Source: an uncultured Parcubacteria group bacterium | GTDB lineage: Bacteria > Patescibacteriota > Minisyncoccia > UBA6257 > 2-01-FULL-56-20 | DNA length: 49,465 nucleotides | Assembly (NCBI GenBank): GCA_903944135.1 | Contig: CAJAQL010000005.1 | Coordinates: 1 to 49,465, forward strand | Direction: 5' to 3' | Part shown: one piece after another, positions 1 through 49,465 of the stretch | Layout: every line of letters begins with the position of its first letter | Numbering within the stretch: position 1 is the first letter of the stretch | The notes under the pieces: generated by a model | What the model was told of the DNA's origin: nothing | The model's database searches: none | Seen by the model: the letters and a program-made list of their open reading frames with translations, nothing else | Position numbers and translations under genes: made by a program

Positions 1-377
1 GAACTTTATTTATTAAGGAGCCTTGCGATATAACTAAATAGGGAATGCCAAGGGGGCAATTTTGTTTAGGTGCCGTAATAATGAATGAAAACTTCTTGGG
101 CAAGCCATTTTCGGTTTTCGGAAAAGGGGTTAAAAAATGTCAGTGTGTGGATAATTTTTATACCATTTGCATAAAAAATGAGATATCATTTTCTTATGAG
201 TCCCAATAAAGAAAATTTCATTTAGATGCGAACGTGGGGTCGCAAAAGAGTGCCCTTCTGGTGGCGAGCAACTTAAGTTTTATGATATAGCCGTTATTAA
301 AAAGAAATATTATTGATCTAGAATGAAGAAGCGGAGATATTAAAAAAGTGTTGAGCAACTCTTAAGAATCTAAAAAC

Positions 378-1640
378 ATGGCACAACAAAAGATCGAGAA
401 TATTAAAGTCAGTGCATTACGATTATGGTCGGAAAATCCACGTGATCCAATAAGCCCAGAGAGCACTGACTTTGACATTATAAAACGAGCTATTAATGAT
501 AACTCTGAAGATTGGAATTTGGATAAAATGGTGAATGAGATGGGTTCTCATTACGATTTCAGTGAGATTCCTACTGTAGTATATCTCAGTGGTATACCCG
601 TTGTGTTTGATGGCAATCGCCGTGTCGCAGTGCTCAAATATCTCCAAGATAAAAAGCTCTATCTATCGCTTACGAATAAGCTTTTTCCAAAGAGCGATGG
701 TCCCAAGGAACTTTGCGAGCTGCGAGAAATACCCTGTAATGTGTGCGATAAAGATACGGCACTTACTAATATTGAAAGAAAACACGTTAATAATGGATCA
801 TGGGGAACTCTCCAGCGAGAGTACTTTTTACATCAACATCGTGGGCAGCCCAAGAGCTTATTCCTTGTTATTGAAGAGCAAACGAAACTTATTAGTACCC
901 ACCCAGATCTTAACCAGGGCTTTGTAAGAGATGAGGTTTTTACCGAGAAGAATCTCAAGGAGATTGGTTTCGGTATGCAAAACGGAAAGCTTGTTTCTGG
1001 CTATAATGACGAAGAGCAGGAAAAAATATTAGAACAGGCTGTCTTGCTTGTTGAGGATAAAGAAATAACAACTCGCAAACATAGGGGTTCATTGAAGCAG
1101 GCATTATTGGAGAAACATCCAGATAGTAAGGAAATACTTACTGTCTTTGATGGTAATAAAAAAGTTGAGATGGTGAATTGTGAATTTCCTCAGGTAGTCC
1201 GCCGAACGCAGCGCGTGACCGGTCAAGACCCTATTTTTTTTGGTAAATGCTTATCGTTAAAGCCGGGAGATGTTAATAACCTCTATCGGGATATTGTCGA
1301 TTTGTATTCCTTTTATCACAACAAAAAAAGCGGGCTTTCGAAGAGTTTTCCCGCTCTTATACGAATGTCACTTCGTTTGATTGTTGAATCGGCAGCTGTT
1401 AATGAAAAGATCGAAGATTATGTGCCTGCTCATTTCGAAGCGGCAAAGAAGGCGCTTTCTCAAGATCAAAAAACCACTCTCTCCACTCAAGAGGTGAATA
1501 CTCCAGAGAAGCTTGTTAAGCTTTTAAATATCGGTGCGCATAAATATACAGCTTCAGCAAATATGGATCAGACGATGACAATGTCTGTCATTATTGGTGT
1601 TATGCTGGAAAAGACACACCCAAAGAAGAAAAAAGGATGA
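378..1640 (+). CDS. ParB/Srx-fold (ParB-like nuclease domain) protein with about 290 aa of uncharacterised C-terminal region
   Basis: The N-terminus IKVSALRLWSENPRDPI ... VVFDGNRRVAVLKYL resembles the ParB/sulfiredoxin-fold boxes. The stop overlaps the next start (ATGA at 1637-1640). Confidence 0.6.
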   Translation: MAQQKIENIKVSALRLWSENPRDPISPESTDFDIIKRAINDNSEDWNLDKMVNEMGSHYDFSEIPTVVYLSGIPVVFDGNRRVAVLKYLQDKKLYLSLTNKLFPKSDGPKELCELREIPCNVCDKDTALTNIERKHVNNGSWGTLQREYFLHQHRGQPKSLFLVIEEQTKLISTHPDLNQGFVRDEVFTEKNLKEIGFGMQNGKLVSGYNDEEQEKILEQAVLLVEDKEITTRKHRGSLKQALLEKHPDSKEILTVFDGNKKVEMVNCEFPQVVRRTQRVTGQDPIFFGKCLSLKPGDVNNLYRDIVDLYSFYHNKKSGLSKSFPALIRMSLRLIVESAAVNEKIEDYVPAHFEAAKKALSQDQKTTLSTQEVNTPEKLVKLLNIGAHKYTASANMDQTMTMSVIIGVMLEKTHPKKKKG

Positions 1641-2497
1641 GATTTTATTCACCACTGAGATATCCTGGGGGGAAAAATAGACTCGCAAAGTTTATTGCCT
1701 TGCTTTGCGAGACGAATAGGATAACGGACCAAAAGGGACATTATGTGGAGCCATATGCAGGAGGGGCTTCAGTTGCTCTACATCTGTTGTTCGAGGGTTA
1801 TGTATCAGAAGTAACAATAAACGACAGCGATAGATCTATATATGCATTTTGGCATACCGTGCTTTATGACGCTGACAAATTGATAAACAAGATTCGCTAT
1901 GCCAGGGTCAATGAAAGAACATGGCGGAAATGTAGAGAAGTGCAACAAAAGAAAGTAGAAGCGTCACTTTTTGAACTTGGTTACTCGACCTTCTTTCTTA
2001 ATCGAACGAATGTATCAGGTATTATAGACGGAGGGATGATTGGTGGTTTTAAGCAGGCCGGGGAATATAAAATAGGTTGTCGTTTCAATAAAAAAGAGTT
2101 GATTAATAGAATACGTACAATAGCTAAATATAAAGATCGGATACATCTATTCAATCTCGACGCACTCGATTTGATAAGGCAAATCGAAAAGAATGATTCG
2201 CCAAATATTATCTTCTACTTCGATCCTCCATATTACTTAAAAGGTCCCTCGCTATATTTAAATAGTTATGACTACTCTGATCATGAAAAAGTGCGTGAAG
2301 CTATCGGTGGGATAGGAAATGCGAAGTGGCTTATTTCGTATGATGCGGCGAAGGAGATAAAGAGTCTCTATCGTGGATACAGAAAAATTGAATATTCACT
2401 TCTTCATACAGCTCGCACTGCTAGAATGGGGGAAGAGATACTCTTTCTTAGCCCTAATATGTTCATCCCCCAGATTACTGACCCAACTAAGGTATAA
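1637..2497 (+). CDS. N6-adenine DNA methyltransferase, Dam/D12 class
   Basis: Contains RYPGGKNRLAKFI, VEPYAGGASV (AdoMet-binding motif) and FYFDPPY (DPPY catalytic motif). Confidence 0.85.
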   Translation: MRFYSPLRYPGGKNRLAKFIALLCETNRITDQKGHYVEPYAGGASVALHLLFEGYVSEVTINDSDRSIYAFWHTVLYDADKLINKIRYARVNERTWRKCREVQQKKVEASLFELGYSTFFLNRTNVSGIIDGGMIGGFKQAGEYKIGCRFNKKELINRIRTIAKYKDRIHLFNLDALDLIRQIEKNDSPNIIFYFDPPYYLKGPSLYLNSYDYSDHEKVREAIGGIGNAKWLISYDAAKEIKSLYRGYRKIEYSLLHTARTARMGEEILFLSPNMFIPQITDPTKV

Positions 2498-2770
2498 ATT
2501 ATATTCTCTAGGGAGCGAAAGTATCGACAAATATCAAAATAACCAAAATCCGCATTTTATTGAAAAACCGCGGAAAATAATCCCGAAATAGATATATCTA
2601 TCATCTCTTGTTTTGCCTCCAAATTAAGACTATTCGAGGTTTTTTATAAGAAAAAAGAAAACATAAGCCAAGATGTACCCTACGAGGTATGTCTCCTTTC
2701 CGTCTTTAATTAAAATCTATATACGCATCTCAAATTTCATATCTCCCAAAAAGGAATCCCAACCCCTTAT

Positions 2771-3139
2771 TTAGCCGAATATCCCAAAGAGTTTTTTCGT
2801 TTTTCCGTCCTTGTCTAAATAGTTATAGATTGATTCCCCAAATTTCAACTGAAACGCCGTTCGTATCATTGCCAGTTTTTCTTGAACTAATTTTTCTGAG
2901 CCATCAATCATAGCTTGGAATAGCAGAGCGCTTATTCCGGGAGGGAGCAGGTTGCTTTCTAGCCTATCCTCCATCTGTTCTTTGGTTTTTTCCCAATCTT
3001 TGACATAGACACTATGGGTCTTGGCCATCTGGAAGGTTATGTCGCAATTTTTAATGAGATCTGCGGCTTGGGTCATTTCTGCCAGCTCCGCCTGCGCCAG
3101 AAAGGCTTTTAGATATTCTTGTTCTTTTTCTGAAAGCAT
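2771..3139 (-). CDS. hypothetical protein (122 aa)
   Basis: Clean ORF in the AT-rich island with no recognisable motif. Confidence 0.4.
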   Translation of the reverse strand: MLSEKEQEYLKAFLAQAELAEMTQAADLIKNCDITFQMAKTHSVYVKDWEKTKEQMEDRLESNLLPPGISALLFQAMIDGSEKLVQEKLAMIRTAFQLKFGESIYNYLDKDGKTKKLFGIFG

Positions 3140-3229
3140 GGATTTATCTTTGTAGTAGTTTTTATCGTTTTGTGTACGGAATAGATATTCTTCTTCCGTA
3201 TTATCTTTCTGAGAAAATTCCTATATTTT

Positions 3230-3748
3230 TCATTGAGGTGTCGTATTAGAGAGATGAGTTGCAGAGAATGGGCACTGTTTCCTTGTATACAGTTCAAACA
3301 AGAAAGCAGAGTTTTCGTTATAGCCAGAAGCACGAAGATTATCTATTATATTTTCTGGCAATTTGCACTCCGCATAGTTAATTCCCTTATCTACGTCGGT
3401 TGTTGTGCTTGTTATAGCTCCATTGGAATCTATATTAGCAACATACTCTCCGGCTGGAATATCACTAGGAGCACCATCTGATCGAACTGCTGTCTGCTGA
3501 TTTGTCGTTGTGCTATTTTCTATAGTAACCGATTGAGGGCTGTTTTCTACGGAATTGCTTTGATTATTTAGTAAAGGGGTAACGAGGTCACTTGATGTCG
3601 CTTGCTGTAATGCGGTGTCGGCGATCGACATCGCTTGGCTGGCAAAAGACAATGCCTGTTGTTTTAGCTGTGCATTTGCTTCAAGCCCTGGCGCGGTGAG
3701 CAGGCTCAATGCCATTTGAAGTACGAGAATAACAGATGCAAAATTCAT
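3230..3748 (-). CDS. hypothetical secreted protein (172 aa)
   Basis: Signal-peptide-like N-terminus MNFASVILVLQMALSLLTAPGLEA followed by a Ser/Thr/Asn-rich region. Confidence 0.45.
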   Translation of the reverse strand: MNFASVILVLQMALSLLTAPGLEANAQLKQQALSFASQAMSIADTALQQATSSDLVTPLLNNQSNSVENSPQSVTIENSTTTNQQTAVRSDGAPSDIPAGEYVANIDSNGAITSTTTDVDKGINYAECKLPENIIDNLRASGYNENSAFLFELYTRKQCPFSATHLSNTTPQ

Positions 3749-4038
3749 AGATTTGAAATGTTTATTTAATTTTGAAAGTGCTGGCTAGAATCGGCCTTTT
3801 TAAACACAAAGCTCCCAGCCAGATTCATATACCTTTCGGTGTACGGCCTACAACGGCGCTCTGACTAGGAGCTTTCTACGTTGTAGGACTTTGCGCCATG
3901 CCCCGATTGCTCAAGGTTTAGGCGACTCTATTAAGTTGTAATTTAATGTTGCCACGAAAAGGTTTTAAAAGCCAATACTTCTAGAGAGGAAATTTAAAGA
4001 GATAGGGTAAAATCATTAAAAAGTTAGGGAAATGGCTC

Positions 4039-4067
4039 TTGACTTTTATCAGAAAGTGTGGTACAAT
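4039..4067 (+). promoter_or_regulatory. sigma70-type promoter for the rightward island operon
   Basis: TTGACT (4039-4044), 17-nt spacer, TGgTACAAT (extended -10, TACAAT at 4062-4067). Confidence 0.55.
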
Positions 4068-4192
4068 GCAAATGCGGGTTAAAAGACGGGTTAACCTGAG
4101 TTTCTACAATATTTCAGCCTAATTATCGAGGGGGGCGATCTTTGGGATGTATTATTAACCAAAGGTCGCTTTTTAGTACTTTTAAAAAATTA

Positions 4193-4495
4193 ATGAAGTC
4201 CATTAAAATAAGATTTCAATATTTTGCCAAGGCAAAAAATGGGTGGAGCACTTATACTTGTTTTGCGTACGCAATCCAAGGTATGCATTTCAGTCGGTAT
4301 AGTGTCCGTGAGTGGTTTAATAAATTAGTCGATTTAGAGGATTATCTACAAAAAGATAAAAAAGGCGTCCTAGACTTTTTAATGATGCTAAATAATAGCC
4401 CCAGGAGCCAACTTTTAAGGGGCAAAACGATGCTAGACGCGATTATTTTATCGCAGACGGGTAAATCCTCATTTTCAAACAAAAAGGTCAAATAA
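4193..4495 (+). CDS. hypothetical protein
   Basis: The ORF opens at TTG 4142 and the first ATG is at 4193. It lies downstream of the 4039-4067 promoter. No recognisable motif. Confidence 0.35.
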   Translation: MKSIKIRFQYFAKAKNGWSTYTCFAYAIQGMHFSRYSVREWFNKLVDLEDYLQKDKKGVLDFLMMLNNSPRSQLLRGKTMLDAIILSQTGKSSFSNKKVK

Positions 4496-4562
4496 AAGAG
4501 AATTTTTATAAAAAATAAGTAGAGATGCGTTTTGCAATTTTTACATTGAGAGTCAGTTTAAT

Positions 4563-4808
4563 ATGAGGGCGATAGACAAAAAATTTTCAGTAGAAAAATT
4601 AAAGGAAATAGATTCAAAATTAGCAGATCTTTCAGAATCCGAAATTATAGAAATTCGTGACTCTCTTTACGATCTGGGCCAACTTATCTTTGATGATTGG
4701 CTGGAAAATGGGAGCGGTTCCAAATATCCGGTTAGGTCATTACCAATATTGTGGAATGATAATAAAATTAAGCTATGCCAATTACGAGCACTCAGACAAA
4801 GGGAATAA
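4563..4808 (+). CDS. hypothetical small acidic protein, overlaps the recombinase start
   Basis: 81-aa ORF whose 3' end overlaps the start of the recombinase gene by 34 nt. An accessory or directionality role is speculative only. Confidence 0.35.
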   Translation: MRAIDKKFSVEKLKEIDSKLADLSESEIIEIRDSLYDLGQLIFDDWLENGSGSKYPVRSLPILWNDNKIKLCQLRALRQRE

Positions 4809-6169
4809 TTTATTGCCGCGTTTCTTCCAAGGAACAGGTTGAGGGAACGAGCTTGGATATGCAAGAACGGGTGTGTCGTGAATGGGCCGGTAAAAGGGGC
4901 ATTGAGGTTCTAGGGGTATTTGTGGATAAGGGTGAATCTGCAAAGACAGCGAACCGGCCCGAATTTTTGAAGGCGATTGGTTTCTGCTCTAAAAAGAAAA
5001 ACAGCGTCAATTTTTTCATTGTCTACAAGGTGGATCGCTTTGCAAGAAATCAGAATGACCACGTAACAGTTCGTGAGGTATTGAAACGGGTCGGCACGGA
5101 ATTACGTTCAGTTACTGAACCGATCAATGAGGAACCGATGGGTAAGGCAATGGAAGGTATGATGTCTGTCTTTGCAGAACTCGACAATAATCTGCGGGCC
5201 GAGCGATGCAAGAATGGCATGATGGAACGAGTGAAAGAGGGTGTTTGGGTATGGCCCGCTCCGATCGGTTACTATCGGCCGCGCAAAGGTGGGAATATAG
5301 CTCCCGATCCGACAACGAAGGACTACATAACCCTTATTTTCCAAGAATGGGCCAAGGGAACGCATACCTATCGTTCCTTGGCTCAATTCATGGCTGAGCG
5401 TGGTTTCCGGACGCATCATGGCAGGAAGCCGTTTTCTCAATTTATCGAGAGCATTATCAGAAACGAGGTGTATTGCGGTTATATTAATTCGTGGGGTATG
5501 CGCGTGAAAGGTACCGGCACATTCGAGCCAATCGTCAGTGAAGAATTATTCTTACGGTGCCAGCACAAGAACAAGACCCTTATGGGGCCGCGAAAAACAG
5601 GGAATCCCGATTTTCCATTGCGACGAACAATTTGCTTAGGTTGCATGGGTTCTCTTACGGCAAGCTATTCACACGGGAATGGTGGCGCATATCCGTATTA
5701 CCATCATCATGCGCATCACAATTGCTCACTGGCGAGGTTCATTCCGAAAGAAACTTTTGAGCAGTTGTTTTTGAAATATCTCCACGGGATCTCGCCTGAT
5801 AAGAAATATGAAAAATGGTTCAAGGCGATCATGCTCGACATCTGGCAGTCGAATTTCAAGAAGTTTGACGAGATGAACGGAACCGTCCAGAAAGAGATCG
5901 GTCAGCTTGAACAGGAGCGGCAGAAAATCTTTGAGGCCCAGCGTCGCAGCGTATATAGCGACGAAGAGTTTTTAGAGCAGAAGAATCTCATCAATCAGAG
6001 GATCAACGAGAAAACTCAGCTTTTGGTCGATAACCGTATCGAAGAATTCAATATGGATGAAGCGTTAACGTATTGCTTCAACTTCGTGCGTGATAGTGCG
6101 AAAACGTGGCTTCGGTTGAAGTACGAGCCAAGGATTCGGTTCCAAAAAAATATCTGTCCCGAAAAATAG
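4775..6169 (+). CDS. large serine recombinase (resolvase/invertase catalytic domain, recombinase domain, Cys/His-rich zinc ribbon, coiled coil)
   Basis: IIYCRVSSKEQ catalytic Ser motif, VDRFARN, Cys/His cluster CLGCMG...HHHAHHNC, and C-terminal coiled-coil-like QKEIGQLEQERQKIFEAQ. Confidence 0.9.
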   Translation: MPITSTQTKGIIYCRVSSKEQVEGTSLDMQERVCREWAGKRGIEVLGVFVDKGESAKTANRPEFLKAIGFCSKKKNSVNFFIVYKVDRFARNQNDHVTVREVLKRVGTELRSVTEPINEEPMGKAMEGMMSVFAELDNNLRAERCKNGMMERVKEGVWVWPAPIGYYRPRKGGNIAPDPTTKDYITLIFQEWAKGTHTYRSLAQFMAERGFRTHHGRKPFSQFIESIIRNEVYCGYINSWGMRVKGTGTFEPIVSEELFLRCQHKNKTLMGPRKTGNPDFPLRRTICLGCMGSLTASYSHGNGGAYPYYHHHAHHNCSLARFIPKETFEQLFLKYLHGISPDKKYEKWFKAIMLDIWQSNFKKFDEMNGTVQKEIGQLEQERQKIFEAQRRSVYSDEEFLEQKNLINQRINEKTQLLVDNRIEEFNMDEALTYCFNFVRDSAKTWLRLKYEPRIRFQKNICPEK

Positions 6170-6254
6170 ACGTTCGACGGAGAAAAATTTGGAACCACGA
6201 AATTGTCTAAGATTTATGCCCTTAATCAGGAATATGACGGTGAAAAATCCAATC

Positions 6255-6329
6255 TGGTGGACCGGAGGGGAGTCGGACCCCTGACCTCCTCATTGCAAAT
6301 GAGGCGTTCTACCACTGAACTACCGGCCC
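6255..6329 (-). tRNA. tRNA-Ala (anticodon UGC), CCA encoded
   Basis: Reverse complement GGGCCGGTAGTTCAGTGGTAGAACGCCTCATTTGCAATGAGGAGGTCAGGGGTCCGACTCCCCTCCGGTCCACCA folds as a cloverleaf. It has the G3:U70 Ala identity pair and anticodon loop TTTGCAA. Confidence 0.9.
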
Positions 6330-6341
6330 GAAAACAAATCT

Positions 6342-6370
6342 ATTGTAGCTTGACGCGTTAAAAATGCAAA
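6342..6370 (-). promoter_or_regulatory. candidate promoter of tRNA-Ala
   Basis: On the minus strand: TTTGCA, 17 nt, TACAAT, ending about 12 nt before tRNA position 1. Confidence 0.4.
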
Positions 6371-6449
6371 GTATAAAAGAGTTTTATGGGATCCGTTGTT
6401 GCAAAATTCGTCTTACTGCCGGGGTGAATTTTGAGGCGGACGCAAGAAC

Positions 6450-6478
6450 TTGCTTAAAATGGAAAATGGCATTATAAT
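6450..6478 (+). promoter_or_regulatory. promoter of rpmE (leaderless geometry)
   Basis: TTGCTT (6450-6455), 17-nt spacer, TATAAT (6473-6478), then 7 nt to ATG 6486. Confidence 0.55.
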
Positions 6479-6485
6479 AAGCCTT

Positions 6486-6737
6486 ATGAAAAAAGATATC
6501 CATCCGACCTATTTCCCTGAAGCAAAAGTGATCTGTGCTTGCGGCAATTCGTTTACCGTAGGGGCGACCAAGCCCGAGATCCGCGTTGAGATCTGCGCAA
6601 AGTGCCATCCGTTCTATACCGGCGAAGAGAAATTGCTCGACGTCGCAGGACGGGTCGAGAAGTTCAAGGCGCGCCGCGAAAAGGCATCCGCCACTCCGAA
6701 GAAGGTGAAGAAAGTGCGCGCGAAAAAAACAGAATAA
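6486..6737 (+). CDS. rpmE: 50S ribosomal protein L31 (Zn-binding type)
   Basis: [23 protein letters not shown]...[13 protein letters not shown]. The ORF opens at 6450 but the conserved N-terminus starts at 6486. Confidence 0.9.
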
Positions 6738-6751
6738 TCCTGAATCTGAAG

Positions 6752-6790
6752 AACGTCCTCAAGCATCCGATGCTCCGGGGGCGTTTTTTT
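6752..6790 (+). terminator. intrinsic terminator after rpmE
   Basis: AACGTCC...GGGCGTT stem enclosing the AGCATC/GATGCT palindrome, followed by a T7 run. Confidence 0.5.
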
Positions 6791-6804
6791 ATACCGGTTA
6801 TTTC

Positions 6805-6813
6805 TGCTATAAT
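6805..6813 (+). promoter_or_regulatory. extended -10 box 6 nt upstream of the pilB GTG
   Basis: TGcTATAAT, then gagaac, then GTG at 6820. Confidence 0.5.
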
Positions 6814-6819
6814 GAGAAC

Positions 6820-8541
6820 GTGAAACTTCCTATTTCTTCCGATCAGTTGAAGGCAGTGCTTATCTCCGAGGGGCTTGTGACGGCGGATGTTTTTGATCGT
6901 CTTTTGGAAGAGGCCCAGAGAAAGGGGCAGGACATCGTCGACGTCCTTGTCTCGAACCATATTGCCGAAAAGGGGTATCTCGACGATGCGGTGGCTAAAG
7001 CGCTTGGTGTTCCAAGGATCACGCTTGCGGCGAGTTCCATTGATAAGGACGTTTTGAAACTGCTCTCTGAGGGAGTTGCCCGCGATCGCCAGGCGGTGAT
7101 CTTTCGCCGCGAAGAGGATGGCACGTTCGATGTGGCCATGGCGAACCCTTCGGATCTTGAAACCATCGAATTTCTCACGACGCGCTTGAAGGCCCGCGTG
7201 AAACCGTTCCTTGCGACCCAGGATGATCTGAACCAGGGTTTTTCGGTGTATGGCTACGAGGTCGAGCAGGATTTCAAGAAGATCATCGAGGATAATATAC
7301 GGAACTCTCTCGCGAACCAGTTGGGAAAAAATATGACGGACGTGGCGTCCCAGCTTCCCGTGATGGGCGTGGTGGAAAATATTCTTTCCTATGCCATGGC
7401 GTCGCGCGCATCAGACATCCATATCGAAATACTTGAAGATGCCACGTTCATCCGTTATCGCATTGACGGCATTCTTTATGAAGTGATGTCGATCACAAAG
7501 GCGATCCATCCGGCGATCGTCGCGCGCATCAAGCTTCTCGCGGGACTGAAGATCGACGAGCACTACGCGCCGCAGGATGGGCGGTTCCGCTATCAGGTCG
7601 GCAATCAGACGATCGATATCCGTGTTTCCGTCATTCCTACGTTTTACGGCGAAAAAGTGGAAATGCGTCTTCTCGAATCATCGCAGAAGCCGTTGTCCCT
7701 CGAGGAGATCGGCATGTCGCCCGAGGCCGTGAAGGTCGTCTCGGAAAATCTCAAGAGATCCTACGGCATGATCTTATCCTGCGGTCCGACCGGTTCCGGA
7801 AAATCGACGACGCTATATGCTTTGATGAACATCCTGAACCGTCCGCAGGTCAATGTCACCACGATCGAAGACCCGATCGAATACAATATGCGCTATGTGA
7901 ACCAGACGCAGATCAATCCTCAGGCCGGCATCACGTTCGCTTCGGGTCTCCGTTCGCTCCTGCGTCAGGACCCGAACGTCATCATGGTCGGCGAGATCCG
8001 CGATGCGGAAACGGCTGATATCTCCGTGCAGGCGGCCCTCACCGGCCACTTGATCCTTTCGTCGCTCCACACGAACGATGCGCCGACCGCCGTGCCGCGC
8101 TTCTTCGATCTGAACGTGCCGCCGTATCTTGTCGCTTCCGTTTTGAGCTTGGTGGTCGCCCAACGTTTGGTGCGAAAGATCTGTCCCTCGTGCATCTATT
8201 CTTATGATGCCGATGAGCATATCGCTTCGGTCATCAAATCCCAGCGCCGCGAACTCGGCATTTCCGACGAAGAAAGCATCACTATCCCGAAAACATTCTA
8301 TCGCGGGAAAGGATGTTCCGTGTGCGGCATGACCGGCTATATCGGCCGCAGCGGTATCTTTGAGGTGCTTGAAGTGAACGATGAAGTGAAAAAAACGATT
8401 GACAGCGATCATTTCGACATCGATGAATTGCGTGCTGAAGCGCGCCGAAACGGCATGGTGACCATGTTCGAGGACGGACTTCGAAAAGTTGAGCTTGCCG
8501 AGACGACGATCGACGAGGTTCTCCGCGTGATCCGTGAATAA
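6820..8541 (+). CDS. pilB: type IV pilus assembly ATPase PilB (GspE family)
   Basis: T2SSE N-terminal-like region, Walker A GPTGSGKSTT, MVGEIRD, LTGHLILSSLHTND, and a CxxC...CxxC tetracysteine motif. Confidence 0.9.
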   Translation: MKLPISSDQLKAVLISEGLVTADVFDRLLEEAQRKGQDIVDVLVSNHIAEKGYLDDAVAKALGVPRITLAASSIDKDVLKLLSEGVARDRQAVIFRREEDGTFDVAMANPSDLETIEFLTTRLKARVKPFLATQDDLNQGFSVYGYEVEQDFKKIIEDNIRNSLANQLGKNMTDVASQLPVMGVVENILSYAMASRASDIHIEILEDATFIRYRIDGILYEVMSITKAIHPAIVARIKLLAGLKIDEHYAPQDGRFRYQVGNQTIDIRVSVIPTFYGEKVEMRLLESSQKPLSLEEIGMSPEAVKVVSENLKRSYGMILSCGPTGSGKSTTLYALMNILNRPQVNVTTIEDPIEYNMRYVNQTQINPQAGITFASGLRSLLRQDPNVIMVGEIRDAETADISVQAALTGHLILSSLHTNDAPTAVPRFFDLNVPPYLVASVLSLVVAQRLVRKICPSCIYSYDADEHIASVIKSQRRELGISDEESITIPKTFYRGKGCSVCGMTGYIGRSGIFEVLEVNDEVKKTIDSDHFDIDELRAEARRNGMVTMFEDGLRKVELAETTIDEVLRVIRE

Positions 8542-8543
8542 TA

Positions 8544-8599
8544 GAATCTATCTCAAAAAGTCCCCACGATATCCAGATGCCTGTTTTTGAGATAGGTTC
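8544..8599. repeat. inverted repeat of the CCTATCTCAAAAA family
   Basis: GAATCTATCTCAAAAA ... TTTTTGAGATAGGTTC flank 24 nt, directly after the pilB stop. Confidence 0.7.
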
Positions 8600-8664
8600 T
8601 AGTGTTATAATACTGAAGTATTCCGGAGTTACCTCGTTTGCAACATTAGAACGCTCATATATTT

Positions 8665-9879
8665 ATGCTTTACCATTATCGCGCGGTTGATGAAGGAGGG
8701 GCGGTCATAGAAGGCGAAGTTGACGCGGAGAACCTGCAGGCTGCTTTGCAGCTTATCTCCCAGAAGAACCTCCGTCCCATTTCCATGGATCCCGTCAAAA
8801 GGGAGAAGCAGGGATCGCTTGGGGGATTTTTCAGTTCCCGGATCACGGTTGGGGATAAGGTTTTCCTTACGAAATATCTCGCCTTGATGCTTCGCGTGGG
8901 AACCGATCTCTTGTCGGCGGTCAATATTCTCATTGCGGATGCCGATAAGCCTGCGATGAAGAATTTTCTCATTGAGGTGCGCGAAAACCTCACGCGCGGC
9001 GAACCGTTTTATAAAACATTCGGACAATATCCCAAGGTGTTCTCGGCGACTTTTGTGAGCCTCGTGAAAGCGGCCGAGGCATCCGGAAACCTGCAGAAAA
9101 CGTTCGAGGATCTTAACGTGTCGTTGACTTCGGATGCGGACCTGCAGAACAAGATCCGTTCAGCGCTCATTTATCCGGTCATATTGCTTGGCATGGCGGG
9201 TGCCATCACGATATTCCTGGTCACCTTTGCCCTGCCGAAGGTGGCGGGAGTCTTTACGGAAAGCAATATCACGCCGCCGCTTTTTTCGCGGATCGTCTTC
9301 GCGGTCGGACTTTTTTTGGGGAATAACATCATCATCATCCTTACGCTCCTCTTTGCCGCGATCTTCGGTTCGGTCTTCTTTGTGCGAAAAACGGAAACCG
9401 GCAAACGGGCCGTTGATGCGTTCCTTACCCATATGCCGGGCATCAAAAATATCTATCGCGATCTGTCGATCCAGCGGATGGCGTCAACGATGAGCTCGCT
9501 TATGAAAGCCGGATTGCCTATCGTGCAGACGATCACGATTGCGGCCGATACGGTACCGATCCGCGAATTCCGCTATGCGCTTCTCAGGATCGCGAACGAA
9601 GGACTTTCAAAGGGGCTTACGATCGGAGAGGCGTTCCGGCGCGAGACCATCTTGCCGCAGTCGGTGACCAGCTTGATCGCAATCTCGGAACGGGCGGGCC
9701 ATATCGAAGAAGTTCTCGGAACGCTCGGCGATTTCTATACCTCGAATATCGATGCAAGCATCGCGACGGCGGTGGCGCTCATTGAACCGGTCATGCTGCT
9801 CATCATGGGCGCGCTCGTCGGACTCATTGCGCTTTCCATCATCGTGCCGATCTATCAAATGTCGTCATCGGCGTTCTAA
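8665..9879 (+). CDS. pilC: type IV pilus platform protein PilC (GspF family)
   Basis: Two GspF-type repeats with three membrane segments. N-terminus YRAVDEGGAVIEGEVDAENLQAALQLISQKNLRPI is typical of PilC. Confidence 0.9.
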   Translation: MLYHYRAVDEGGAVIEGEVDAENLQAALQLISQKNLRPISMDPVKREKQGSLGGFFSSRITVGDKVFLTKYLALMLRVGTDLLSAVNILIADADKPAMKNFLIEVRENLTRGEPFYKTFGQYPKVFSATFVSLVKAAEASGNLQKTFEDLNVSLTSDADLQNKIRSALIYPVILLGMAGAITIFLVTFALPKVAGVFTESNITPPLFSRIVFAVGLFLGNNIIIILTLLFAAIFGSVFFVRKTETGKRAVDAFLTHMPGIKNIYRDLSIQRMASTMSSLMKAGLPIVQTITIAADTVPIREFRYALLRIANEGLSKGLTIGEAFRRETILPQSVTSLIAISERAGHIEEVLGTLGDFYTSNIDASIATAVALIEPVMLLIMGALVGLIALSIIVPIYQMSSSAF

Positions 9880-9881
9880 AC

Positions 9882-10391
9882 ATGGAAAAAGAGTTTTCAC
9901 GATCGTCGCCACATCGGAACAGCGGTTTTACGCTCATTGAGTTGATCGTCGTGATCGCGATCATTGGGATTATGAGCGCAATCGCATTTGTTTCGCTTAC
10001 CGGGAGGCGGGGGACGAATGATCTTACGAACACGGCGTCGCAGATCGTCGTGATCCTGCGGGAAGCAGAAAGCAGATCAATGACGCAGGCGCAGGGTGTT
10101 CCCTGGGGCGTCTATTTCGGGAATCCCACGAACACGGCACCGTTCTATGCATTGTTTTCGTCGACTTACAGCACGGCTACGGTCGCAGGATATTATCGAT
10201 TGCCGGTCACGGTCGGTTACGTCGCTTCAACCGTTCCGCAGGGAGGATCCCTTACGATCACCTTTTCGCAGATCACGGGGTTGGCTTCCTCGTCGGCCGC
10301 GGTCGGACTTTATATTCTGAACCCGCAGAAAAGCTTGACGGTCACCTCGAGCATGATATCCGTCGCGACATCGGGCGTGGTTTCTTATTAA
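9882..10391 (+). CDS. type IV pilin/pseudopilin
   Basis: Class III signal HRNSG|FTLIELIVVIAIIGIMSAIAF. The start is 2 nt after the pilC stop. Confidence 0.8.
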   Translation: MEKEFSRSSPHRNSGFTLIELIVVIAIIGIMSAIAFVSLTGRRGTNDLTNTASQIVVILREAESRSMTQAQGVPWGVYFGNPTNTAPFYALFSSTYSTATVAGYYRLPVTVGYVASTVPQGGSLTITFSQITGLASSSAAVGLYILNPQKSLTVTSSMISVATSGVVSY

Positions 10392-10430
10392 GCAATGACG
10401 AAAATTAATTTTAAAAATCTATTTCTTAAT

Positions 10431-10680
10431 CCGTCATTTCGAACGAAGCCTGCTTCGAGGTTTTCCGAGCGGCAAGGAATTCCTTTTTCTGTCGTCCCCG
10501 CCCCTCAACAGACTCGGGATAAACTCCGGCGGGGGATCCATGCTTCCGATCTTTTGCGTAAAGCACGGGTCCTTCAGCCAAGCCGGAGGATGACAGGAAT
10601 AAACATCGATTCCCGCTGGAACCTGTCTTCCGCACCCGCCCGTGCGGGTACAAGCTCCGGCCTACGCGGGGATGACGAGC
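10431..10680. repeat. cluster of GC-rich palindromic repeat units (degenerate type II plus extra hairpin units)
   Basis: Includes CTGTCGTCCCCGCC..CGGCGGGGGATCCATGCTTCC..AAAGCACGGG..GGAGGATGACAGG and CGCGGGGATGACGAG. The cluster lies inside the long ORF that opens at 10395. Confidence 0.75.
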
Positions 10681-11936
10681 GGATTGGAGGTTTCACTCTC
10701 GTCGAACTTCTGGTGGTCATCATGATCGTCGCTATCCTCTCGATCGTGGTCGTTCTCACGATGAACATTCCCGAACTCTTGAGGCAATCGCGCGACAGTT
10801 CGCGGCTTTCGGATATAAAAACACTGAACGGCGCCGTGACGTTCTATCTTAACGAACTGCCGGGCGGGAATTTAGGTTCGTCGACCACTATCTATGTTTC
10901 CTTGCCGGACAAAACGATCTCGGGAAACACCACGTCCACGTGCACGTCGCTTAATTTACCTACGCCGCCCACGGGTTATAGCTATCAATGTTCTTCGCCG
11001 CAGGCGTATCGCCACGTCGACGGCACGGGGTGGATGCCAGTGAATCTTGCCCAGCTTTCGTCCGGCTCGCCAATCTCGGTTTTGCCGGTTGATCCCGCAA
11101 ACCAGACATCTACTGATCTTTACTATACCTATACCGCAAATGGCGGGAGTTATGTTTTTACCAGTTTTTTTGAATCGCAGAAGGATGCCAAGATGATGGA
11201 AAACAGTGGCGGATCTGATGCTTCCGTTTATGCGGTCGGAACTAATCTCACCGCACCGGATGTTGGAAGGGGTTTTGTCGGTTATTGGCCGATGGACGAG
11301 GGGACGGGAACTATGGCTTACGATCAGTCGGGGGCAGGAAATAATGGGGCATTGATCAACGGACCTACATGGATAGCGGGTAAAATAAATAGCGCCTTAA
11401 GCTTCAATGATAGTAATTCATATGTTTCTGTTTCGGATACCTCTACCTTGGAGTACGTCGGAGGCAATATGACCTTGGCGGCGTGGATCAACGTGAACAG
11501 CACGGAAACGACCGGTGGGTGGATTTTCTCCAAACCGTGGAATGGGGGTGGTCAATATAACTATACAGTTACGCTTAACTCGAATAATACGCTTAGTTTT
11601 GGAATCGTTGGTTCTGGTTCTTACTCTATTTCCACCACTGCGGTCATACCATCTAATTCTTGGCATTATATTGCCGCGACGGTAAATTCCAGTGGCCAAA
11701 TGTCTATTTATATCGACGGTAATTTAAGTGCCTCCGGGACAGATGGTATTGTGGGTTGGACTCCATCATCTGGCAACGGTAGCATTCCTTTGAGCATAGG
11801 GACTCTCTATCCGTACGGAACTGGTTCATGGACCCATTCGAATTTTACATTCGGTGGTTTAATAGATGATGCGAGGATCTATAACAGAGCATTGTCTGTC
11901 ACTGAAATTAAGGCGATCTATAACGCGGAAAAGTGA
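10590..11936 (+). CDS. large pilin-like protein with C-terminal LamG/concanavalin-like domain
   Basis: GG|FTLVELLVVIMIVAIL class III signal at about 10685. C-terminal GYWPMDEG...GLIDDARIYNRALSVTEIKAIY is LamG-like. The ORF is open from 10395; the nearest in-frame ATG before the signal is 10590, so the start is uncertain. Confidence 0.7.
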   Translation: MTGINIDSRWNLSSAPARAGTSSGLRGDDERIGGFTLVELLVVIMIVAILSIVVVLTMNIPELLRQSRDSSRLSDIKTLNGAVTFYLNELPGGNLGSSTTIYVSLPDKTISGNTTSTCTSLNLPTPPTGYSYQCSSPQAYRHVDGTGWMPVNLAQLSSGSPISVLPVDPANQTSTDLYYTYTANGGSYVFTSFFESQKDAKMMENSGGSDASVYAVGTNLTAPDVGRGFVGYWPMDEGTGTMAYDQSGAGNNGALINGPTWIAGKINSALSFNDSNSYVSVSDTSTLEYVGGNMTLAAWINVNSTETTGGWIFSKPWNGGGQYNYTVTLNSNNTLSFGIVGSGSYSISTTAVIPSNSWHYIAATVNSSGQMSIYIDGNLSASGTDGIVGWTPSSGNGSIPLSIGTLYPYGTGSWTHSNFTFGGLIDDARIYNRALSVTEIKAIYNAEK

Positions 11937-11974
11937 CGAAAAAATCATTGCAATAATGCAATGATTTTTTCGTC
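11935..11974. terminator. bidirectional intrinsic terminator hairpin
   Basis: Perfect 18-bp stem GACGAAAAAATCATTGCA/TGCAATGATTTTTTCGTC with a 4-nt loop, between convergent genes. Confidence 0.7.
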
Positions 11975-12082
11975 ATCCTCGATCTAGTCGGGGATCCGTG
12001 CTCTTTATAAAAATATTGAAAGCACGGGTCATCCGCTTGCGCGGGTGAAAACAAAGATTCCTCGACAAGCTCGGAATGACGG
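11971..12082. repeat. GC-rich palindromic repeat locus (type II plus type III unit)
   Basis: CGTCATCCTCGATCTAGTCGGGGATCCGTGCTC..AAAGCACGGGTCATCCGCTTGCGCGGGTG, then GATTCCTCGACAAGCTCGGAATGACGG. Confidence 0.8.
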
Positions 12083-12088
12083 ATAATT

Positions 12089-13606
12089 CTATGCGAAGCC
12101 GGGGAAGAAATCGGTTTTTATCTGGTTGCGGGGGACGCCCATGCTATGAAGCGTGGCTTCGGTCGAAACGACCATGGCATGGGTGCCGGAGATATAGAAG
12201 ATGCGATCACGATAATTAGGGACTTCGCGACGGATGAGCTCGCCGTCAATGCGTCCTTTATGCCAATTGTCTCCAGATGGCAGCTCGTCGGTTCCCGTAA
12301 GTGCATAGATCGTCTTGAGTCCGATCACCCGCATGGCTTCATCAAAGATTTCGCGGTAGGCGATCTCATCCTCGGTTTTGTTGGAATAGAAAAGCACAAT
12401 GGATCGTTTTTCGCCACGATCCGAAAGATATTTCACCATACTGCGGAACGGCGTGATGCCGATGCCTCCAGCGATGAACACCAGTTCTTTTTTCTTGTCG
12501 CGTGGCAAAATGAAATCTCCGGCAAGCTGTCCGGACATGATCTCGTCGCCGGGCGCGAGCTCGAGCATTTTCTTTTTGAAACTGCTCGGCTTCTCGTAGA
12601 ATTTTATGCCGAGGCGCAGGCTTGGTTCTGTGGGCGATGATGCGATCGTGAAATAGCGCCGATTGCCGCGGTTGTCCGCATGGCCGTGTCCGAGGGTCCA
12701 CTCGAGATATTGTCCCGAGTCGAATTTCAGAGGAGGTTTCGTGAAAACAAAATCATACATGCCATCCCCGATATTCTCGGTCCGTTTCAATTTCAAAATA
12801 TATTTCGCCTTCGGACTCAAAATGTATGCGAGAACGTTTCCGGCGAGGAGTGCGAGCTCCGGCGTCGAATAAAGCGAGCCGACGTGAACCCATGGCGCAA
12901 AGAGAATGCCGACGAATGCGCCATAGGCGATGCGTTTGCTGCGGGTCGGCGGCGTGGTCAGCGGTTCCGTGAGCATCACAAATGCGAAAAAGAAGAGCGG
13001 TGCATGAAGCGCTGCTTTTTCGATCGTGACGAGAGGATTTTCGCCGATCGATCCCGCAAGGATCGAAATGATCGCCGCGCTGAAGAATGCGAGCATGAGA
13101 TCGCTGCGCCGGATCTTTCGGACGATTAGGAGCCCGCCGACGATCACAAAAGCCATCATGGGGCTGTTTCCGCCGATCCACCAAGTTGCGGATTGATTGA
13201 TAGTGAGCGCTGTCAAAGCGACGGCGAACGCCGCCGGATTGAAGAGATGCTTTTTATTCGCCGCAAGGATATATTTCGAGGCCGTTGCCCAGATTGCCGC
13301 CCAGATAAGGAATGAAATGCCCGTGAGATCGCGTGGCGCAATTGGCGTAATGATCAAAGCGAGGATAAGCGCCGTGATGTATGTGGACTCGATATTGGTT
13401 TGTGCATGGAATGCATCTGAAAATATCTTGTTCGTGAGCCACGATATGGCGACGAGTATTGCTATGGAAAAAAGAAGTGAGATCGGATCATAGGGAAGTA
13501 TGTGAAGTGCGCCGAAAACCGCCGCGATAGCGGCAAGCGCTCCAAGAACGTAGAGCACCAGCCGGTACATAGTCACTTTATTCAGAAGATTATCGATGAA
13601 GGTCAT
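12089..13606 (-). CDS. polytopic membrane protein fused to a C-terminal FNR-like FAD/NAD(P)-binding reductase domain
   Basis: About 8 hydrophobic segments, then RYFTIASSP (FAD-binding RxYS/T motif) and VFIAGGIGITPFRSM (NAD-binding). The ORF extends to 13822, but that extension overlaps apbE and a repeat; the start is taken at MTFIDNLL. Confidence 0.7.
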   Translation of the reverse strand: MTFIDNLLNKVTMYRLVLYVLGALAAIAAVFGALHILPYDPISLLFSIAILVAISWLTNKIFSDAFHAQTNIESTYITALILALIITPIAPRDLTGISFLIWAAIWATASKYILAANKKHLFNPAAFAVALTALTINQSATWWIGGNSPMMAFVIVGGLLIVRKIRRSDLMLAFFSAAIISILAGSIGENPLVTIEKAALHAPLFFFAFVMLTEPLTTPPTRSKRIAYGAFVGILFAPWVHVGSLYSTPELALLAGNVLAYILSPKAKYILKLKRTENIGDGMYDFVFTKPPLKFDSGQYLEWTLGHGHADNRGNRRYFTIASSPTEPSLRLGIKFYEKPSSFKKKMLELAPGDEIMSGQLAGDFILPRDKKKELVFIAGGIGITPFRSMVKYLSDRGEKRSIVLFYSNKTEDEIAYREIFDEAMRVIGLKTIYALTGTDELPSGDNWHKGRIDGELIRREVPNYRDRIFYISGTHAMVVSTEATLHSMGVPRNQIKTDFFPGFA

Positions 13607-13615
13607 AACTTGATT

Positions 13616-13646
13616 CTGTCGTGGTCCCGGGAGCGGGACGATGACT
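13616..13646. repeat. solo hairpin unit of the repeat family
   Basis: CTGTCGTGGTCCCGGGAGCGGGACGATGAC, between apbE and the reductase gene. Confidence 0.6.
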
Positions 13647-13668
13647 ATTATTTTTTTAAGATGACGAT

Positions 13669-14412
13669 TTATTTTATCGTATATTTTGAAAATCCGCTCG
13701 TCATGGTCGCGATACCGTTCTTGTCGATCATATATCCTTCGAATTCGGGCAATTTTTCGATGAAGGCGATCCCTCGTTCTCCCATGGCAAAAGCAGCGGT
13801 CGCAAACCGGTCGGCTTCGCATGCGTCAGGCGCGATCACGGTCAAACTTACAATGTCGGACGTCGGATATCCGGTGTGTGGATCATAAATATGGTCGCCG
13901 CGGATATAGGTTCCGGATGTCGCGACACCGATATCGGTCGCAAAGAGCGTTTTCACGATTTCATCCTGTTTGAACGGGTTTTTGATGCCGACGCTCCATT
14001 TTTCGCCGGCGGCGTTCTTGCCGCTCGCTTCGATGTCCCCGCCGGCTTCGACATAAAAATTTTGCAGGCCTTTTTTACGGAGGATGTCGGCGGCATTTTT
14101 TATTGCCCATCCTTTTACAATGCCTACCGGATTGAACCGTCCGTCCGGGGTCATGACGTCGAAATATCCCTCGGTTTCGCCTTTGGTCTGTTCCGCGAGC
14201 CGGACGATCTCTTTCATATCATCGCTCCAGCTTTCCCGCGCGGCTCCACGATCGACGGCTCTCGTTTCGCTCGTTTCTTTGAACGGGCTGAAACGTTCAT
14301 CGATAGTCTGAAAATAATCAAAGAGAGCATCACTATCGGTTTGCGCAGCTGTCGCGTCGGCGATGGCGATCGTGATGGGCATTCCCATAAGGATGCGGGT
14401 CTCTTTGATCAT
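13669..14412 (-). CDS. apbE: FAD:protein FMN transferase (ApbE family), no N-terminal signal or anchor
   Basis: MGMPITIAI, GIVKGWAIKNAADIL, GVATSGTYIRGDHIYDPHTGYP. Confidence 0.85.
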   Translation of the reverse strand: MIKETRILMGMPITIAIADATAAQTDSDALFDYFQTIDERFSPFKETSETRAVDRGAARESWSDDMKEIVRLAEQTKGETEGYFDVMTPDGRFNPVGIVKGWAIKNAADILRKKGLQNFYVEAGGDIEASGKNAAGEKWSVGIKNPFKQDEIVKTLFATDIGVATSGTYIRGDHIYDPHTGYPTSDIVSLTVIAPDACEADRFATAAFAMGERGIAFIEKLPEFEGYMIDKNGIATMTSGFSKYTIK

Positions 14413-14467
14413 AAAAGTATTTATTGTGTCATGGTCTAACTCGGCCGGGCCCCCATACTGTTCTTTG

Positions 14468-14560
14468 GTCGTCGTCCGATCTAGTCGGACGATCCGTGCT
14501 TTAAAATCTCAGAAAAAAGACCGGAAGCACGGGTCCTCCGCCTCTGCGGAGGACGACAAG
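14468..14560. repeat. GC-rich palindromic repeat, type II
   Basis: GTCGTCGTCCGATCTAGTCGGACGATCCGTGCTTT..GGAAGCACGGGTCCTCCGCCTCTGCGGAGGACGACAAG. Confidence 0.85.
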
Positions 14561-14563
14561 AAA

Positions 14564-15085
14564 TCAGTTCTTTGCCTTCACGAGCGCCGATGCAAGGGAT
14601 TGCTGGAAACCCTGGCTGGTTTGCGTTGCGCCGGAAACGACATCGACTTGCGCACTTTGCGACGAGATCGCTTCCTGGATCAGTTTCGGAAATGCGGCAT
14701 TGTTGATGCGTGCCGATGTGGCGCGGTCCTTCGGATAAACGAGGATCTTCACGTCGGTCAGCGCTCCGCTGCTCACGATGGCTGCGACCTGAACATTGCC
14801 GAAATAAGCGTTCACGGAATCGCCGTCATAGGAACCGTCTCGATAGAGTCCGGCGACCGTCGGGGTCGGGGCGGCGGACGCAGATTGCGCTCCGGCCGCG
14901 CTTGGTGCGGATGTCGTAGCGCTATTTTGCGCCACCGGCGGTGGCGTTGCTCCGTTTCCTGTAGTTGTACTGCCGCCATTATTATCAGGCGAACTCGAAA
15001 CGACCGAGATGGAATTTTGATTTTCGAGGAGCACGTAAAACGTGAACACGATGATAAGAAAGAAAGAAAGTAGATATTTTTTCAT
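14564..15085 (-). CDS. membrane-anchored FMN-binding domain protein (flavinylation-target type)
   Basis: N-terminal anchor MKKYLLSFFLIIVFTFYVLL, low-complexity linker, and the FMN_bind-like motif VDVVSGATQTSQGF. Confidence 0.75.
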   Translation of the reverse strand: MKKYLLSFFLIIVFTFYVLLENQNSISVVSSSPDNNGGSTTTGNGATPPPVAQNSATTSAPSAAGAQSASAAPTPTVAGLYRDGSYDGDSVNAYFGNVQVAAIVSSGALTDVKILVYPKDRATSARINNAAFPKLIQEAISSQSAQVDVVSGATQTSQGFQQSLASALVKAKN

Positions 15086-15092
15086 AGGGTTA

Positions 15093-15101
15093 ATTTTACC
15101 A
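15093..15101 (-). promoter_or_regulatory. extended -10 box 7 nt upstream of the FMN-binding gene ATG
   Basis: Minus strand reads TGgTAAAAT, taaccct, ATG. Confidence 0.5.
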
Positions 15102-15132
15102 TAGTCATTCTGAGCTCGGCGAATTCTGGGAA

Positions 15133-15176
15133 AAAAAGTCCGCCTTAGCTACAGCTGTCAGCTAAGGCGGACTTTT
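15133..15176. other. strong A/T-flanked hairpin between divergent gene starts
   Basis: AAAAAGTCCGCCTTAGCT / AGCTAAGGCGGACTTTTT arms with a short central loop (ACAGCTGTC). Confidence 0.6.
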
Positions 15177-15248
15177 TGTCGTTCCCGCGCAGGCGGGGAT
15201 CCAGGTTTATTTTCTTTTTTGGGGTCTCCGCTTTTGCGGGGACGACAG
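15177..15248. repeat. GC-rich palindromic repeat, type I
   Basis: TGTCGTTCCCGCGCAGGCGGGGATCCAGG..GGGGTCTCCGCTTTTGCGGGGACGACAG. Confidence 0.8.
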
Positions 15249-15279
15249 AGCGTTTTGTGCGATGAAAATTGATTTTTTC

Positions 15280-15309
15280 TTGCATTTCGCGCCATTTCAG
15301 TATCATAAT
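15280..15309 (+). promoter_or_regulatory. promoter of the GH18 gene (leaderless geometry)
   Basis: TTGCAT, 18 nt, CATAAT, then 6 nt to ATG 15316. Confidence 0.45.
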
Positions 15310-15315
15310 GGAATC

Positions 15316-16566
15316 ATGGAAAAGCGTTTTATTTTCATCGTAATGCTTGCTATGTTTTTGGCGATCTTTGCCGTGCCTAAGTTTGCCGTGCCCGTTGATG
15401 CGTCCACAGCCAATGCGACATCGACCATCGCGCTTGCTTCGGCTTCGACCGCGAAATCCCAGCCGCTCAAGTATGGGGTGTGGCTTCCGTTCTGGAACGC
15501 GCAGGATGGCGCACAGGACGTTTCCTTGAATCTCGATAAGCTCAATGAGGTAAGCCCGTTTTCCTATGAGATCGGCACGGGCGGCAAGATCGTCGATGAT
15601 GCGAAGATCGATAACGGCAGCTGGGCTGGCTGGTTTTCCGCGGCTCACGCCCTTAATGTGAAGATCATCCCGACCATCGCGTGGTTCGACACGACGCCGA
15701 TGTACAATTTGCTTTCAAGCGCTAAAACACGTCAGGCGCAGGAGGATGCGATCGCGAAACTCGCAAAGACGCAGAAGTTCGACGGTATCGACATTGATTA
15801 CGAGAACAAGACGTATGCCATGAAACCGTATTACTCGCTTTTCATTGAAGGGCTTTCCGACCGTCTGCACGCGCAGAAGGAAACGCTGACCTGCACGATC
15901 ATGCCGCGTTCGCCCGCCGTGGATATTTGGGGAGCAAATCCGCCGACCCCTCTGCCGTATTCCGAGGATTATACGGTGCTCAATAAATATTGCGACGAAT
16001 TGCGCGTCATGGCGTATGACCAGGGAACGGTCGACCTTACGATGGACGCGGAGAAGGGCAGCAGTACGCTCTATTCGCCGATCGCCGATCCTGACTGGGT
16101 TTCGCGGGTGCTCGCAAACATGTTGAAATCGCTCGATCCCAAGAAGGTCATGCTTGGCATTCCGACCTACGGCTACGAATACCAGGTTTCCTGGAAGAAC
16201 GGCGTGACGACCTATCAAGAGGTGCGGAGTTTCACTTATCAGGAAGCCATGGATCGCGCCGATCTCGTGGGCGTCACGCCGATACGGGACAATGCCGACG
16301 AGCTGAGCTATACCTACCAGACGTCGACCTACGTTTCAGGGATTCCGGCGGTCCTCACGGCTTATGTCTCGTCGACGAAGCCCCAAATGCTTTCGCCGAT
16401 TACGACGCTTCCTAACAATGCGACGAATACTATGTTCGTTTCTTTCAGCGATGCCCAGGCGGCGCTCGATAAGATCGACCTTGCGAAGAAATACGGGCTC
16501 CGTGGCGTGATGTTCTTCAAGGCTGACGGCGAACTCGACCCCGCAACCTGGGACGATATACAATAA
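15316..16566 (+). CDS. secreted glycoside hydrolase family 18 (chitinase-like) protein
   Basis: Signal-like MEKRFIFIVMLAMFLAIFAVP and the GH18 catalytic motif FDGIDIDYE. Confidence 0.75.
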   Translation: MEKRFIFIVMLAMFLAIFAVPKFAVPVDASTANATSTIALASASTAKSQPLKYGVWLPFWNAQDGAQDVSLNLDKLNEVSPFSYEIGTGGKIVDDAKIDNGSWAGWFSAAHALNVKIIPTIAWFDTTPMYNLLSSAKTRQAQEDAIAKLAKTQKFDGIDIDYENKTYAMKPYYSLFIEGLSDRLHAQKETLTCTIMPRSPAVDIWGANPPTPLPYSEDYTVLNKYCDELRVMAYDQGTVDLTMDAEKGSSTLYSPIADPDWVSRVLANMLKSLDPKKVMLGIPTYGYEYQVSWKNGVTTYQEVRSFTYQEAMDRADLVGVTPIRDNADELSYTYQTSTYVSGIPAVLTAYVSSTKPQMLSPITTLPNNATNTMFVSFSDAQAALDKIDLAKKYGLRGVMFFKADGELDPATWDDIQ

Positions 16567-16576
16567 TTGAGTCCCT

Positions 16577-16777
16577 CTGTCATCGTCCCTGGAGAGGGGA
16601 CCTGTGCTTCCTGATCTTTCTTTTAACTTTTAAAAGCATGAACCCTCCGTCTTCGCGGAGGGTGACAGAAATAAATTCTGTCGTCCCCGTGCAGGCGGGG
16701 ATCCAGAAGAAAGAGCCTGGACCCTCGCTTTTGCGAGGATGACTGAATCGCTAAGCTCGCAAAGCGATTCTCGTCAT
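16577..16777. repeat. repeat cluster (type II, type I, extra hairpin)
   Basis: CTGTCATCGTCCCTGGAGAGGGGACCTGTGCTTCC..AAAAGCATGAACCCTCCGTCTTCGCGGAGGGTGACAG, then CTGTCGTCCCCGTGCAGGCGGGGATCCAG..CTGGACCCTCGCTTTTGCGAGGATGACTG. Confidence 0.85.
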
Positions 16778-16844
16778 TTATCCACAGGCCAATTTTCTTG
16801 CATATTCCTTTATGGTATACTTCTTTTATAAATGAAAGGTCGCT

Positions 16845-17573
16845 ATGTTTTTGCATAGAATCAAGAAAAATATAAAAATGAACAAAAGAAAAATAGGAAA
16901 GAAAAGGGGTTTTACCCTTATTGAATTACTGGTGGTTATCGCGATTATCGCGATTCTTTCGGTTGTGGTCGTTTTGACGTTGAATCCCGCAGAAATGCTG
17001 CGTCGGTCGCGCGATTCAAACCGCGCATCCGATCTTTCGATGATCAAAACATCGCTCAGCTTGTACCTTGCCGATGTTTCTTCGACAAACCTAGGAACGG
17101 CGGGAATTTGCTATGTGCAGCTTGCTCCTGGCGTGACTCATGCTGCAAACTGGGAATTCGCTTCGACTACGGCAAACGAAAATGGTGCGACGGTTACTGA
17201 TGCCATTACTAGTTCGGCAACGGAATGCGGAAATTGGTTCTCAACCGCCGGTGCTACGGTTGCGAACGCCACTTCTAGCCGTTCCGTTTCTGGAACGGGA
17301 TGGATTCCGGTTATTCTTACCAACATAAGTTCTGGAGCTCCGATCGGACAATGGCCAGCAGATCCAGCATTTTCTCTTGGGTCGAGCGGAACCGGAAATG
17401 CTTTTGCGGGTCACTTCTATTCCTACATTATGTCGAATACAAATAATGGATATAAGCTTGCCGCAAAGATGGAAAGTGCATTGTATTCGAACCAGGGTTC
17501 GAGTGATTTGGAATCGACCGATGGCGGCACCGATCTCAATATGTACGAACAAGGAACTACTCTCACGCTCTAA
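16845..17573 (+). CDS. type IV pilin-like protein
   Basis: KKRG|FTLIELLVVIAIIAILSVVVV class III signal. An alternative start is at 16878 (MNKRK). Confidence 0.75.
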   Translation: MFLHRIKKNIKMNKRKIGKKRGFTLIELLVVIAIIAILSVVVVLTLNPAEMLRRSRDSNRASDLSMIKTSLSLYLADVSSTNLGTAGICYVQLAPGVTHAANWEFASTTANENGATVTDAITSSATECGNWFSTAGATVANATSSRSVSGTGWIPVILTNISSGAPIGQWPADPAFSLGSSGTGNAFAGHFYSYIMSNTNNGYKLAAKMESALYSNQGSSDLESTDGGTDLNMYEQGTTLTL

Positions 17574-17594
17574 GCGGTCAAGGTTTCTTGTGAT

Positions 17595-17620
17595 GAAAAA
17601 CGCCCGCAAGGGCGTTTTTC
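17595..17620 (+). terminator. intrinsic terminator after the pilin gene
   Basis: GAAAAACGCCC gcaa GGGCGTTTTTC. Confidence 0.7.
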
Positions 17621-17640
17621 TGTTAGTATCTTTTATTTTT

Positions 17641-17762
17641 TGTCGTCCCCGTGAAAACGGGGACCCAGGTTCATCTCGAAAAATTCTGGATCCCCGCCTG
17701 CGCGGGGACGACAGAAAAAGATTTGGATCGCGGGTCATCCGCCTGCGCGGAGAATGGCGGAA
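17641..17762. repeat. repeat cluster (type I plus extra hairpin); its last 75 nt are identical to 18371-18445
   Basis: TGTCGTCCCCGTGAAAACGGGGACCCAGG..CTGGATCCCCGCCTGCGCGGGGACGACAG..GGGTCATCCGCCTGCGCGGAGAATGGCGG. Confidence 0.85.
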
Positions 17763-17780
17763 GAGTCAATTCATTTGTCG

Positions 17781-17789
17781 TGTTATTAT
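17781..17789 (+). promoter_or_regulatory. extended -10 box 6 nt upstream of the recO ATG
   Basis: TGtTATTAT, aacttc, ATG 17796. Confidence 0.45.
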
Positions 17790-17795
17790 AACTTC

Positions 17796-18296
17796 ATGGA
17801 AGAATACGTGACCGATGCGATCGTTTTGAAGAAGGAACCGTCAGGGGAGAGCGATATGCGCTACGCGCTTTTTTCTGAACGGTTCGGGAAGATCTCGGCG
17901 AAGGCGAAAAGCTCACGGCGCATCGTTTCGAAGCTCGCAGGGCATCTTGAACCGGGAACCGTGGCGAAAGTCCGGTTCATCGATAAAGGTTCCGCGCAGA
18001 TCGTGGATGCCCTGAAATCTTCGCGTGTCGATATTTCACCGGCAGATCTGAGGTTTTTGAACGATCTTTTGCCGGACCTGCAGGCCGATCCTGATCTTTG
18101 GATCCAGCTTACACGTCAGGCATTTTCATGGCGCGACATTCTTCGGACGCTTGGCTGGGATCCGCGCGGCGCGGTCTGTTCGCTCTGCGGTCGTAAAGCG
18201 ACATGGTTCTTCATTCCGCGCCAGGAATTCCTCTGCGATTCCTGTGTTTTAAAAATGGGGAAGAATAAGATATCATATATAAGAATAGAGGATTAA
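17796..18296 (+). CDS. recO: DNA repair protein RecO (short form)
   Basis: OB-fold N-terminus DAIVLKKEPSGESDMRYALFSERFGKISAKAKSSRR and zinc motif CSLCG...CDSC. The ORF opens at 17754, inside a repeat. Confidence 0.65.
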   Translation: MEEYVTDAIVLKKEPSGESDMRYALFSERFGKISAKAKSSRRIVSKLAGHLEPGTVAKVRFIDKGSAQIVDALKSSRVDISPADLRFLNDLLPDLQADPDLWIQLTRQAFSWRDILRTLGWDPRGAVCSLCGRKATWFFIPRQEFLCDSCVLKMGKNKISYIRIED

Positions 18297-18308
18297 GAAA
18301 ACATTTTT

Positions 18309-18445
18309 TGTCATGGTCCGCGGAGGCGGACGGCTCGTGCTTTCAGTTTTCTCTCTGTTTTTTAAGGCATGGATCCCCGCCTGCGCGGGGACGACAGAAA
18401 AAGATTTGGATCGCGGGTCATCCGCCTGCGCGGAGAATGGCGGAA
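18309..18445. repeat. repeat cluster (type II-like plus extra hairpin)
   Basis: TGTCATGGTCCGCGGAGGCGGACGGCTCGTGCTTT..AAGGCATGGATCCCCGCCTGCGCGGGGACGACAG..GGGTCATCCGCCTGCGCGGAGAATGGCGG. Confidence 0.85.
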
Positions 18446-18477
18446 AAATTTACGGAAATAGCAGAACAATTTTTATC

Positions 18478-20340
18478 ATGGAAGAATATAATCCGAACGC
18501 GGTTTGGACGAGCAAAAAGAAGAAGGTTGTTTACACACCTCCGGAGCCGATTCATCTTCCGTCAGTGGCTGATGGCGGACGTGGAAATGTGCCGCCTTCG
18601 GAAAACAAGGGTGGATCCGGAAAGAAGGTGGTGATCATCGCGATTATCATCGTTCTTCTTGGCGGTGCCGCCGGCGCATGGTTCTTTTTGAACCGACCGG
18701 TCGTTGCGCCCGCAGTCGGACTCGATTTCGCATCGGAGAATCAGATCGCGGCCGGAGCAACGACCACTTTTTCGGTGCTTTACACGAACAGCTCGACGGT
18801 GGCATTGCGCAATGCATCGCTCGTGATCTCTTTGCCGGATGGCGTATTTTTCTCGGGACAGCCCGACAGCGAGCGGACAGCCACGATCGCGCTTGGCGAC
18901 GTCGCGGCCGGCGCGGCCGGAAAAGAGGACGTGACGATCCTTGGGACGTCTGCGGCCGGAAGCGTCGTGCAGGTAAGCTCGACGTTATCCTATGCGACCG
19001 ATGCATCGCGCGGCGTTTTGTTCACGACCTCAAAGGAATCCAGCCTGGCGATCGGTACGCCGGTCATCGATCTCGCCATTTCACCTCCTTCCAATGTTTT
19101 TGCGGGGCAGGATTTCACGACGAAGGTGTCTTATGAAAATGCGACGGATCATCCGATCGACGGAGTGAAGATCACCATGCAATATCCTGATGGATTTGCA
19201 TTCACGGAGGCGTCGCCGATACCCGCGTTTCCGGGCGACACGATCTGGAACATCGGCACGGTTCCTGCGGGCGGCGGAGGAACGATCCTTATTACGGGAT
19301 CGATGACCGGCAAAAATACGGCGCTCTATTCGCTTTCGGGAACAGCAGAGGAAAGCATTGCGGGGACATCTTATCCGGTTGCGGCGGTTGCGGCGAATGT
19401 CTCGATCACGGCAACGCCGCTTACGATCGGCGCGGTCGTGAATAATACGCCCGACTATGTTGCGGAGCTCGACGATAATCTTGACTATAAGATCACCTAC
19501 GCGAATCTATCGAACACCACGTTCCAGAATGTCGCGATCACGGCGACGTTCGCGGGCGCGATGTTCGATCAAAGTTCCGTGGATAGCGTCGGCGCGTATA
19601 ATTCGCTCACGAATACGCTTACCTGGTACGCCGCAAATACCCCTTCGCTCACATCGGTCGCACCGGGCGGGAAAGGTTCGGTCGAGTTTCGCATCAAAAC
19701 AAAACCATCGTTCCCGATCGCATCGGCTGCGGACAAGGACTTTGCGCTCGGACTGCATCTTGCGATAAGTTCTCCGACTGTTCCTGCGGGTACAGCGGCA
19801 AGCTCGACATCGGCGTCGATGGACGTCACGAACAAAGTCAACGGCGCGATCGCCATTGATGCCGCCGGATATCGCTATGAACCAGGATCGGGCATCGCGA
19901 ACTCAGGCCCCTATCCACCGCAGGTGAACCAGGAAACGCTCTATACCGTTCATTGGCGCGTGACAGATTATTCGACCGATGTGAGCGGCGTGAGTGTCTC
20001 CGCATATCTGCAATCCGGTGCGACATGCACCGGGAAGGTGATGAGTACGATTGCGGCGGTACCGGTTTGCAATGCCGCAACCGGAGAAGTGACATGGGAC
20101 ATCCCGAGCATCTCCGCCGGAACCGGCGTTTTGGGCGCTCCGGCCGAAGCTGTTTTTCAGGTCGAGAACATGCCCGCCGCGAACCAGGTTGGGAAAGTAG
20201 TGACGCTTCTCGGGAAAACATCGCTTACCGCGACCGATGAATTTACGGGTGGCGCGCTTACCGCATCGGCGAATTCCGTTGGAACCGATATTCCGGAAGA
20301 TACCGCCGTGACGACGAATGAACGGAACGTGACAAAATGA
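18478..20340 (+). CDS. membrane-anchored surface protein with repeated beta-sandwich-like (DUF11/CARDB-like) segments
   Basis: Start taken at MEEYNPNAVW. One TM segment (VVIIAIIIVLLGGAAGAWFF), then repeated segments of the pattern ..Y.N.S..... V.I...LP.G..F. The upstream part of the ORF (18313-18477) is repeat sequence. Confidence 0.55.
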   Translation: MEEYNPNAVWTSKKKKVVYTPPEPIHLPSVADGGRGNVPPSENKGGSGKKVVIIAIIIVLLGGAAGAWFFLNRPVVAPAVGLDFASENQIAAGATTTFSVLYTNSSTVALRNASLVISLPDGVFFSGQPDSERTATIALGDVAAGAAGKEDVTILGTSAAGSVVQVSSTLSYATDASRGVLFTTSKESSLAIGTPVIDLAISPPSNVFAGQDFTTKVSYENATDHPIDGVKITMQYPDGFAFTEASPIPAFPGDTIWNIGTVPAGGGGTILITGSMTGKNTALYSLSGTAEESIAGTSYPVAAVAANVSITATPLTIGAVVNNTPDYVAELDDNLDYKITYANLSNTTFQNVAITATFAGAMFDQSSVDSVGAYNSLTNTLTWYAANTPSLTSVAPGGKGSVEFRIKTKPSFPIASAADKDFALGLHLAISSPTVPAGTAASSTSASMDVTNKVNGAIAIDAAGYRYEPGSGIANSGPYPPQVNQETLYTVHWRVTDYSTDVSGVSVSAYLQSGATCTGKVMSTIAAVPVCNAATGEVTWDIPSISAGTGVLGAPAEAVFQVENMPAANQVGKVVTLLGKTSLTATDEFTGGALTASANSVGTDIPEDTAVTTNERNVTK

Positions 20341-20365
20341 GGTTGAACCTCGCTGTTTGTCCCAT

Positions 20366-20478
20366 TGTCGCGGTCCCGGGAGCGGGACCATCCGTGCTTC
20401 CAGTTTTTCCTTCTCTTTTTACAAAGCACGGACCCTCCGTCTTCACGGAGGGCGACAAAAAATACAGGAGGATGACGG
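20366..20478. repeat. GC-rich palindromic repeat, type II
   Basis: TTGTCGCGGTCCCGGGAGCGGGACCATCCGTGCTTCC..CAAAGCACGGACCCTCCGTCTTCACGGAGGGCGACAAAA. Confidence 0.85.
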
Positions 20479-20541
20479 AAAATGAGCTAAATTTTATCGT
20501 TGCGATTGCAAATATCTTTTAAGTACGCTTTAATCTTTCAT

Positions 20542-21924
20542 ATGGCAGACCAACAGCAACAGGGGGGGGTATCAATGGAAAAAATAGTGAGCTTGTGTCG
20601 TCGGCGCGGATTCGTGTTTCCGTCAAGCGAGATCTATGGCGGTTTTGCGGCAACGTACGACTTCGGGCCGCTCGGATTCCTTTTGAAGAAGAACATTGAA
20701 AAAGTATGGCGTGCATGGAACGTGGAATCGCGGGATGACATGGTGGAGATCGAAGGTGCGATCTTCATGCATCCGAAAGTATGGGAGGCGTCCGGTCATG
20801 TGGGCGGTTTCTCCGATCTTCTCGTCGAGGATCTTGTGACGCATAAGCGTTATCGTGCGGACCATCTGATCGAGGATGCGAAGATCTTGGAGAATGCCGG
20901 CGCGCTCAAGGTGGAAGAGGTGGATACGATCATCAAAGAGCATAATTTAAAGAGTCCCGATGGCAATCCGCTTTCACCGGCGAAACGCTTCAATCTGCTC
21001 GTAAAGACCCATCTTGGCCCCGTCGAAGATGAGGCGTCGGTCGTCTATCTGAAAGGGGAGAGCTGTCAGAACATTTATGTCGATTGGAAGCCGGTTCTCG
21101 AGACAACGCATCGCAAACTGCCGTTCGGTATCGCGCAGATCGGCAAGGCGTTCCGCAACGAGATCACGGTGAAGAACTTCATTTTCCGCACGCGCGAGTT
21201 CGAGCAGATGGATGTGCAGTATTTCTGCAAGCCGGATGAAGCGGATCAGTGGTATGAGTATTGGAAAAAGAACCGGCAGGATTTTTATACGCAGGCCATG
21301 GGATTCTCGCCGGATGACATCAAGTGGCGACAGCACGATCCCGATGAGCGGGCGTTCTACGCGAAGGACGCATGGGATGTGCAATACAAGTTCGGCGAGA
21401 TCGGGTTTCAGGAGGTTGAGGGCGTGCATCATCGCGGCAACTACGATTTGACCCAGCATCAGAAATTTTCCGGCACCGACCTTTCCTATTTTGATGAAGC
21501 GTCCGGCGAACGGTTCCTTCCGTATATCATCGAGTGTTCCGGCGGATTTAACCGTTTGTTCCTTGCGTCGATGTTCGAGTTCTATCGGGAAGACGGCGAC
21601 CGGAAGATACTAGGCTTCCCGCCGAAACTTGCGCCGTACAAGGCGGCGGTTTTCCCGCTTCTGCGCAACAAGGAAGATCTCGTGAAAAAAGCACGCGAAG
21701 TCTATGAGGGTCTGCATAAGAAATTCATGGTTGCGTGGGATGATCGCGGCAATATCGGCAAGCGCTATTATTCGCAGGATGAGATCGGTACGCCGTATTG
21801 CATCACGATTGATTTCGATACGCTGGAAAAGGGCGACGTGACCGTCCGCGACCGCGATACCGCGGCGCAGGAACGGGTGAAGATAGAAGATCTGGAAGCA
21901 TTTATTGCGAAAAAATTGGAATAA
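20542..21924 (+). CDS. glyQS: glycine--tRNA ligase (class II, single-chain alpha2 type)
   Basis: MEKIVSLCRRRGFVFPSSEIYGGFAATYDFGPLG, FRNEITVKNFIFRTREFEQMDVQYF, and a C-terminal anticodon-binding domain. The start is either 20542 or 20575. Confidence 0.9.
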   Translation: MADQQQQGGVSMEKIVSLCRRRGFVFPSSEIYGGFAATYDFGPLGFLLKKNIEKVWRAWNVESRDDMVEIEGAIFMHPKVWEASGHVGGFSDLLVEDLVTHKRYRADHLIEDAKILENAGALKVEEVDTIIKEHNLKSPDGNPLSPAKRFNLLVKTHLGPVEDEASVVYLKGESCQNIYVDWKPVLETTHRKLPFGIAQIGKAFRNEITVKNFIFRTREFEQMDVQYFCKPDEADQWYEYWKKNRQDFYTQAMGFSPDDIKWRQHDPDERAFYAKDAWDVQYKFGEIGFQEVEGVHHRGNYDLTQHQKFSGTDLSYFDEASGERFLPYIIECSGGFNRLFLASMFEFYREDGDRKILGFPPKLAPYKAAVFPLLRNKEDLVKKAREVYEGLHKKFMVAWDDRGNIGKRYYSQDEIGTPYCITIDFDTLEKGDVTVRDRDTAAQERVKIEDLEAFIAKKLE

Positions 21925-21932
21925 ATATTTTT

Positions 21933-21998
21933 CTGTCGTCCCGGCGGAAACCGGGATCCAGGTTTTTTCTCTGGATCCCGTTTTATAACGGGATGACA
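21933..21998. repeat. GC-rich palindromic repeat, type I
   Basis: CTGTCGTCCCGGCGGAAACCGGGATCCAGG..CTGGATCCCGTTTTATAACGGGATGACAAC. Confidence 0.85.
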
Positions 21999-22006
21999 AC
22001 ATAAAC

Positions 22007-23305
22007 ATGAAATTCGTAATTACCGGCGGTAAGCCATTGAATGGGGAAATAACGCTCGCGGGAGCGAAGAACGCGGTTTCGAAGGTGATGGTAGCATCCT
22101 TGTTGACGGACGAGCCGTGCGTGTTCAAAAATTTTCCTGCGATCGGTGAAGTGGACATCATTAAGGAGTTGCTTATGACCATCGGCAGTAAAGTGGATAT
22201 TTTCGGCTCAACCGCAAAGATCCATACGCCGAAAATAGAGAACAGCCGCGTGCTTCAGCTCACGCGGCGGAACCGCATACCGATCCTGGCCTTGGGTCCG
22301 CTCCTTGCGCGCGCGGGCGAGGCGGAAGTGCCGGTTCTGGGCGGCGATCAGATCGGTGCACGGCCGGTCGATATCCACCTTGAAGCGCTCGCAAAGCTCG
22401 GCGCGAAATTGCAGATCACGAAGAACAGCTATCATGCATGGGCGCCGGACGGATTGCACGGCGCAAACATCGAGCTGCGGTTCCCGAGCGTGGGAGCCAC
22501 CGAAAACGCCATTCTTGCGGCGGTCCTTGCACATGGAAAAACGGTCATTAAAAATGCCGCATCGGAGCCGGAGATCATCGATCTCATCAAGATGCTGCAG
22601 AATATGGGCGCGATCATTGAGCTTTCCCCGCCGCGCACGATTACGATCGAAGGCGTGAAGAAACTGCGCGGTGTGACGCATCGCATCCTGCCGGATCGCA
22701 ATGAAGCGGTTTCGTTCGCATGCCTTGCGATCGCAACGCGCGGAAAAATTTTAGTGAAAGGTGCGATCCAGGACCATTTGATAACATTCCTGAACGTGGT
22801 GCGCCGCATGGGTGCGGAATATGAAGTAGGGGATGAGGGGATCACGTTTTGGGTTCCCAACGGGAAGCTGAATCGCGTTTTCATTACGACTGACGTGCAT
22901 CCGGGGTTCATGACGGATTGGCAACAGCCGCTCGTGGTCTGCATGACGCAGGCCGAGGGTGTATCGTCCATCCATGAGACGATCTATGAGGATCGGTTCG
23001 GGTATGCCAATGACCTGAGCGAGATGGGCGCGAAGATCCATGTCGTGCCGGATTGTCCGGACGACGAAAAATGCCGCTTTGCGGGACGGGGACTGTACCA
23101 CTATGCCGTGATCGAAGGTCCGACCAAGCTCCATGCCGCCGAGCTGAAAACGCGCGACTTGCGTTCGGGTATGCTTGATATCATAGCGGCTTTAACGGCC
23201 GAAGGGACATCGGAAATCGAAGGCGTCGATGAAATCGACCGCGGCTACGAACGCATCGATGAACGTCTCCGTGCCCTCGGCGCCGATATCGAACGGGTGA
23301 GATAG
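22007..23305 (+). CDS. murA: UDP-N-acetylglucosamine 1-carboxyvinyltransferase
   Basis: MKFVITGGKPLNGEITLAGAKNA..., full-length EPSP-synthase fold pattern, C-terminal ERIDERLRALGADIERV. Confidence 0.92.
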   Translation: MKFVITGGKPLNGEITLAGAKNAVSKVMVASLLTDEPCVFKNFPAIGEVDIIKELLMTIGSKVDIFGSTAKIHTPKIENSRVLQLTRRNRIPILALGPLLARAGEAEVPVLGGDQIGARPVDIHLEALAKLGAKLQITKNSYHAWAPDGLHGANIELRFPSVGATENAILAAVLAHGKTVIKNAASEPEIIDLIKMLQNMGAIIELSPPRTITIEGVKKLRGVTHRILPDRNEAVSFACLAIATRGKILVKGAIQDHLITFLNVVRRMGAEYEVGDEGITFWVPNGKLNRVFITTDVHPGFMTDWQQPLVVCMTQAEGVSSIHETIYEDRFGYANDLSEMGAKIHVVPDCPDDEKCRFAGRGLYHYAVIEGPTKLHAAELKTRDLRSGMLDIIAALTAEGTSEIEGVDEIDRGYERIDERLRALGADIERVR

Positions 23306-23332
23306 AACCTATCTCCAGAATATCCATCCGGC
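23305..23332. repeat. half-copy of the CCTATCTCAAAAA family
   Basis: GAACCTATCTCCAGAATATCCATCCGGC, directly at the murA stop. Compare 33131-33158. Confidence 0.55.
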
Positions 23333-23351
23333 TTTCGCGGTCAAATATGAT

Positions 23352-24038
23352 CTAATGATTTTTTAATGCGTGAAACGGTGATGTTTTCTGCCAATATTTG
23401 TAATGAATGGCGCTTTCCTTTTTTATTTCTGCTCCGATATTTGGAGGGGTTATTTTAGGAAACCGACCGAAATAATATTTCCAGATTTCTTCTTGGGAGG
23501 GGTCTTTTAAAAGAAACTTAACATGGTGCCAATGGATGCTTTGGAGAAAAACCGCGACGGTCGGATCCGGTTTGTCTTTATAATTTTTCAAGACAGAGCG
23601 GATATAGCCCGCCATTTTTCTTTCTCGCAGGTAGCAATGCACCCAGAAAAGTAGATGTTTTCTTTGCAGATCGTAGGTGAGTCCGCGAGCGAGTTTGAAA
23701 TAATCCCGTCGGAGTTCATCTTGGCCATCAATATTAAAAAGAAGGACGTTATGACCATTCCGCCAGAGTTTTTCTATGCTTTCCCAGACATAAAAATCGG
23801 ACATTGCATAAGGAAATTTTCTTGCAGTGGTTTTAAGAGAACGTTTTATTCGTTTAACCTCTTTGCATGGCTTTTTGTCCGGGGCGTATCGGTTGAAAAT
23901 AAGCGAAGGTTTTCCTTTTTTCGCCGGTAACTCGAAAAAAATAATATCCGGCTGATATTCTGATACGACATTCGCTTGCCGCAGATCGGTTCGATTTCCC
24001 TCGATGCAATTTTTCTGAATAAATCGCGGTTTCATCAA
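23352..24038 (-). CDS. hypothetical protein (228 aa), AT-rich, translationally coupled to recR
   Basis: The start overlaps the recR stop (ATGA at 24035-24038). Composition is clearly more AT-rich than the neighbouring genes. No recognisable motif. Confidence 0.55.
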   Translation of the reverse strand: MMKPRFIQKNCIEGNRTDLRQANVVSEYQPDIIFFELPAKKGKPSLIFNRYAPDKKPCKEVKRIKRSLKTTARKFPYAMSDFYVWESIEKLWRNGHNVLLFNIDGQDELRRDYFKLARGLTYDLQRKHLLFWVHCYLRERKMAGYIRSVLKNYKDKPDPTVAVFLQSIHWHHVKFLLKDPSQEEIWKYYFGRFPKITPPNIGAEIKKESAIHYKYWQKTSPFHALKNH

Positions 24039-24640
24039 TTCCTTCTCTCGAGCGCGGAGCCGAGGGTCTCGTCATCGGCGAACTCGATCTCGCCGCCGGT
24101 CGGCAGGCCGCGGCCGAGCCGACTCATTTTTTCGGTGAACGGCGCAAGCTCTTTCATGAGCGTTGCCGCCTGGAAATCGCCGAGCGAGCTCGGATTGAAT
24201 GCGAAGATGATCTCGCGCGCTTTGCCTTTTAAGTCCTGTTTGATGGTTTTTTTGAGACTCTCTATCCGGTCTCTCTGTCCGTTTTCGAGAAATCCGGTCT
24301 TTGGGATGGGGCCGGTGATGAAATAGCGGCCGGTGAATTTCTTGGTGTTTTCAAGAGAAATGAGATCGGTTTCTTTTTCGACGATCATAATGACGTTTTG
24401 ATTGCGGTTCGGGTTGCCGCAGATATCGCAAAGATCACCGGCGTTCTGGTGCGGGAAGAAGCAATGCTTGCAGATCTTCAGTCTGCGGAGGTTATTGATG
24501 TTCACGGCGAGTTTGTGGACATCCTCGGTCTTTTCTCCGATGAGATAAAAAGCAAGACGAATGGCCTGTCGGGGCCCGATGGATGGCAGATTCGACAGCT
24601 CGTCGGCAACGTTCTGGATCGGTTCGGGAAGCTTCATCAT
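24035..24640 (-). CDS. recR: recombination protein RecR
   Basis: LSNLPSIGPRQAIRLAFYL (HhH), zinc finger CKHCFF...CDICGNP, and a Toprim segment IMIVEKETDLISLE. Confidence 0.9.
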   Translation of the reverse strand: MMKLPEPIQNVADELSNLPSIGPRQAIRLAFYLIGEKTEDVHKLAVNINNLRRLKICKHCFFPHQNAGDLCDICGNPNRNQNVIMIVEKETDLISLENTKKFTGRYFITGPIPKTGFLENGQRDRIESLKKTIKQDLKGKAREIIFAFNPSSLGDFQAATLMKELAPFTEKMSRLGRGLPTGGEIEFADDETLGSALERRN

Positions 24641-24646
24641 GGGGTT

Positions 24647-24655
24647 ATTTTAGCA
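24647..24655 (-). promoter_or_regulatory. extended -10 box 6 nt upstream of the recR ATG
   Basis: Minus strand reads TGcTAAAAT, aacccc, ATG. Confidence 0.5.
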
Positions 24656-24663
24656 TGTTTCAT

Positions 24664-24780
24664 GCGTCATTCCGAGAGTGTTTAAATCGCGTCATCCTCG
24701 GGCCTGGCCCGAGGGACCCGTGCTTAAGGTTTAAGAAAAAGCAAAGAAGCACGGATACTCCGCCTTCGCGGAGGATGACG
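24664..24780. repeat. repeat locus (type III fragment plus type II)
   Basis: GCGTCATTCCGAGAG.., then GCGTCATCCTCGGGCCTGGCCCGAGGGACCCGTGCTT..GAAGCACGGATACTCCGCCTTCGCGGAGGATGACG. Confidence 0.85.
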
Positions 24781-24786
24781 TATAAT

Positions 24787-26001
24787 ATGGCTATGATCCA
24801 GCGCGGCGTTGCTTCTTTCGGACTTGATTACGGCCATTGCCCGCCATGGCTTTTCGAGCGCATGGTGAAGCTGGGCCGTGAGATGATCGAGGTGCTTATT
24901 GCGGAATATGGGCCGGATGAATTCATCCGGCGCATCGCGGATCCTGTCTGGTTCCAATCCTTGGGTACGGTTCTGGCCTTCGACTGGAATGCGTCCGGCC
25001 TTACCACCATCCTTACGGCGGCACTCAAGGAAGCGATTCGCGGGCAGGAAAAAGATCTCGGCATTTTCATCTGCGGCGGTAAGGGGAAGACTTCGCGCAA
25101 AACGCCGGATGAGATCCAGGAATGGGGTGCGCGGCTTGCTCTGCCTGGCGCGCAAGCCGACAATCTTGTCTATAATTCAAAAATGAGCGCAAAAGTGGAC
25201 AGCGCGCTCGTGCAGGATGGATTCCAGCTTTATCATCACAGTTTTTTCTTTTCCCTTCGAAAAAATCCACCTGCTGTTTCTGGCGCTGGTTCAGGGCGAG
25301 CGCAAATCGGAGCGTGGGCCGTAGTTCAGCAGGGGATGAACGTGGAAAAGGGTTCGGCGCGGCGGTATCACTGGTTCTCGGAAGATATCACGGACCTGAT
25401 CAGCGAACCGCATTCCGGCATCTCGTCGCAGGCGGTTCTGAAAACGGTGCTTGACATGACGTCGCACCGGAGCGAGAAGTCGCGTGAGATCTCGACCGAG
25501 CTTACGCAAGCGGGCTATGCGCCGCTCATGAAGGACATCAATCTGCTCAGAAAATATTCGACGCCCTTGTCGCAGATGGCGAAATTCGGCGATCACCATG
25601 GACGACAGCTCACCTTGTTGAATCTCGAATCCCGTGAGTTCAAGAGCCATCCCGTGATCTACGATGACTTTTCAAAAAGCAAATATTTAGAGAAAGTGCT
25701 TGCGACCGTGGCGGATCAGAAGCCGAAAACGTACGAGGAATTCGTCGCCATGAAAGGCGTCGGGCCGAAGACCGTGCGTGCGCTCGCGCTCGTTGGCGAG
25801 GTTATCTACGGCGCTTCGCCGTCCTATGAAGATCCGGCCCGCTACAGTTTTGCGCATGGCGGCAAGGATGCGACGCCGTATCCGGTCGATCGCGAAACCT
25901 ATGACCAGACAATCGCTATTTTGAGCCGCGCCGTGCAAAAAACGCATTTGTCGCAGAGTGAAAAGCAGAAAGCGATCGGAAGGCTTCTTTTGTCATCCTG
26001 A
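24787..26001 (+). CDS. DUF763-like protein with a C-terminal helix-hairpin-helix
   Basis: GLDYGHCPPWLFERMVKLGREM...DPVWFQSLGTVLAFDWNASGLTT resembles DUF763. HhH motif: VAMKGVGPKTVRALALVG. TATAAT at 24781-24786 abuts ATG 24787, and a second ATG at 24793 is 6 nt downstream. Confidence 0.65.
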   Translation: MAMIQRGVASFGLDYGHCPPWLFERMVKLGREMIEVLIAEYGPDEFIRRIADPVWFQSLGTVLAFDWNASGLTTILTAALKEAIRGQEKDLGIFICGGKGKTSRKTPDEIQEWGARLALPGAQADNLVYNSKMSAKVDSALVQDGFQLYHHSFFFSLRKNPPAVSGAGSGRAQIGAWAVVQQGMNVEKGSARRYHWFSEDITDLISEPHSGISSQAVLKTVLDMTSHRSEKSREISTELTQAGYAPLMKDINLLRKYSTPLSQMAKFGDHHGRQLTLLNLESREFKSHPVIYDDFSKSKYLEKVLATVADQKPKTYEEFVAMKGVGPKTVRALALVGEVIYGASPSYEDPARYSFAHGGKDATPYPVDRETYDQTIAILSRAVQKTHLSQSEKQKAIGRLLLSS

Positions 26002-26072
26002 GTTCTGCTGTGTTACCTTGTATCGCATGAAGAACATAGAGAGATCCATTGCGGGACCCGGCATGAAACTTT

Positions 26073-26158
26073 CTGTCGTGATCCGCGGAGGCGGATCATC
26101 CGTGCTTTAAACAAAAGACAGGAAGCACGGATCCTCGGGCCAAGCCCAAGGATGACGG
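26073..26158. repeat. GC-rich palindromic repeat, type II
   Basis: CTGTCGTGATCCGCGGAGGCGGATCATCCGTGCTTT..GGAAGCACGGATCCTCGGGCCAAGCCCAAGGATGACGG. Confidence 0.85.
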
Positions 26159-26232
26159 AGAAAGAGAAATCTCTCGCAAAGTTTTAAATGACCCTGGGGC
26201 GGAATGACTTCGGGGTACTATAAAACCATTTA

Positions 26233-26241
26233 TGTTATACT
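26233..26241 (+). promoter_or_regulatory. extended -10 box 7 nt upstream of ATG 26249
   Basis: TGtTATACT, tcatctt, ATG. Confidence 0.45.
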
Positions 26242-26248
26242 TCATCTT

Positions 26249-26536
26249 ATGGATACCTTGATTCACGCCGATATTTTCTTTTTCGTGACGACGATTGCCG
26301 TGGTCATCATCACGATCGCCCTTACGGTCTTGATCGTTTATCTCGTGAAAGTTTTTCGGAATTTGCGGAAGATCACTGACGAGATCACGGAGGAAACAAT
26401 CCTTCTTCGAAAGGATATCGCCGATCTACGGAGTGAGATCCGTGAGCGGGGATCTCAGGCGGTGGGCGTCATGGACTGGTTTGGAAGGTTTTTTGGTAAA
26501 GCGAAGAAATCAAGGTCGAAAAAGAAATCTAATTAG
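26249..26536 (+). CDS. small membrane protein with a coiled-coil tail
   Basis: MDTLIHADIFFFVTTIAVVIITIALTVLIVYLV, then a charged helix. The ORF opens at 26204. Confidence 0.5.
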   Translation: MDTLIHADIFFFVTTIAVVIITIALTVLIVYLVKVFRNLRKITDEITEETILLRKDIADLRSEIRERGSQAVGVMDWFGRFFGKAKKSRSKKKSN

Positions 26537-26543
26537 CAAAATC

Positions 26544-26972
26544 ATGCCAATAAAGAAAAAAGCAACGATGCGTCATTCCGTGGAGGTCGGTACGGGTATT
26601 GCGGCGGGTATTGCAGGCGCGCTCGCTGGCGGATATCTTCTCTATAAGCGGACGAAGCCCCAGCAGAAGCAGGCGAAAGCGTGGGTCTTAAAGGCTCGCA
26701 AAGAGGCGGCCGTTGAGGCGAAAAAAGCGAAACTGATCGGCGAGAAGGAATATCATCGGATCGTCGAAAAAGCCATCAGGCATTATGGTGCGATGGAAAA
26801 AGTCGGCGCGCCGGAAATCGCTTCGGTCATTCGCGATGCGAAAGCAGAGTGGAAGCACATTGAGGCTGAGGCCAAGAAAGCGGCAAAATCAGCTCCGGTC
26901 ACAAAGAAAACCGTGAAGCGTCCGGCAAGGAAGGCGGTGAAAAAAACGACCAAGAAAGTCGTTCGAAAGTAA
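26544..26972 (+). CDS. Lys/Ala-rich membrane-anchored hypothetical protein
   Basis: Start at MPIKKK, one TM segment (GTGIAAGIAGALAGGYLLY), and a basic low-complexity tail. Confidence 0.5.
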   Translation: MPIKKKATMRHSVEVGTGIAAGIAGALAGGYLLYKRTKPQQKQAKAWVLKARKEAAVEAKKAKLIGEKEYHRIVEKAIRHYGAMEKVGAPEIASVIRDAKAEWKHIEAEAKKAAKSAPVTKKTVKRPARKAVKKTTKKVVRK

Positions 26973-26997
26973 GACGCAAAGCCTAAAATTTCTTTTG

Positions 26998-27026
26998 CAA
27001 AGAATCCCGCTGCGGCGGGATTTTTT
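26998..27026 (+). terminator. intrinsic terminator
   Basis: AATCCCGC tgcg GCGGGATT followed by a T run. Confidence 0.65.
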
Positions 27027-27055
27027 GTTGTAGCGATGGAAATGCCAAAGTTTTC

Positions 27056-27254
27056 TCTGTCATCCTCGATCTAGTCGAGGATCCGTGCTTTATAAAAATA
27101 TCGAAAGCACGGATGGTCCGTCTCCACGGACGATAACGGAAGAAAATATCATTATCCGCTTTGCGAACGAAACAAGCTTGGTCGATCATTCATCTCCGTG
27201 AAAACGGGAGATCTAGCATAAGAAACCTGGATCCCCGCCTGCGCGGGAACGACA
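27056..27254. repeat. repeat cluster (type II plus type I)
   Basis: CTGTCATCCTCGATCTAGTCGAGGATCCGTGCTTT..AAAGCACGGATGGTCCGTCTCCACGGACGATAACGG, then CATCTCCGTGAAAACGGGAGATC..CTGGATCCCCGCCTGCGCGGGAACGACAG. Confidence 0.85.
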
Positions 27255-27281
27255 GATTCTCAACTTTCGGAAACAGGGACG

Positions 27282-28559
27282 TTATTCGTATCTGAGCGCT
27301 TCAATGGGGCTTTTCTTTGCGGCTTGGCGTGCGGGATAGAGGCCGAAGGCGACACCGCAGGCGGTCGAAACAAGCACGGCGATCAGAACTGCCGAAAGCG
27401 GGAACTCGAATGTCCAGCCGCCGGCGACAACGTGCGAGAGAACGAGCCATGCGAGCGCGGTAACTGCGGCTCCGACCGCGATGCCGATAATGCCGCCGAG
27501 GAAGGTGAGCATGACGGACTCGATGAGAAATTGCTGGAGAATATCGCGATCGGTTGCACCGACGGCCTTCCTGAGGCCGATCTCGCGCGTGCGTTCGACG
27601 ACGGAGACGAGCATGATGTTCATGATGCCGATGCCGCCGACCACGAGCGAGATAGATGCGATCGCTGCGAGGAAAAGCGTAAGGACCGATGTGATGCTGC
27701 CGAGCAGTGAAAGAATATCCTGTTGGGTTTCGATCGTGAAGTCGTCCTTGCTTGATGTTGTGATGCCATGATCGTGTTCCAGCACGGATTCGATGCGTGA
27801 TTTTACGAACGAGATGTCATAGGAAGAATTGGCCGATGCGAAAACGTAATTGAAATAGGTGATGCCGAGCATCTGGCTTTGAGCGACCGTGATCGGAACG
27901 ATGACGAGGTCGTCCTGATTCACGCCGCCCACTCCCGTTCCCTTGGCGGGAAGGACGCCGACGACGCGGAAGCTTGTGTTCTTGAGCCGGATATCCTTTC
28001 CGACGGGATCCATGTTCTTGCCGAAGAGCGTGGTTGCGAGATCGGATCCAATGACCGCGACGTGGTTGAAGGCCGTTACGTCGGCGGCAGTGAAGGGATA
28101 TCCGTTTGCAATGGTGAAATTCCGAACGGGGAAGAAGTTGGCTGTCGTGCCTTGATAGGTGACCGTAAGATCGTTGTCGCCGTAGACCGCGTCGGCTTGG
28201 CCGCTTACGAGCGGAACGACGGCGTCAATGGACGGCTCGCGCGAGAGCGCGTCGACATCGTTCTGAACAAGGCTCGTGATGATGATGCCTTGGGATGCGG
28301 CGGGGGACTGGAAGCGGCCATTGTTGGTGCCGCCCGGAATGATGAAAATGAGATTAGAACCAATACCCTGCACCTGGCCCAGAATGTAGTCCTGCGCCGA
28401 TTGGCCGATCGACATCAGAATGATGACCGAGGCGATGCCGATCACGATACCAAGCATGGTGAGCGCGGAGCGCATTTTGCCGTGCTGAAGGCTGTCGACC
28501 GCCGAATGGAATGAATCTTTGACGCGCATGATATATAGGTATTCGTTTCTTTTTGTCAT
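27282..28559 (-). CDS. ABC transporter permease, MacB/FtsX family
   Basis: MacB-type periplasmic domain between TM1 and TM2, and a C-terminal FtsX module with ERTREIGLRKAVGA. An alternative start is at 28529 (MRVKDSF). Confidence 0.85.
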   Translation of the reverse strand: MTKRNEYLYIMRVKDSFHSAVDSLQHGKMRSALTMLGIVIGIASVIILMSIGQSAQDYILGQVQGIGSNLIFIIPGGTNNGRFQSPAASQGIIITSLVQNDVDALSREPSIDAVVPLVSGQADAVYGDNDLTVTYQGTTANFFPVRNFTIANGYPFTAADVTAFNHVAVIGSDLATTLFGKNMDPVGKDIRLKNTSFRVVGVLPAKGTGVGGVNQDDLVIVPITVAQSQMLGITYFNYVFASANSSYDISFVKSRIESVLEHDHGITTSSKDDFTIETQQDILSLLGSITSVLTLFLAAIASISLVVGGIGIMNIMLVSVVERTREIGLRKAVGATDRDILQQFLIESVMLTFLGGIIGIAVGAAVTALAWLVLSHVVAGGWTFEFPLSAVLIAVLVSTACGVAFGLYPARQAAKKSPIEALRYE

Positions 28560-28638
28560 GGTCCCGGAAGCGGGACCATCCGTGCTTCAATTCTTCTTGA
28601 TTTCAAAAAGCACGGATTCCCGCCTGCGCGGGGATGAC
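28554..28638. repeat. GC-rich palindromic repeat, type II, overlapping the annotated start codon
   Basis: TGTCATGGTCCCGGAAGCGGGACCATCCGTGCTTC..AAAAAGCACGGATTCCCGCCTGCGCGGGGATGACC. Confidence 0.85.
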
Positions 28639-28672
28639 CATTTTCATTTTGAATACGTTAAAAGGAAAATGG

Positions 28673-29401
28673 TCATTTGAAGAATTCTTCTTTCGACTTT
28701 CTTTGTTTTATGACCGGCGTATCGCTTTCAATGAGGCCGTCTTTCATGCGGATAATGCGGTTTGCGAACTCCGCAGTATAGGTTTCGTGCGTTACGAGTA
28801 TGATCGTATGTCCTTGCTTGTTCAGATCGTCGAGGATGCCAATGACCTGCGCTCCTGACTTGGAATCGAGGTTGCCGGTCGGTTCGTCGGCAAAGATGAC
28901 GTTCGGATTGTTCACGAGCGCACGGGCGATCGCGACCCGCTGTTTTTGTCCGCCTGACAGGCGTCCGGCTTCGCTCTGTATTTTTTCACCGAGGTCGACG
29001 GAACGGATCGCGTCCTCGATCATTTTCTTTCGCGCGCTGGCGGGTACGCTGTCGTTGTAGAGCAGGGGAATCTCGACATTCTCGTATACCGTAAGCCGCG
29101 AGAGAAGATTGAAAGCCTGAAAGACGAATCCCATCTCCTTGTTCCGCATGTGGGCGAGCTCTTGGTCGGACATATCGTCAATGCTCTTTCCGAAAAAGGA
29201 ATAATTGCCGCCGGTCGGGCGATCGAGGAAGCTGAGGATCTGAAGCAGGGTTGATTTGCCGGAACCCGAGGGGCCGATGATGGAGACAAAATCACCCTTA
29301 TCAATACTGAAAGAAACGCCGCGGATCGCCGACGTGACGTTATCGTCGTCGATATAATCTTTTTTAAGCTCTTTGACGTCGATCATGGGATTTTTTGTCA
29401 T
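28673..29401 (-). CDS. ABC transporter ATP-binding protein (MacB/LolD-like)
   Basis: Walker A GPSGSGKST, signature LSGGQKQRVAIARAL, Walker B VIFADEPT. An alternative start is at 29386 (MIDVKEL). Confidence 0.9.
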   Translation of the reverse strand: MTKNPMIDVKELKKDYIDDDNVTSAIRGVSFSIDKGDFVSIIGPSGSGKSTLLQILSFLDRPTGGNYSFFGKSIDDMSDQELAHMRNKEMGFVFQAFNLLSRLTVYENVEIPLLYNDSVPASARKKMIEDAIRSVDLGEKIQSEAGRLSGGQKQRVAIARALVNNPNVIFADEPTGNLDSKSGAQVIGILDDLNKQGHTIILVTHETYTAEFANRIIRMKDGLIESDTPVIKQRKSKEEFFK

Positions 29402-29486
29402 GGTCCCGGAAGCGGGACCATCCGTGCTTCAATTCTTCTTGATTTTATTTTGAAAGCACTGGTTCCCCGCCTGCGCGGGGATGACA
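29396..29486. repeat. GC-rich palindromic repeat, type II, overlapping the annotated start codon
   Basis: TGTCATGGTCCCGGAAGCGGGACCATCCGTGCTTC..GAAAGCACTGGTTCCCCGCCTGCGCGGGGATGACA. Confidence 0.85.
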
Positions 29487-29506
29487 ATAAAATTGCTATT
29501 TTATTG

Positions 29507-31066
29507 TCATTTCAACCCGATGTTTATCACCTGTTCTCCTTCGGTCGTTCCTGAAGCTATTTCAACGTTGCCGTTCTCGTCCGAGATGCCGAGCGTCACG
29601 GGTTGTTGAACCGTGGTGTTGTTGACAAGGGTTTCCACGAATGCGCCGTTGTCGTTCTGGATGATGGCGTATTGCGGCAGGATCAGGACGTTGTCTTTTT
29701 CCTGCGTCGCAATGCTGAGGTTCGCCGTGAGGCCGCTTTTCATGCGCGGGTCGTTCTTCGCGAACGCCACCTTTACCTGATAATCCACGACGCCGGAAAT
29801 GATCGTCTGCGCAGAGTCAATATAGAAGACTTTCCCGGAGAATGTTTCATTCGGAAACGCGTCAAAGGTCATGGACACGACATCTCCCGTGGATATTTTT
29901 CCGATATCGACCTCCGGAACATCAGCGTCGACTTCGAGAGAGTTGCTCACGATGAGCGATGTGACTGGAACTCCGGGCGAAGCGATCGCTCCCGGTTTTG
30001 CGTTCTGCATCGTAACGATGCCGCTCATGGGCGCAACGAGCGATGCTTTGTCTATTTTTACCTGGATCGCCTGCTCGCTGGCTTGCGCTTGTTCGACTTG
30101 CGCCGTCTGTGCGTCAATGTCTTGTTTTGTCGAACTGGCGCGCGTGAGGTTGAGCTGGGCTTCAGCCTGCGCAACGGCGACTTTCTCGGAATCGATCTGC
30201 TGTTGGATCGTACTGATGGATGAGATCGCGGTATTCACTTCATTGAGGGCGGTGGTTATGTCGTTCTTGTAGGCTGCCGTCGTAACGCTCGGAAGTGATG
30301 TGTCGTTTGCGATGGCATTCGAGGAATCAATGATGAGATTCTTGATGACGGCAAGGCGCGAGGTTGCGCTCGATAATGACGAGTCGATCGTTGAGGACGT
30401 CGTTTGACCGCCATTTATCTTCTGCAGATCGGTTTGCCATGCCGTGAGACTGGTTCCGGCAGAGATGCGCTCAAAGGCTACGTCGTTTGCGATCTGAGAA
30501 TCGTTGATCGAAAAGGTGAGTTGGGGATTGTTGGTGTTGGCATTGCTGAAGAACGGCGCAAGCTGGTTCGTGACGGCGTCGTTTGCGCTGGTATAGGCGC
30601 TTGCGAGCGTGTTCGGCGCGCCCGTATAGGAATTTTCGAGGGTTTGCTCGGCGGCCTGCAGGGCGGTTTGCGAAACAGCGATGTTCTCGGGCGTCGCTCC
30701 CGCTTGGAGCTTTTCGAGCGCCGCAGTCTCCGAATCGACGTTCGCCTGAGCTTCCGCGAGCTGGGCTGCGAGATCCTGCGTATCAAGTCGTGCGATGATA
30801 TCACCGGTATTTACCCGATCCCCCTCATTATAATAGACCTGCGCAATGGTGCCGCCATTCTCAAAAGCAAGATCGACGCTGCGAGTCGTCGTGACATTTC
30901 CGGTCACGCTGACGACCTCCGTGATCGAGCCGCGCTTTACCGCGACGAATTGATAGGTTGTCTTATGTGAGCGTGCAATGAAAAACCATGCGCCGCCCCC
31001 GATGAGGATGATAAGGATCACGATGCCGATTTTCGATTTAAAAAACCCCGCAGTTTTTTTGAGCAT
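29507..31066 (-). CDS. HlyD/MacA-family periplasmic adaptor (membrane fusion protein) with a long coiled-coil insert
   Basis: N-terminal TM, biotinyl-lipoyl-like GDRVNTGDIIARLD, a long Ala/Gln coiled coil, and a beta-barrel ending APMSGIVT. Confidence 0.8.
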   Translation of the reverse strand: MLKKTAGFFKSKIGIVILIILIGGGAWFFIARSHKTTYQFVAVKRGSITEVVSVTGNVTTTRSVDLAFENGGTIAQVYYNEGDRVNTGDIIARLDTQDLAAQLAEAQANVDSETAALEKLQAGATPENIAVSQTALQAAEQTLENSYTGAPNTLASAYTSANDAVTNQLAPFFSNANTNNPQLTFSINDSQIANDVAFERISAGTSLTAWQTDLQKINGGQTTSSTIDSSLSSATSRLAVIKNLIIDSSNAIANDTSLPSVTTAAYKNDITTALNEVNTAISSISTIQQQIDSEKVAVAQAEAQLNLTRASSTKQDIDAQTAQVEQAQASEQAIQVKIDKASLVAPMSGIVTMQNAKPGAIASPGVPVTSLIVSNSLEVDADVPEVDIGKISTGDVVSMTFDAFPNETFSGKVFYIDSAQTIISGVVDYQVKVAFAKNDPRMKSGLTANLSIATQEKDNVLILPQYAIIQNDNGAFVETLVNNTTVQQPVTLGISDENGNVEIASGTTEGEQVINIGLK

Positions 31067-31078
31067 GTTTTTATAATA

Positions 31079-31321
31079 TTATTTCGGCGCTTTCTTCATG
31101 AGTTTTCTTACGGATGCAAGATGTTTCATGAGATGGGATGCCATCGCTTCGAGCCGGGATGCCTTCATGATCATGATCGTATCATCGTGCGCGCTCATAA
31201 CGATGAGCTTTTCGCCTTTCATGAGCTTCATGGCGGCGCGTGCCTCTGCGGGGATGACGATCTGTCCCTTTTCGCCGACGGTCGCTATGCCGATGAATTT
31301 TTTCCGGCTTGACTTGTTCAT
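31079..31321 (-). CDS. AbrB/MazE/SpoVT-family DNA-binding protein
   Basis: ATVGEKGQIVIPAEARAAMKLMKGEKLIVM (SpoVT-AbrB swapped-hairpin motif). It is the first gene of the pump operon. Confidence 0.7.
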   Translation of the reverse strand: MNKSSRKKFIGIATVGEKGQIVIPAEARAAMKLMKGEKLIVMSAHDDTIMIMKASRLEAMASHLMKHLASVRKLMKKAPK

Positions 31322-31400
31322 GCTCAAACGATACCATAATGACAAAGGAATATCCAACAAGTAGGAAAAGTAGGAAAAGGAAATCTTGGTGATGTTCTTG

Positions 31401-31492
31401 TTGTTATCCCGTGCGTTGACACGGGATCCAGAAAAAAGCAGTCCTGGATCCCTGCCGGAGCCTGTACCCGCGCAGGCGGGCGCCGGAACGGC
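31401..31492. repeat. degenerate type I repeat
   Basis: TTGTTATCCCGTGCGTTGACACGGGATCCAG..CTGGATCCCTGCC..CCCGCGCAGGCGGGCGCC. Confidence 0.7.
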
Positions 31493-31508
31493 AAAACATT
31501 AATTATCC

Positions 31509-32306
31509 ATGTCATCTATTATCGAGGTCAAGCATTTGGTGAAAAAGTTCGGCGATCTCGCGGCCGTGGACGATATTTCGTTCGATGTCGCGAAAGGAGA
31601 AATCTTTGCGTTCCTCGGACCGAACGGCGCGGGCAAGACGACGACGATCAAGATGCTTACCACGCTGCTTGTTCCGACGAGCGGAGAAATACTTCTCGAC
31701 GGGCATAATCCGGCGCACGATCAAAGCGGCGCACGGAGATCGTTCGGGATCGTTTTCCAGGATCCGAGCCTTGATGACGAGCTGACGGCGCTCGAAAACA
31801 TGGAATTTCATGCGGTACTGTACAGCGTTCCGAAGAACGTGCGCGGCCAACGCATCGAAGAGCTGATGAATTTTGTGGAGCTTTGGGACCGGAAGGACAG
31901 TCTGGTCAAGGAATTTTCCGGCGGCATGAAACGGCGCCTCGAGATCGCGCGCGGTCTCCTGCATCATCCGAAGATATTGTTCCTTGATGAACCGACGACC
32001 GGCCTTGATCCGCAGACGCGGAATCATGTGTGGAGCTATATCAAAAATCTCAATGAAAAAGAACAGATCACGGTGTTTTTCACGACCCACTATATAGAGG
32101 AAGCCGACCGTTCGGCTTCGCGGGTTGCCGTGATGGACCATGGCAAGATCGTCGCGGGCGGAACGCCTGACGAACTCAAGAAGCAGACCGGTACGGAATT
32201 ATTGGAGGATGCATTCATTAAATTGACGGGATATGACCTCCGGAAAGAGTCGGCCGGAGGGACGGATCATATGCGCACCCGCTCGAGGGCGTGGGGGAGA
32301 AGATAA
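31509..32306 (+). CDS. ABC transporter ATP-binding protein (ABC-2/DrrA type)
   Basis: GPNGAGKTTT, FSGGMKRRLEIARGL, ILFLDEPTTGLD. Confidence 0.9.
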   Translation: MSSIIEVKHLVKKFGDLAAVDDISFDVAKGEIFAFLGPNGAGKTTTIKMLTTLLVPTSGEILLDGHNPAHDQSGARRSFGIVFQDPSLDDELTALENMEFHAVLYSVPKNVRGQRIEELMNFVELWDRKDSLVKEFSGGMKRRLEIARGLLHHPKILFLDEPTTGLDPQTRNHVWSYIKNLNEKEQITVFFTTHYIEEADRSASRVAVMDHGKIVAGGTPDELKKQTGTELLEDAFIKLTGYDLRKESAGGTDHMRTRSRAWGRR

Positions 32307-32381
32307 ACAGGGAGAACGAATAAAAAATCAGCGAATGGATTTTTATTATTCCTTCTCCATCTCCATTATTCATCAATAATC

Positions 32382-33128
32382 ATGTCAGCTATTTATATTC
32401 TTTGGCTCCGTCAGTTAAAAAGATATTTTCGTTCGAGGGCGCGTATGATAGGCTCTCTTGGTCAGCCGGTCATGTTCCTTATCGCGCTCGGATTTGGATT
32501 CGGGCCTATCTTCGAAAAAGCCGGCGGCGGTGATTATATCCAGTTCCTTGCGCCGGGCGTGATCGCCATGGGGATTCTCTTTACGGCGATGTTCATGGGC
32601 ATCGAGATCATTTGGGACAAGCAATTCGGATTCTTGAAGGAAACGCTTGTCGCTCCCGTTTCGCGCATGTCGATCATGATCGGCCGGACGCTCGGCGGCG
32701 CGACCGTCGCTCTGGCGCAGGGCGTCATTGTCTTCCTTATTGCTTGGGCAATCGGATTCCGTCCGAGCTTCGCCATGATCTTCGTGGCGTTCATCTTTAT
32801 GTTTCTGATCGCTATGCTTTTTACGGGAATCGGAACGGCGATCGCGTCGGTCATGGACGATATGCAGGGATTCCCGCTTGTTACGAATTTTCTCGTCATG
32901 CCGCTTTTTTTCCTGTCGGGATCGCTTTTCCCTCTTGCGGGCTTGCCGCCCGCCATCGAGGTCATTGCCCGGCTTGATCCATTGTCTTATGGCATTGACG
33001 GGCTCCGCGGGGCGCTCGTGCCCGGTTCGATCCATTTTGGATTCCTTTTTGATTTCGGCGTGCTCGGCGTCATAACGCTCATCGTTTTGGGCATTGGCGC
33101 ATATCTATTCTCGAAAATCGAGATATAG
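32382..33128 (+). CDS. ABC-2 type transporter permease
   Basis: Six hydrophobic segments. N-terminus YILWLRQLKRYFRSRARMIGSL is typical of ABC-2 permeases. Confidence 0.85.
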   Translation: MSAIYILWLRQLKRYFRSRARMIGSLGQPVMFLIALGFGFGPIFEKAGGGDYIQFLAPGVIAMGILFTAMFMGIEIIWDKQFGFLKETLVAPVSRMSIMIGRTLGGATVALAQGVIVFLIAWAIGFRPSFAMIFVAFIFMFLIAMLFTGIGTAIASVMDDMQGFPLVTNFLVMPLFFLSGSLFPLAGLPPAIEVIARLDPLSYGIDGLRGALVPGSIHFGFLFDFGVLGVITLIVLGIGAYLFSKIEI

Positions 33129-33130
33129 TT

Positions 33131-33365
33131 GGTCCTATCTCAAAAATATCCATCCGGCTCTTGCGGTCCCTTTCGGCTGCAAACCGAGATTCCTCATTTT
33201 GAGCCTATCCCTGCGCAGGCGAGGAGAAGTTCTCGGTTTTCGCTCGACCGTTGGAAGTGAAGCGAAAAATGAAAGGTTTTCTGTTCATTTTTTTGAGCGA
33301 ACCAACGGATGGTTTTCCATTAAAGTCCTCGTGATATCCGGATGCCTGTTTTTGAGATAGGGCTC
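33131..33365. repeat. MITE-like element bounded by CCTATCTCAAAAA / TTTTTGAGATAGG inverted termini
   Basis: GGTCCTATCTCAAAAATATCCATCCGGC (33131-33158) and GATATCCGGATGCCTGTTTTTGAGATAGGGCTC (33333-33365) flank about 175 nt of non-coding sequence. Confidence 0.5.
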
Positions 33366-33462
33366 ATGATCCGGAAGTTCCTCCTCCAGAATAGGCAAGT
33401 TGTCAGACCATTGCGTTTTTCTGTTTTTCTGGCATAATAAAAGCATCTCTTATTGATGCCCC

Positions 33463-33491
33463 TTGCGTATTTTTTAGGTATAGTGTACAAT
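33463..33491 (+). promoter_or_regulatory. sigma70-type promoter of the 33522 gene
   Basis: TTGCGT, 17 nt, TACAAT. This one leaves a leader of about 24 nt. Confidence 0.5.
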
Positions 33492-33521
33492 ATATTCACA
33501 TAATCAATCACATTTTAACCA

Positions 33522-34556
33522 ATGGCAACATTTTCAAAGATCATCACGAATGCGCTTGCAGGATTGAGTCCGCGACAGCGGGACGTGATCGTGGGGCGCT
33601 TCGGTCTCGAGGGAGATAAAGAAGGAGAGACTTTGGCTACGATCGGAAACCGGCTTCATATCACGCGGGAGCGTGTTCGGCAGATCGAAAATGGCGCCAT
33701 GGCTACAGTCGCAAAGAACGTCAAAGATCATGGCGAAACCGTGGCATTGATCGCGAAGGTCAAGGGTTATATCGCGGGGAAAGGCGGCATTGCGGGAAAA
33801 GATGACGTTGCGGCATATGCGGCAACGCTCGCAAAAGGAGCCAATGTTGCACAACTCGATTTTCTATCGGAAGCTTCGGGATCTTTCTTGGAGCGCCATG
33901 AGGACGAGGATTTTTCCCCGATCTACATGAGTGGCGACAAAGAGTGGAAGGCGGCGAAATCCTTTATCGAAAAATGGGTAGGATCGCTTCGTTCGCGTCG
34001 AGGACAGGTTTTTGAGGGATCTTATCGCACCGAACTTGCGAGTTTTACGAAAGAGAACGCCGTGCTGTCCACGACGGCTGAAAATTACCTTAGCCTTACG
34101 AAACGTATCGGAAAGAATCCTTATGGAGATGAAGGGCTTTCGGATTGGGCGGAGATCAGCCCGAAGACCGTGCGCGATAAGATCTATCTGGTACTTAAGA
34201 AAAATGGCGAGCCGCTTCATTTTGAGAGCATCGCCCGCCGCATCAATGACGTGAAGTTCGATGACAGCCGGAAGGCCTTGGGTCCCACGGTTCATAATGA
34301 ACTTATTAAAGATGACCGGTTCGTTTTGGTCGGCCGCGGTATGTATGGTCTTCGGGAACATGGTTATGAACCGGGAATCGCGCGCGAGGTGATCGCGAGA
34401 GTACTGAAGGAAAAGGGACCGTTGCTTGCGAAAGATGTCGTGAGCCACGTAACGAAGCAGCGTTTCTTCAAGGCGAACACCGTAGTCATCAATTTGCAGA
34501 ACAAGGCTTTATTCGAACATTTGCCGGACGGCAGATATCGCGTGAGGGAATCATAA
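33522..34556 (+). CDS. sigma-70 region 4-like HTH protein with a C-terminal HARE-HTH domain
   Basis: LSPRQRDVIVGRFGLEG...TLATIGNRLHITRERVRQIENGAM (region 4). C-terminal IYLVLKKNGEPLHFESIARRI...FVLVGRGMYGLREHGY is HARE-HTH-like. Confidence 0.65.
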   Translation: MATFSKIITNALAGLSPRQRDVIVGRFGLEGDKEGETLATIGNRLHITRERVRQIENGAMATVAKNVKDHGETVALIAKVKGYIAGKGGIAGKDDVAAYAATLAKGANVAQLDFLSEASGSFLERHEDEDFSPIYMSGDKEWKAAKSFIEKWVGSLRSRRGQVFEGSYRTELASFTKENAVLSTTAENYLSLTKRIGKNPYGDEGLSDWAEISPKTVRDKIYLVLKKNGEPLHFESIARRINDVKFDDSRKALGPTVHNELIKDDRFVLVGRGMYGLREHGYEPGIAREVIARVLKEKGPLLAKDVVSHVTKQRFFKANTVVINLQNKALFEHLPDGRYRVRES

Positions 34557-34570
34557 AAAGGATCTTTTTT

Positions 34571-34639
34571 CTGTTGCCCCGTTGGAAAACGGGGCAACAG
34601 ATTTTTTCTGGATTCCGTGTCGGAACACGGAACGGCAAG
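34571..34639. repeat. hairpin units of the repeat family
   Basis: CTGTTGCCCCGTTGGAAAACGGGGCAACAG and CTGGATTCCGTGTCGGAACACGGAACGGCAAG. Confidence 0.65.
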
Positions 34640-34647
34640 GCGTTTCG

Positions 34648-34656
34648 TGCTACAAT
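34648..34656 (+). promoter_or_regulatory. extended -10 box 6 nt upstream of ATG 34663
   Basis: TGcTACAAT, aaccat, ATG. Confidence 0.5.
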
Positions 34657-34662
34657 AACCAT

Positions 34663-35952
34663 ATGTCTGCGACGATGTTACAAGGCATTTTTCAGGGCGT
34701 CCTGCAGAGCGTTCTTGTTGCGTGGAGCGAGGTATGGTGGATCGTCCTGCCGCTCGTCACCTTTTTTATTTTCTGGGATTTTTGGCTGGTCTATCTCCAT
34801 ATCCGGTTCGTGAAGGCGATTTCCTGGAAACTGCTTGAGGTCAAAATTCCTAAAAACGTCCTGAAAACGCCAAAGGCGATGGAGCAGATCTTCGCCGCGG
34901 CGCACGCCCCGTATTCCTACGGGATTTTGAAGTTCGATAAATACTGGAAAGGGAAAGAAGAATCATGGATGGCGTTCGAGCTGATCGCCCGCGCCGGCGA
35001 AAGCCATTTCTATATGCGATTGCCGAAAGAAATGCGTCACAATATGGAGGCCGCCGTCTACGGCCAGTATCCGGAAGCCGAGATCATGGAAGTTGATGAT
35101 TATCTCGATCATTTCCCCGAAGTTCTTCCTAATCAGGAGATAGATGTTTCGGGTTTCGAAGAAATTCTGCGCCACGAGAATTATCTCCCGATCCGGACCT
35201 ATCTCGAGTTCGAAGATCCGACCGAGGAACGGCGGCTCGACACGATTGCTCCGATCATGGAGATCATGGCGAAGCTCAGGGACGATGAGCAGTTATGGTA
35301 TCAATTGGTCGTCCGGCCAACCGGCGAAGATTTCAAAAAAGAAGGGGAGAAAAAAATAAATCAGATCATCGGTACGGAATCAAAGAACAAGTCGGGCGGT
35401 CTTTTTGCTGACTTCGGTCTTGGCGTCACGCTTGGCGAAGTGGTGCGCGCCCCTTTCGAACATCCTGGTTCCGCGGTGAAGAAGAAGGAAGAGGCGGCAA
35501 AGACGATGCGTTTCTTGATCACGCCAGGCGAGAAGGACATGACCGAGGCCATCGAAGAAAAGATATCGAAGATCGCATTCGAGGCGACGCCGCGCTTTCT
35601 TTATGTCACAAAACAGGGGAGTCCCGATCCAGGCGTGATCGCGGCAATTCATGGATTTATACGCCAGTTCAGCACGCAAAACTTGAATTCCTTGAGACCC
35701 GATGGCGCGACGACGACAGCGTCGTATTCCGTGCGCGGTATGTTCAAGGATACCCGCATCAGATGGCGAAAGCGCGCGATCTACGAAAGTTACCGCCACA
35801 TTTCTCCGGGTGAAAAAAAATCAGTTTTGAACATCGAAGAACTTGCCAGCATCTATCACTTCCCGAGTGCGGCGGTCTCGACGACCGAACTTGAAAAGAT
35901 CCCGTCGCGCAGAGGCAGTCCGCCGTCGGGCATTCCGACCATAGAAGATTAA
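34663..35952 (+). CDS. hypothetical membrane protein (N-terminal TM pair, large soluble domain)
   Basis: SVLVAWSEVWWIVLPLVTFFIFWDFWLVYL, then about 370 aa without a recognisable motif. It lies immediately upstream of the TraD-like ATPase. Confidence 0.6.
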   Translation: MSATMLQGIFQGVLQSVLVAWSEVWWIVLPLVTFFIFWDFWLVYLHIRFVKAISWKLLEVKIPKNVLKTPKAMEQIFAAAHAPYSYGILKFDKYWKGKEESWMAFELIARAGESHFYMRLPKEMRHNMEAAVYGQYPEAEIMEVDDYLDHFPEVLPNQEIDVSGFEEILRHENYLPIRTYLEFEDPTEERRLDTIAPIMEIMAKLRDDEQLWYQLVVRPTGEDFKKEGEKKINQIIGTESKNKSGGLFADFGLGVTLGEVVRAPFEHPGSAVKKKEEAAKTMRFLITPGEKDMTEAIEEKISKIAFEATPRFLYVTKQGSPDPGVIAAIHGFIRQFSTQNLNSLRPDGATTTASYSVRGMFKDTRIRWRKRAIYESYRHISPGEKKSVLNIEELASIYHFPSAAVSTTELEKIPSRRGSPPSGIPTIED

Positions 35953-35953
35953 T

Positions 35954-36031
35954 CGTCATGTCGAGCCACGCGAGACATCTCGAAGAATAGTAATTATTTC
36001 ACGAGATTCCTCGTACGGCTTGGAATGACGG
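35954..36031. repeat. type III-like repeat units
   Basis: CGTCATGTCGAGCCACGCGAGACATC and GATTCCTCGTACGGCTTGGAATGACGG. Confidence 0.65.
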
Positions 36032-36059
36032 GGGCAATGGGAGTCGGGACGCGATTTTG

Positions 36060-36068
36060 TGTTATCAT
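36060..36068 (+). promoter_or_regulatory. extended -10 box 7 nt upstream of ATG 36076
   Basis: TGtTATCAT, tattcat, ATG. Confidence 0.45.
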
Positions 36069-36075
36069 TATTCAT

Positions 36076-38103
36076 ATGATGGACGACGACATGCAGGATC
36101 TTACCCCGCTCGGGGTTTATAATTTCCGCCATCAACAGAAGAAATTCGGCATCAAGCTCGACGACCGCCGCCGGCATATTTATGTTATCGGAAAGACCGG
36201 CGTCGGGAAGACGACGCTTCTCGAGAATATGGCGATCGCCGATATGCGATCAGGCAAGGGGCTTGCGTTCGTCGATCCGCACGGCGAATCAGCGGAAAAG
36301 CTGCTCGACTTCGTGCCGGAGAACCGCCTGGACGATGTGATCTATTTCGATCCATCTGATATGGAATTTCCGATCGCGTTCAATCCGATGGAGCAGGTCG
36401 GTACCGAGTACCGGCATTTGGTGGCGTCGGGGCTCATGGGAGTGTTCAAAAAGATCTGGGCCGACGCGTGGTCGGCGCGCATGCAATATATTTTGAACAA
36501 CACCCTGCTCGCACTCCTTGAAAATCCCGGCGCGACGCTTTTGGGGATCCTTCGCATGTTCTCGAACCAGGATTATCGGAAACAGGTCGTGGACAATCTG
36601 AAGGACCCGGTCATCAAAGCATTCTGGCAGGATGAATTTTCAAAATACAGCCAGCGATTCGAGACCGAAGCCTTGGCTGCAATTCAGAACAAAGTCGGCC
36701 AGTTCGTTTCGAATCCGCTGGTCAGGAACATTCTTGGCCAGCCTCATTCGTCGCTCAACATGCGCGACATCATGGATTCTGGGAAGATATTCATCTGCAA
36801 TCTCTCCAAAGGGAAGATCGGCGAGGATAATTCCGCGCTTCTCGGCGCCATGATCATCACGCGCATGCAGCTTGCCGCAATGTCGCGCGTCGATACGCCC
36901 GAGGACAAGCGCCGCGATTTTTTCCTGTACGTCGATGAATTCCAGAACTTCGCGACGGAATCCTTTGCGAACATCTTGTCTGAAGCTCGCAAGTACCGCC
37001 TGAGCCTGGTTCTCGCGCACCAGTATATCGGCCAGCTGATGACGGGCGACAGCACGTCGGTTCGCGATGCCGTGTTCGGCAATGTGGGTACGATCATTTC
37101 GTTCCGTGTGGGTGCAGCGGATGCTGAATATCTGGAACAGGAATTTATGCCGGAATTCCTGCAGAACGATTTCGTTAATCTATCGAAAGCGAATGTTTAT
37201 ATCAAACTGATGATCGACGGCGTCTCTTCGCGCCCGTTTTCCGCGGAGACCTTGCCGCCGCAGAAGATACCGCTCGAATCCTATCGCGATGTGATCATAA
37301 AAAATTCCCGCGAGCATTACGGTACGCCGAAGAGCGTCGTTGAAACGCAGATCGCGAGCGAATGGCGCTCCGGTCCGGGCAATGTATCCGCAACAAGACC
37401 CGAACGGCAGCAAGAGAAGCGATTGTCCGAGGTGCTCGGTCCCGGCGCCCGCCAAAGAAAAGCGTCCGATGTGCGCAATGTCCGCGACGTGGAGCCTCGA
37501 CCCACGGTGGCGTTGAGGGCAGCGGTCCCGGTCGTTCAGACGGAGAAAGATCCGGTGCCGGAAAAAACCGCAGGGGATGATCCTCGTGCCAATATCGATC
37601 AGCCTTCCAAAAAAGTCATGCATCCGAACGTCGACATCGACGCCCTGAAGCAAGCCATCCATCATTCGCTAGAAGCTCGTTCAAAGAACACGGGATCTGT
37701 TTCCGCGCAAACGGCAACAGGAAGTGCTCGCGCGGAAAACACCCGTATCGTCCGAGTTCCCGTAAGCGAAACGCCCCCCGAAGAACCAGGACAGAAAAAA
37801 GAAGAGGAACTTCAGGGCGGTATGATGCATCTTTCCGATCTTTCAAAATTGCCGCCAAAAGAAAAACATGGCATCGTTACGCATAACGATGACCGCGAAA
37901 AGGGTGACCACGAAGAAGAGACTGATACCAATCAGAGCCATGATGCCAAGTCCGCAGCTATTGCATCGTCCGAAGACGAAGACCCGAATGCTTCGAATGA
38001 TGCATCACGCACGACTCAACAAAACAATTCCGGTTCAAAGATCGACATCAGCGCACTGAGAGAAGCAATTGGTGAAATCCAGAAGAAACGGCATGCCAAG
38101 TGA
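36076..38103 (+). CDS. TraD/VirD4/TrwB-like coupling-protein-type ATPase, no TM anchor, about 230 aa disordered C-terminal tail
   Basis: Walker A IGKTGVGKTT, FVDPHGE, Walker B-like FFLYVDEFQNF, ARKYRLSLVLAHQ. The tail is rich in E/K/S/T/P with two (V/I)DIxALxxAI motifs. Confidence 0.7.
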   Translation: MMDDDMQDLTPLGVYNFRHQQKKFGIKLDDRRRHIYVIGKTGVGKTTLLENMAIADMRSGKGLAFVDPHGESAEKLLDFVPENRLDDVIYFDPSDMEFPIAFNPMEQVGTEYRHLVASGLMGVFKKIWADAWSARMQYILNNTLLALLENPGATLLGILRMFSNQDYRKQVVDNLKDPVIKAFWQDEFSKYSQRFETEALAAIQNKVGQFVSNPLVRNILGQPHSSLNMRDIMDSGKIFICNLSKGKIGEDNSALLGAMIITRMQLAAMSRVDTPEDKRRDFFLYVDEFQNFATESFANILSEARKYRLSLVLAHQYIGQLMTGDSTSVRDAVFGNVGTIISFRVGAADAEYLEQEFMPEFLQNDFVNLSKANVYIKLMIDGVSSRPFSAETLPPQKIPLESYRDVIIKNSREHYGTPKSVVETQIASEWRSGPGNVSATRPERQQEKRLSEVLGPGARQRKASDVRNVRDVEPRPTVALRAAVPVVQTEKDPVPEKTAGDDPRANIDQPSKKVMHPNVDIDALKQAIHHSLEARSKNTGSVSAQTATGSARAENTRIVRVPVSETPPEEPGQKKEEELQGGMMHLSDLSKLPPKEKHGIVTHNDDREKGDHEEETDTNQSHDAKSAAIASSEDEDPNASNDASRTTQQNNSGSKIDISALREAIGEIQKKRHAK

Positions 38104-38119
38104 TTTTATGTCGAATGAT

Positions 38120-38205
38120 CTGTCATTCCGAGCCTGCGAGGAATCTTTGTTCCCGTTCCCGTGCCTGTGCCTGCCTATGCAGGTATAGGCTCCGGCGGGG
38201 ATCCG
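38120..38205. repeat. type III unit plus degenerate GC-rich repeat
   Basis: CTGTCATTCCGAGCCTGCGAGGAATC ... GGCTCCGGCGGGGATCCGGG. Confidence 0.7.
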
Positions 38206-38225
38206 GGTTTTTTTAAAACTATTTC

Positions 38226-38984
38226 ATGCAGTTTCATGTCATAACCATTTTCCCTGATATTTTCGATTCGTATATCCGCGAATCGCTTTTTAAGCGCGCG
38301 ACGGAGAATAAAATCGTTTCGGTGAATTCCTACAATCTCCGCGATTTCACGGAAGAGCGGCACCGCAAGGTAGACGATCGGCCGTTCGGCGGCGGACCGG
38401 GAATGGTTTTGCAGATCCAGCCGGTCTATGATGCCGTGAAATCTATCAAGCAAAAAGCGGCGAAACGGAAGAAAAAAAGAAAAGTGCGAACAATCCTGTT
38501 TTCGACGCGCGGCAAGAAGCTCGATGCAAAAGAAGCGAAACGATTATCGAAATACGACGATCTCATTTTGATCTGCGGCCGCTACGAAGGCGTGGACGAG
38601 CGCGTAGCGGAACATGTGGCGGATGAGGAAATCTCGATCGGGGATTACATCCTTTCCGGCGGTGAACTGCCTGCCATGGTGCTTATGGAATCCGTGAGCC
38701 GCTTCATTCCCGGATTTCTTGGGAAAGAAGAGTCTCTCGAAGAAACGAACGGTTCATTCCCGACCTATTCCCGTCCCGAAGTCTTTTATCCTTCTTCGTC
38801 ACGCGTGGCGACGCACCTGTCGCCCTCGTCCTTCGGAATGCCTCAGGGTAAACTCCGGCGAGGATCCGTGCTTTCCTCGTTATCTTCGAACAAGAGAAAA
38901 ACAACCGGTTGGCCTGTTCCCAAGATCCTCCTTTCCGGCGACCACAAAAAGATCGCCAAATGGAGAAAACAACAGTCTGACTAA
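38226..38984 (+). CDS. trmD: tRNA (guanine37-N1)-methyltransferase with a 40-aa insertion in the interdomain linker
   Basis: FDVITIFP-like MQFHVITIFPDIF, DDRPFGGGPGMVL, ICGRYEGVDERV, SIGDYILSGGELPAMV, YSRPEVF ... VPKILLSGDHKKIAKWR. Confidence 0.9.
   Translation: MQFHVITIFPDIFDSYIRESLFKRATENKIVSVNSYNLRDFTEERHRKVDDRPFGGGPGMVLQIQPVYDAVKSIKQKAAKRKKKRKVRTILFSTRGKKLDAKEAKRLSKYDDLILICGRYEGVDERVAEHVADEEISIGDYILSGGELPAMVLMESVSRFIPGFLGKEESLEETNGSFPTYSRPEVFYPSSSRVATHLSPSSFGMPQGKLRRGSVLSSLSSNKRKTTGWPVPKILLSGDHKKIAKWRKQQSD
38787..38906 (+). repeat. repeat-family sequence inserted in frame within trmD
   Basis: CTGTCGCCCTCGTCCTTCGGAATGCCTCAGGGTAAACTCCGGCGAGGATCCGTGCTTTCC closely parallels the intergenic copy at 10489-10556. 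Confidence 0.7.
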
Positions 38985-38988
38985 GATT

Positions 38989-39558
38989 ATGCAGAAGGAA
39001 ATAGAAACAAGATTTCTTGATATAGACAAGGATGACCTCGTGAGGAAGCTTACTTTACTTGGCGCTATCGATCGGGGCGAAGAAAAATTGGCGGAAATCA
39101 TTTTTCATGCCGCAGACATGTCGTGGGCCGGGAAGAATAAATTCGTGCGACTCCGCAAAACGAAAGAGAAGATAAAGCTGACATATAAAGAAAATAGAGG
39201 GCAAACCGTGGATAGTGCGCAGGAGATTGAGTTTGATGTCTCGGACATCGATCAATGTTCCGAGTTGTTGCATGTGGTCGGCTTGGAGCCGATACGACAC
39301 CTCGAAAAATATCGGCACACCTTTAAGCTTGGCGATGTGACGATTGATATTGATTCCTGGCCAAAAATTCCCGCTTACGTGGAACTGGAAGGACCATCGG
39401 TGGAATCTCTTGAAGAAGCTTGCGGCAAATTGGATATGGATTGGGAAAAAAGATTCGACAGTGATGCGCGGGAAGTATTCCGGCGTTACGGTTATGACTT
39501 AGATAATATTACGGTGATTACATTCAGTGAGCTTAAGTATAGAGATTCGGCTATTTAA
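38989..39558 (+). CDS. CYTH-domain protein (class IV adenylyl cyclase / triphosphatase family)
   Basis: N-terminal EIETRFL (ExExK-like motif), VRLRKTKEKIKLTYK, IDIDSWPKIPAYVELEG. The ORF upstream of 38989 is an alternative frame of trmD. Confidence 0.7.
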   Translation: MQKEIETRFLDIDKDDLVRKLTLLGAIDRGEEKLAEIIFHAADMSWAGKNKFVRLRKTKEKIKLTYKENRGQTVDSAQEIEFDVSDIDQCSELLHVVGLEPIRHLEKYRHTFKLGDVTIDIDSWPKIPAYVELEGPSVESLEEACGKLDMDWEKRFDSDAREVFRRYGYDLDNITVITFSELKYRDSAI

Positions 39559-39593
39559 CCTGAATTTAATCTTCATTCTGCCATGCTTTTATC

Positions 39594-41102
39594 ATGGTAG
39601 ATTTTTTTATCAGTGATTTAGTCTGCGCCATGGCGGCGGGTTTACTTGTCGGGATGCTGACTGTTGGTTTCAAGTGGAATATCGCGGCAATTTCTTTTTG
39701 TGTCGTGCTTGTTGCACCGGCGTTAAAATATTTTTGGTCGAAATCATGGAAAACATCGGTTATTTTCACGCTGATAGTTTTCTTTTCGATTCTGGCTGGC
39801 GGATATTATTTTCATCTTTTTGTGAATCTGCGGGCGGCTGGACAGCGATTGCCGGATGGGAAGAATTTTTTCGACGCAGTCGTTGTGAGCGAACCTGCGG
39901 CGTCGGAAAAATATCTTTCGTTCTCTGCGGAGCTTCAGCCGCCGTTCGCGGGAAAGGTTTTGATGTTTGCGCCGCCGGAAAGCGAGATTCGCTACGGCGA
40001 TCTTGTAGAAGTTTCAGGGACGTTTGCGGCAGGGGACACAAATGCCGCGCCCACGATCTTTTTGAAAAAAATATCCGTCGTTTCGGAAGGGCATGGATCA
40101 TGGCTTATCGCGAAGCTTGGCGATTTTAAAAGAGCAATTTTGCAGATATTTTCTCGTGCATTGCCGCAGGATGATGCGGCGCTTCTCGGTGGCATGACTT
40201 TAGGCGGGACGGCGGGCATGAGCGTGGCATTAAAGAACGATATGACCGAGTCGGAAACGCTTTACGTAACGTCGATGTACGGCTGGAAGATCGCGATGAT
40301 CGTTATGATGATCGAAACGCTGCTTGCCGGTTTTCTGCCGCGCCGGATCAGATTTTGCGTGAGCGCTTTCCTGATCGTTCTCTTTGTTCTGATGTCGGGC
40401 GGCAACGTTTCCGCGGTGCGCGGCGGCGTGATGGCGTATCTTCTCATGTTCGCCAAAGAAACAGGATCGGTATTTTCACGCAGGAACACGCTTCTTTTTG
40501 CCGCGGCCGGCATGGCGCTCTTCGATCCGACGATCGTCGCGCAAGCGGCATTTCTTTTGTCGTTTTTAAGCGTTGCCGGCATGGTGTTCCTTTCGGGGCC
40601 GATCCGAATATCTTTGCATCTTGGCGAAGGAAAAGGAGTTTTCGAATGGAAGAACGCGATTATCGTGAGCGTGGCATCTTTAGTGCCAATCGTGCCGCTC
40701 GTGAGCGCCATCTTCGGATCGTTTTCACTGACGGCCGTTTTTGCAAATATTCTGATCGCGCCAACGATTCCAATCGGCATGGGCGCGGGCATGGCGCTCG
40801 CCATCGCGGGATGTATTTCTCAGTATGCTGCATTTTTCATCGGGCGCGGCGTGGAGATATTTCTTTTCTATGCCCTCTGGGTCATCCATTTCTTTGCGGC
40901 GCACGTCGTACTTCTGCCATTTTCATTTTCCGGCATGATGCCGTTTGTGATCTATTATGCCGCGGTCGGATTTTTTGCGTACGCGTATCGCGAGGATGCA
41001 GTGCATCAAAAATGTCATTCCGTCTGCCCGCCGGGTCTTTGGCGAAAAAGGGAGCCTTGCGAGGAATCTATTTCAAACTGCATTCTCGAAAAAGAGAACT
41101 GA
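39594..41102 (+). CDS. comEC: ComEC/Rec2 DNA-uptake channel (DUF4131-like plus competence domain), lacking the MBL domain
   Basis: Polytopic membrane protein with GDLVEVSGTF (OB-like segment), LLGGMTLGG, and SGGNVSAVRGGVMAYLL, typical of the competence domain. Confidence 0.75.
   Translation: MVDFFISDLVCAMAAGLLVGMLTVGFKWNIAAISFCVVLVAPALKYFWSKSWKTSVIFTLIVFFSILAGGYYFHLFVNLRAAGQRLPDGKNFFDAVVVSEPAASEKYLSFSAELQPPFAGKVLMFAPPESEIRYGDLVEVSGTFAAGDTNAAPTIFLKKISVVSEGHGSWLIAKLGDFKRAILQIFSRALPQDDAALLGGMTLGGTAGMSVALKNDMTESETLYVTSMYGWKIAMIVMMIETLLAGFLPRRIRFCVSAFLIVLFVLMSGGNVSAVRGGVMAYLLMFAKETGSVFSRRNTLLFAAAGMALFDPTIVAQAAFLLSFLSVAGMVFLSGPIRISLHLGEGKGVFEWKNAIIVSVASLVPIVPLVSAIFGSFSLTAVFANILIAPTIPIGMGAGMALAIAGCISQYAAFFIGRGVEIFLFYALWVIHFFAAHVVLLPFSFSGMMPFVIYYAAVGFFAYAYREDAVHQKCHSVCPPGLWRKREPCEESISNCILEKEN
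41013..41068 (+). repeat. type III repeat forming the 3' coding end of comEC
   Basis: TGTCATTCCG...GCGAGGAATC (compare 38120-38145), with about 30 nt between the arms. Confidence 0.5.
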
Positions 41103-41108
41103 AATTCA

Positions 41109-41984
41109 ATGAATCAAAATCTCAAAAGATCAAACAAGCTTTTTCTTGTCGTTATGACTGCGTTTTTTGCATTTGATGTTTTCTGTTGGTATTCGATCTT
41201 CTCGAATGTACCCAATGCGTCGGCGCGCGCATATTTTTTGGATGTCGGACAGGGCGACAGCGAGCTCATGGTCTTTCCCGGTGGCGTCACCATGATGACG
41301 GATGCGGGTCCGACGGACGCCGTGCTTGGCGGTTTGGAAAAGGCATTGCCGGGGAAAAAATATATCGATCTCGCGCTCATCACACATCCGCAGCTCGACC
41401 ATTTCAACGGTTATAACTTCATTCTTGACCATTATGAAGTTGGCGCGTTCCTTTATAACGGGCGCGACGATACGGGTGTTGCGGAATGGACCGCGCTGAA
41501 AGAAAAGATCGCGGAGAAGCACATTCCCTTCATCACGCTCGGTGCGGGGGACCGTGTTCATTCGGGAAAAGACGAGGTTGATATCCTTTCCCCTGATCGC
41601 GAGTTCGGCGAAAGCGCGGAGCTGAACGATACCGGCCTTGTCGAGATGATAAAAACAGGGAATTTCCGCGCGCTTTTTACGGCGGACATCGGTTTCAATA
41701 TTGAAGATTGGCTCATCGCAAATATAAAAGATCTGCGCGCCGACGTGCTTAAGGTGCCGCATCATGGATCGAAATATTCCTCGGGCGATGCGTTTCTCCG
41801 TGCCGTGAATCCTTTGATTGCCGTGATCGAGGTTGGCGCAAAGAACGTGTATGGCCATCCCGGCGCGGCTACCTTGGCGCGGCTGGCGTCTTCGACGCGC
41901 GCCGAGGTTTTCCGCACCGATAAGAACGGCACCGTGGGGGTCTCTTATGAAAATGGGAAATTGAAAGTTGAAAGAGAGAAATAA
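41109..41984 (+). CDS. membrane-anchored metallo-beta-lactamase domain protein (ComEC C-terminal domain as a separate gene)
   Basis: N-terminal TM, FLDVGQGDSELMVFPGG, ITHPQLDHFNG (HxHxDH), VPHHGSKYS. Confidence 0.85.
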   Translation: MNQNLKRSNKLFLVVMTAFFAFDVFCWYSIFSNVPNASARAYFLDVGQGDSELMVFPGGVTMMTDAGPTDAVLGGLEKALPGKKYIDLALITHPQLDHFNGYNFILDHYEVGAFLYNGRDDTGVAEWTALKEKIAEKHIPFITLGAGDRVHSGKDEVDILSPDREFGESAELNDTGLVEMIKTGNFRALFTADIGFNIEDWLIANIKDLRADVLKVPHHGSKYSSGDAFLRAVNPLIAVIEVGAKNVYGHPGAATLARLASSTRAEVFRTDKNGTVGVSYENGKLKVEREK

Positions 41985-42065
41985 AGCGATCGATTTTGAT
42001 ATTTTCCGCTGGCAACCATGGATTCATTCGATAGAGTAAGTCCGTTGTTGCCAGCGGCTGGAATA

Positions 42066-42081
42066 TTTTTGAGATAGGCTC
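42066..42081. repeat. single terminus of the CCTATCTCAAAAA family
   Basis: TTTTTGAGATAGGCTC, preceded by the hairpin CCGCTGGCAAC..GTTGCCAGCGG (42007-42058). Confidence 0.5.
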
Positions 42082-42118
42082 TAAGCTGGAAGTCGGCGAG
42101 CATGCGCCGGCCTATTTT

Positions 42119-42682
42119 ATGGATACGATCGTTTTCGATATAGAAACCCAGAATTTTTTCACCGACCCCGGCGTGGGAAGGGATAATTTTGGCGCCCTCA
42201 AGATATCGGTTGTCTGCGCATATTCATACGACAAAGATAAGTACTTCTCTTTTGAAGAGAACGAAATGCCGGCCGCAGCGGAACTTTTTTCCAGCGCCGG
42301 GCGAATCGTTGGTTTCAGCAGTAACCGTTATGATATCCCGGTGCTCAATAATTATTTTCAGCATCTGCGTCTGCCGATCGAAAATCTTTGGAAGAAAGAG
42401 CGCGTCGATCTTCTTGAGGAAGTCGAGCTTGCGACGGGCGATCGGGTCAGCTTGAGCCGGCTCGCCGAGGCGAACCTTGGCGAAAAGAAAGAACAGCACG
42501 GCGCCGAAGCTATTCAATTATATAAAGAGGGGAAAATGGATGAACTCAAAAAATATTGCCTGAACGACGTTCGGCTGACAAAAGAGATTTATGACCTCTA
42601 TCTGAAACAGCATTATCTTATGGTGCCGAGCAAGAAAACCGGAGATACGGTCAGGGTTGAATTCGCAAAGCCGATCATATGA
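42119..42682 (+). CDS. DEDD-type 3'-5' exonuclease (RNase H-like, PolB-exo/YprB-like)
   Basis: IVFDIETQN (Exo I), GFSSNRYDIPVLN (Exo II-like), YCLNDVRLTKEIY (Exo III-like). Confidence 0.6.
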   Translation: MDTIVFDIETQNFFTDPGVGRDNFGALKISVVCAYSYDKDKYFSFEENEMPAAAELFSSAGRIVGFSSNRYDIPVLNNYFQHLRLPIENLWKKERVDLLEEVELATGDRVSLSRLAEANLGEKKEQHGAEAIQLYKEGKMDELKKYCLNDVRLTKEIYDLYLKQHYLMVPSKKTGDTVRVEFAKPII

Positions 42683-42713
42683 AGATGTTGTGCGATGCAA
42701 AAATCCGCAACAC

Positions 42714-42743
42714 AAAACCGCATCTTTTGAAAGATGCGGTTTT
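42714..42743. terminator. bidirectional intrinsic terminator
   Basis: Perfect 13-bp stem AAAACCGCATCTT / AAGATGCGGTTTT with loop TTGA, between convergent genes. Confidence 0.75.
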
Positions 42744-42843
42744 GTAAACGAACCTTCCGTTGCGATCGGCGTGATTGCTCATCGGAACATTGTCGTCTCG
42801 CAAAGGTTCTTTGATGCTGCATCGTGCCGTTGGGCGTACTTCG

Positions 42844-43140
42844 CTATTGGTTGATCGACGCAGGATTTTGGTTCTGACCTCCTGATGGCGGTGTGCCGCT
42901 CGCATTGCCCGGCGGTATACCATTGCCATTCGTCGAAGAACTTATGTTCGCGGAAGGTGCCTGATCGGGAGGTATCTGGCTGGGAGGGATCTGCTGCTGG
43001 GTATTGCTTGCGTTGATATTGCTGTTCACTTCTCCCTGTTGCTGGCTCGGGCCGGAAGTCATTACGAAGAAGAGAACAATTGCCGCAATAATGATCACCA
43101 CAACTACAACTGCAGCGATTATGATGTATTTTTTTTGCAT
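42844..43140 (-). CDS. small membrane-anchored low-complexity (Gln/Pro/Asn/Ser-rich) protein
   Basis: MQKKYIIIAAVVVVVIIIAAIVLFFV anchor, then a low-complexity tail. Confidence 0.5.
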   Translation of the reverse strand: MQKKYIIIAAVVVVVIIIAAIVLFFVMTSGPSQQQGEVNSNINASNTQQQIPPSQIPPDQAPSANISSSTNGNGIPPGNASGTPPSGGQNQNPASINQ

Positions 43141-43262
43141 AAATCAAGAAAAAACAGCCTCGACCTTTTGCACCGAATGGAACCTATTTTTATTATACGA
43201 GACACCGTGCAAAAACGTTTCTTACTGATGGATCCAGAATGGAGCGTAGCAGGATTCCGGAC

Positions 43263-43742
43263 TTATGCGGCAATCTGCTCCTTCGCTGAGTTGGCCCCTG
43301 GTTCGGGGGTGGCGGAAAGCATCACGGCAAGAGTATCCATGTAATCGCGCCAATGAATTATTTTGCGATCTTCAATGGTGATGATGGAGCAAAAATGGTT
43401 ATGGTAATCCTTTCCCGTGGAAGGAACCGTCCCGTGCACCTCGTATTCCAGAATGATAACGTTTTTGGGTTGCGCTGATTTATATATCCGTAAATGATCG
43501 GCTGAGTGAATGACGTTGGTATAACCTTCGAACCAGTCCATGTATGCTTGACGCCCCTCGATTTTATTGGTGAATCCAGGAAAGTCGTACTGAAACTCAA
43601 AGACGGCATTTTCGGCTACGGCATCCCAGAAATGCCCTCCGTCAACCTCGCCGTTCAATCCCTTCATGATGATACGGTAAAACGGTTCGGCATTTTTATT
43701 AAACGCGGGATAACTTCCGTTGGTTCTCTCTTTCTTATCCAT
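43263..43742 (-). CDS. SnoaL/NTF2-like fold protein
   Basis: Size and pattern (HFWDAVAENAVFEF...IEGRQAYMDWF...EYEVHGTV...FCSIITIEDRKIIHWRDYMD) fit the NTF2-like cone fold. TAAAAT lies 7 nt upstream of the ATG. Confidence 0.6.
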   Translation of the reverse strand: MDKKERTNGSYPAFNKNAEPFYRIIMKGLNGEVDGGHFWDAVAENAVFEFQYDFPGFTNKIEGRQAYMDWFEGYTNVIHSADHLRIYKSAQPKNVIILEYEVHGTVPSTGKDYHNHFCSIITIEDRKIIHWRDYMDTLAVMLSATPEPGANSAKEQIAA

Positions 43743-43771
43743 GGTGCTAATTTTATATCAAATCAGCGCTG

Positions 43772-43858
43772 CGGAGAGGGTGAGATTCGAACTCACGGAG
43801 CCCTTTCGAGCTCACCGCATTTCGAGTGCGGCGCCTTCGACCACTCAGCCACCTCTCC
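43772..43858 (-). tRNA. tRNA-Ser (anticodon CGA), long variable arm, no encoded CCA
   Basis: Reverse complement GGAGAGGTGGCTGAGTGGTCGAAGGCGCCGCACTCGAAATGCGGTGAGCTCGAAAGGGCTCCGTGAGTTCGAATCTCACCCTCTCCG. It has a 7-bp acceptor stem, T-loop TTCGAAT and anticodon loop CTCGAAA. Confidence 0.92.
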
Positions 43859-43868
43859 TTTGCGGTTC

Positions 43869-43897
43869 ATTGTATGAGGATTTTTAAGATAAGGCAA
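43869..43897 (-). promoter_or_regulatory. promoter of tRNA-Ser
   Basis: Minus strand reads TTGCCT, 17 nt, TACAAT, then 9 nt to tRNA position 1. Confidence 0.55.
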
Positions 43898-44037
43898 ATT
43901 GTAATGATTCCTCGCCCCTCAAAAATCCTTGGAGCAGGCTCCGCTCGGGATGATGGTGATTTTTTAGTTAAACTTCACCATTAAATTTTTCTTAAAGAAC
44001 ATTTTGAGATCAGATTTTTATTTGATAGAACGGATAG

Positions 44038-45162
44038 ATGAAAAATAAAATAATTGTATTTGCCGCGATGGCGGCGATGATCATTGCGGGATGCGGGGCG
44101 ATGCCGGTGCGGATCGGCGCGGCGTACCGATTTTCCAATTTTAAAGGGAAACCGCCGATTCATATAAAAACTTCGGGAGGGAAATCTCCGTCGGGCATTA
44201 CGCCAAGCAAGATAAAGAAAATATATAATCTGCCGGCGACGGGCGGCGGGGGAACGATCGCGATCATTGACGCATATGATGATGCGACCATCGAAAAGGA
44301 TCTTGGTATCTTTGATGGTGCTTATGATCTTCCGGCGTGCACTGCGAAGAACGGATGTCTCGAGAAGCATCTCATGGCCACATCGACAAAAACGGACAGC
44401 GGCTGGGCGCTTGAGACGTCGCTTGATGTCGAATGGGCGCATGCCATGGCGCCGCAGGCGAAGATATTACTGGTCGAAGCACAAACGCCGAGTGGCGCGA
44501 ACCTGCTTTCGGCGATCGATTACGCGGCTAGCCGCAAAGATGTTGTATCTGTTTCGATGAGCTGGGGCGGAGATGAATTTTCGGATGAGCTATCTTACGA
44601 TTCGCATTTCATGGGAAAATATGGCGCAGTATTCTTTGCTTCATCCGGAGATAATGGTGCGGGTGTGAGCTGGCCGGCGGTGTCGCCGTCGGTCATCGGT
44701 GTCGGCGGTACGTCGCTCGCGTTAACGGCTTCTGGAACATTGGTTTCGGAAGCGGCATGGTCGGGGAGCGGCGGCGGCGTGAGTGCTTATGAGGTTCAGC
44801 CGGATTATCAAAAAACGTATGCCGTGCCCAGGGCGAAGGGCATGCGCGCCGTGCCGGATGTCTCATATGATGCCGACCCGGCTTCGGGGTATGCCGTCTA
44901 TAAGACGACCGGTTCTTCGAAGAACGGCTGGTATACGGTTGGCGGCACGAGCGCCGGTGCGCCTCAGTGGGCCGCGGTTTACGCGCTCGGACATTCAGCC
45001 ACGCTTGCAAACATGTACGCCGACAAGGCATCGTCCAGCACGCTCAAATTCTTCAGGGACATCGCCAGTGGATCGAACGGAACATGCAAATATTATTGCG
45101 ATGCACGGAAGCGTTACGATTACGTGACTGGACTTGGCAGTCCGCAGACGGTGAATTTCTGA
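44038..45162 (+). CDS. S53 (sedolisin/kumamolisin-like) serine peptidase, probable lipoprotein
   Basis: Lipobox-like AAMIIAGC, IAIIDAYD, ETSLDVEWAHAMAP, and the catalytic GGTSAGAPQWAA. Confidence 0.75.
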   Translation: MKNKIIVFAAMAAMIIAGCGAMPVRIGAAYRFSNFKGKPPIHIKTSGGKSPSGITPSKIKKIYNLPATGGGGTIAIIDAYDDATIEKDLGIFDGAYDLPACTAKNGCLEKHLMATSTKTDSGWALETSLDVEWAHAMAPQAKILLVEAQTPSGANLLSAIDYAASRKDVVSVSMSWGGDEFSDELSYDSHFMGKYGAVFFASSGDNGAGVSWPAVSPSVIGVGGTSLALTASGTLVSEAAWSGSGGGVSAYEVQPDYQKTYAVPRAKGMRAVPDVSYDADPASGYAVYKTTGSSKNGWYTVGGTSAGAPQWAAVYALGHSATLANMYADKASSSTLKFFRDIASGSNGTCKYYCDARKRYDYVTGLGSPQTVNF

Positions 45163-45186
45163 GACGCGCTATTTTTTACTTTCTAT

Positions 45187-45257
45187 CTGTCGTCCCCGGG
45201 AAAACGGGGACCCAGGTTATTATCATTCTGGATTCCCGCCTGCGCGGGAATGACAAG
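45187..45257. repeat. GC-rich palindromic repeat, type I
   Basis: CTGTCGTCCCCGGGAAAACGGGGACCCAGG..CTGGATTCCCGCCTGCGCGGGAATGACAAG. Confidence 0.85.
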
Positions 45258-45282
45258 AAAGAGGATGAAACATAAAGATTCG

Positions 45283-45291
45283 TGTTATAAT
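45283..45291 (+). promoter_or_regulatory. extended -10 box 6 nt upstream of ATG 45298
   Basis: TGtTATAAT, gggtat, ATG. Confidence 0.5.
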
Positions 45292-45297
45292 GGGTAT

Positions 45298-46023
45298 ATG
45301 AAGATCGAATGGAACAAGGTGACATGGTATTCGAAGCTCCTGGCGCTCATACTTTTTGTTGTGTTGCCATTCGCCGGATTTTACTTTGGTGTTCGATATG
45401 GCGTCGCACAGCAACGTGCGGCAAATATCCTCTCCGATTCAAAAAATACTCCATCGTCAGCGTCGATAACATTATCACAGAACGAAGATGCCTATTATGA
45501 AAATGTCTCCGCGTGGCAGACCGACCAAAATAATAGCGGATGGAGCATCGCGTATCCACTCGACTTTTCGGTCAATGACAATCATTCGGCATCAACGACC
45601 GATGACTGGTCGATGAACGCATTCGGTACGGTGGGCCTCAAGGCTTTCGAACTCGATATTCCAAAGATGTTTGAGCCGCAGACGAATTTTGCCGATGCGA
45701 AATTGACGGTCGGGCGAAGTGGCGATGCTATGGCCGTCAAGGAATGTTTGTCGCCAGGCACGGAAGGATCGACATCGTTTGCGGCGACCACGATCAATGG
45801 GATTGATTTTCTGAAAGCGACATCCTCCGATGCGGGTGCGGGGAATTATTATGAGACAACGAGTTACCGCACGCTCCATGCCGGGCAATGCTATGCGATC
45901 GAATATACGATCCATTCGTCGCAGATCGGGAATTATCCTCCGGAATATCAACTGAAGCCATTTGATAAAACAAAATTGACCGACGTGCTTGATCGGATAG
46001 TGGGGACATTCAAGTTCGAATGA
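45298..46023 (+). CDS. membrane-anchored hypothetical protein
   Basis: MKIEWNKVTWYSKLLALILFVVLPFAGFYFGV anchor and an extracytoplasmic domain with no recognisable motif. Confidence 0.55.
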   Translation: MKIEWNKVTWYSKLLALILFVVLPFAGFYFGVRYGVAQQRAANILSDSKNTPSSASITLSQNEDAYYENVSAWQTDQNNSGWSIAYPLDFSVNDNHSASTTDDWSMNAFGTVGLKAFELDIPKMFEPQTNFADAKLTVGRSGDAMAVKECLSPGTEGSTSFAATTINGIDFLKATSSDAGAGNYYETTSYRTLHAGQCYAIEYTIHSSQIGNYPPEYQLKPFDKTKLTDVLDRIVGTFKFE

Positions 46024-46072
46024 ATTTATCTCCAAGATTTTCCATAAAGTTCGGAATGACAGCATTTCATCT

Positions 46073-46762
46073 ATGAAACCAAAAGCTCAAAAAATAACGG
46101 TCATTATTGTTTTCTTGCTTGTTATTATTTTTGGTATCGGGCAATTCTTCGGGCGTATTCCGATTTCCGGCAATAATGCGACCGACCAGAATACGGTGGT
46201 TACTCCAACTCCGACGCCAACGCAGATCGTCGCTTTCATTCCGCAACCCGCAAGTTCCACGCCGGTCATTAAGGGTTCCTGCTGGACGAGTTCCATCGCG
46301 GCACCGTATCGCACGGATGCCTGGCGTTGTACGGTGGGGAACAGTATCCAGGATCCATGTTTCGCGATAAGCGGAAGCACGAGCACCTTGCTCTGCGGTA
46401 TGGATCCAGCCAACCCTGCGGCAACATCGAGTTTTGTCCTGTCTCTTGTAAAACCTCTTCCGGTCACAAGCAGTTCTATTCCTGAAATTCCGGGCAATTG
46501 GGCATGGCTCGTGAAATTGCAAGATGGAACAGTCTGTTCGCCGTTTACGGGAACGCTGCCGTTCGCGGCGGATCAGGAGGTTGCAGAATACGGTTGTGCG
46601 CCAAAAGTACCCGGTGGTCCGGCGTGGGATATTTTCGGTGATCTGAACGCTTCTTCCAGCGTTTGGACGGCAAAGATAGGAATGCTTTCCGCATCAACCT
46701 CGACTTTCCCGCCCCCGATTGTTACCTCATCCGTTGTTTCCGTGATGTCGGTCTGGCAATAG
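46073..46762 (+). CDS. membrane-anchored or secreted Cys-containing hypothetical protein
   Basis: MKPKAQKITVIIVFLLVIIFGIG anchor and 8 Cys in the mature part. Confidence 0.55.
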   Translation: MKPKAQKITVIIVFLLVIIFGIGQFFGRIPISGNNATDQNTVVTPTPTPTQIVAFIPQPASSTPVIKGSCWTSSIAAPYRTDAWRCTVGNSIQDPCFAISGSTSTLLCGMDPANPAATSSFVLSLVKPLPVTSSSIPEIPGNWAWLVKLQDGTVCSPFTGTLPFAADQEVAEYGCAPKVPGGPAWDIFGDLNASSSVWTAKIGMLSASTSTFPPPIVTSSVVSVMSVWQ

Positions 46763-46796
46763 ATTTTTGTCATTCTATATTGTCATTATGTTTTTC

Positions 46797-46870
46797 TGTC
46801 ATCCCGTTGAAAAACGGGATCCAGATTTGAAGAAGAAAAAACTGGGTTCCCGCCTGCGCGGGAACGACAA
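46797..46870. repeat. GC-rich palindromic repeat, type I
   Basis: CTGTCATCCCGTTGAAAAACGGGATCCAG..CTGGGTTCCCGCCTGCGCGGGAACGACAA. Confidence 0.85.
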
Positions 46871-46916
46871 TGATATAAGGATAAGAAGGGAAGAGGATGT
46901 TTTTGAAAATCGTTCC

Positions 46917-46925
46917 TGTTATACT
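46917..46925 (+). promoter_or_regulatory. extended -10 box 7 nt upstream of the second pilB ATG
   Basis: TGtTATACT, gtaatca, ATG 46933. Confidence 0.5.
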
Positions 46926-46932
46926 GTAATCA

Positions 46933-48612
46933 ATGACCGATGCACCGAAAGGGCAAGATGATCTTCATTCGCAGCTCGCGAAGATCCGGCGTGCCGGCGA
47001 GGAGCGCGCGGCGGAGCGTCTTGCGGAAAAATTAGGATATCCTTATGCCGACCTCTCCAAAATGCCGGTTTCTTTGGATGCCGTTCGTACGATCCCTGAG
47101 GCTGATGCGCGCGACGGGAAGATATCCGCCATCGAGGTACGCGACAAGAAGATCGCTGTCGTCGCAGTGAATCCGATCTTGCCCGCAACCATGAAGGCGC
47201 TCAATGATCTTGCCGCACAGAAGTACGAGACGAAAGTCTTCGTGGTGTCGCCATCAAGCCTGGAGGCGGCATTTGCCCTATATAAGTTCGTGAAGCCGCC
47301 GACGGAGTCCGTTGCGGGTAAAGTCGCCATTTCAAAGAATCGTCTCGAAGAGTTAACGGGCCAGCTCGTGACGCTTGAAGCCATCCATACTACGATCATG
47401 AATCTGGACTTTACGAAAGCTTCACCGAGCGATCTTATCCAGATATTGTTCGCGGGAGCGCTTGCGGTCCATGCGTCTGATATTCACACTGAAGCAGGGG
47501 AAAAGCAGGCAAAGATCCGTTTCCGCGTGGATGGCCTTTTGCATGATATCTGCGATCTTCCGCTTCCGTTCTATGCCAATTTCGTCTCACGCGTGAAATT
47601 GCTTTCGGAGATGAAAATCAATGTCCGGAACGAAGCGCAGGACGGGCGCTTCACGATCAATCTTGCTGGCAAGGATATCGAAATGCGCGTTTCGGTCATT
47701 CCGGCGGAGTTCGGCGAAACGATCGTCATGCGTGTTCTTGATCCGTCGGCTACGATGGTCGGTTTGCCGAGCCTTGGTTTGCGCACCGACAATCTCGTGA
47801 TCGTAAAGAGGGCGCTCGACCGGCCGAATGGCCTTATTTTAAACACTGGCCCGACGGGCTCCGGCAAAACGACGACGCTCTACGCATTTCTTCGTTCCGT
47901 GAACAGTCCGGAGATGAAGATCATCACGCTTGAAGATCCGATCGAATACCGCATCGAGGGCATTGAACAGACCCAAGTGGATGAGGAGGCGGGATACACG
48001 TTCGCGAACGGCCTTCGCGCCATCGTCCGGCAGGATCCTGACGTGATCCTCGTCGGCGAAATCCGCGATCTCGAAACGGCTGATATTGCCATGCAATCGG
48101 CTTTGACCGGACATCTCGTGCTCTCGACGCTCCATACGAACGACGCGGTCGGTGCCGTACCGCGGCTCATCAATCTTGGCGTGAAAGCGGTTTCGATCGG
48201 GCCGGCATTGGCGCTCGTGATCGCCCAGAGGCTGGTTCGCGTGCTATGCCCCGAGTGTAAAAAGGAAGTACCTATCGATGACGCAATGAACGAAAAAATA
48301 AAAGCATTGCTTGCCCGTTTGCCTGCGCAGGTCGACAAAACGCTCTATGAGCATCCGACGTTTTTCGCTCCGGTCGGTTGCCCTAAATGCAACGGCATTG
48401 GTTATAAAGGGCGCGTTGGTATTTTTGAATTTCTGGAAGGCGGTCCCGATCTTGAAACTACGATACTTCATGAGGCGTCCGAAGTTGCGCTCCGCGAAGT
48501 GGCGAAACGACAGGGGATGGTCTCGATGCAGGAAGACGGAATCCTAAAGGCGATCGAAGGAAAGACGACGCTCGATGAAGTAAAGGATGCGACCGGTGAG
48601 CTTGCGTGGTGA
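46933..48612 (+). CDS. pilB: second PilB/GspE-family pilus assembly ATPase (diverged paralogue)
   Basis: GPTGSGKTTT, LVGEIRD, LTGHLVLSTLHTND, CPECK...CPKCNG, and an N-terminal T2SSE_N-like region. Confidence 0.9.
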   Translation: MTDAPKGQDDLHSQLAKIRRAGEERAAERLAEKLGYPYADLSKMPVSLDAVRTIPEADARDGKISAIEVRDKKIAVVAVNPILPATMKALNDLAAQKYETKVFVVSPSSLEAAFALYKFVKPPTESVAGKVAISKNRLEELTGQLVTLEAIHTTIMNLDFTKASPSDLIQILFAGALAVHASDIHTEAGEKQAKIRFRVDGLLHDICDLPLPFYANFVSRVKLLSEMKINVRNEAQDGRFTINLAGKDIEMRVSVIPAEFGETIVMRVLDPSATMVGLPSLGLRTDNLVIVKRALDRPNGLILNTGPTGSGKTTTLYAFLRSVNSPEMKIITLEDPIEYRIEGIEQTQVDEEAGYTFANGLRAIVRQDPDVILVGEIRDLETADIAMQSALTGHLVLSTLHTNDAVGAVPRLINLGVKAVSIGPALALVIAQRLVRVLCPECKKEVPIDDAMNEKIKALLARLPAQVDKTLYEHPTFFAPVGCPKCNGIGYKGRVGIFEFLEGGPDLETTILHEASEVALREVAKRQGMVSMQEDGILKAIEGKTTLDEVKDATGELAW

Positions 48613-48707
48613 TCTTTTCTCTCGTCCCGGTGCATGAGACATGTCCCTTTTTTATCCTGAAACTTGCCTAAAGAAGCTGTTCCTTGGGTAAGTTTTTCTT
48701 GTCATAG

Positions 48708-48716
48708 TGATATAAT
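48708..48716 (+). promoter_or_regulatory. extended -10 box 6 nt upstream of ATG 48723
   Basis: TGaTATAAT, ttctcc, ATG. Confidence 0.5.
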
Positions 48717-48722
48717 TTCTCC

Positions 48723-49465
48723 ATGTATCATCGTTTTTCTCACGAGGCTTTCACCCTGATCGATCCCCGTCTTCACGGGGATGACAAGAGGTTTCAAGGC
48801 TTCACCTTGATTGAATTGTTGATCGTGATCGCCATCATCGCCATCCTCAGTATCGTCGTCGTCCTCACCCTCAACCCCGCAGAGATGCTCCGTCAGGGCA
48901 GGGACAGCAACCGCTCCTCTGATCTCGATACCCTGACCCATGCCTTATCCCTCTATCAGACGGACCAATCGGTAACGAGCGGATCGGGTTCCCTCGGCTC
49001 ATCCACCCTCATCTATCTCTCCCTGCCGGACAGCTCAAGCACCTGCGGCTCCTGGAATCTCCCGTCTCCTCCCGCGGGCTACAGCTATCAGTGCGCTCCC
49101 ACGAGTTCCTACCGGAATACGAATGGTCAGGGCTGGATCCCCGTGAACCTCGCTTCCACGACGACCGGGAATCCTCTGGGCCAGCTTCCGATAGATCCCA
49201 CGAATGCCTCTTCCTCCGGCCTCTATTACGCCTATACGACGAACGGCATCCAGTATGAGGTCACGTCCCTCTACGAATCAAGCAAATACAAGGCATCATC
49301 AGCCCAGAATCCAACGATTCCTTCCTATCCCGAGGTCAACGCCAAAGGATCAAATCTTGCCCTGAATCCGCTCTTCAGTTCCCAGGGACTTGTCGGTTAT
49401 TGGCCTCTCGATGAAGGCAATGGATCTACGACCCAGGATCTGTCGGGCAACGGGAATACGGGAAC
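48723..49465 (+). CDS. LamG-type large pilin, paralogue of 10590-11936 (partial; runs off the window)
   Basis: Not in the ORF track because there is no stop in the window. My translation: MYHRFSHEAFTLIDPRLHGDDKRFQG|FTLIELLIVIAIIAILSIVVVLTLNPAEMLRQGRDS...GYSYQC...GLVGYWPLDEGNGSTTQDLSGNGNTG, collinear with the 10590 gene. Confidence 0.75.
   Translation, partial: MYHRFSHEAFTLIDPRLHGDDKRFQGFTLIELLIVIAIIAILSIVVVLTLNPAEMLRQGRDSNRSSDLDTLTHALSLYQTDQSVTSGSGSLGSSTLIYLSLPDSSSTCGSWNLPSPPAGYSYQCAPTSSYRNTNGQGWIPVNLASTTTGNPLGQLPIDPTNASSSGLYYAYTTNGIQYEVTSLYESSKYKASSAQNPTIPSYPEVNAKGSNLALNPLFSSQGLVGYWPLDEGNGSTTQDLSGNGNTG
48755..48788 (+). repeat. single repeat hairpin unit inside the pilin leader-peptide coding region
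   Basis: CTGATCGATCCCCGTCTTCACGGGGATGACAAG, translated as LIDPRLHGDDK. Confidence 0.7.

Follow-up and report, generated by a model that had tools for sequence, protein, structure and literature searches.

A putative integrative island abutting the 3′ end of a Patescibacteria genome's only tRNA-Ala(UGC) gene, probably inserted by its own large serine recombinase

Islands with tyrosine integrases (those of the Islander type; P4, pSAM2 and SLP1) integrate site-specifically at the 3′ end of tRNA and tmRNA genes, leaving the target gene functional and the integrase gene beside it, and displacing a piece of the tRNA that is tens of bases long. In the SSV1-type archaeal integrases, which are also tyrosine recombinases, attP lies within the int gene, and integration partitions this gene into two large parts and inactivates it. 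The large serine recombinases (LSRs) of phages and ICEs, such as SPbeta SprA, Bxb1, PhiC31, Listeria A118/LI and TP901-1, have the domain order Resolvase, Recombinase and zinc ribbon with coiled coil; their att sites share a short core only, with no long direct repeat, and lie in protein-coding or intergenic targets. Integrases of the serine family were, according to the Islander paper (PMC4383910), not known to target tRNA genes, which bears out a remark in the initial annotation of the locus described here, that such a target is unusual for a serine recombinase. Among the anti-phage systems found on mobile elements, PD-lambda-5 is a compacted version of RM+Abi (Vassallo et al. 2022, PMC9519451).

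The window, by which we mean the whole stretch of 49,465 nucleotides analysed here, comes from an uncultured Parcubacteria group bacterium (GCA_903944135.1, CAJAQL010000005.1:1-49465; G000:C5:1-49465 in our numbering) and starts at a contig end, so that the island's left end is off the contig. From comparison with relatives, positions 1-6256 are taken to belong to an integrated mobile island, of which they form the right-hand part. It is bounded by a tRNA-Ala(TGC) gene on the minus strand at 6255-6329, whose 3′ end is position 6255 (Rfam, 70.2 bits); this is the sole copy in the assembly, is intact, and has a body identical to that of the closest relative, G004. G000 aligns to G004 with 96.5% nucleotide identity from 6257 on, with no alignment before that position, and three genomes of the same genus (G004, G003 and G002) carry the site empty, in the order tRNA-Ser(TGA), hairpin, tRNA-Ala, rpmE, pilB, without the island. 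The initial annotation had pictured a foreign island abutting the chromosome precisely at the tRNA-Ala 3′ end and had pointed to related genomes as the place to look for the empty site; the onset of G004 homology and the three empty sites agree with it on both counts.

At the junction the window reads caatcTG-GTGGAC-CGG, and the three empty sites read tttct-GTGGAC-CGG. The core GTGGAC (6257-6262) is thus common to occupied and empty sites, and the crossover is placed within it; bases 6255-6256 are element-derived and complete the encoded CCA of tRNA-Ala. The same core recurs at attL and attR of two related loci, L079 and L081, and appears as GTGGAG in an element at the tmRNA gene of the same genome. 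A search for att-like inverted half-sites had been proposed for around 6170-6260; these are no separate intergenic feature, and the att core is the tRNA acceptor and CCA end. For the window's island attB is deduced from G004, G003 and G002, and attR alone of its att sites is visible in the window. Its left junction (attL with the tail coding sequence described below) is absent from the window and from the rest of the assembly, so that for this copy one of the two junctions is seen. Because the tRNA-Ser(TGA) gene that flanks the empty site in relatives is also missing from the G000 assembly, there may have been a rearrangement, or a second element may lie, between it and tRNA-Ala.

Much of the visible island differs in composition from the genome. 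GC is 0.383 over 1-4774, against a genome mean of 0.501 (standard deviation 0.036, 1-kb windows), and stays evenly low up to about 4800; by tetranucleotide distance, 1-4800 (0.0387) ranks second in deviation among 584 genome windows of 4.8 kb, for which the median is 0.0131 and the 99th percentile 0.028. The sharp switch that had been reported at about 6255 is not there: in the GC and tetranucleotide profiles the break comes near 4800, where the recombinase gene starts. This gene has a GC of 0.465, stands at the 68th tetranucleotide percentile and is no outlier, and the host DNA at 6255-6750 has a GC of just 0.44-0.49. The junction at 6255-6262 rests on the comparison with relatives and not on composition. 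We count the host-like composition of the recombinase gene as a point against the island explanation; recent arrival of the whole unit would fit it better than long residence in the lineage. No homologue above 28% identity was found in four genomes of the same genus, and of 201 genomes sampled across the order only 8 have close homologues. The absence from the island of the host's repeat family, also claimed at the outset, is true as far as it goes: the hairpin repeat CCCGCCTGCGCGGGGAYGAC (three mismatches or fewer) has 11 copies in the window where none is expected by chance, all within 10657-48785, and none in 1-10656, so that the host DNA is equally without it over its first 4.4 kb. A different element that recurs in the genome, a LOOT RNA, is present in the island.

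The last gene of the island, at 4775-6169 on the plus strand, encodes an LSR of 464 aa with Resolvase (PF00239, 3.8e-34, residues 11-158) and Recombinase (PF07508, 1.5e-10) domains, ended by a TAG at 6167-6169. Both its identity as an LSR and its orientation towards the tRNA are as first annotated. In a 50-sequence alignment the catalytic motif Y13-C-R-V-S17-S18 is conserved and C287, C290, C317 and H310-311 are invariant, and many homologues match PF13408. We found 840 homologues, of which 119 were listed besides the window's own; these are 54-77% identical to it and mostly 501-515 aa long. In 97 of the 119 the C-terminal residues (GIEP, GFEP, RIEL) are those read antisense from a tRNA gene, and 12 of them (∼10%) end instead in a conserved helical tail, LVALVGxSWNxI..L..W. 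At each of the seven loci fetched from the order the LSR gene reads into an opposite-strand tRNA gene (Glu, Ala and Arg isoacceptors). By these features the recombinase is classed as a member of a large Patescibacteria family that appears to be aimed at tRNA ends, and is assigned as the island's integrase, the part it had been given at the outset. A literature search found no published description of a tRNA-end-targeting recombinase family of this kind.

An AF2 model of P0022, a long-tail homologue 60% identical to the window's protein (mean pLDDT 81), has the NTD, RD, ZD and coiled-coil layout, with helices at 342-390 and 395-419 and an extra tail helix at 503-525. Its top Foldseek matches, over the full length, are the SPbeta SprA, Bxb1, PhiC31 and LI integrases, and profile comparison also matches SprA and TP901-1; the family has the same domain order as these enzymes. 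Another long-tail homologue, P0096, lies among element-like genes (Replic_Relax, a TraG-like coupling protein and a primase).

The position of attP can be read from elements of which both ends are visible. The tail coding sequence is found upstream, at a distance of 4 kb at L056, 12.6 kb at L079 and 9.2 kb at L081, after the same core as at attR. When attR-left is joined to attL-right at L056 the long-tail frame is restored, and L079 and L081 have the same layout. Contig C6 of G000 itself carries, at 63.3-70.2 kb, a sister element of the same design, which is complete at 6.9 kb, lies at the tmRNA gene and has the core GTGGAG, and here too the tail is restored on joining. All four have attL and attR sites that share only the short core, and joining restores attP and attB. 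Because end-joining restores the tail in the three relatives and in the C6 element, attP is placed inside the recombinase gene, such that integration would exchange the C-terminus of the enzyme, as these four elements display in their sequences. The window's copy presumably integrated by the same route; the only tail-like sequence in the assembly is that of the C6 element.

We consider it highly probable that the locus is an integrative island of at least 6.25 kb that has attP within its LSR gene and was inserted by this LSR at the 3′ terminus of the genome's single tRNA-Ala(UGC) gene. In the proposed mechanism the LSR at the right edge would insert the island at that 3′ end; attP would sit in the last ∼40 codons of its gene, where the codons of a KS-x-L-V motif overlie the antisense of the tRNA discriminator and CCA end, and strand exchange would occur inside the short core GTGGAC. 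After integration the tRNA would stay intact and gain an encoded CCA, the island would end up downstream of it, and the helical tail of the recombinase would give way to residues translated from the antisense of the tRNA gene, with the tail coding sequence moved to the far (attL) end. The backbone would consist of a promoter-like site, a 117-aa ORF, a conserved 81-aa companion and the recombinase. The tiny Patescibacteria genome would thus carry a foreign, AT-rich defence island exactly where its only tRNA-Ala(UGC) gene ends.

Like the phage and ICE LSRs, the window's family has att sites with only a short shared core; unlike them, it targets the extreme 3′ end of tRNA and tmRNA genes, has its attP in the 3′ coding end of the integrase, exchanges a C-terminal helix on integration, and occurs in Patescibacteria with a conserved companion gene of ∼60-80 aa directly upstream. 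The tyrosine-integrase islands are likewise site-specific at the 3′ end, with a functional target gene and the integrase beside it, but their enzyme family is unrelated, and the crossover in the window's family falls at the discriminator and CCA end, with ∼6-10 shared bases in place of the longer displaced fragment. Unlike the SSV1-type enzymes, the family exchanges the last ∼30-40 codons only, keeping the catalytic and DNA-binding domains in one piece.

The companion in the window is an 81-aa protein (4563-4808, plus strand) whose gene overlaps the recombinase start. Homologues lie upstream of the recombinase at five related loci, immediately adjacent in three, and also upstream of the recombinase of the C6 tmRNA element; a profile search gave 833 cluster representatives at E<=0.001. 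We infer a candidate accessory or directionality factor.

The window's own recombinase is a truncated member of its family, lacking the complete C-terminal region. Codon 465 (6167-6169) carries a TGG-to-TAG nonsense change where the closest relatives have Trp (W in P0002, 77% identical, and in P0015), and ∼40 conserved residues are missing; F, G, F, G, L and Y are nearly invariant past this point in homologues. The former 3′ coding end, which forms the P arm of attR, continues in frame after the TAG at 6170-6262 on the plus strand (TFDGEKFGTTKLSKIYALNQEYDGEKSNLVD); the frame is open and has the family's conserved C-terminus, with tblastn matches from 110 of the 120 listed proteins (the window's own included), and ...GEKSNLVD in it spans 6255-6262; the conserved KS-x-LV codons lie likewise over the CCA and discriminator in 97 of the 119 other listed proteins and at all seven loci. 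Because the TAG removes the ∼40 conserved residues, the recombinase is probably disabled, presumably losing its activity by truncation, and the island is probably unable to excise by itself. It is unlikely, though less so than the other alternatives, that the element is still fully mobile; the TAG would then be an error of assembly or of low coverage, or a minority allele, or would be read through to give a recombinase of full length whose tail is coded by the tRNA. Sequencing depth is just about 7-9x, neither the catalytic motif YCRVSS nor any invariant N-terminal residue is altered, and the perfectly open, conserved frame past the TAG, with no further damage, argues that the change is either very recent or not real. 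Against this, the TAG occurs both in the MAG and in Logan contigs, a separate assembly of the likely source pond metagenome run, with no variant listed, although these probably derive from the same reads and are not independent; the standard code suits the host genes; and decay is common, since further relatives are truncated (P0003, 445 aa; P0015, 398 aa).

What the exchange of the tail does for the enzyme is a more tentative matter. We raise the possibility, which we hold at rather less than even, that the C-terminal swap is a built-in state sensor of the recombinase: with its helical tail (503-525 in the P0022 model), the enzyme made from the free circle would favour attP x attB integration, and the integrated gene would yield an enzyme with a short tRNA-coded tail that differs in activity or directionality, the 81-aa companion perhaps taking part as well. 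The role so given to the helical tail is conjectural. Were it true, the element would distinguish its two states without a classical separate directionality factor, and the nonsense codon would have broken this circuit in the window, fixing a defence island beside an essential tRNA gene.

The cargo is probably an anti-phage pair of PD-lambda-5-like methyltransferase and effector, plus the LOOT RNA before a secreted-protein gene. The first gene (378-1640, plus strand) encodes a 420-aa protein that is PD-lambda-5_A-like (PADLOC PD-Lambda-5_A, 5.6e-11, residues 6-246 only), has no match in Pfam or NCBIfam, and is the probable effector partner of the methyltransferase. With a 4-base overlap it is followed by the gene (1637-2497, plus strand) for a 286-aa Dam-type N6-adenine DNA methyltransferase, PD-lambda-5_B-like over its full length (PADLOC PD-Lambda-5_B, 3.7e-113; Pfam MethyltransfD12, 2.6e-20; PHROG 56, 7.3e-57). 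As in PD-lambda-5, a Dam-type methyltransferase (B) is preceded by its partner (A), and these adjacent genes both match the PADLOC models, from which the defence role is predicted; unlike in PD-lambda-5, the A protein matches over its N-terminal ∼245 residues only, and the host is a CPR bacterium.

It is improbable, a little more so than continued mobility, that the island is a composite, in which a minimal recombinase element (from ∼3750 or 4000 to 6256) landed beside, or gained afterwards, an AT-rich defence cassette unrelated to it (1 to ∼3750), so that the visible 6.25 kb would not have been transferred as one unit. Related elements, which range down to 4 kb, share only the 81-aa gene and the recombinase with the window, their remaining genes all differing; tandem arrays exist (L057 has two serial recombinases at tRNA-Ala); and in G001 different DNA abuts the same tRNA-Ala, with an encoded CCA. 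Yet the complete relatives L079 and L081 show variable cargo on a constant recombinase module, the low GC runs on without a step to ∼4800, and 1-4775 bears no internal boundary mark: it lacks GTGGAC, an inverted repeat of 6150-6275 that could be a spare inverted attP, a second att-like junction and, on both strands, any coding sequence resembling the tail or the C-terminus. That a tyrosine integrase or other system in the unseen left part, which lies outside the contig, integrated the island, the serine recombinase being a passenger, resolvase or invertase, is very improbable, for although tRNA 3′ ends are classical tyrosine integrase targets (PMC4383910) and L056 has a tyrosine-integrase gene just past its target tRNA, the junction falls on the recombinase's own conserved C-terminal codons, as it does in 7/7 related loci with different tRNAs, end-joining at L056 restores the recombinase frame with L079, L081 and the C6 element laid out alike, the visible ORFs contain no Phage_integrase domain, and the genome has no repeat of a tRNA-Ala(TGC) fragment besides paralogous tRNAs.

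Apart from these genes, and in agreement with the initial annotation, no phage structural or conjugation genes occur in the visible part of the integrative island (Pfam, NCBIfam, PHROG). A 117-aa ORF that starts with TTG (its length is 100 aa if counted from the first ATG) lies at 4142-4495 on the plus strand and has no family match and no homologue in related elements. The near-consensus promoter that had been assigned to the recombinase module exists as a site upstream of it (4039-4067, plus strand; TTGACT-17-TACAAT with TG extension, a 10-of-12 match), and the scan gave two others that match equally well; the total of promoter-like sites in 1-7000, 19 against 15.8 by chance, shows no excess, and it is a candidate only. 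On the minus strand a 122-aa protein (2771-3139) has no family match in Pfam, NCBIfam, PHROG or PADLOC, and a 172-aa protein (3230-3748) has a signal-peptide-like N-terminus and an S/T/N-rich body. The gene for the latter lies directly downstream of the LOOT RNA (Rfam RF03000; 3809-3924, minus strand), which scores 56.4 bits (E 6.7e-9, model positions 1-121) against a gathering score of 46.4. The genome has five copies of this RNA, all above the cut-off, the other four scoring 52-90 bits, and each copy precedes an unrelated ORF with a hydrophobic N-terminus.

A serine recombinase gene adjoins tRNA-Ala(TGC) (6255-6329, minus strand, found by ARAGORN and Rfam; single-copy in the assembly), much as the initial annotation had it: Resolvase and Recombinase domains are found in the ORF (4775-6169, 464 aa), which heads to the tRNA 3′ end. 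Related genomes were checked for an empty site next to this tRNA gene, as the initial annotation proposed, and one is present in each of the same-genus genomes G004, G003 and G002, where tRNA-Ser(TGA) and then a strong hairpin lead up to tRNA-Ala(TGC), with rpmE and pilB after it. Aligned with G004, the closest relative with an empty site, the genome bearing the window (G000) is 96.5% identical from 6257 rightward and does not align leftward; the tRNA-Ala bodies of the two are identical. Empty sites read ...tttct|GTGGAC|CGG and the window reads ...caatcTG|GTGGAC|CGG, so the element supplies the bases that complete the encoded CCA. The island proposed at tRNA-Ala is real and its interpretation is supported: it is very probably a serine-integrase element whose target is unusual and whose attP lies in its own recombinase gene. 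At the end of a contig of another same-genus genome (L040, the last 160 bases of G001:C3), unrelated DNA adjoins the same tRNA-Ala(TGC) end, with the encoded CCA as at occupied sites, and the contig ends after 81 bases.

Serine integrases are prized genome-engineering tools, and a large natural family of large serine recombinases (LSRs) aimed at the near-universal tRNA acceptor/CCA end would broaden their known target range. According to the Islander paper, the integrases known to use tRNA and tmRNA genes as targets were all of the tyrosine family (PMC4383910), which agrees with the earlier remark that such a target is unusual for serine recombinases. Our literature search found no tRNA-targeting serine integrase and no attP inside an LSR gene, a mention in TIGER 2020 (PMC7192596) being possible.

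A database search gave 840 homologues of the window recombinase; the family figures here rest on the 119 that were listed, the window's own protein aside. The listed homologues are 54-77% identical to it and nearly all 501-515 aa long, about 40 aa more than the window protein; the source names of two relatives are Patescibacteria group and Candidatus Kaiserbacteria, which together with the small genome assigns G000 to the Patescibacteria (CPR). Their C-terminal consensus, ...RFQKxIFPEK-x-TFDGEKFGTxKLSxIYxLNQEYxGxKSxLV, is followed in 97 of the 119 by residues of the tRNA T arm read antisense (GIEP, GFEP, RIEL) and in 12 of the 119 by a conserved tail, ALVGxSWNxI..L..W..F. By tblastn, 110 of 120 listed C-termini (the window's own included) match 6100-6260. 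An AF2 model of the long-tail homologue P0022 (mean pLDDT 81) has the NTD and recombinase domain, then a zinc ribbon with a long coiled coil, and a confident C-terminal helix (503-525) right after the LV crossover codons. Its top Foldseek matches are the SPbeta SprA, Bxb1, PhiC31 and LI integrases, and a sequence profile matches SprA and TP901-1. Of the genomes sampled, only 8 of 201 from the order have close homologues, and none of 10 from the family. In the four same-genus genomes there are only paralogues at ≤28% identity; LSR genes number four in G000 (856 kb), and G001 has 12 LSR matches in 0.9 Mb.

The sequences of complete relatives place attP within the recombinase gene in this element type. 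On a 699-kb CPR contig (L056) the recombinase adjoins tRNA-Arg(TCT) and the tail coding sequence lies 4 kb upstream; TGGTGGCC is common to attL and attR, and joining the left side of attR to the right side of attL restores a long-tail ORF. Two further loci have the same layout with core GTGGAC, one of 12.6 kb at tRNA-Ala CGC (L079) and one of 9.2 kb at tRNA-Ala TGC (L081), the latter with GC 0.37 vs 0.60 outside. The recombinase runs into a tRNA at every one of the seven loci that were retrieved for the order: Glu-CTC and Ala-TGC at two each, and Ala-GGC, Ala-CGC and Arg-CCT at one each. The long-tail homologue P0096 is flanked by element-type genes (Replic_Relax, a TraG-like coupling protein and a primase), as expected of an uninterrupted attP. 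Integration would thus swap the recombinase's own C-terminus according to integration state, and a C-terminus rewritten in this way would give a new model of directionality control. At another locus (L057:1347-8089) one tRNA-Ala(TGC) has two such recombinases in a row: the long tail of the first is intact and the tail of the second is tRNA-coded, as a tandem array or an integrated dimeric circle would give.

Three LSR genes besides the window's are found in G000, of which one reads into a tmRNA gene and another into a tRNA-like gene. The first belongs to a 6.9-kb sister element that is complete and sits at the tmRNA gene (C6:63310-70220); it has core GTGGAG at either end and keeps the tail VEMVEESWNQLESFILKW at attL. 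Its recombinase shares only 27% identity with that of the window, but the layout, companion ORF and LOOT RNA included, is the same. The second (C14:5711-7290) runs into a tRNA-like gene without ARAGORN assignment, with core GTGGAC at about 7207, and its attL was not found in C14:1-5711. The third (C13:1-1870) has a LOOT RNA 200 bp upstream.

Past the TAG at 6167-6169, the window recombinase's reading frame continues as TFDGEKFGTTKLSKIYALNQEYDGEKSNLVD, on into the tRNA. The position of the TAG is Trp in the closest relatives, P0002 (77% identical) and P0015, and a TGG-to-TAG change is the simplest reading of the aligned sequences. That TAG is instead a sense codon is unlikely, since code 11 reads the host genes normally and TGG stands there in the closest relatives. 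The stop precedes a short strand and helices with nearly invariant residues (from the alignment and the P0022 model), and the window recombinase has likely lost its function. The island, its junction and the TAG are repeated in pond-metagenome contigs at 7-9x depth; these list no joints, loose ends or variants, at a contig level that is silent on excision and allele frequency. A few identical island pieces also occur in a second pond study; in run X2, four short pieces of 3793-5880 are 100% identical, at very low depth.

With its left end unassembled and its integrase truncated, the window is an incomplete, and probably decayed, member of the family. Since the window (C5, bases 1-49465) begins at a contig end, the island could not be traced leftward, and Logan contigs of the pond runs went no further left than base 17. 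The tail coding sequence was sought across the assembly by tblastn with 12 long tails, which gave only noise except for the C6 element, and by a six-frame scan for the tail motif, whose sole match was C6:63328. Window 1-4775, the visible part in which a spare inverted attP was sought, has none, nor any GTGGAC or tail-like sequence. The left flank in G004 corresponds to G000 C27:512-1372 (histidine kinase and response regulator orthologues). In the terminal ~300 bases of C27, a 17-nt fragment resembling the tRNA-Ser(TGA) 3′ end is followed by unrelated DNA; this fragment is all that resembles tRNA-Ser between the left-flank match and the C27 end (C27:1-520), and C27 and the window's contig, C5, are not joinable. 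Neither tRNA-Ser(TGA) nor G004's second response-regulator gene was found in the G000 assembly, and there may have been a second insertion, or a deletion, between tRNA-Ser and tRNA-Ala.

The break in composition lies elsewhere than was first described. The G000 assembly (856 kb, 38 contigs, 91% complete) has GC 0.50; GC is 0.383 in window 1-4774 vs a genome-wide mean of 0.501 (sd 0.036, 1-kb windows), and window 1-4800 ranks second of 584 genome windows in tetranucleotide deviation. The switch had been put at about 6255, but GC and tetranucleotide profiles break at about 4800: the recombinase gene has GC 0.465 and tetranucleotides within the normal range for the genome, and host DNA to about 6750 is also low (GC 0.44-0.49). 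The island does lack the host hairpin repeat, with no copies in 1-10656, but host DNA lacks it too over its first 4.4 kb. The family is real: a single 20-mer pattern occurs at least 11 times where none is expected by chance. Its GC-rich hairpins (GGATCCCCGCCTGCGCGGGGACGACAG and variants) are dense in window 10657-48785, often as convergent pairs between genes.

The promoter noted at 4039-4067 was recovered as a predicted site (a 10-of-12 match plus a TG extension). The start of the recombinase gene is overlapped by an 81-aa gene (4563-4808). In five related loci a homologue of this gene is found upstream of the recombinase, adjoining it in three; its profile, with 833 cluster representatives mostly of 50-80 aa, also matches an ORF (C6:68344-68514) that precedes the C6 recombinase by 200 bp. 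The 81-aa protein is a candidate for an accessory or directionality factor.

The cargo includes matches to PD-lambda-5 A (378-1640, 5.6e-11, N-terminal part) and PD-lambda-5 B (1637-2497, 3.7e-113). The study that discovered PD-lambda-5 presents it as a compact RM+Abi version that gives broad protection (PMC9519451). Integrative elements of the window's type appear to be a main route of defence gain for Patescibacteria (genomes <1 Mb), and here the putative defence cargo was probably fixed by the single nonsense change in the integrase.

A repeat at 3855-3946, considered as an att site, was rejected, being a LOOT RNA (RF03000, 56.4 bits). Five LOOT RNAs occur in the 856-kb genome, every one inside an AT-rich island (window 3809-3924, minus strand; C28:2016-2132; C13:2068-2187; C6:67202-67318; C6:3448-3567), and three of the five are upstream of LSR genes and point away from them. 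An unrelated ORF follows each of the five, with a hydrophobic N-terminus that is signal-peptide-like or transmembrane-like, a gene layout which suggests that on these elements LOOT serves genes of exported proteins as a 5′ leader or regulatory RNA. A further strongly AT-rich island (C6:1100-6500, GC 0.33-0.40), in which no homologue of the window recombinase was found, lies directly after tRNA-Gln(CTG) and has a LOOT RNA.

Follow-up and report, generated by a model that had tools for sequence, protein, structure and literature searches.

A ParB/Srx-fold gene overlapping a D12 methyltransferase gene on a Parcubacteria mobile island: a probable divergent relative of the PD-λ-5 anti-phage system

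The analyzed window is a stretch of 49,465 nt from an uncultured Parcubacteria group bacterium (contig CAJAQL010000005.1). Close to its left end two genes, designated A and B, overlap in the same orientation (Table 1). The end of A reads ...AAA GGA TGA, and the ATG of B is located at positions 1637-1639. Thus, ORF coordinates and sequence confirmed the preliminary description of the locus, according to which an ORF for a 420-aa ParB-fold protein overlaps a D12 ORF by ATGA. A and B are real genes and not chance ORFs, because A has 568 word-indexed homologs, with a best E-value of 7e-208. A promoter-like site upstream of A (9 of 12 matches) is a position-based guess, because 16 such sites were found in the region, no more than expected by chance (13.5 +/- 4.1 in shuffled sequences).

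Table 1. Positions of genes, domains, motifs and island features in the window
Feature	Position (nt)	Strand	Basis or remark
Low-GC integrated island, right-hand part, carrying the cassette	1..6250	.	GC profile
Promoter-like site TTAAAA-16-TAGAAT, weak candidate	297..324	+	54 nt upstream of the start codon of A
Gene A (ORF A), 420 aa, ATG start	378..1640	+	ORF list, profile matches, homologs, structure model
A architecture: ParB/Srx N-domain, central helical domain, linker, C-terminal six-helix domain	378..1640	+	
ParB/Srx-type nucleotide-binding N-domain (predicted), about aa 1-100	378..680	+	Invariant columns, Foldseek
ENPR (E19-N20-P21-R22)	432..443	+	Invariant or nearly so in 67 aligned sequences
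DGNRR (D78-G-N80-R-R82)	609..623	+	Invariant or nearly so in 67 aligned sequences
Central domain, about aa 110-250	705..1130	+	Invariant columns, alignment to canonical family
CxxC (C120, C123)	735..746	+	Invariant, clade-specific
Block R134-K135-H136/W142/R147	774..820	+	Invariant
Variable linker, about aa 253-296	1134..1265	+	Gapped, unconserved columns; length and sequence differ among homologs
C-terminal six-helix domain, aa 297-414	1266..1619	+	Domain model, alignment to PD-λ-5A C-domain
R333 and E/D337	1374..1388	+	Invariant
H388	1539..1541	+	Invariant
ATGA, stop codon of A and start codon of B	1637..1640	+	Sequence reading
Gene B (ORF B), 286 aa, ATG start	1637..2497	+	ORF list, Pfam/PADLOC matches
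Motif I of B, EPYAGGAS, aa 38-45	1748..1771	+	
Motif IV of B, DPPY, aa 196-199	2222..2233	+	
Large serine recombinase, island integrase	4775..6169	+	Resolvase 3.8e-34, Recombinase 1.5e-10, phrog_95 integrase 1.7e-75
tRNA-Ala(TGC), 3' end toward the recombinase	6255..6329	-	Abuts the recombinase

The gene pair resides on an island that is cut by the left end of the contig. The GC content is 0.37-0.41 at positions 1-5000, compared with about 0.50-0.55 for most of the remaining window. The tRNA-Ala gene is likely to mark the junction of island and chromosome, and host genes follow beyond it, with type IV pilus genes and an ORF that was judged rpmE-like from its sequence. Low GC content and a serine recombinase abutting a tRNA gene uphold the earlier proposal that the island is mobile. 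For the island ORFs at 2771-3139, 3230-3748, 4142-4495 and 4563-4808 no annotation was found, and none of the island ORFs encodes a ParA-like protein.

The product of B matched the Pfam model MethyltransfD12 (PF02086) with an E-value of 2.6e-20 and 73.7 bits (cut-off 22), and in an alignment with the solved methylase 7m6b (E 1.7e-14) EPYAGGAS and DPPY were both intact. This is in agreement with the earlier assignment of B to the D12-class m6A methyltransferases. The closest characterized relative was found in PD-λ-5 ("ParB/HEPN, methyltransferase"), an ECOR7 prophage system with validated broad protection of E. coli against phages (Vassallo 2022, PMC9519451). The PADLOC model PD-Lambda-5_B (PDLC04018) covered aa 1-282 of the 286 aa of B with an E-value of 3.7e-113 and 375.6 bits, while PD-λ-5B of an E. 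coli P2 prophage reached 403.9 bits on the same model. The two proteins share 46% identity over the full length (E 1e-90). Judged from these similarities, B falls into the PD-λ-5B subfamily of D12-class N6-adenine DNA methyltransferases. With the NCBIfam Dam model TIGR00571 it scored 68.6 bits, below the cut-off of 114.85, and it is therefore no orthodox GATC Dam. Elsewhere, the same methylase lineage pairs with OLD/Toprim-type ATPase-nucleases, and a PD-λ-5B-type methylase is common to several alternative partner proteins.

For the full-length A protein a confident structure model was obtained (pLDDT 91.8). Foldseek matched it to the ParB-CDP structure 6sdk with a probability of 0.99, to Noc, to sulfiredoxin (6ky4, probability 0.96) and to viral ParB-like proteins (probability up to 1.0). 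At the level of this model, the ParB/Srx fold that had been suggested for the N-terminus of A was confirmed. The N-terminal NPxR-type box and the GxRR-type arginine motif of the ParB/Srx superfamily are both present, and the motifs of the N-domain are conserved in 67 of 67 members of the family alignment, the residues of the phosphate-binding type being invariant. At the sequence level, Pfam ParBc (PF02195) matched neither A nor any of the 67 members at E <= 1, Pfam and NCBIfam together yielded zero matches for A, and Pfam gave only chance-level matches for the 67 aligned members. A search of PDB sequences with the family profile retrieved no PDB ParB; a match to the coiled coil of CHMP3 (E 0.06) was spurious.

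Since A is structurally most similar to the CTP-binding partition proteins ParB and Noc, it might be imagined as a partition, silencing or transcription factor of the ParB type that serves the element and happens to lie beside an unrelated orphan methylase. This explanation is hardly credible, and the partition function was rejected because the island has no ParA gene and the linkage to the methylase is strict (79 of 79 loci, see below, with overlapping reading frames). In addition, the lack of a ParBc match in all 67 members, the chromosomal integration of an element that is not a plasmid, and the homology of A to a defence protein all argue against it.

The similarity to ParB-like proteins is not confined to the N-domain, as the Foldseek alignments to ParB and Noc comprise 207-272 columns. 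In the central domain, the invariant R134-K135-H136/W142/R147 block aligns with the RH...G...W motif (WIxLRHxGE..G..W) of canonical PD-λ-5A. The linker is the region of lowest model confidence, with pLDDT values of 68-81 in blocks 271-290.

The C-terminal domain was modeled separately with a pLDDT of 93.5. An hhalign comparison restricted to the C-domains of the A family and canonical PD-λ-5A yielded an E-value of 3.5e-4 and a probability of 37%, and the pairs R333/R365, E337/E369 and H388/H438 were in register. By this alignment, the domain appears to correspond to the C-domain of PD-λ-5A, which carries the label "HEPN". The label itself is weak for this type of domain, and the HEPN assignment is not endorsed here because Foldseek of the C-domain alone against the PDB did not yield any significant fold match. 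The best HEPN match of the domain model was 2hsb (E 2.1, TM 0.38), which ranked below generic four-helix bundles, and AbiV (9bj5) matched the full-length model with an E-value of 6.3. Moreover, the Rx4-6H motif of HEPN proteins is absent from the C-domain in the family alignment: positions -4, -5 and -6 before H388 are occupied by H/Q/N, an invariant L, and L/I/V, and not by arginine. Without a significant structural match and without this motif, a catalytic role of the domain is a guess. A match of the C-terminal part to a plain partition or transcription-factor family, which according to the preliminary description would have spoken against the proposed module, was revealed neither by Pfam on the family nor by Foldseek of the C-domain. 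In Vibrio phage ValB1MD-2, the C-domain is encoded by a gene of its own, which supports a two-module design of A with a sensor and an output part.

The relationship of A to PD-λ-5A became visible with profile methods. PADLOC matched 15 PD-Lambda-5_A models to the N-terminal part of A (best E 5.6e-11); the matches end at aa 246, and the C-terminal 40% is covered by no model. Profile-profile comparison of the A family with canonical PD-λ-5A gave a probability of 99.4% and an E-value of 5.6e-21 over aa 5-342, while the single E. coli PD-λ-5A sequence gave 79% over the N-terminal 140 aa only, and pairwise BLASTP of A against canonical PD-λ-5A detected similarity limited to the GNRR box. The E. coli representative was the P2-prophage pair of strain KL53 (L097:1592-3097 and 3167-4051), and this reference-type locus was reached by using a Citrobacter phage methylase as DNA probe. 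On the basis of these profile alignments, A is regarded as a remote homolog of PD-λ-5A, and the gene pair as a divergent, uncatalogued relative of PD-λ-5. The locus had initially been described as an uncharacterised modification/defence module. The idea of modification or defence is retained, as PADLOC matched both genes, whereas "uncharacterised" does not hold for the kind of system, because the architecture is that of PD-λ-5. In one genome (L026), an A protein of the present clade and a canonical A protein are encoded side by side with a single B, and therefore, the two A types are probably not redundant.

The clade of A has neither a Pfam domain nor an annotation. It forms 160 clusters (50% identity) at E <= 1e-30 and ranges from Bacteroidota and Proteobacteria to Patescibacteria and DPANN archaea. 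No match was found by tblastn of A against phage and plasmid collections or by blastn of the cassette against E. coli genomes. A search of sequencing runs matched DNA contigs of one pond metagenome study only. The gene-neighbourhood analysis that had been proposed for the pair revealed a B homolog in 79 of 79 genome loci of A homologs with room for a neighbour. Of 68 adjacent pairs at other loci, 63 have intergenic distances from -23 to +4 nt. Homology to relatives begins and ends exactly at the borders of the two genes, so that a mobile two-gene cassette is shared; the idea that the whole island is common to the closest relatives was rejected. The relatives of the cassette are found on serine-recombinase islands, and they adjoin DpnII R-M, DUF3800 and ABC-3C genes, or a transposase. 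A controller-like HTH gene occurs upstream of A in a single element (L090/L091) and was rejected as a feature of the family.

The location on integrative elements and beside transposases could also be explained by a selfish function in stabilization of the island or protection of its entry, in which B methylates the DNA of the element for restriction evasion or epigenetic regulation, and A and B form an addiction pair that kills cells losing the island. R-M-like pairs can indeed behave as addiction modules, and in the closest relative an ArdC-N-like gene is located just downstream of the cassette. Nevertheless, in one relative the cassette is a bare chromosomal insertion amid housekeeping genes, in another it lies within a defence-rich island, and the relatives include a system that was selected directly for phage protection, all of which make this explanation very unlikely. 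Addiction and defence roles are not mutually exclusive. The anti-restriction or self-protection alternative of the preliminary description is also less likely, because the two genes are strictly linked and A is homologous to a defence protein that has been validated.

We propose, with a probability of roughly 70%, that A and B together make up a PD-λ-5-type anti-phage cassette that is self-contained and horizontally mobile, and that the divergent clade of A would thus function in defence as well. B would methylate adenines at the N6 position in the DNA of the host and of the island itself and thereby set a self mark. A would act as sensor and effector: the ParB/Srx N-domain and the ParB-like central domain would bind nucleotide and DNA, and most likely they would constitute an NTP-dependent switch that reports DNA without the methyl mark of B. 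Unmodified DNA is presumed to be the target because the partner is an m6A methylase. The helical domain at the C-terminus, in which R-x3-[E/D]...H is invariant, would be the output module, nuclease-type or otherwise toxic. The ATGA coupling would keep the protective methylase in step with its dangerous partner.

The literature searched did not contain a mechanistic study of PD-λ-5, but several properties of the E. coli system have been reported. It was expressed in an mrr-deleted host, which we read as a sign that the methylase acts on cellular DNA; the protection was strongest against T-even phages, no escape plaques were obtained, and an "RM+Abi" reading was given (PMC9519451). A two-gene Type II-like R-M system would be an alternative, with the ParB/Srx domain of A as the endonuclease that cuts DNA lacking B methylation and the C-domain responsible only for dimerization, target recognition or regulation. 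A ParB-fold nuclease as restriction enzyme is possible, since the superfamily members Osa and RK2 ParB can nick or cut DNA, and the strictly linked and coupled methylase, the pairing of its lineage with OLD/Toprim-type proteins (a methylase plus an interchangeable restriction partner) and the resemblance of the HTH gene upstream in one relative to an R-M controller protein would all fit. However, the lack of escape plaques and the preference for T-even phages do not fit simple restriction by an ordinary Type II enzyme, the C-domain has three invariant polar or charged residues that are typical of an active site, Pfam, NCBIfam and the fold search revealed no PD-(D/E)xK, HNH, GIY-YIG or PLD domain in A, and the controller-like gene is limited to one element. 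A Type II-like system is therefore unlikely. To our knowledge, in the characterized defence proteins with a ParB-like N-domain (GmrSD/BrxU, SspE, DndB and DpdB) the N-domain is an NTPase or regulator and another domain cuts, and the N-domain of A is likewise expected to be a switch and not a nuclease, with the C-domain as the probable effector of the PD-λ-5-type cassette.

A further-reaching version, which is speculative and rather doubtful, is that the clade represents a functionally distinct subtype, in which a ParB-type, NTP-gated DNA clamp or sensor recognizes that m6A is missing and triggers a helical effector of a new, non-HEPN kind with an R-E-H signature. The CxxC pair, which is specific to the clade, might contribute a metal or redox site. 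If this were true, the side-by-side A genes of L026 and the OLD/Toprim partners would point to a general immune design of one methylase with several plug-in effectors, which would extend to CPR bacteria and DPANN archaea.

PD-λ-5 is among the broadest-acting systems of the 2022 E. coli screen. With the window, a large clade of A proteins of unusually high conservation, covered neither by Pfam nor by annotation, is added to it, together with a high-confidence structure model and a set of invariant residues (ENPR, GNRR, RKH, CxxC and R333/E337/H388). For annotation, "hypothetical proteins" of 420 aa beside a D12 methylase can be named PD-λ-5A-like.

Several known systems share parts of this design. 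In GmrSD/BrxU and SspE, a DUF262 ParB-like NTPase domain is fused to an HNH/DUF1524 nuclease, and the action depends on the modification status of the DNA. As in A, an N-terminal ParB/Srx nucleotide-binding domain and a C-terminal output domain are united in a single defence polypeptide. In contrast to A, which has DGNRR and no HNH, these proteins contain DGQQR or DGQHR and an HNH domain, and they recognize modified DNA (Type IV) or phosphorothioate, whereas the partner of A is an m6A methylase. Phage and plasmid ParB-methyltransferase fusions and the orphan Dam-like methylases of prophages also associate a ParB fold and an adenine methylase on mobile elements. They differ in that the two activities are encoded here by separate, coupled genes, that A has two further domains, and that B scores below the Dam cut-off.

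ParB-HEPN fusions and ParB/methylase/HEPN operons were described computationally in 2013 (Anantharaman et al., PMC3710099). The R-M-linked HEPN examples are PrrC with EcoprrI, the ParB-HEPN fusion Saro_3948, and the MAE_28990 operons, in which a ParB nuclease accompanies a DNA methylase (PMC3710099). Such systems combine, in one operon or polypeptide, a protein of the ParB fold with a DNA methylase and a presumed HEPN module, and the proposed logic, restriction backed by a suicide arm with RNase activity, is that of the "RM+Abi" reading of PD-λ-5. The C-domain of A differs by the absence of Rx4-6H and of a significant match to solved HEPN domains, and at best it resembles those HEPN families that retain the histidine but lack the arginine.

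The comparison with PD-λ-5 itself revealed differences as well as similarities. The A protein has 420 aa, compared with 464-501 aa in the canonical family, and the invariant CxxC is specific to its clade. The genes overlap here, whereas a gap of 70 nt separates them in the E. coli KL53 pair, and other E. coli and Pseudomonas prophages have a convergent gene arrangement. The similarities are that A precedes B in the same orientation, that both genes are located on a mobile element, that the N-domain of A is of the ParB/Srx type and contains ENxR and GNRR, that the central RH...G...W block follows, that R-x3-E and a conserved histidine appear to correspond in the helical C-terminal domain, and that the methylase belongs to the same D12 subfamily.

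Both genes of the ParB-fold/methylase pair (A and B) were assigned by PADLOC profiles to the same known anti-phage system, the two-gene PD-λ-5. B matched PD-Lambda-5_B (PDLC04018) over its full length (E 3.7e-113), and A was matched by 15 different PD-Lambda-5_A models over its first ~250 residues only (best E 5.6e-11). The module had been called uncharacterised in the preliminary description, which has to be revised because its kind is already known and detected by PADLOC. The gene layout was confirmed, including the ATGA overlap of the A stop and the B start (...AAA GGA TGA, ATG of B at 1637-1639), the ParB-type motifs of A (ENPR, residues 19-22; DGNRR, residues 78-82), and the match of B to the D12-class N6-adenine methyltransferases (PF02086, E 2.6e-20, 73.7 bits, cut-off 22). 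Motifs I (EPYAGGAS) and IV (DPPY) of B are both kept, and the catalytic motifs are intact. As B scored below the NCBIfam Dam cut-off (68.6 versus 114.85 bits), it belongs to the D12 methylases without being an orthodox Dam.

PD-λ-5 came from an experimental selection of an E. coli ECOR7 fosmid library and is listed in the supplement as 'ParB/HEPN, methyltransferase' (PMC9519451). The published HHpred table gives ParBc for residues 6-89 of PD-λ-5A (96.4%) and weak HEPN-type matches (DUF4145, 35.6%; HEPN_RiboL-PSP, 8%) (PMC9519451). ParB-HEPN fusions have been known computationally since 2013, and the same survey described operons in which HEPN genes accompany those of a ParB nuclease and of a DNA methylase (PMC3710099). 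A literature search found no mechanistic paper on PD-λ-5.

A had no BLAST-level relative in phage, plasmid, or E. coli collections, and therefore, the reference sequences were reached by an indirect route. With B as tblastn query, 37 phages were matched, and in a Pseudomonas prophage-like phage, the neighbour of the B homolog was a full-length canonical PD-Lambda-5_A (E 4e-90). E. coli loci were located with the methylase gene of Citrobacter phage phiNP as DNA probe. A P2-like prophage of E. coli KL53 encodes a 501-aa protein (PD-Lambda-5_A, E 5.4e-168) and a 294-aa methylase (PD-Lambda-5_B, E 8.8e-122), flanked by replication endonuclease and portal genes; the pair spans 2,460 bp, versus 2,461 bp from the published PD-λ-5 coordinates. 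Over its whole length, B shares 46% identity with the KL53 methylase (E 1e-90). For A, pairwise BLASTP with one canonical protein aligned the GNRR box only. Profile-profile comparison of 67 members of the A family with 38 canonical PD-λ-5A proteins yielded 99.4% probability (E 5.6e-21) across residues 5-342 of A, a stretch that runs from the ParB domain through the central domain and linker into the C-terminal domain (C-domain), of which it takes in the first conserved helix. The C-domains alone aligned over 106 columns (E 3.5e-4), with R333/R365, E337/E369, and H388/H438 in register. Based on the identity of B and on these alignments of A, B is clearly placed in the PD-λ-5B subfamily, and A is classified as a homolog of PD-λ-5A that is remote but shares its full architecture.

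The AlphaFold model of A, built on the family alignment, was confident (pLDDT 91.8). In A, a domain of the ParB/Srx nucleotide-binding type is joined to a central ParB-like domain and to a helical C-domain that is conserved. In Foldseek searches, the N-terminal half of the model matched CTP-binding ParB and Noc (probability 0.97-0.99) and sulfiredoxin (0.90-0.96), and a resemblance to viral ParB-like and GmrSD N-domain proteins was also found. The separately modelled C-domain (residues 287-420, pLDDT 93.5, six helices) had no significant match in the PDB, where generic four-helix bundles reached E ~0.4; the best HEPN match was 2hsb (E 2.1, TM 0.38). The HEPN motif Rx4-6H is not present in the A family, in which H388 is preceded by H/Q/N at position -4, an invariant Leu at -5, and L/I/V at -6. 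Because a significant fold match and the motif are both missing, the label 'HEPN' is regarded as unproven for the C-domain. At most, it resembles HEPN families that keep the His without the Arg, which are among those in the 2013 survey (PMC3710099).

A word-indexed search retrieved 568 homologs of A, nearly all 405-440 aa long, every one annotated as 'hypothetical' and none with a Pfam domain. An exhaustive profile search yielded 864, 262, and 160 representatives of 50%-identity clusters at E <= 1e-3, 1e-10, and 1e-30, respectively. In species-representative genomes, relatives are encoded on 154 stretches, and the hosts include Patescibacteria, Bacteroidota, Proteobacteria, Verrucomicrobiota, Spirochaetota, Chloroflexota, and DPANN archaea; only three viral contigs carried a relative. 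Invariant in 67 of 67 aligned members are W17, E19, N20, P21, R22, D78, N80, and R82 in the N-domain and C120, C123, R134, K135, H136, W142, R147, R233, M330, R333, and H388 further along, and position 337 holds either E or D in every member.

As a pair, A and B are strictly linked, tightly coupled, and horizontally mobile. A B homolog is encoded in all 79 loci that have sequence downstream of A (80 loci fetched). The intergenic distance is -23 to +4 nt in 63 of 68 adjacent same-strand pairs, 12 of the 68 having -4 (ATGA type) and 14 having +1; in L079, B is convergent to A. Three decaying copies were also seen (L007, L032, L054). When the window is compared with the closest relatives, similarity extends from ~366-372 to 2497-2498, which is exactly A plus B. 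The cassette lies in a tract of 37-41% GC (1-5000), the remaining window having mostly about 50-55%, and the island is cut off by the contig end; the source material was a pond metagenome. Host genes follow beyond the tRNA-Ala, namely an rpmE-like ORF and type IV pilus genes. In a 513-aa protein of the pilus cluster, an N-terminal methylation motif is combined with a domain of the Laminin_G_3/lectin-like type, and the clostridial neurotoxin receptor-binding N-domain is matched weakly.

Coordinates of features in the window and in comparison loci (L)
Locus	Feature	Coordinates	Strand	Remarks
Window	gene A	378..1640	+	420 aa; ORF listing
Window	gene B	1637..2497	+	286 aa; ORF listing
Window	unannotatable island ORF	2771-3139	-	no Pfam; at most weak PHROG family of unknown function
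Window	unannotatable island ORF	3230-3748	-	as preceding
Window	unannotatable island ORF	4142-4495	+	as preceding
Window	unannotatable island ORF	4563-4808	+	no Pfam; at most weak PHROG match; overlaps recombinase gene start
Window	large serine recombinase	4775-6169		after the four island ORFs
Window	tRNA-Ala	6255-6329		after recombinase
Window	host type IV pilus cluster	6820-11936		PilB-like, PilC-like, prepilin-type protein
L001	A and B	5388-7474
L007	decaying copy	7283-8148		B broken into two ORFs
L026 (Rugamonas brunnea LX20W)	operon	5995-9567		window-type A 5995-7236; canonical PD-Lambda-5_A 7298-8623 (E 7e-165); single B 8686-9567
L032	decaying copy	6253-9051		IS element within B, A truncated
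L054	decaying copy	2669-7245		IS separates B and A
L062	ATPase	7281-8903		between A and B
L070	ATPase	1498-3066		between A and B
L084 (Citrobacter phage phiNP)	ATPase + methylase	2134-3921 + 4001-4849
L085 (Vibrio phage 10N.286.54.E5_PE002)	459-aa protein	4866-6245		convergent with B-type methylase
L086 (Streptococcus phage Javan645)	ATPase + methylase	2193-3932 + 3989-4846
L090	A and B	3453-5569
L091	HTH_3 gene	9789-9995		68 aa; 6 nt upstream of A
L091	ArdC-N-like gene	12268-12564		downstream of cassette
L094 (Vibrio phage ValB1MD-2)	split A + methylase	1952-4391
L095 (E. coli 2014C-4423)	canonical PD-λ-5 pair	3262-5566		convergent
L096 (E. coli L65)	ATPase + methylase	1388-3097 + 3167-4027		adjoining icd and integrase

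Of three relatives whose genomic context was examined, one lies in a serine-recombinase island that also has an ArdC-N-like gene, one in an island that carries DpnII R-M, DUF3800, ABC-3C-type, and T4SS coupling protein genes, and one is a bare insertion adjoining a DDE transposase. The closest relative, L091, and also L090 carry an R-M controller-like HTH_3 gene upstream and an ArdC-N-like gene downstream of the cassette, neither of which occurs in the window or in other loci. Whereas A and B of L090 are 75% and 74% identical to those of the window, L001 has a close A (77%) and a distant B (only about 46-59%). This points to a swapping of methylase lineages between cassettes, and specificities were probably exchanged with them.

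The partners of the methylase are also variable. In L062 and L070, an OLD/ATPase-Toprim-like ATPase of 522-540 aa (PDLC02914, E 1e-20 to 1e-22) lies between window-type A and B on one strand. In L084, L086, and L096, a P-loop ATPase (569-595 aa, OLD/AriA/PtuA/GajA-like) is found upstream of a PD-λ-5B-type methylase in place of the ParB protein. The pairing of the same methylase lineage with an ATPase instead of ParB in the same upstream slot suggests that, at prophage ends, one methylase can serve with different, interchangeable effectors. In L026, one methylase is common to a window-type and a canonical A, and therefore, the two ParB paralogs are probably not redundant. The 459-aa protein of L085 has no PADLOC match and no similarity to A, and may be another uncatalogued partner; genes for a P-loop NTPase, a HerA-like helicase, and the integrase come after it. 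The canonical pair of L095, downstream of the Q antiterminator gene of a lambdoid prophage, is named 'DNA adenine methylase' and 'ParB/Srx family N-terminal domain-containing protein' in RefSeq. As this pair and that of Pseudomonas phage L087 are both convergent, the PD-λ-5 family has no fixed gene order.

The earlier defence interpretation was partly supported: A and B are both homologous to components of a validated defence system, and for the mechanism of the window pair, we can only infer the following. B would methylate cellular DNA, and the mark would spare self DNA, while A would respond to incoming DNA without the mark. For the E. coli relative, cloning required an mrr-deleted host (PMC9519451), which suggests methylation of cellular DNA. 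The ParB module of A would be an NTP-dependent sensor or switch and the C-domain the output. This division is favoured because the ParB-like N-domain of characterised defence proteins (GmrSD/BrxU, SspE, DndB, and DpdB) is an NTPase or regulator, because the R, E/D, and H residues of the C-domain are invariant, and because the C-domain is a separate gene in a Vibrio phage. In the P2-like Vibrio phage ValB1MD-2, two overlapping genes take the place of PD-λ-5A next to the integrase: one encodes the ParB part (252 aa), and the other, lying between it and the methylase, encodes the C-domain protein (265 aa). No viral protein matched the fold of A better than the ParB part (E 4.3e-5), which also scored 95.6% against the A family alignment; the C-domain gene scored 96.6% (E 5.8e-10) against the canonical C-domain. 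The main rival explanation is that the ParB domain of A is the restriction nuclease itself. However, E. coli PD-λ-5 yielded no escape plaques and had a strong effect on T-even phages (PMC9519451), which argues to some degree against plain Type II restriction.

Compared with the canonical system, the window clade is distinguished by a CxxC (IPCNVC; C120, C123; window 735-746) in 67 of 67 members, which may be a metal or redox site, whereas canonical PD-λ-5A lacks it and has IEFxxF at the aligned position. New here, in relation to known PD-λ-5, are a clade of A components that is large, well conserved, and unannotated, with this clade-specific CxxC and a divergent C-domain, and the finding that window-type A can coexist with canonical A on one methylase.

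Follow-up and report, generated by a model that had tools for sequence, protein, structure and literature searches.

Some 40% of the genes on a contig of an uncultured Parcubacteria bacterium—an ultra-small member of the CPR/Patescibacteria with a reduced genome—bear, as read from the DNA sequence, a −10 box positioned for an mRNA that should start at the start codon itself, and Shine–Dalgarno (SD) motifs are essentially absent. These boxes are very probably extended −10 promoters of the leaderless type, as found in Deinococcus and Actinobacteria. The gene organization itself is already known; it is the lineage that is new for it, and we found no published report of a start-adjacent −10 box in this lineage. 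The clade background of this verdict is the reported lack of the anti-SD sequence in relatives. In the following, the window refers to the whole analyzed contig of 49,465 nucleotides, spacer to the number of nucleotides between the end of the hexamer and the start codon, and clade-wide counts to a comparison set of 80 related loci, whose members are named L004, L045, and so on.

A preliminary description of this DNA had read 17 gene starts as preceded by a TANNNT hexamer ending 6 to 7 nt before the start codon and had interpreted this as widespread leaderless transcription. Statistical and comparative evidence—several independent lines that are consistent with each other—supports this interpretation. 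On re-reading, all 17 sequences are present with their positions and spacings as listed, and the TGn extension is indeed found at 12 of them. The hexamer is canonical at 15 sites (spacer 6 at nine, spacer 7 at six, TGn in 11), and two do not follow the consensus: CATAAT of the GH18 gene is without T−12 and TGaTAGAAC at 44038 is without T−7. The sites, together with two boxes in front of tRNA genes, are:

6342..6347, minus strand, tRNA-Ala, TACAAT, 12 nt ahead of the 5′ end; TTTGCA 17 nt upstream
6470..6488, plus strand, rpmE (bL31), catTATAAT, spacer 7, ATG 6486
6805..6822, plus strand, pilB1 (T2SSE ATPase), TGcTATAAT, spacer 6, GTG 6820
15083..15101, minus strand, FMN_bind gene, TGgTAAAAT, spacer 7, ATG 15085
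15298..15318, plus strand, GH18 gene, TATCAT (canonical), spacer 9, ATG 15316
17781..17798, plus strand, recO, TGtTATTAT, spacer 6, ATG 17796
24638..24655, minus strand, recR, TGcTAAAAT, spacer 6, ATG 24640
24778..24795, plus strand, DUF763 gene, acgTATAAT, spacer 6, ATG 24793
26233..26251, plus strand, DUF948 gene, TGtTATACT, spacer 7, ATG 26249
31064..31081, minus strand, macA-like gene (YknX/RND adaptor), TATTAT, spacer 6, ATG 31066
31319..31336, minus strand, abrB/mazE-like gene, TGgTATCGT, spacer 6, ATG 31321
34648..34665, plus strand, DUF8128 gene, TGcTACAAT, spacer 6, ATG 34663
36060..36078, plus strand, gene of a VirD4/TraG-like coupling protein, TGtTATCAT, spacer 7, ATG 36076
43740..43758, minus strand, SnoaL_2 gene directly after tRNA-Ser, TAAAAT, spacer 7, ATG 43742
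43869..43874, minus strand, tRNA-Ser, TACAAT, 10 nt ahead of the 5′ end
44023..44040, plus strand, lipoprotein-like gene, TGaTAGAAC (non-canonical), spacer 6, ATG 44038
45283..45300, plus strand, hypothetical gene, TGtTATAAT, spacer 6, ATG 45298
46917..46935, plus strand, pilB2 (T2SSE ATPase), TGtTATACT, spacer 7, ATG 46933
48708..48725, plus strand, prepilin gene (N_methyl), TGaTATAAT, spacer 6, ATG 48723

The loose hexamer TANNNT is common, with 1032 occurrences in the window, and on its own it is only weakly enriched at spacer 6/7 (21 versus 12.75 expected, P = 0.02). Such numbers would suit the view that the pattern merely reflects chance and a reader's choice of those ATGs that follow a TANNNT. 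The extended motif TGNTANNNT, however, occurs 59 times, and eight of these end 6 or 7 nt before an ATG or GTG opening at least 100 codons, where 0.73 are expected (binomial P = 6.9 × 10−7); TATAAT alone stands at this distance before long ORFs four times versus 0.36 expected. When starts are placed by coding potential only—blind to the motif—TANNNT is found at spacer 6–7 in 11 of 40 genes and TGNTANNNT in eight of 40, the latter being confined to this distance among all spacers between 0 and 25. Since motif-blind starts give the same peak and the extended motif reaches P = 7 × 10−7, the pattern is not a selection artifact. The peak recurs in the 80 related loci: TGNTANNNT is found 86 times at spacer 6 and 34 times at spacer 7 versus about four per spacer elsewhere, and TATAAT 48 and 47 times versus about three. 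For the extended motif this clade-wide peak is sharp, with spacer 6 above spacer 7 and both far above all others. Within the main clade, boxes of the leaderless type stand at 30% of genes versus 7% in the control, an excess corresponding to about 23% of all genes. An unbiased search for enriched hexamers yields TATAAT, TAAAAT, and TGGTAT but no SD-like word. Window enrichment, motif-blind peak, recurrence in 80 loci, and conservation in orthologues thus refute chance and selection, to which we assign practically no probability.

The logo of these sites consists of T−17, TG, TAtAAT, a pyrimidine at −1 (84%), and A+1; a pyrimidine at −1 with A+1 is the usual context of transcription initiation. 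TG occupies −15/−14 in 58% of the spacer-6 sites, and the start codons at box sites are 82 ATG, six GTG, and no TTG. At spacer 6–7, only boxes that keep the sigma-70 invariants T−12, A−11, and T−7 are tolerated. Clade-wide, CANNNT is found 10 and six times at spacers 6 and 7 (background 10.8) and TANNNC nine and three times (background 10.4). As these one-mismatch variants are not enriched, CATAAT of the GH18 gene and TAGAAC at 44038 are unsupported as a class. For the GH18 gene, a canonical TATCAT at spacer 9 is available in the same arrangement as in L004, and its mRNA likely bears a leader of 2–3 nt; the non-canonical box at 44038 is a weakly supported candidate.

No −35 element accompanies the box, as the best matches are distributed like random positions; a scan for two-hexamer promoters gives 17 hits versus 15.7 in shuffled sequences and is hence not above expectation, and no other promoter-like signal is enriched upstream of starts. 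Similar boxes lie 8–16 nt before tRNA genes in the related loci, albeit in a small sample. Because the same box precedes tRNA genes, it marks a promoter rather than a ribosome-binding site, which excludes a purely translational signal. In the extended −10 promoters of E. coli and Gram-positive bacteria (TGn/TRTGn), TG is placed one base upstream of the hexamer and the −35 element is dispensable. The motif of the window corresponds to this type—with TG at −15/−14, invariant T−12/A−11/T−7, T−17, no need for a −35 element, and tRNA genes being served—but differs in its usage: in model bacteria it usually drives leadered mRNAs, whereas here its position is locked to the start codon.

The box also moves with the start codon. 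Measured from the conserved M(M)KLP start, 24 of 78 loci orthologous to recR carry TANNNT at spacer 6/7; where this start shifts by one codon, the box shifts by one codon as well. It is gone where recR follows an upstream gene and is operon-internal; 23 of the 53 box-less loci have an upstream ORF within 15 nt. Orthologues of recO, DUF763, DUF948, abrB, and GH18 retain box and spacing. For recO, the conserved MEEYV is preceded by TGtTATGAT-6 in L004 and TGaTATGAT-6 in L045; for DUF763, the box stands at spacer 6 in L004, L045, L057, and L043, at spacer 8 in L044, and at spacer 9 in L038; for DUF948, L004 and L045 bear TGcTATAAT at spacer 8 ahead of the same MDTL start; and for the abrB/mazE-like gene, L045 carries TGaTATAGT at spacer 7. 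The boxes of the FMN_bind gene and of the macA-like gene have no conserved counterpart in L045; in the window, the box of the macA-like gene sits within the 3′ end of abrB/mazE, the gene upstream of it. With regard to gene context, the box is found at 32–40% of divergent genes versus 15–20% of genes that lie at most 10 nt from an upstream gene on the same strand, and both groups exceed their controls of 1–8%. Since 15–20% of the genes abutting an upstream gene carry it, the box is not confined to obvious first cistrons.

This last number is also one of the arguments for a different function, in which leadered mRNAs from unrecognized upstream promoters would carry TAtAAT at −12..−7 as a new ribosome-binding signal, recognized by an altered 3′ tail of the 16S rRNA through pairing or by a ribosomal protein. 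A spacing of 6–7 nt resembles the distance between SD and AUG, and relatives have been reported to lack CCUCC (PMC9297842, PMC10783764). Yet, the motif equals the sigma-70 extended −10 element in every detail down to the pyrimidine at −1 and A+1, it stands at promoter distance before tRNA genes, its frequency at divergent or spaced genes is roughly double that at tight junctions, it is lost at operon-internal recR, and nothing else resembling a promoter is enriched upstream. We consider this possibility very unlikely; a non-SD ribosome-binding signal, be it Bacteroidetes-like or new, was rejected on account of the halved frequency at tight junctions, the loss at operon-internal recR, and the boxes at tRNA genes. 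Selection for A/T-rich, unstructured upstream sequence as in Bacteroidetes, with the boxes as its by-product and not as promoters, would agree with two features of box-less genes, a mild enrichment of A at positions −3 and −9 as well as a depletion of G near the start, and with the G-free stretch of 29 nt (33493–33521) upstream of the sigma-like gene at 33522. It leaves unexplained, however, why the register is fixed, why T-A---T is invariant, why a G stands at −14, and why boxes are found upstream of tRNA genes; moreover, AANNNT, TANNNA-type, and one-mismatch variants are not enriched at spacer 6–7 relative to TANNNT. We deem it marginally less probable still than a ribosome-binding signal.

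That the boxes are real promoters while many of the true starts lie downstream, so that annotated N-termini are in fact leaders, touches the choice of start codons. Gene-calling pipeline and box disagree on the start in six of 12 comparable genes, and for the prepilin, the in-frame ATG at 48780—which is located inside a hairpin repeat—would give a classical short prepilin leader. On the other hand, N-termini are conserved from the box-adjacent methionine onward in bL31, RecR, RecO, and DUF763, signal-peptide-like N-termini begin at the claimed methionine, starts by coding potential agree in most cases, and there is a strong preference for ATG right at spacer 6. Downstream starts are hence improbable to a similarly high degree as a ribosome-binding function of the box.

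The preliminary description had further suggested that the geometry corrects starts of ORFs that are artificially extended through repeats, and this holds for rpmE, recO, and DUF763, the three of the six differing starts that were checked against homologues or orthologues, all in favor of the box. For rpmE, more than 25 solved bL31 chains align by their residue 1 with residue 10 of the pipeline protein, which confirms ATG 6486. The pipeline start of recO (17754) is an ATG within a hairpin repeat, and that of DUF763 (24775) falls in a repeat as well, with the in-frame upstream "YN" being the translated box. A correction is plausible for DUF948 (pipeline start 26204) and for the genes at 34663 (pipeline 34675), 36076 (pipeline 36025), and 45298, of which the latter three agree with the coding-potential start; the alternative ATG 45250 upstream of 45298 lies within a hairpin repeat. 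Pipeline and box starts are identical for pilB1, the FMN_bind gene, whose N-terminus resembles a signal peptide, the macA-like gene, and the abrB/mazE-like gene. For pilB2, an in-frame stop is found one codon 5′ of ATG 46933. The start at 44038 is secure, being immediately preceded by a stop codon and followed by an N-terminus with a lipobox; the label "S53" once given to 44038–45162 is without Pfam support, as this lipoprotein-like gene has no Pfam match.

The near absence of SD motifs was borne out. GGAG, GAGG, or AGGA is found within −17..−5 at one of 41 curated starts versus two to three in equal windows shifted upstream, and the window starts show no positional SD peak; across the main clade, SD-like words reach 21% versus 19% in the control, whereas sister lineages adjoining the clade still show an SD signal. 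The window genome hence shares the lack of an upstream SD signal with the SD-scarce Parcubacteria, which belong to the same phylogenetic neighborhood and reportedly are without the anti-SD core of the 16S rRNA. Only 48% of the Parcubacteria were found to have an anti-SD motif, with the loss overlapping the group that lacks uL1 (PMC9297842), and the SD-scarce lineages without CCUCC include Wolfebacteria and Campbellbacteria (PMC10783764). These studies describe the loss and not a replacement, and neither reports a start-adjacent −10 box. The 16S rRNA gene is absent from the window and the 80 related loci, and so is the rplK–rplA–rplJ region from the sequences examined. The word "widespread" stands in part: about 16 of 41 native genes fit the leaderless geometry, which corresponds to roughly half of the unit-first genes, but about 15 others lack both an SD motif and a box at the distance expected for leaderless mRNAs. 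Leaderless initiation is therefore not the whole story.

We propose that the housekeeping RNA polymerase holoenzyme would use extended −10 promoters (T-n-TG-n-TAtAAT) without requiring a −35 element, with the box 6 nt (in fewer cases 7 nt) ahead of the start codon in some 40% of the genes. With the canonical start site on the seventh nucleotide past the hexamer, transcription would begin with the A of ATG or with the base preceding it, giving an mRNA that has neither a 5′ leader nor an SD site, and the ribosome with initiator tRNA would bind the 5′-terminal AUG directly. Downstream genes of operons, at −4 to +6 nt, would most likely be served by termination–reinitiation, and some genes would have short G-poor leaders, as exemplified by the sigma-like gene at 33522 and the pilin gene at 16845. 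Taken as a whole, we have high confidence in this explanation. Intergenic hairpin repeats ending in ...ATGAC are abundant in the window. That they mark RNA processing, which would release internal cistrons with a 5′-terminal AUG, is a remote idea that builds on a complete loss of SD pairing as considered below; macB at 28559 and the ABC ATPase at 29401 are the candidate starts of this kind.

Similar arrangements have been described in Deinococcus–Thermus, where TANNNT precedes the start codon by a short, constant interval in some 30% or more of the ORFs, has been used to correct starts, and was experimentally shown to be the −10 element of leaderless mRNAs (PMC4007540, PMC12340547). D. deserti, D. 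radiodurans, and T. thermophilus thus share the start-adjacent TANNNT with the window. In contrast, Deinococcus bears a clear GGAG ribosome-binding motif at other genes, whereas no SD signal is detectable in the window genome; the clade of the window, in turn, shows frequent TGn and a −35 region at random level, and its pattern is known from sequence alone. Actinobacteria such as Mycobacterium tuberculosis, M. smegmatis, Streptomyces, and Corynebacterium, with a leaderless share of about a quarter, keep anti-SD and SD for most leadered genes, unlike the SD-free clade of the window. Also, GTG starts are common among their leaderless genes, while ATG dominates here (82/88). In Actinobacteria, too, a considerable fraction of the genes is transcribed from the A/G of the start codon onward, behind a TANNNT at −12..−7 (PMC3898074).

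On the practical side, standard gene callers misplace starts in these genomes, which may affect, across thousands of CPR genomes, the assignment of N-termini, signal peptides, and small proteins; the −10 geometry offers a simple correction of start codons. In addition, a minimal promoter, TnTGnTAtAAT-6-ATG, is defined for expression in, or from, these uncultured bacteria. About half of the Parcubacteria are without anti-SD, and published work is silent on how their ribosomes select mRNAs—a question to which leaderless initiation is a concrete and testable answer. With SD-bearing sister lineages alongside, the clade provides a natural system for the switch between SD-led and leaderless initiation with reduced ribosomes. 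Maybe, the clade abandoned the pairing of SD and anti-SD altogether, with first cistrons leaderless by default, transcribed from ATG-locked extended −10 promoters that lack a −35 element, and all others SD-independent by reinitiation at the −4 to +6 nt junctions or by G-poor unstructured leaders; we regard this as a tentative possibility, somewhat against the odds. If true, initiation in this bacterial lineage would essentially follow the archaeal or mitochondrial style, in connection with the losses reported for uL1 and for the anti-SD tail of the 16S rRNA.

The preliminary description had listed 17 gene starts with a TAnnnT hexamer ending 6–7 nt before the start codon, 12 of them bearing the TGn element of extended −10 promoters. 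Re-read at their exact coordinates, all 17 sequences are as written and 12 of the 17 carry TGn. With regard to the hexamer itself, 15 sites are canonical TANNNT boxes at a spacer—the distance between hexamer end and start codon—of 6 or 7 nt, and those of the GH18 gene (CATAAT) and of the gene at 44038 (TAGAAC) are non-canonical. Hexamers that deviate at T-12 or T-7, like CANNNT and TANNNC, show no enrichment at spacer 6–7; CATAAT-6 and TAGAAC-6 fall into such one-mismatch classes and are rejected as −10 boxes. The label 'S53 peptidase' for 44038–45162 finds no Pfam support; a lipoprotein-type signal peptide is present.

Three motif-blind tests were run to take away the freedom of ATG choice inherent in such a list. 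Taking every ATG that begins an ORF of 100 codons or more, the first test counts seven cases of TGNTANNNT at spacer 6 or 7 and only zero to two at any other single spacer from 0 to 40; with ATG and GTG counted, 8 of the motif's 59 occurrences in the window lie at spacer 6/7, where 0.73 are expected (P = 6.9e-7). A small codon-usage gene finder, which picks starts from coding potential alone and is crude enough to make its fractions approximate, places TANNNT at spacer 6–7 in 11 and TGNTANNNT in 8 of 40 genes, and TGNTANNNT at none of the other spacers from 0 to 25 among these 40 starts. The unbiased enrichment of hexamers by offset returns TATAAT, TAAAAT, TGGTAT, TGCTAT, and TGTTAA in the expected register, and no Shine-Dalgarno (SD)-like words.

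A search with RecR (24035–24640, minus strand) yielded a comparison set of 80 loci, each up to 20 kb. The closest RecR relatives stem from metagenome-assembled genomes with the labels Parcubacteria, Paceibacterota, Minisyncoccia, or Liptonbacteria, with identities of 96%, 92%, and 86% for the nearest three and about 72% and below thereafter; also, several samples have yielded an assembly of the window's contig. Among the relatives, L004 and L003 correspond to CAYUBE010000003.1 and CAZWWZ010000050.1, and OY970354.1, OY970358.1, OY970126.1, OY970175.1, and OY970382.1 are closed. GC content is 39–42% in bases 1–6200 and about 52% over the remaining window. This low-GC block, probably an integrated mobile element, contains or adjoins the following features, and the leaderless-promoter finding refers to the native part of the window outside it.

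4775–6169, serine recombinase, one of two within the block
1637–2497, D12 DNA methyltransferase
3809–3924, minus strand, LOOT RNA (RF03000)
6255–6329, tRNA-Ala, adjoining the block

TAAAAT is also found 6 nt ahead of ATG 4775 of the recombinase gene. Within 6820–11936, 34663–38103, and 46933–49465, the window further encodes a DUF8128 protein, a VirD4-like coupling protein, ComEC, several prepilins, and two PilB ATPases—a gene content that, as judged from sequence, is that of a type IV pilus/competence system and a conjugation-like apparatus.

Across the related loci, the TANNNT peak at −12 to −7 proposed in the preliminary description is found. Before ATGs of long ORFs in the 80 loci, TGNTANNNT occurs 86 times at 6 nt and 34 times at 7 nt, as compared with about 4 times at other spacers; for TATAAT, the counts are 48 at spacer 6, 47 at spacer 7, and about 3 elsewhere. 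Over the 855 genes in the 59 loci of the main RecR cluster, the share with TANNNT at spacer 6/7 of a candidate start is 30%, versus 7% at control spacers. Sites with spacer 6 show T at −17, TG at −15/−14, TAtAAT at −12 to −7, and a pyrimidine at −1, with the A of the ATG as +1. The 88 extended −10 sites have C or T at position −1 in 84%, and their start codons comprise 82 ATG, 6 GTG, and no TTG; the best −35 matches do not exceed those of random positions. Scanning for classical two-hexamer −35/−10 promoters gave results not above shuffles and no matches with TG; hence, the promoters are not of this class. The combination of strict T-12/A-11/T-7, optional TG, missing −35, and Y-1/R+1 is in its sequence signature that of a sigma-70 extended −10 promoter plus initiating nucleotide, and a 6-nt spacer would make the A of the start codon the predicted initiating nucleotide.

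A spacing of 6–7 nt would suit a ribosome-binding site, too, and the box might accordingly act in translation rather than transcription. However, both tRNA genes of the window have a like box upstream, at 12 and 10 nt from the 5′ end, and boxes are located 8–16 nt ahead of several tRNAs in related loci. Together with the sigma-70 signature, these tRNA-upstream boxes strongly favor the reading of the box as a promoter element. As to operon position, the box is present at 32–40% of divergent or spaced genes and, about half as often, at 15–20% of genes with an upstream neighbor no more than 10 nt away, the lower share still being above control.

The claimed near absence of SD motifs holds as well: GGAG, GAGG, or AGGA within −17 to −5 is found in 1 of 41 curated native starts versus 2–3 in control windows, and position histograms of the window are without an SD peak. 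In the main RecR cluster, SD-like tetramers amount to 21% versus 19% in the control—hence no signal—and no G enrichment is seen upstream of box-less genes in the clade. Sister loci from the same search (L056, L062, L065, L075, L067, and L070) show SD motifs in 36% versus 16% in the control and few start-adjacent boxes; L049 is a further sister of this kind. Of these loci, L062 corresponds to JAHFLL010000001.1 and L049 to MHLC01000022.1. The recovery of this signal demonstrates that the test is able to detect SD motifs where they are present, and the pattern suggests that lineages of Parcubacteria have switched between SD-led and leaderless initiation. The 3′ end of 16S rRNA was not found within the window or the 80 loci (each up to 20 kb) by Rfam gathering thresholds and the regular expression AAGTCGTAACAAGGTA with at most two mismatches; likewise, the rplK-rplA-rplJ-nusG cluster, sought as a test for uL1, had no match within the loci of up to 20 kb.

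Orthologue checks were limited by poor synteny and covered about half of the 17 sites: rpmE, DUF8128, SnoaL, 44038, and 45298 had no usable orthologues, and pilB1, pilB2, VirD4, and the pilin had matches only, which places these genes outside the box comparison. RecR has a conserved N-terminus, M(M)KLP, and TANNNT lies at spacer 6/7 in 24 of 78 loci, serving the first Met in 10 and the second in 14—the box has hence shifted three bases along with the start. Of the 53 recR loci that lack a box, 23 have recR within 15 nt of the end of a long ORF lying upstream, which makes the gene operon-internal there. DUF763 orthologues (70–95% identity) begin with M(I)QRG and bear TATACT, TATAAT, TGTATAAT, or TATAAT 6 nt upstream; the seemingly conserved 'YN' ahead of their Met results from in-frame reading of the TATAAT box. 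In the window, recR and DUF763 are separated by an intergenic region of 152 bp. Box and spacing are kept for recO, DUF948, abrB, and GH18 in the relatives L004 and L045; the FMN_bind and macA boxes are not kept in L045. For bL31, the first residue of over 25 solved chains aligns to residue 10 of the longer protein of the existing gene calls (the pipeline), which identifies the box-adjacent ATG 6486 as the true start.

Such start calls are complicated by a hairpin repeat family that populates the intergenic regions from 10566 to 48788. Its consensus is approximately AAGCACGGAT-stem-loop-stem-AYGACAGAAAA, with a GC-rich stem and a loop of 4–8 nt; strict copies number 20 versus 0.8 in shuffles, and stems vary from copy to copy with complementarity retained. 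Examples are the copies at 17679–17715, 18362–18398, 27220–27256, 28605–28641, 29452–29488, 45221–45257, and 46835–46871. The repeats appear in both orientations, frequently paired as inverted copies with a stop codon on one side and the next promoter on the other, and recur in the close relatives L003, L045, and L018. They have no match in Rfam and could be terminators, REP/MITE-like elements, or processing sites.

In-frame ATGs arise from the 'ATGAC' edge of this repeat. The pipeline has taken such ATGs for recO (17754) and DUF763 (24775), and its starts 26204, 28559, 29401, and 10590 are probably repeat-borne, too; its call at 18313 sits within a repeat in reverse orientation, and the repeat supplies a further in-frame ATG at 45250, outside the pipeline's contig. 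Pipeline and box-defined starts differ in 6 of 12 comparable genes, among them recO (box-defined 17796 versus 17754), DUF763 (24793 versus 24775), and the VirD4-like gene (36076 versus 36025). These differences and the repeat-borne ATGs bear out the earlier remark on the geometry as an aid in choosing true starts.

Duplications are found in the same regions. Identical 54-nt segments at 28550–28603 and 29392–29445 occupy two junctions of one operon and include the called starts (ATGACAAAAA) of the ABC ATPase and macB. From 17687 to 17762, upstream of recO, lies a 76-nt segment with a second copy at 18370–18445, inside what is called as the 5′ end of the following gene; this copy is followed by another ATG GAA GAA TA (MEEY) at 18478. 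The prepilin ORF harbors a hairpin repeat downstream of its box-adjacent ATG 48723 and ahead of the G-F-T-L-I-E-L motif at 48798; with the in-frame ATG 48780 within this repeat as the start, the leader peptide would be of the classical short type, with about five residues before the Gly. The tRNA synthetase gene at 20542–21924 offers ATG 20575 as a further in-frame start, and the protein from there (MEKIVSLCRRRGF...) presumably resembles the conserved N-terminus of glycyl-tRNA synthetase.

Not all genes bear a start-adjacent box. Five of them (9882, 20337, 24035, 38989, and 41109) have gaps of −4 to +6 nt to the preceding gene, junctions compatible with termination-reinitiation. For the pilin gene 16845, TGgTATACT is located 23 nt upstream, and for the sigma-70_r4/HARE-HTH gene 33522, TATAGT and TACAAT lie at about 30–37 nt upstream; the G-free 29-nt stretch in between (33493–33521) is a candidate for an unstructured, SD-free leader. 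About 15 native genes, including 8665, 28559, 29401, 31509, 38226, 42119, 43140, and 46073, have neither a box at leaderless distance nor an SD motif nor tight coupling to an upstream gene, and many box-less, SD-less genes start 0–16 nt past a hairpin repeat. Searching about 20 box-less genes for an alternative in-frame start with a box gave a few doubtful internal matches and no rescue.

In Deinococcus-Thermus, a TANNNT box next to the start codon is a hallmark of leaderless genes, was identified as the promoter −10 element by mutation, and goes along with 60% leaderless mRNAs in D. deserti (PMC4007540, PMC12340547); the same hallmark applies to Actinobacteria (PMC3898074). The start-codon-adjacent box is common to the leaderless genes of these two groups and to the clade described here. 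For Parcubacteria, an anti-SD motif has been detected in only 48% of genomes, overlapping with a uL1-less group (PMC9297842), and Wolfebacteria and Campbellbacteria are listed as SD-scarce and without CCUCC (PMC10783764). No open-access literature was found that ties leaderless mRNAs or a start-adjacent −10 box to CPR, Patescibacteria, or Parcubacteria.

Taken together, the start-adjacent boxes are confirmed, and their role as leaderless extended −10 promoters, a prediction from genomic sequence, is well supported and very probable. The mechanism as such is already known; its dominance in a CPR lineage with essentially absent SD motifs appears to be unreported. The papers on anti-SD loss are silent on what replaces SD-led initiation—a gap that this finding fills, with practical consequences for genome annotation. 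It also opens a testable link to the reduced ribosome of CPR bacteria.

Follow-up and report, generated by a model that had tools for sequence, protein, structure and literature searches.

The intergenic gaps of an uncultured Parcubacteria group bacterium are crowded with palindromic repeats, which raises the question of what these repeats are and what might recognize them. We analyzed a contig stretch of 49,465 nucleotides (the window), for which an earlier note had described a REP/BIME-like intergenic family made of 65-95 nt elements. The family is real and lies where it had been placed. A tag-plus-hairpin scan of the window found 33 units as opposed to 7.8 in dinucleotide shuffles, and a covariance model trained on 17 real units recovered its units with E-values of 1e-6 to 1e-9, together with further units, all within 10.4-48.8 kb. 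In the AT-rich island, the covariance-model search returned one chance-level match only (E = 0.41), in agreement with the claim that the island is free of copies. The window contains about 45 hairpin units, namely approximately 20 inverted pairs plus solo units and fragments, at a density of roughly one unit for each kb of host DNA. Of the 30 host intergenic gaps that measure 60 nt or more, 22 contain units; the description "nearly every intergenic gap" thus captured their wide spread but slightly overstated it. After correction of mis-called starts, all units fall outside real genes. An independent Logan assembly matched the window at 100% identity along 3.9 kb that contain two of the pairs, and orthologous copies were found in other metagenomes and MAGs. 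The repeats are therefore not an assembly artefact.

The repeat unit is about 28-30 nt long and consists of an unpaired (C/T)GTC tag, a stem of 8-9 bp, a loop of 4-5 nt, and an unpaired tail beginning with C. What had been taken for a single modular element of 65-95 nt is a pair of such units. Every one of the approximately 20 pairs in the window is a plus-strand unit followed by a minus-strand unit with the tags pointing outward (HH dimer), and no head-to-tail or tags-inward pair was found among them. The apparent nested palindrome results from this arrangement, and the "inner clamps", formerly seen as a separate module, are the two unit tails in inverted orientation. The base before GTC is mostly T and sometimes C, and the first two stem positions are AT or GT, paired with AT or AC. 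Three unit classes coexist in the window. Type I units have an 8-bp stem, a 4-nt loop, and the tail CCAG, with CCA in 14 of 16. Type II units have stem/loop sizes of 9/4 or 8-9/5 and the tail CCGTGCTT, a longer variant that begins with CC and differs from CCA at the third base. Type III units read GTCATTCCGAG..CGAGGAATC; their stem closes only with two G.A mismatches, and a nearest-neighbour DNA model predicts no stable fold for them. Full type III copies number three in the window as opposed to 0.16 expected. A minority of units have 3- or 6-nt loops or 10-bp stems, and nested long-stem variants are also present.

Type I HH dimers lie at 15177-15247, where units 15177-15204(+) and 15220-15247(-) show the 8-bp stem, 4-nt loop, and CCAG tail of the class (E = 1.7e-8 and 1.2e-6); at 17641-17713, directly 3' of a canonical terminator (17595-17620) and with a unit fragment at 17730-17753; at 21934-21998, filling the ProRS-MurA gap and identical in the independent Logan assembly; at 45188-45255; and at 46797-46869. 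The right unit of the dimer at 45188-45255, 45228-45255(-), reads TGTCATTCCCGCGCAGGCGGGAATCCAG and equals the Neisseria NTS consensus but for one mismatch. Two HH dimers adjoin each other at 16578-16744, a type II dimer with the degenerate tails CTGTGCTT/AAGCATGA (16578-16667) and a type I dimer (16679-16744). Likewise, the stretch 27058-27254 holds a type II dimer with its right tag mutated to GTTAT (27058-27137) and a type I dimer with a degenerate left unit (27188-27254), both kept in the ortholog L010. A further pair at 18309-18396 is formed by 18309-18335(+) and 18369-18396(-), the latter with the tail CCAT. At 31402-31495, the type I unit 31402-31431(+) neighbors a long nested unit, 31440-31495(-). 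The solo unit at 48759-48786(-) has no partner; its 8-bp stem is perfectly paired and its loop is 4 nt long (E = 1.3e-7).

The type II HH dimer at 14467-14558 carries the tails CCGTGCTT/AAGCACGG and folds as ssDNA into a four-way junction. Others are found at 20366-20457; at 24690-24780 in the divergent RecR/DUF763 gap, kept in L010 with uncompensated changes; at 26074-26157, whose left unit shows a compensated A-T to G-C change in the orthologs L010 and L057; and at 28554-28639, whose left unit is ATGGTCCCG gaag CGGGACCAT. The dimer at 29396-29486 is a type II/I hybrid with the right tail CCAGTGCTT. Upstream of the true start of a pilin-LamG gene, the array 10489-10677 combines a type II dimer (10489-10595), the left unit of which has a 25-nt loop insertion, with a long nested unit, 10600-10677(-). 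At 11971-12080, the type II dimer 11971-12050 abuts the terminator 11934-11975 and is accompanied by the type III unit 12057-12080(-). The single hairpin with both tags at 13617-13646(+) is a collapsed type II dimer, and the relative L048 has the full dimer at the same site. The remaining type III units are the HH dimer at 35955-36029, in which the stem closes by tandem G.A pairs and 35955-35978(+) is joined by a variant at about 36005-36029(-), and the unit 38122-38144(+), which together with a long nested unit at about 38150-38206(-) makes up 38122-38206.

The anatomy and the tags-outward pairing are those of the CGTC-tagged REPs, in particular family CGTC-1 and the HH dimers, reported by Di Nocera, De Gregorio and Rocco (2013; PMC3733652). 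Neisseria dRS3 and Rickettsia RPE-4/6 belong to this class, which is defined by the tag CGTC (TGTC or CCTC allowed), an 8-9 bp stem opening with two A-T pairs, a loop of 4-5 nt, and a CCA-type tail; its members are mostly intergenic HH dimers, and the survey found no linked transposase (PMC3733652). The window repeats have in common with them the CGTC/TGTC tag, the 8-9 bp stem beginning with AT, the 4-5 nt loop, the CCA-type tail, tags-outward pairs, heterodimers of differing stems, intergenic sites, spurious N-terminal ORF extensions, and the lack of a linked transposase. They differ in their Patescibacteria host, the longer conserved type II tail CCGTGCTT, the nested long-stem variants, and their very high density. 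A second known system is also close. Neisseria NTS and the Ssn-related motifs (SRM) are hairpins that SsnA, a GIY-YIG nuclease, cleaves in single-stranded DNA (Chenal et al., 2025; PMC11893778), and the published SRM search pattern had four matches in the window as opposed to 0.31 expected in shuffles, a 13-fold enrichment, although most units fail the strict pattern by having GTCGT instead of GTCWY. Together with the near-identity of unit 45228-45255 to the NTS consensus (PMC11893778), these sequence features place the window repeats among the CGTC-tagged REP/Ssn-related hairpins. They represent a new host, Patescibacteria, for a known system rather than the architecture of their own that had been proposed, and they are not a new type of genetic element. 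Our literature search found no paper on REPs in Patescibacteria.

The E. coli and Pseudomonas REP/BIME systems with RAYT resemble the window repeats in their short intergenic hairpins, inverted pairs in mosaic arrays, and a small associated gene, for a nuclease or transposase, that has its own repeats on either side. However, the tag here is (C/T)GTC rather than GTAG, the associated enzyme is a GIY-YIG nuclease rather than Y1/HUH, and no RAYT was seen. Pfam scans of the main window ORFs detected no Y1 transposase, in keeping with the earlier remark that the window has no transposase or RAYT gene; this result and the tag rule out membership in the GTAG REP/RAYT group. The units do not fit intrinsic terminators, GC-rich hairpins with a T-run directly behind them, either: only a few units are flagged as terminator-like, T-runs precede the dimers rather than follow them, and separate canonical terminators exist.

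Are the hairpins maintained as structures? It had been claimed that the termini and "clamps" are conserved while the stems vary and yet stay complementary. We tested pairing in units chosen solely by the tail CCGTG(C/T)TT and a GTC 19-27 nt upstream, without selection on pairing. The 30 distinct units showed 79.6% Watson-Crick pairs as opposed to 56.7 +/- 2.8% with the 3' arms shuffled among units, well above the maximum of 65.8% reached in 2000 shuffles, and both C-G and G-C were seen at four stem positions. In the window, a strong hairpin precedes 14 of the 19 CCGTGCTT tails, with at least 10 different stems. The stems covary at the family level and complementarity is kept, as claimed. Orthologous stems showed eight compensated pair changes as opposed to about 0.5 expected, which together with the family-level pairing favors selection on structure. 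On the other hand, several of the compensated changes resemble a swap for another unit variant, and individual copies have 12 uncompensated changes in addition to collapse and turnover, so the idea of selection on structure is only partly upheld.

The uncompensated stem changes, together with mutated tags and deletions in orthologous copies, the many degenerate copies, and the apparent replacement of whole variants, would also be expected if the repeats had no current function and were the decaying remnants of a burst, paired from birth as good hairpins and through quasi-palindrome correction in replication. We consider this very unlikely. Conservation of the tag and of the first tail base far exceeds that of stems, loops, or coding sequence: divergence between orthologs was least in the tag (2/68), followed by the tail (10/136) and the stems (30/262), and was greatest in the loop (15/69). 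Moreover, at least 10 near-perfectly paired stem variants are hard to explain through decay alone, and the cassette exchange between 99.8% identical strains described below points to ongoing activity.

The positions that outlast the stems direct attention to SsnA. All 16 distinct window units have GTC, as do all 29 distinct rows from relatives that have a letter at that place, and alignment A2 has G2, T3, C4, and C25 invariant, that is, GTC before the stem and C directly after it. In SsnA, the 3 nt upstream of the palindrome govern cleavage, and the C right after it governs binding (PMC11893778). No ssn or other GIY-YIG gene was found in the window. In related Paceibacteria contigs, all four ssn-B genes (L065, L044, L086, L088) are enclosed by type II HH dimers and lie exactly between the two tails, and the left unit of the window dimer 28554-28639 is of the same class as the units bounding ssn-B in L065 and L086. 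The ssn-A gene (L052, identical to P0009) has a type III unit on each side, the one directly upstream being identical to window 38122-38144(+) and the one at its 3' end to window 12057-12080(-). At least three ssn paralogs are present in one MAG. The products of the relatives' genes are 95-107 aa long, match PF01541 in Pfam (E = 1e-13 to 5e-19), and have a weak PDB match to 1ZG2; the Pfam GIY-YIG assignment, their length near 95 aa, and their architecture suggest that they may be Ssn-type proteins (cd10448). The common repeat classes and the identical type III units likewise suggest that the window is tied to the ssn-bearing contigs. No ssn gene with type I flanks was found, even though type I is the class nearest to Neisseria NTS.

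The Neisseria system and the window repeats have in common the conserved GTC and C and a host with natural-competence genes; in the relatives of the window, small single-domain GIY-YIG genes with the motif on both sides (SRM-ssn-SRM) are a further shared feature. The window itself encodes ComEC, two PilB, PilC, pilins, RecO, and RecR. In contrast to Neisseria, it lacks an ssn gene, and its stems are far more varied than those of the Neisseria NTS. In addition, several ssn paralogs appear matched to distinct unit classes in one small genome, and the short gene-less dimer here seems to copy the ends of the ssn-B cassette, a homology between spacers and cassette ends that is suggestive only, the sequences being short and AT-rich.

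The family is confined to related CPR sequences. True matches in 185,579 species genomes were all Patescibacteria MAGs, 32 metagenome contigs carry the family, and the relatives of the window MurA are named Paceibacterota or Minisyncoccia. The relative L048 is 86-96% identical to the window in aligned blocks, yet its arrays differ gap by gap, with gain/loss boundaries that are not clean. In more distant relatives, the gaps are tight and free of units (empty sites). Near-identical strains swap ssn cassettes: L052 and L065, which share 99.6-99.9% identity on both flanks, carry different ssn cassettes at one site.

Empty sites, differing arrays in close relatives, terminal inverted repeats, high copy number, clade-specific expansion, and the REP-RAYT precedent for hairpin repeats would all suit classical selfish MITEs moved by a non-Ssn transposase encoded elsewhere (RAYT/IS200-IS605-type Y1 or another), with the ssn genes as passengers or frequent insertion targets. 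Like MITEs such as the Neisseria Correia elements, the repeats are short, non-coding, and intergenic in many copies, with inverted ends and a presence that varies among relatives, and the ssn-B cassette would be the gene-bearing counterpart. Unlike MITEs, however, they show no evident target-site duplication at the ends of the dimers, each end is a stem-loop in its own right, and there are solitary units as well as mosaics formed by recombination. The position of ssn-B exactly between the two tails in every case is not what a passenger model predicts, the CGTC/TGTC tag is unlike the GTAG of RAYT-linked REPs, the published survey linked no transposase to CGTC REPs (PMC3733652), and the window has no transposase, its sole recombinase being a serine recombinase encoded in the unrelated AT-rich island. 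We regard this explanation as distinctly unlikely.

Instead, an ssDNA-specific nuclease is the best-supported ligand for this repeat class, and the units are probably ssDNA hairpins of the CGTC-REP/SRM class recognized by Ssn-type nucleases encoded elsewhere in the genome. We infer that the units would be exposed as ssDNA hairpins in replication, repair, or DNA uptake and be bound and cleaved by small single-domain GIY-YIG enzymes, with paralogs apparently matched to unit classes, ssn-B with type II and ssn-A with type III. The type II dimers may be gene-less, MITE-like derivatives of ssn-B cassettes (tag, hairpin, CCGTGCTT, ssn, AAGCACGG, hairpin, tag), and the arrays would spread and turn over without a classical transposase, through recombination or the replacement of cassettes. 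If the enzymes act as SsnA does in Neisseria, incoming or exposed ssDNA would be cut beside the hairpins, which could limit or shape recombination and transformation in a host with a full DNA-uptake toolkit. Altering the stem sequence of the Neisseria hairpin while keeping the hairpin abolished SsnA activity (PMC11893778). A single SsnA-like enzyme could therefore not use all of the varied stems well, unless the CPR enzymes tolerate more variation or there are many paralogs. More tentatively, in these ultra-small CPR bacteria, which rely on DNA uptake, the Ssn/hairpin system might consist of active multi-paralog IS-like cassettes, each with its own hairpin ends, which shed gene-less dimers into most gaps, are exchanged between near-identical strains, and jointly act as a self-marking ssDNA restriction or recombination control on incoming DNA.

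RNA had also been named as a possible target of selection, and nothing here points to RNA specifically. As RNA-level cis elements, transcribed hairpins or four-way junctions would stabilize upstream mRNA, pause or terminate transcription, or insulate genes, a role proposed for E. coli REP/BIME and many CGTC/GTAG REPs and favored by Di Nocera et al. for many REPs (PMC3733652). Most units indeed lie between tandem or convergent genes near stop codons, their folds are far more stable than those of shuffles (z = -4 to -6), and the commonest combination at stem position 1 on the tag strand is G.T, a G.U pair in RNA. Against this, single-sided changes in orthologous stems gave G.T and A.C equally (5 vs 5), the symmetry of HH dimers entails no orientation bias relative to transcription, a T-run follows few units, and canonical terminators (17595-17620, 27003-27022, 11934-11975) are separate, often lying between the gene end and the dimer. 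Comparison with Rfam gave no family match, and SsnA binds no RNA (PMC11893778). Dimers also occupy three divergent (promoter) gaps, which disfavors the RNA-level explanation; since all units are potentially transcribed, such an effect nevertheless counts as a point against the ssDNA reading. Overall, we consider RNA-level elements unlikely.

With about one unit per kb, Patescibacteria join the known hosts of the CGTC-REP/Ssn-related motif system. Given the genes for ComEC, a type IV pilus, RecO, and RecR in the host, it becomes testable in a new lineage whether ssDNA cutting of the Ssn type is linked to DNA scavenging or transformation. The apparent one-to-one pairing of ssn paralogs and hairpin classes offers candidate enzyme/site pairs for the proposed Ssn ssDNA applications and, if the multi-paralog cassettes were real, natural matched sets of ssDNA nucleases and targets within one genome of about 1 Mb. 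The hairpins also yield spurious ORFs and wrong starts in CPR genomes and should be masked before gene calling: the pair at 18309-18396 gives the translation "WIPACAGTT" at the mis-called start of ORF 18313, and a 61-aa ORF was called across the dimer at 20366-20457.

The repeat modules described in the earlier note are real and were visible on printing every intergenic gap of the window. The repeating entity, however, is not the palindrome of 65-95 nt proposed there but a hairpin unit of about 28-30 nt. In each unit, an unpaired (C/T)GTC tag precedes an 8-9-bp stem, which begins with AT or GT and encloses a 4-5-nt loop, and an unpaired tail follows the stem. The "inner clamps", previously regarded as a module of their own, turned out to be the tails of two units in a tags-outward pair (HH dimer), and every pair consists of a plus-strand unit followed by a minus-strand unit. 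Type I units have an 8-bp stem, a 4-nt loop and the tail CCAG; type II units combine a 9-bp stem with a 4-nt loop, or an 8-9-bp stem with a 5-nt loop, and end in the tail CCGTGCTT. Type III units share the core GTCATTCCGAG-loop-CGAGGAATC, and their stem, for which the nearest-neighbour model predicts no stable fold, would close only with tandem G.A pairs. In the unit alignment, the GTC before the stem and the C after it are invariant columns. Folded as ssDNA, a heterodimer forms a four-way junction and a near-homodimer one long hairpin (z = -4 to -6).

A longer, nested variant of the unit (GATYCCCGCYGGAGCCTG, inner hairpin, CCGGCGGGGATGAC), with an outer stem of about 15 nt and a second hairpin in the loop, was observed at 10600-10677, 31440-31495 and 38150-38206 and also in the related metagenome contigs L028, L011, L031 and L065. 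Separately, a hairpin of 18 perfectly matched base pairs at 15133-15177, flanked by an A-run and a T-run, resembles a bidirectional terminator; it lies in a divergent gap and adjoins a type I dimer. The orthologous gap of another related contig, L048, carries other units in its place.

The earlier note credited the element with an architecture of its own, but this has already been published as that of the CGTC-tagged REPs. These are intergenic hairpin repeats that carry CGTC, or often TGTC, at the terminus and have 8-9-bp stems with A-T pairs first, loops of 4-5 nt and a CCA tail, and they mostly form HH dimers with the tags outside (PMC3733652). Heterodimers are frequent among them and a dedicated transposase is absent (PMC3733652); a transposase-driven MITE is, in our view, a quite unlikely account of the units in the window, less likely than the nuclease-based reading developed below. 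Family CGTC-1 is the Neisseria dRS3 (Di Nocera et al. 2013, PMC3733652), which was later extended to the 28-nt NTS consensus, CGTCATTCCCGCGMAVGCGGGAATCYRG, and to degenerate "Ssn-related motifs" (SRM) (Chenal et al. 2025, PMC11893778). The 94-aa GIY-YIG protein SsnA binds this hairpin as ssDNA only, and its cut falls just upstream of the hairpin; the C directly after the palindrome is key to binding and the three bases before it to cleavage, and an ssn gene usually has its own motifs on either side (PMC11893778). The window unit at 45228-45255(-), TGTCATTCCCGCGCAGGCGGGAATCCAG, differs from the NTS consensus by one mismatch, and the SRM pattern has four matches in the window against 0.31 expected.

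A scan for a tag plus a hairpin found 33 units in the window compared with 7.8 in shuffled sequences. A covariance model (R1), built from 17 real units (alignment A2, real sequences only), recovered these 17 at E = 1e-6 to 1e-9 together with further ones, all within 10.4-48.8 kb. The AT-rich island at the start of the window gave a single, chance-level match, in agreement with the reported absence of the element there. After correction of mis-called gene starts, our count came to about 45 units, which occupy 22 of the 30 host gaps measuring 60 nt or more and never lie inside a gene; the units are thus widespread, if short of the "nearly every gap" claimed previously. An assembly artefact is refuted by an independent Logan assembly, which matches 3.9 kb of the window, with two of the elements, at 100% identity. 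The mis-called starts belong to gene-caller or first-ATG ORFs that begin inside or cross repeats (18313-18477, 20337-20522, 10395-10679, 24583-24786), producing a spurious peptide 'WIPACAGTT', a 61-aa ORF across a dimer and false N-terminal extensions of about 90 and 70 residues; the true starts are located downstream. Unit tags were also considered as real start codons of the ABC and FtsX genes and rejected, as better internal starts are present.

That the stems vary between copies and yet stay complementary held up when type II units from the window and related loci were chosen, against circularity, only by their tail and a GTC 19-27 nt upstream. The 30 distinct units were 79.6% Watson-Crick paired, compared with 56.7 +/- 2.8% when the 3' arms were shuffled among units (maximum 65.8% in 2000 shuffles), and both C-G and G-C were seen at four stem positions. 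A strong hairpin lies just upstream of 14 of the 19 type II tails in the window, with at least 10 different stems. Alignments A2 and A3 gave concordant counts, in which 6 of 8 pairs varied on both sides, although these sets were chosen or fitted by pairing and lean towards structure. Pure decay of the repeats appears very unlikely, and less likely than recognition by a nuclease.

Comparison with relatives revealed both persistence and turnover. In the contig L010 (90% identical), all four dimers of 24.6-28.1 kb are kept in place, with one compensated A-T to G-C change as well as uncompensated changes. Substitutions between orthologs amounted to 2/68 in the tag, 10/136 in the tail, 30/262 in the stems and 15/69 in the loop. 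Of 128 pairs compared across orthologs, eight had changed on both sides and were still paired, far above the roughly 0.5 expected from independent hits, with one or two of the comparisons possibly paralogous; 12 had changed on one side (five to G.T, five to A.C, two other). In several of the eight, the unit had switched to a different common variant, which makes replacement or conversion just as probable as point-wise compensation. Against L048, with aligned blocks 86-96% identical, unit content differs over whole gaps, and a dimer has collapsed into the solo hairpin at 13617. At one site, which lies between the genes for an HTH protein and a ClpB-like AAA+ ATPase, L052 (7848-8382) and L065 (5157-5840) carry entirely different ssn cassettes, differing in ssn paralog and hairpin array, between flanks that are both 99.6-99.9% identical. 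No units were found in 62 kb of relatives with 73-81% MurA identity, where the gaps are tight. Thus, the hairpin family is restricted to its clade, is of sufficient age to be common to relatives of 80-90% identity, and continues to turn over.

Each species was represented by a single genome in a scan for the type II core pattern, ATCCGTGCTT..AAGCACGGAT. Among 34 matches, 26 were rejected, being either ordinary terminators or matches by chance in unrelated phyla, and eight CPR loci were kept; true type II copies occurred only in the Patescibacteria MAGs DAIBYH01, CAZWWZ01 and CAZADL01. A metagenome scan yielded 32 contigs rich in the window's unit types. With an HMM based on 120 GIY-YIG homologs, small single-domain GIY-YIG genes were detected in related contigs. 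One MAG has at least three ssn paralogs. One paralog, ssn-B, was in all four cases (L065, L044, L086, L088) placed precisely between both tails of a type II HH dimer, and the units that bound it are of the classes represented in the window by units 28554, 29396, 20366 and 27058. The type III units on either side of another paralog, ssn-A (L052; identical to the protein P0009 and found in at least 10 samples), are the same in sequence as those at 38122-38144 and 12057-12080 in the window. The position of ssn-B and the shared bounding classes therefore suggest that the type II elements of the window are gene-less versions of the ssn-B cassette; the spacers of gene-less dimers and cassette are weakly similar, because they are short and AT-rich. 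A PDB search with Ssn-B gave only a weak match to 1ZG2. The ssn ORFs run through the downstream unit and take their stop codon from its tag region (AATGAC, GACTAG; L052 8303-8329, L044 2940-2975), so that the last 10-12 Ssn residues are repeat-encoded. New here is the host phylum for REPs, as we found no paper on REPs in Patescibacteria among those searched, and so are the extended type II tail and the unit density; the apparent pairing of ssn paralogs with unit classes, which the Ssn authors anticipated in general terms, is new too.

On balance, we favor the reading that the units are ssDNA hairpins recognized by Ssn-type nucleases. They would spread as ends of ssn cassettes and as gene-less dimers, and would likely affect recombination of ssDNA in a host equipped for DNA uptake. 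Against this stand three points: two regex scans and the HMM found no GIY-YIG gene in the window, the ssn genes being on related contigs that may come from other genomes; no ssn partner of type I was found; and the Neisseria SsnA is sensitive to stem sequence (PMC11893778), whereas the stems here are very diverse. A function of the units at the RNA level, lacking specific support, is unlikely, since dimers also occupy divergent gaps, separate canonical terminators are present, T-runs occur at few units, and only two tRNAs and a LOOT RNA reached the gathering score in an Rfam search of the window, none at the repeats. Units were also considered as terminators; few qualify, and the terminator scan was not discriminating.

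The window contig comes from a metagenome assembly, with a GC content of about 52% from about 6.3 kb onward. Its MurA homologs (72-75% identity) carry the names Candidatus Paceibacterota or Minisyncoccia, which places the host among the Patescibacteria (CPR). A Neisseria origin, suspected from the dRS3-like hairpin, was rejected, as the window lacks a DNA uptake sequence and its homologs come from Paceibacteria. The window encodes type IV pilus genes, including several N-methyl pilins, as well as MurA, ProRS and ABC transporters. DNA-uptake and transfer genes are dense at 6820-10391, 16845-17573, 36025-41984 and 46933-49465, comprising two PilB ATPases, PilC, at least five pilin-like genes, a VirD4/TraG-like ATPase and ComEC, the metallo-beta-lactamase domain of which is a separate ORF. 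RecO and RecR are encoded in the window as well.

The AT-rich island (1-6252, GC 37-47%) carries a D12 adenine methyltransferase (1637-2497), a large serine recombinase (4775-6169) and the LOOT RNA match (RF03000) at 3809-3924 (-), with 56.4 bits against a gathering score of 46.4. It adjoins the 3' end of a tRNA-Ala (6255-6329, minus strand). Because collinearity between L048 and the window begins only at 6253, with different sequence upstream in L048, the island is a strain-specific integrated element. Finally, an unrelated repeat family with inverted ends, CCTATCTCAAAAA..ATCCATCCGG / CCGGATGCCTGTTTTTGAGATAGG, occurs in gaps without CGTC units at 8547-8596, 33134-33361, 42067-42078 and about 23309-23340, as one short, one 228-nt and two half copies; the 12-mer TTTTGAGATAGG occurs five times against 0.2 expected.

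Follow-up and report, generated by a model that had tools for sequence, protein, structure and literature searches.

TrmD is an essential enzyme and an antibiotic target, and its sequence motifs are strongly conserved. In the 49,465-nt stretch of DNA from an uncultured Parcubacteria group bacterium analyzed here (contig CAJAQL010000005.1, positions 1 to 49,465; hereafter the window), the trmD gene carries a long extra segment just past one of these motifs. An earlier note, made from the sequence alone, had read the segment as a 40-codon palindromic repeat of the genome's own family, absorbed without breaking the frame and resembling the Rickettsia palindromic elements. The locus therefore raises the question of whether the segment is repeat DNA at all and, if it is, how it came to lie in frame in an essential gene.

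Results

The trmD reading frame is intact, as had been claimed. Its product matches PF01746 (E=1.5e-49, Pfam) and aligns with the E. coli TrmD structure 1p9p at E=7e-55 (HMMER against PDB), and the best Foldseek matches of its AlphaFold model (AF2) are the H. influenzae TrmD structures 4mcb/4yvi. Across our TrmD alignment (A1), the motifs DDRPFGGGPGM, CGRYEGVDER, and SIGDYILSGGELPA show no variation. The protein is hence a complete TrmD, with the PF01746 domain, the AdoMet-binding and catalytic motifs, and the TrmD fold (SPOUT class). Window-type TrmDs end ~40 residues short of the C-terminus of E. coli TrmD.

The HMMER match to 1p9p splits into two blocks, residues 3-187 pairing with 9-193 and residues 228-251 with 195-218, so residues 188-227 are left without a counterpart in solved TrmD structures. 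This gap, at nt 38787-38906, agrees exactly with the insert coordinates proposed in the earlier note, and in 1p9p terms the insert point falls on the one residue between L193 and G195. The figure of 40 codons holds against the solved structures but not against the clade. In the closest insert-free relatives, the spacing from RP to LLSGDH is 16 residues (EVFxP-KKGKRWxVPKV), compared with 50 in the window, and the excess over this ground state is therefore just 34 codons.

AF2 assigns pLDDT below 50 to residues 192-224, flanked by strand residues 186-187 and 229-230. In the structural check that the earlier note had suggested, the model thus predicts a disordered surface loop compatible with the TrmD fold. 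The proposed location in a tolerant loop stands; the loop is, however, the tip of a short beta-hairpin just past YxRP, where the C-terminal domain begins (AF2, HMMER/1p9p), and not the catalytic inter-domain linker itself. The tryptic peptide specified for the TrmD insert is VATHLSPSSFGMPQGK. Coordinates of all features are collected in Table 1.

Table 1. Features of the trmD locus and of related repeats, in window positions.
Feature	Position	Strand	Basis
trmD CDS, 252 aa, tRNA (guanine37-N1)-methyltransferase, intact	38226-38984	+	ORF list, Pfam, PDB, Foldseek
Segment without counterpart in solved TrmD structures, residues 188-227	38787-38906	+	HMMER against PDB, AF2
34-codon excess over the 16-residue ground-state loop SSSRVATHLSPSSFGMPQGKLRRGSVLSSLSSNK	38793-38894	+	Alignments A1 and A7, linker tables
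Weak 5' hairpin TCGTCACGCGTGGCGACGCA, kept in orthologue L087	38796-38815	+	Alignment with L087 insert
Long-loop CGTC-type REP copy in trmD	38818-38873	+	Regex/hairpin scans, alignment with 10488-10545 and L081
REP tag TGTC	38818-38821	+	
REP 5' stem GCCCTCG	38822-38828	+	
REP 30-nt loop, ending in GGGTAAACTCCGG	38829-38858	+	
REP 3' stem CGAGGAT	38859-38865	+	
REP tail CCGTGCTT	38866-38873	+	
Insert 3' tail TCCTCGTTATCTTCGAACAAG, common to window and L087	38874-38894	+	Alignment A7 and pairwise alignment
Intergenic REP doublet upstream of pilin-like gene	10485-10600	.	R2
Doublet, first copy (long-loop reference)	10485-10551	+	R2
Doublet, second copy	10555-10600	-	R2
Long-loop REP in spacer just upstream of trmD, …GGTATAGGCTCCGGCGGGGATCCGGG TTTTTTT	38143-38216	+	R2, 17.5 bits, E=0.073

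The window is rich in short hairpin repeats. A covariance model built from 29 window copies and trained on short-loop copies (R2) yields 41 matches in 49 kb, 30 of which form 15 (+,-) doublets with their tails facing each other. All window copies lie outside genes except the one in trmD, and no other gene contains a REP across the window and those portions of the related genomes L081 and L082 that were sampled. GTC is invariant in 25 aligned copies, and the base before it is T in most copies and C in some, giving an unpaired (T/C)GTC tag. Stems are of 8 bp (GTCCCCGC type) or 9 bp (ATGGTCCCG type) and open with (G/A)T…A(T/C), loops are 3-6 nt in most copies, and the stem is followed by an invariant CC and then A or G (CCAGG or CCGTGCTT).

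A minority subfamily, comprising the trmD copy and those at 10485-10551, 38143-38216, and 31443-31494, has loops of 25-40 nt; the trmD copy represents a variant whose loop, of 25-30 nt, ends in GGG(A)TAAACTCCGG. The copy just upstream of trmD pairs with the one at 31443-31494 as inverted-repeat pair I1. The two halves of the doublet upstream of the pilin-like gene score 30.9 bits (E=2.6e-05) and 15.8 bits with R2; we place this doublet outside genes because the N_methyl motif of the downstream ORF begins ~290 nt into the longest ORF. The window repeats correspond to no Rfam family; the Rfam matches are confined to two tRNAs and a LOOT RNA at other places in the window. The 40 ORFs scanned in this 49-kb part of the genome include no gene for a Y1/IS200-type (RAYT-like) transposase.

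The window family fits the CGTC-tagged REP superfamily. According to the accessible part of the survey by Di Nocera et al. (2013; PMC3733652), these elements have an unpaired CGTC tag, often TGTC or CCTC, an 8-9 bp stem whose first two positions are complementary A-T, a 4-5 nt loop, and a short unpaired 3' tail with the consensus CCA; they occur mainly as inverted dimers, often of unlike partners, usually in transcribed spacers and occasionally in frame within genes. The window copies share the CGTC/TGTC tag, the stems opening A-T (or G-T), the CCA/CCG tail, the inverted dimers of differing partners, the setting in transcribed spacers with an occasional in-frame genic copy, and, for the most part, the short loop. 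The long loop of the trmD copy, by contrast, is outside the published 4-5 nt range. GTAG REPs and REPINs, which are mobilized by RAYTs, are likewise short hairpins in inverted doublets that abound in spacers, but the tag here is TGTC/CGTC instead of GTAG and no RAYT is present among the 40 window ORFs.

The accessible text of the same survey equates R. conorii RPE-6 with CGTC-1, RPE-4 with CGTC-4, and Neisseria dRS3 with CGTC-1. The likeness to Rickettsia palindromic elements is thus closer than first supposed, as RPE-6 and RPE-4 are themselves CGTC REPs and the same peptide, SFPRKRES, occurs in R. conorii proteins and in TrmD orthologues P0028 and P0083. From the peptides of the R. conorii CGTC-1 dimer (SFLRKQES…DSRFRGND), we infer the same tail-facing arrangement.

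The core of the trmD insert aligns with this family. Positions 38816-38873 and 10488-10545 align end to end over 58 nt with a Smith-Waterman score of 43, against 15.0 +/- 2.4 for dinucleotide shuffles (0/2000 as high), and the insert scores 45 against an intergenic copy in L081 (again 0/2000). The likeness to the repeat at 10489-10556 noticed earlier is therefore real. We relied on direct alignment and shuffles because the covariance models either missed the trmD copy, as did one built from 13 short-loop copies, or gave it only 9.8 bits (R2; E=7.2 for the whole search); the ~6 long-loop copies available were too little material for a separate long-loop model. At the homologous position of L087, R2 finds a canonical REP with an 8-bp stem and a 4-nt loop (24.1 bits, E=0.0014). 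We assign 38818-38873 to the REP family because of its alignment with long-loop copies and this canonical REP in L087.

The window's trmD copy is a degenerate REP. Tag and tail are present, and the stem of 7 positions has one C/A mismatch and one G-T pair. The RNA fold of the insert is no better than shuffles (z=-0.64), nor is that of a 151-nt region (z=-1.0), and a stable RNA structure in the window insert is accordingly not supported. Demonstrable repeat sequence makes up only ~58 of the 120 nt, and about half of the 102 extra nt is unassigned to any repeat. The rest of the 120 nt consists of the weak upstream hairpin, which folds no better than shuffles and is possibly a degenerate older repeat, and of the 3' tail shared with L087, which has no counterpart in L081, L082, or L084 and is possibly a former doublet spacer. 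The idea of an in-frame palindromic repeat in an essential gene, drawn from the family that this genome carries, is supported, with the qualification that the insert is composite and remodelled.

Relatives carry different sequences at the same place. Among the closest 118 TrmD homologues, 84 have the 16-residue loop and ~30 (about a quarter) have expanded loops of up to 54 residues. The expansions share one codon boundary but differ in length and sequence, and quite different inserts occur in proteins with 91-93% identical cores (P0001/P0002/P0003, P0006/P0019, P0010/P0017). In a contig scan with the full TrmD alignment on universal motifs, the matches listed are distant TrmDs of <=56% identity; among them, Patescibacteria have a loop of 15-16 residues and other phyla one of 11.

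With R2, built from window copies only, REPs are found inside the same trmD loop and on the coding strand in L081 (44.6 bits, E=7.5e-08), L090 (42.3 bits), L089 (31.1 bits), L087 (24.1 bits), and L082 (23.4 bits); L167 and L168 carry GTCATTCCCGCGCA(A/G)GCGGGAATCC in the loop. Ten alleles were read as DNA, and every one is open, with the REP on the coding strand and in the one frame that encodes SFPRKRES, in a set found by protein-level searches, which favor in-frame cases. At least five REP stem types occur at this one codon boundary. A single site filled in many lineages, always in the same strand and frame, differs from the published CGTC cases: R. conorii copies are read in several frames and both orientations (SFPRKRES, VIPAKAGI, CYSRESRNP). 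Five loci missed by our motif scan were considered as broken alleles and turned out to be motif variants, with no frameshift or stop.

Comparison of alleles points to remodelling. The window and L087, whose cores are 92.5% identical, differ by in-frame indels of 27 + 24 nt in the multiple alignment (21 + 24 nt pairwise), one of which makes the difference between a hairpin loop of 4 nt and one of 30 nt, and inter-allele indels are all multiples of three. Nucleotide identity between the two is 88.5% in the insert and 87% in the rest of the gene. The window, L087, and L081 have their outer junctions in common (CCT TCT T… and …AAAACAAAGGGTTGG) despite unlike REPs. Simple duplication or precise excision was rejected as an account, since ATCC flanks many inserts, yet at a spacing that is not a multiple of three; no clean target-site duplication is seen at the trmD inserts.

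Expanded loops go together with REP-bearing genomes. In loci of >=8 kb, REPs occur elsewhere in 4/6 with a loop of >=24 aa (22 matches in 98 kb) versus 2/16 with a short loop (3 in 281 kb), a difference with Fisher p=0.025 over few loci and with kinship between loci ignored. The earlier note had reasoned that the same insert in orthologues without any repeat family would speak for an ancestral linker expansion; instead, loci without the family lack the insert, and relatives with no REPs nearby keep the plain 16-residue loop. Tyr or His precedes the Pro in 9/18 sequences with an insert versus 2/90 without. In a neighbor-joining (NJ) tree, a weak one for a 210-residue protein, insert-bearing TrmDs fall in at least 8-10 places, interleaved with 16-residue loops. 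The repeat is indeed in frame, as the earlier note had it, but the single absorption event it envisaged becomes one instance of a recurrent, hypervariable hot spot in many related Patescibacteria.

Discussion

The best explanation, to which we give a probability of roughly 0.8, is that the insert comes from the CGTC-type REP family that this genome carries and is a translated, tolerated, and rapidly remodelled insertion at a permissive hot spot. A REP would have come to lie in the short beta-hairpin loop just past YxRP, at the codon boundary that separates Pro from the basic KKGKRW stretch. The insert would then be transcribed and translated with trmD, giving a Ser/Pro/Arg/Gly-rich disordered surface loop that the enzyme presumably tolerates; its presence in message and protein gains indirect support from the multiple-of-three indels. 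The hot spot may have been filled repeatedly, and/or once anciently with later replacement by other REP variants and in-frame indels, and on either course the insert evolves much more quickly than the remainder of TrmD. Because relatives carry differing versions at the same spot, we infer a tolerated, fast-changing landing place and no new kind of element.

Simple neutral tolerance of random insertions does not foresee the uniform strand and frame, nor the excess of Tyr/His before Pro. We consider it less likely, though possible, that a site- and orientation-specific mechanism inserts CGTC REPs here and that the alleles are independent insertions; the native GTTTTC-AT(T)CC-AAAAAAGG looks like the leader of a REP followed by its tail, and the site would then report the target rule of an orphan REP class. 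The scatter of insert-bearing proteins over the tree, the ten concordant alleles set against R. conorii copies that vary in both strand and frame, the variety of stem types at one boundary, the enriched Tyr/His codons, which supply ATCC ahead of the insert, and the standing of trmD as the sole gene with an internal REP in the stretches sampled all argue for such targeting. The shared outer junctions, however, fit one old insertion remodelled in place, the tree is weak, and alleles could spread by homologous recombination between relatives. Target-site duplications are not clean, the distance between flanking ATCCs is out of frame, and a mobilizing enzyme is missing on both sides: published work describes no transposase dedicated to CGTC REPs, and the 40 window ORFs scanned include no IS200/RAYT-type gene. 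That the TrmD loop is a site-, strand-, and frame-specific landing pad for CGTC REPs, with the basic disordered peptide perhaps co-opted for tRNA binding by a C-terminally shortened TrmD, seems to us rather unlikely. More doubtful still is that the Ser/Arg/Lys-rich REP peptide is retained for a benefit to tRNA binding or another property of TrmD, gained by lengthening the basic loop (KKGKRW). Of six open frames, the one used is the most hydrophilic and basic, the window/L087 insert is kept at gene-like identity with every indel in frame, the same loop is expanded by non-REP, Lys-rich sequence in other Patescibacteria, and the loop might compensate for the shortened C-terminal domain of patescibacterial TrmD. 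Against this, sequence and length of the insert are unconserved even between nearly identical cores, 16 residues suffice for most relatives, and AF2 shows no structure in the insert.

In a role at the RNA level, a hairpin in the trmD message would affect processing or stability of the operon transcript, or pausing ahead of the CYTH-comEC genes, and the peptide would be a by-product. Such a role would suit the perfect 8-bp stems within coding sequence in L081, L087, L090, and L089 (z -1.7 to -3.3), the usual place of CGTC REPs in transcribed spacers, and the RNA function proposed for them in the literature. We judge it very improbable, as the window copy's stem is weakened and no more stable than shuffles, recent insertion, or copying from other REPs, would account for the perfect stems just as well, and many orthologues have no hairpin. 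Finally, the window copy's poor score with the family model (E=7.2) and the fact that repeats are classic misassembly sites could suggest an ancestral low-complexity linker expansion that resembles repeats, or repeat DNA fused into trmD by faulty assembly. This reading is largely refuted by the 58-nt alignment with intergenic copies, by the canonical REPs at the homologous position in orthologues, and by the assemblies themselves: an identical 252-aa protein is encoded on a 45,054-nt contig of another assembly, a homologous insert is present in independent samples, and the flanks are continuous in-frame coding sequence.

The tolerated REP insertion that we favor has close parallels in Rickettsia. 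Ogata et al. reportedly described, in 2000, RPE-1-type palindromic elements lying in frame within conserved, often essential genes. RPE-1 elements are 100-150 bp long and usually stay stable across species where they occupy orthologous sites. The trmD insert is likewise a dispersed, selfish palindromic repeat in a conserved ORF whose frame is unbroken, absent from orthologues, and at a surface-exposed site that is predicted to be compatible with the fold (AF2; L193/G195 of 1p9p); tRNA-modification enzymes are among the RPE-1 hosts as well. The two are nonetheless unrelated in sequence, the trmD element comprises a unit of some 30-60 nt together with remnants, and its site is hypervariable where RPE-1 sites usually are not. 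Bacterial MITEs in ORFs, to judge from the accessible part of one account (PMC10969869), are also small non-autonomous repeats able to add peptide segments, but the trmD insert has neither transposon terminal inverted repeats nor a clear target-site duplication.

These findings extend in-frame REP/RPE-type insertions to Patescibacteria (candidate phyla radiation) and to TrmD; we found no published description of such insertions in either. In the accessible part of the CGTC survey (PMC3733652), Patescibacteria are not among the five phyla covered and TrmD is absent from the list of host genes. A TrmD surface loop is able to carry 10-38 extra residues, predicted to be disordered, and such a tolerant loop may help protein engineering. 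For annotation, insert-bearing trmD genes are not pseudogenes, and REP peptides such as SFPRKRES are not to be taken for domains. What is unusual is that one codon boundary, strand, and frame recurs with different REP variants in cores that are >90% identical, and this hot spot could help explain how a transposase-less class of CGTC REPs is spread or copied. If the loop is truly a landing pad, its filled, empty, and remodelled alleles would document in nature how one REP replaces another and would yield a target rule that can be used, the first of its kind, and they might lead to the activity that moves CGTC REPs.

Locus and TrmD enzyme

An ordinary piece of chromosome from a Patescibacteria (Paceibacteria/Minisyncoccia-like) bacterium, the window encodes, by Pfam and similar assignments, type IV pilus proteins, pilins, a class II aminoacyl-tRNA synthetase, RecR, RecO, ABC transporters, an EPSP-synthase-family (MurA-like) protein, a TraG/VirD4-like ATPase, a CYTH protein, ComEC and a metallo-beta-lactamase-fold protein. 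The order TraG-like, trmD, comEC is kept in the related contigs examined, so the loci compared below are orthologous; named TrmD homologues come from Patescibacteria. The TraG/VirD4-like ATPase upstream of trmD has 692 residues here and 683 in contig L081, versus 538–549 in L082, L084 and L167; its extra C-terminal part (~140 residues) is of low complexity. At the left end, a low-GC stretch (37–41% versus about 50–55% elsewhere) encodes an adenine methyltransferase and a large serine recombinase, contains a LOOT RNA match and adjoins a tRNA gene; it looks like a mobile element integrated at the tRNA.

The trmD reading frame is intact, as the earlier note stated: its product matches tRNA_m1G_MT (PF01746, E=1.5e-49) as well as TrmD proteins of solved structure (E. 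coli 1p9p, E=7e-55), and its AdoMet-binding and catalytic motifs are unbroken and invariant among 35 close homologues. HMMER aligns it to 1p9p in two blocks, residues 3–187 with chain positions 9–193 and residues 228–251 with 195–218. Because the match is interrupted there, residues 188–227 are extra, exactly the 40 codons first reported; measured against the 16-residue loop of close orthologues without an insert (the ground state), the excess shrinks to 34 codons. Patescibacteria TrmDs (the window's and homologues P0001–P0120) stop ~40 residues short of the E. coli enzyme (1p9p chain, 261 residues), and even the insert-free ones carry a 16-residue basic loop versus 11 residues in other phyla.

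An AlphaFold2 model built on a 35-sequence alignment superposes best on H. influenzae TrmD (4mcb, 4yvi). The SPOUT domain is confident, whereas pLDDT falls below 50 at residues 192–224, a stretch flanked by short strands at residues 186–187 and 229–230. The model thus predicts a disordered insert that loops out from the tip of a small hairpin directly following YxRP, where the C-terminal domain starts. The flexibility proposed earlier agrees with this prediction; the proposed position, a linker between the two domains, gives way to the hairpin tip. The C-terminal domain of TrmD binds the tRNA anticodon arm.

A CGTC-type repeat family

A covariance model built on window copies found 41 copies of a short palindromic hairpin repeat (REP) in 49 kb, laid out as a T-rich leader, GTC, an 8 or 9 bp stem, a 3–6 nt loop, and CC followed by AGG or GTGCTT. 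Thirty of them pair as 15 inverted (+,-) doublets. With gene starts corrected by Pfam matches, the trmD copy is the sole intragenic one in the window. Rfam holds no model for these hairpins. Judged by sequence, the family agrees feature for feature with the superfamily of CGTC-tagged REPs described by Di Nocera, De Gregorio and Rocco (2013; PMC3733652), for which that paper gives an unpaired CGTC tag (often TGTC), 8–9 bp stems with A-T pairs first, 4–5 nt loops, a CCA tail, mostly dimeric arrangement and intragenic copies now and then. It treats Neisseria dRS3 and R. conorii RPE-6 as CGTC-1 and RPE-4 as CGTC-4, so the likeness to Rickettsia palindromic elements (RPEs) noted earlier is more than analogy. 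The paper reports no dedicated transposase for CGTC REPs, and our scan of 40 window ORFs found no candidate mobilising enzyme.

Two 76-nt direct repeats, 100% identical, spaced 683 nt and made up of two REP units each, bracket a recO-like ORF and may have arisen by REP-mediated duplication or by recent copying. Two identical (100%) 54-nt copies, each a REP plus doublet spacer, flank an ABC-transporter ATPase gene. The perfect palindrome TTCTGTTGCCCCGTTGGAAAACGGGGCAACAGA, located between a sigma-70-like gene and the following ORF, is scored on either strand as belonging to the family and may be a REP-derived bidirectional terminator.

Coordinates of features in the window and of long-loop REPs in related contigs
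Feature	Position	Strand	Basis or remark
trmD ORF, 252 residues	38226-38984	+	ORF list, Pfam, PDB matches
Extra residues relative to 1p9p	38787-38906		HMMER
Excess over ground state	38793-38894		34 codons
Weak hairpin in insert	38796-38815		common to L087
Long-loop REP in trmD	38818-38873		
3' tail of insert	38874-38894		common to L087
Long-loop REP	10485-10551		
Long-loop REP	31443-31494	-	
Long-loop REP	38143-38216		just upstream of trmD
Long-loop REP, L081	7646-7711		
Long-loop REP, L082	10585-10651		
Long-loop REP, L154	2591-2681	-	
76-nt direct repeats	17687-17762; 18370-18445		
recO-like ORF	17754-18293		
54-nt copies	28550-28603; 29392-29445		
ABC-transporter ATPase gene	28676-29401	-	
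Palindrome	34563-34603		
TraG/VirD4-like ATPase	36025-38103	+	
Low-GC left end	1-6330		
D12-class adenine DNA methyltransferase	1637-2494		
LOOT RNA (RF03000)	3809-3924	-	Rfam, 56.4 bits (gathering score 46.4), E=4.8e-08
Large serine recombinase	4775-6166		
tRNA gene	6258-6329	-	

The insert as a REP copy

Within the insert, TGTC-GCCCTCG-(30 nt)-CGAGGAT-CCGTGCTT presents a tag, stem, long loop, complementary stem and tail, the stem having one mismatch and one G-T pair. Against the family model, which short-loop copies dominate, it reaches only 9.8 bits (E=7.2; 134 kb searched), and that model by itself would not accept it. We regard its REP identity as settled by two lines of sequence comparison. 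This segment aligns end to end, loop included, with the intergenic long-loop copy at 10488–10545 (score 43; dinucleotide shuffles 15.0 ± 2.4, 0/2000 as high), bearing out the resemblance to a repeat at 10489–10556 that the earlier note described, and with an intergenic long-loop copy in L081 (score 45, 0/2000 shuffles). The closest orthologue, P0002 on contig L087, whose core is 92.5% identical, carries a homologous insert with the same flanks, and at the matching place holds a canonical REP, TGTCGCCCTCGCGGCGGCGAGGGTCCGTGCTT, with a perfect 8-bp stem and 4-nt loop (24.1 bits, E=0.0014).

In-frame indels separate the two inserts: L087 carries an additional 5' piece of 27 nt (multiple alignment) or 21 nt (pairwise), and the window loop is 24 nt longer in both alignments. 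Where they align, the inserts are 88.5% identical, compared with 87% for the remainder of the gene. What remains of the window insert, a weak hairpin and a 3' tail, has no repeat assignment. The orthologous trmD REP has a short loop in L087 and a long one in the window. Long-loop REPs have a 25–40 nt loop with the conserved end GG(G)(A)TA.A..CTCCGG directly before the 3' stem; the subfamily is conserved between genomes and falls outside the published 4–5 nt loop range.

The identical 252-residue protein occurs on several 20–50 kb contigs, one of them (45,054 nt) from a different assembly, and homologous inserts occur in independent JGI samples, which argues against misassembly. There was no sign of segment removal, frameshifts were absent from all 80 related stretches examined, and trmD alleles differ in length by multiples of three throughout; because the searches were protein-based, this in-frame evidence is supportive, not decisive.

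Recurrent loop expansion

Among the 118 closest scorable homologues, the RP-to-LLSGDH segment has 16 residues (EVFxP-KKGKRWxVPKV) in 84 and is expanded in about 30, to a maximum of 54, the added residues in every case following the Pro and preceding the basic stretch. Many expansions resemble translated REPs (SLSFPRKRESS, SSFPRKRES, ESFPRRRES, SSLSSPRRRGS), and PMC3733652 lists SFPRKRES as a CGTC-1-encoded peptide of R. conorii proteins. In all ten trmD alleles read as DNA (window, L087, L081, L082, L088, L089, L090, L156, L167, L168) the REP lies on the coding strand and is read in a single frame (xxG TCR …), while its stem occurs in at least five sequence versions; a model trained only on window copies scored those of L081, L090 and L089 at 44.6, 42.3 and 31.1 bits. 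As R. conorii carries this repeat class in several frames and both orientations (PMC3733652), the single strand and frame in TrmD are a property of the site or its history, not of the repeat.

Inserts differ greatly between proteins with 91–93% identical cores (window/P0002/P0003, P0006/P0019, P0010/P0017), and P0018, with an insert, is 89.6% identical to P0023, without one. In a neighbour-joining tree built from the core, TrmDs with an insert occupy at least eight to ten positions, mixed in with plain ones; since this tree is weak, we do not take independent gains as proven. The window, L087 and L081 share outer junctions (…CCT TCT T… and …AAAACAAAGGGTTGG) around different REP subtypes, most simply explained, from these sequences, by a single older insertion that had its interior replaced or remodelled. 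Both repeated entry and in-place remodelling may contribute.

The earlier note reasoned that an insert shared by orthologues lacking any repeat family would be an ancestral linker expansion; the outcome was the opposite. In a set of non-redundant loci, each 8 kb or longer, REPs occur elsewhere at 4/6 with loops of at least 24 residues (22 hits in 98 kb) versus 2/16 with short loops (3 hits in 281 kb; Fisher p=0.025). At the two long-loop loci lacking REPs, the expansions are Lys-rich and show no sign of REP origin, and such expansions occur in other Patescibacteria too. The loop is therefore permissive in general, which in itself accounts for part of its hot-spot behaviour. No copy was detectable in L084 (16.8 kb), L097, L105, L112, L114, L117–L119, L128, L133, L137 or L140, so the family is very uneven among close relatives, as reported for REPs of other phyla.

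Origin of the insert

The most likely account, at a probability of about 0.8, is that DNA of the genome's CGTC-type REP family entered the TrmD loop, would be translated into a disordered segment, rich in Ser/Pro/Arg/Gly, which the enzyme tolerates, and was then probably reshaped quickly by in-frame indels and by sequence copied in from other REP variants. The TrmD insert is not explained by a simple target-site duplication. Conserved genes with in-frame REP/RPE insertions are well known and include those for tRNA-modification enzymes. The host phylum and TrmD as host gene both appear new: TrmD is absent from the list of intragenic REPs in PMC3733652, and our literature search gave no report of REPs in TrmD or in the candidate phyla radiation. 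The extent to which insertions recur and turn over at a single codon boundary appears new as well.

Plain tolerance does not account for three observations, which suggest directed insertion or selection on the peptide: the single strand and frame; the excess of Tyr/His codons, which give ATCC, ahead of the Pro (9/18 versus 2/90, with no correction for relatedness); and the likeness of the empty site, GTTTTC-ATTCC-AAAAAAGG, to a REP leader joined to a tail. It is improbable that the site is a specific landing pad for CGTC REPs or that the peptide has been co-opted. A landing-pad site, if true, could reveal how this orphan CGTC repeat class spreads.
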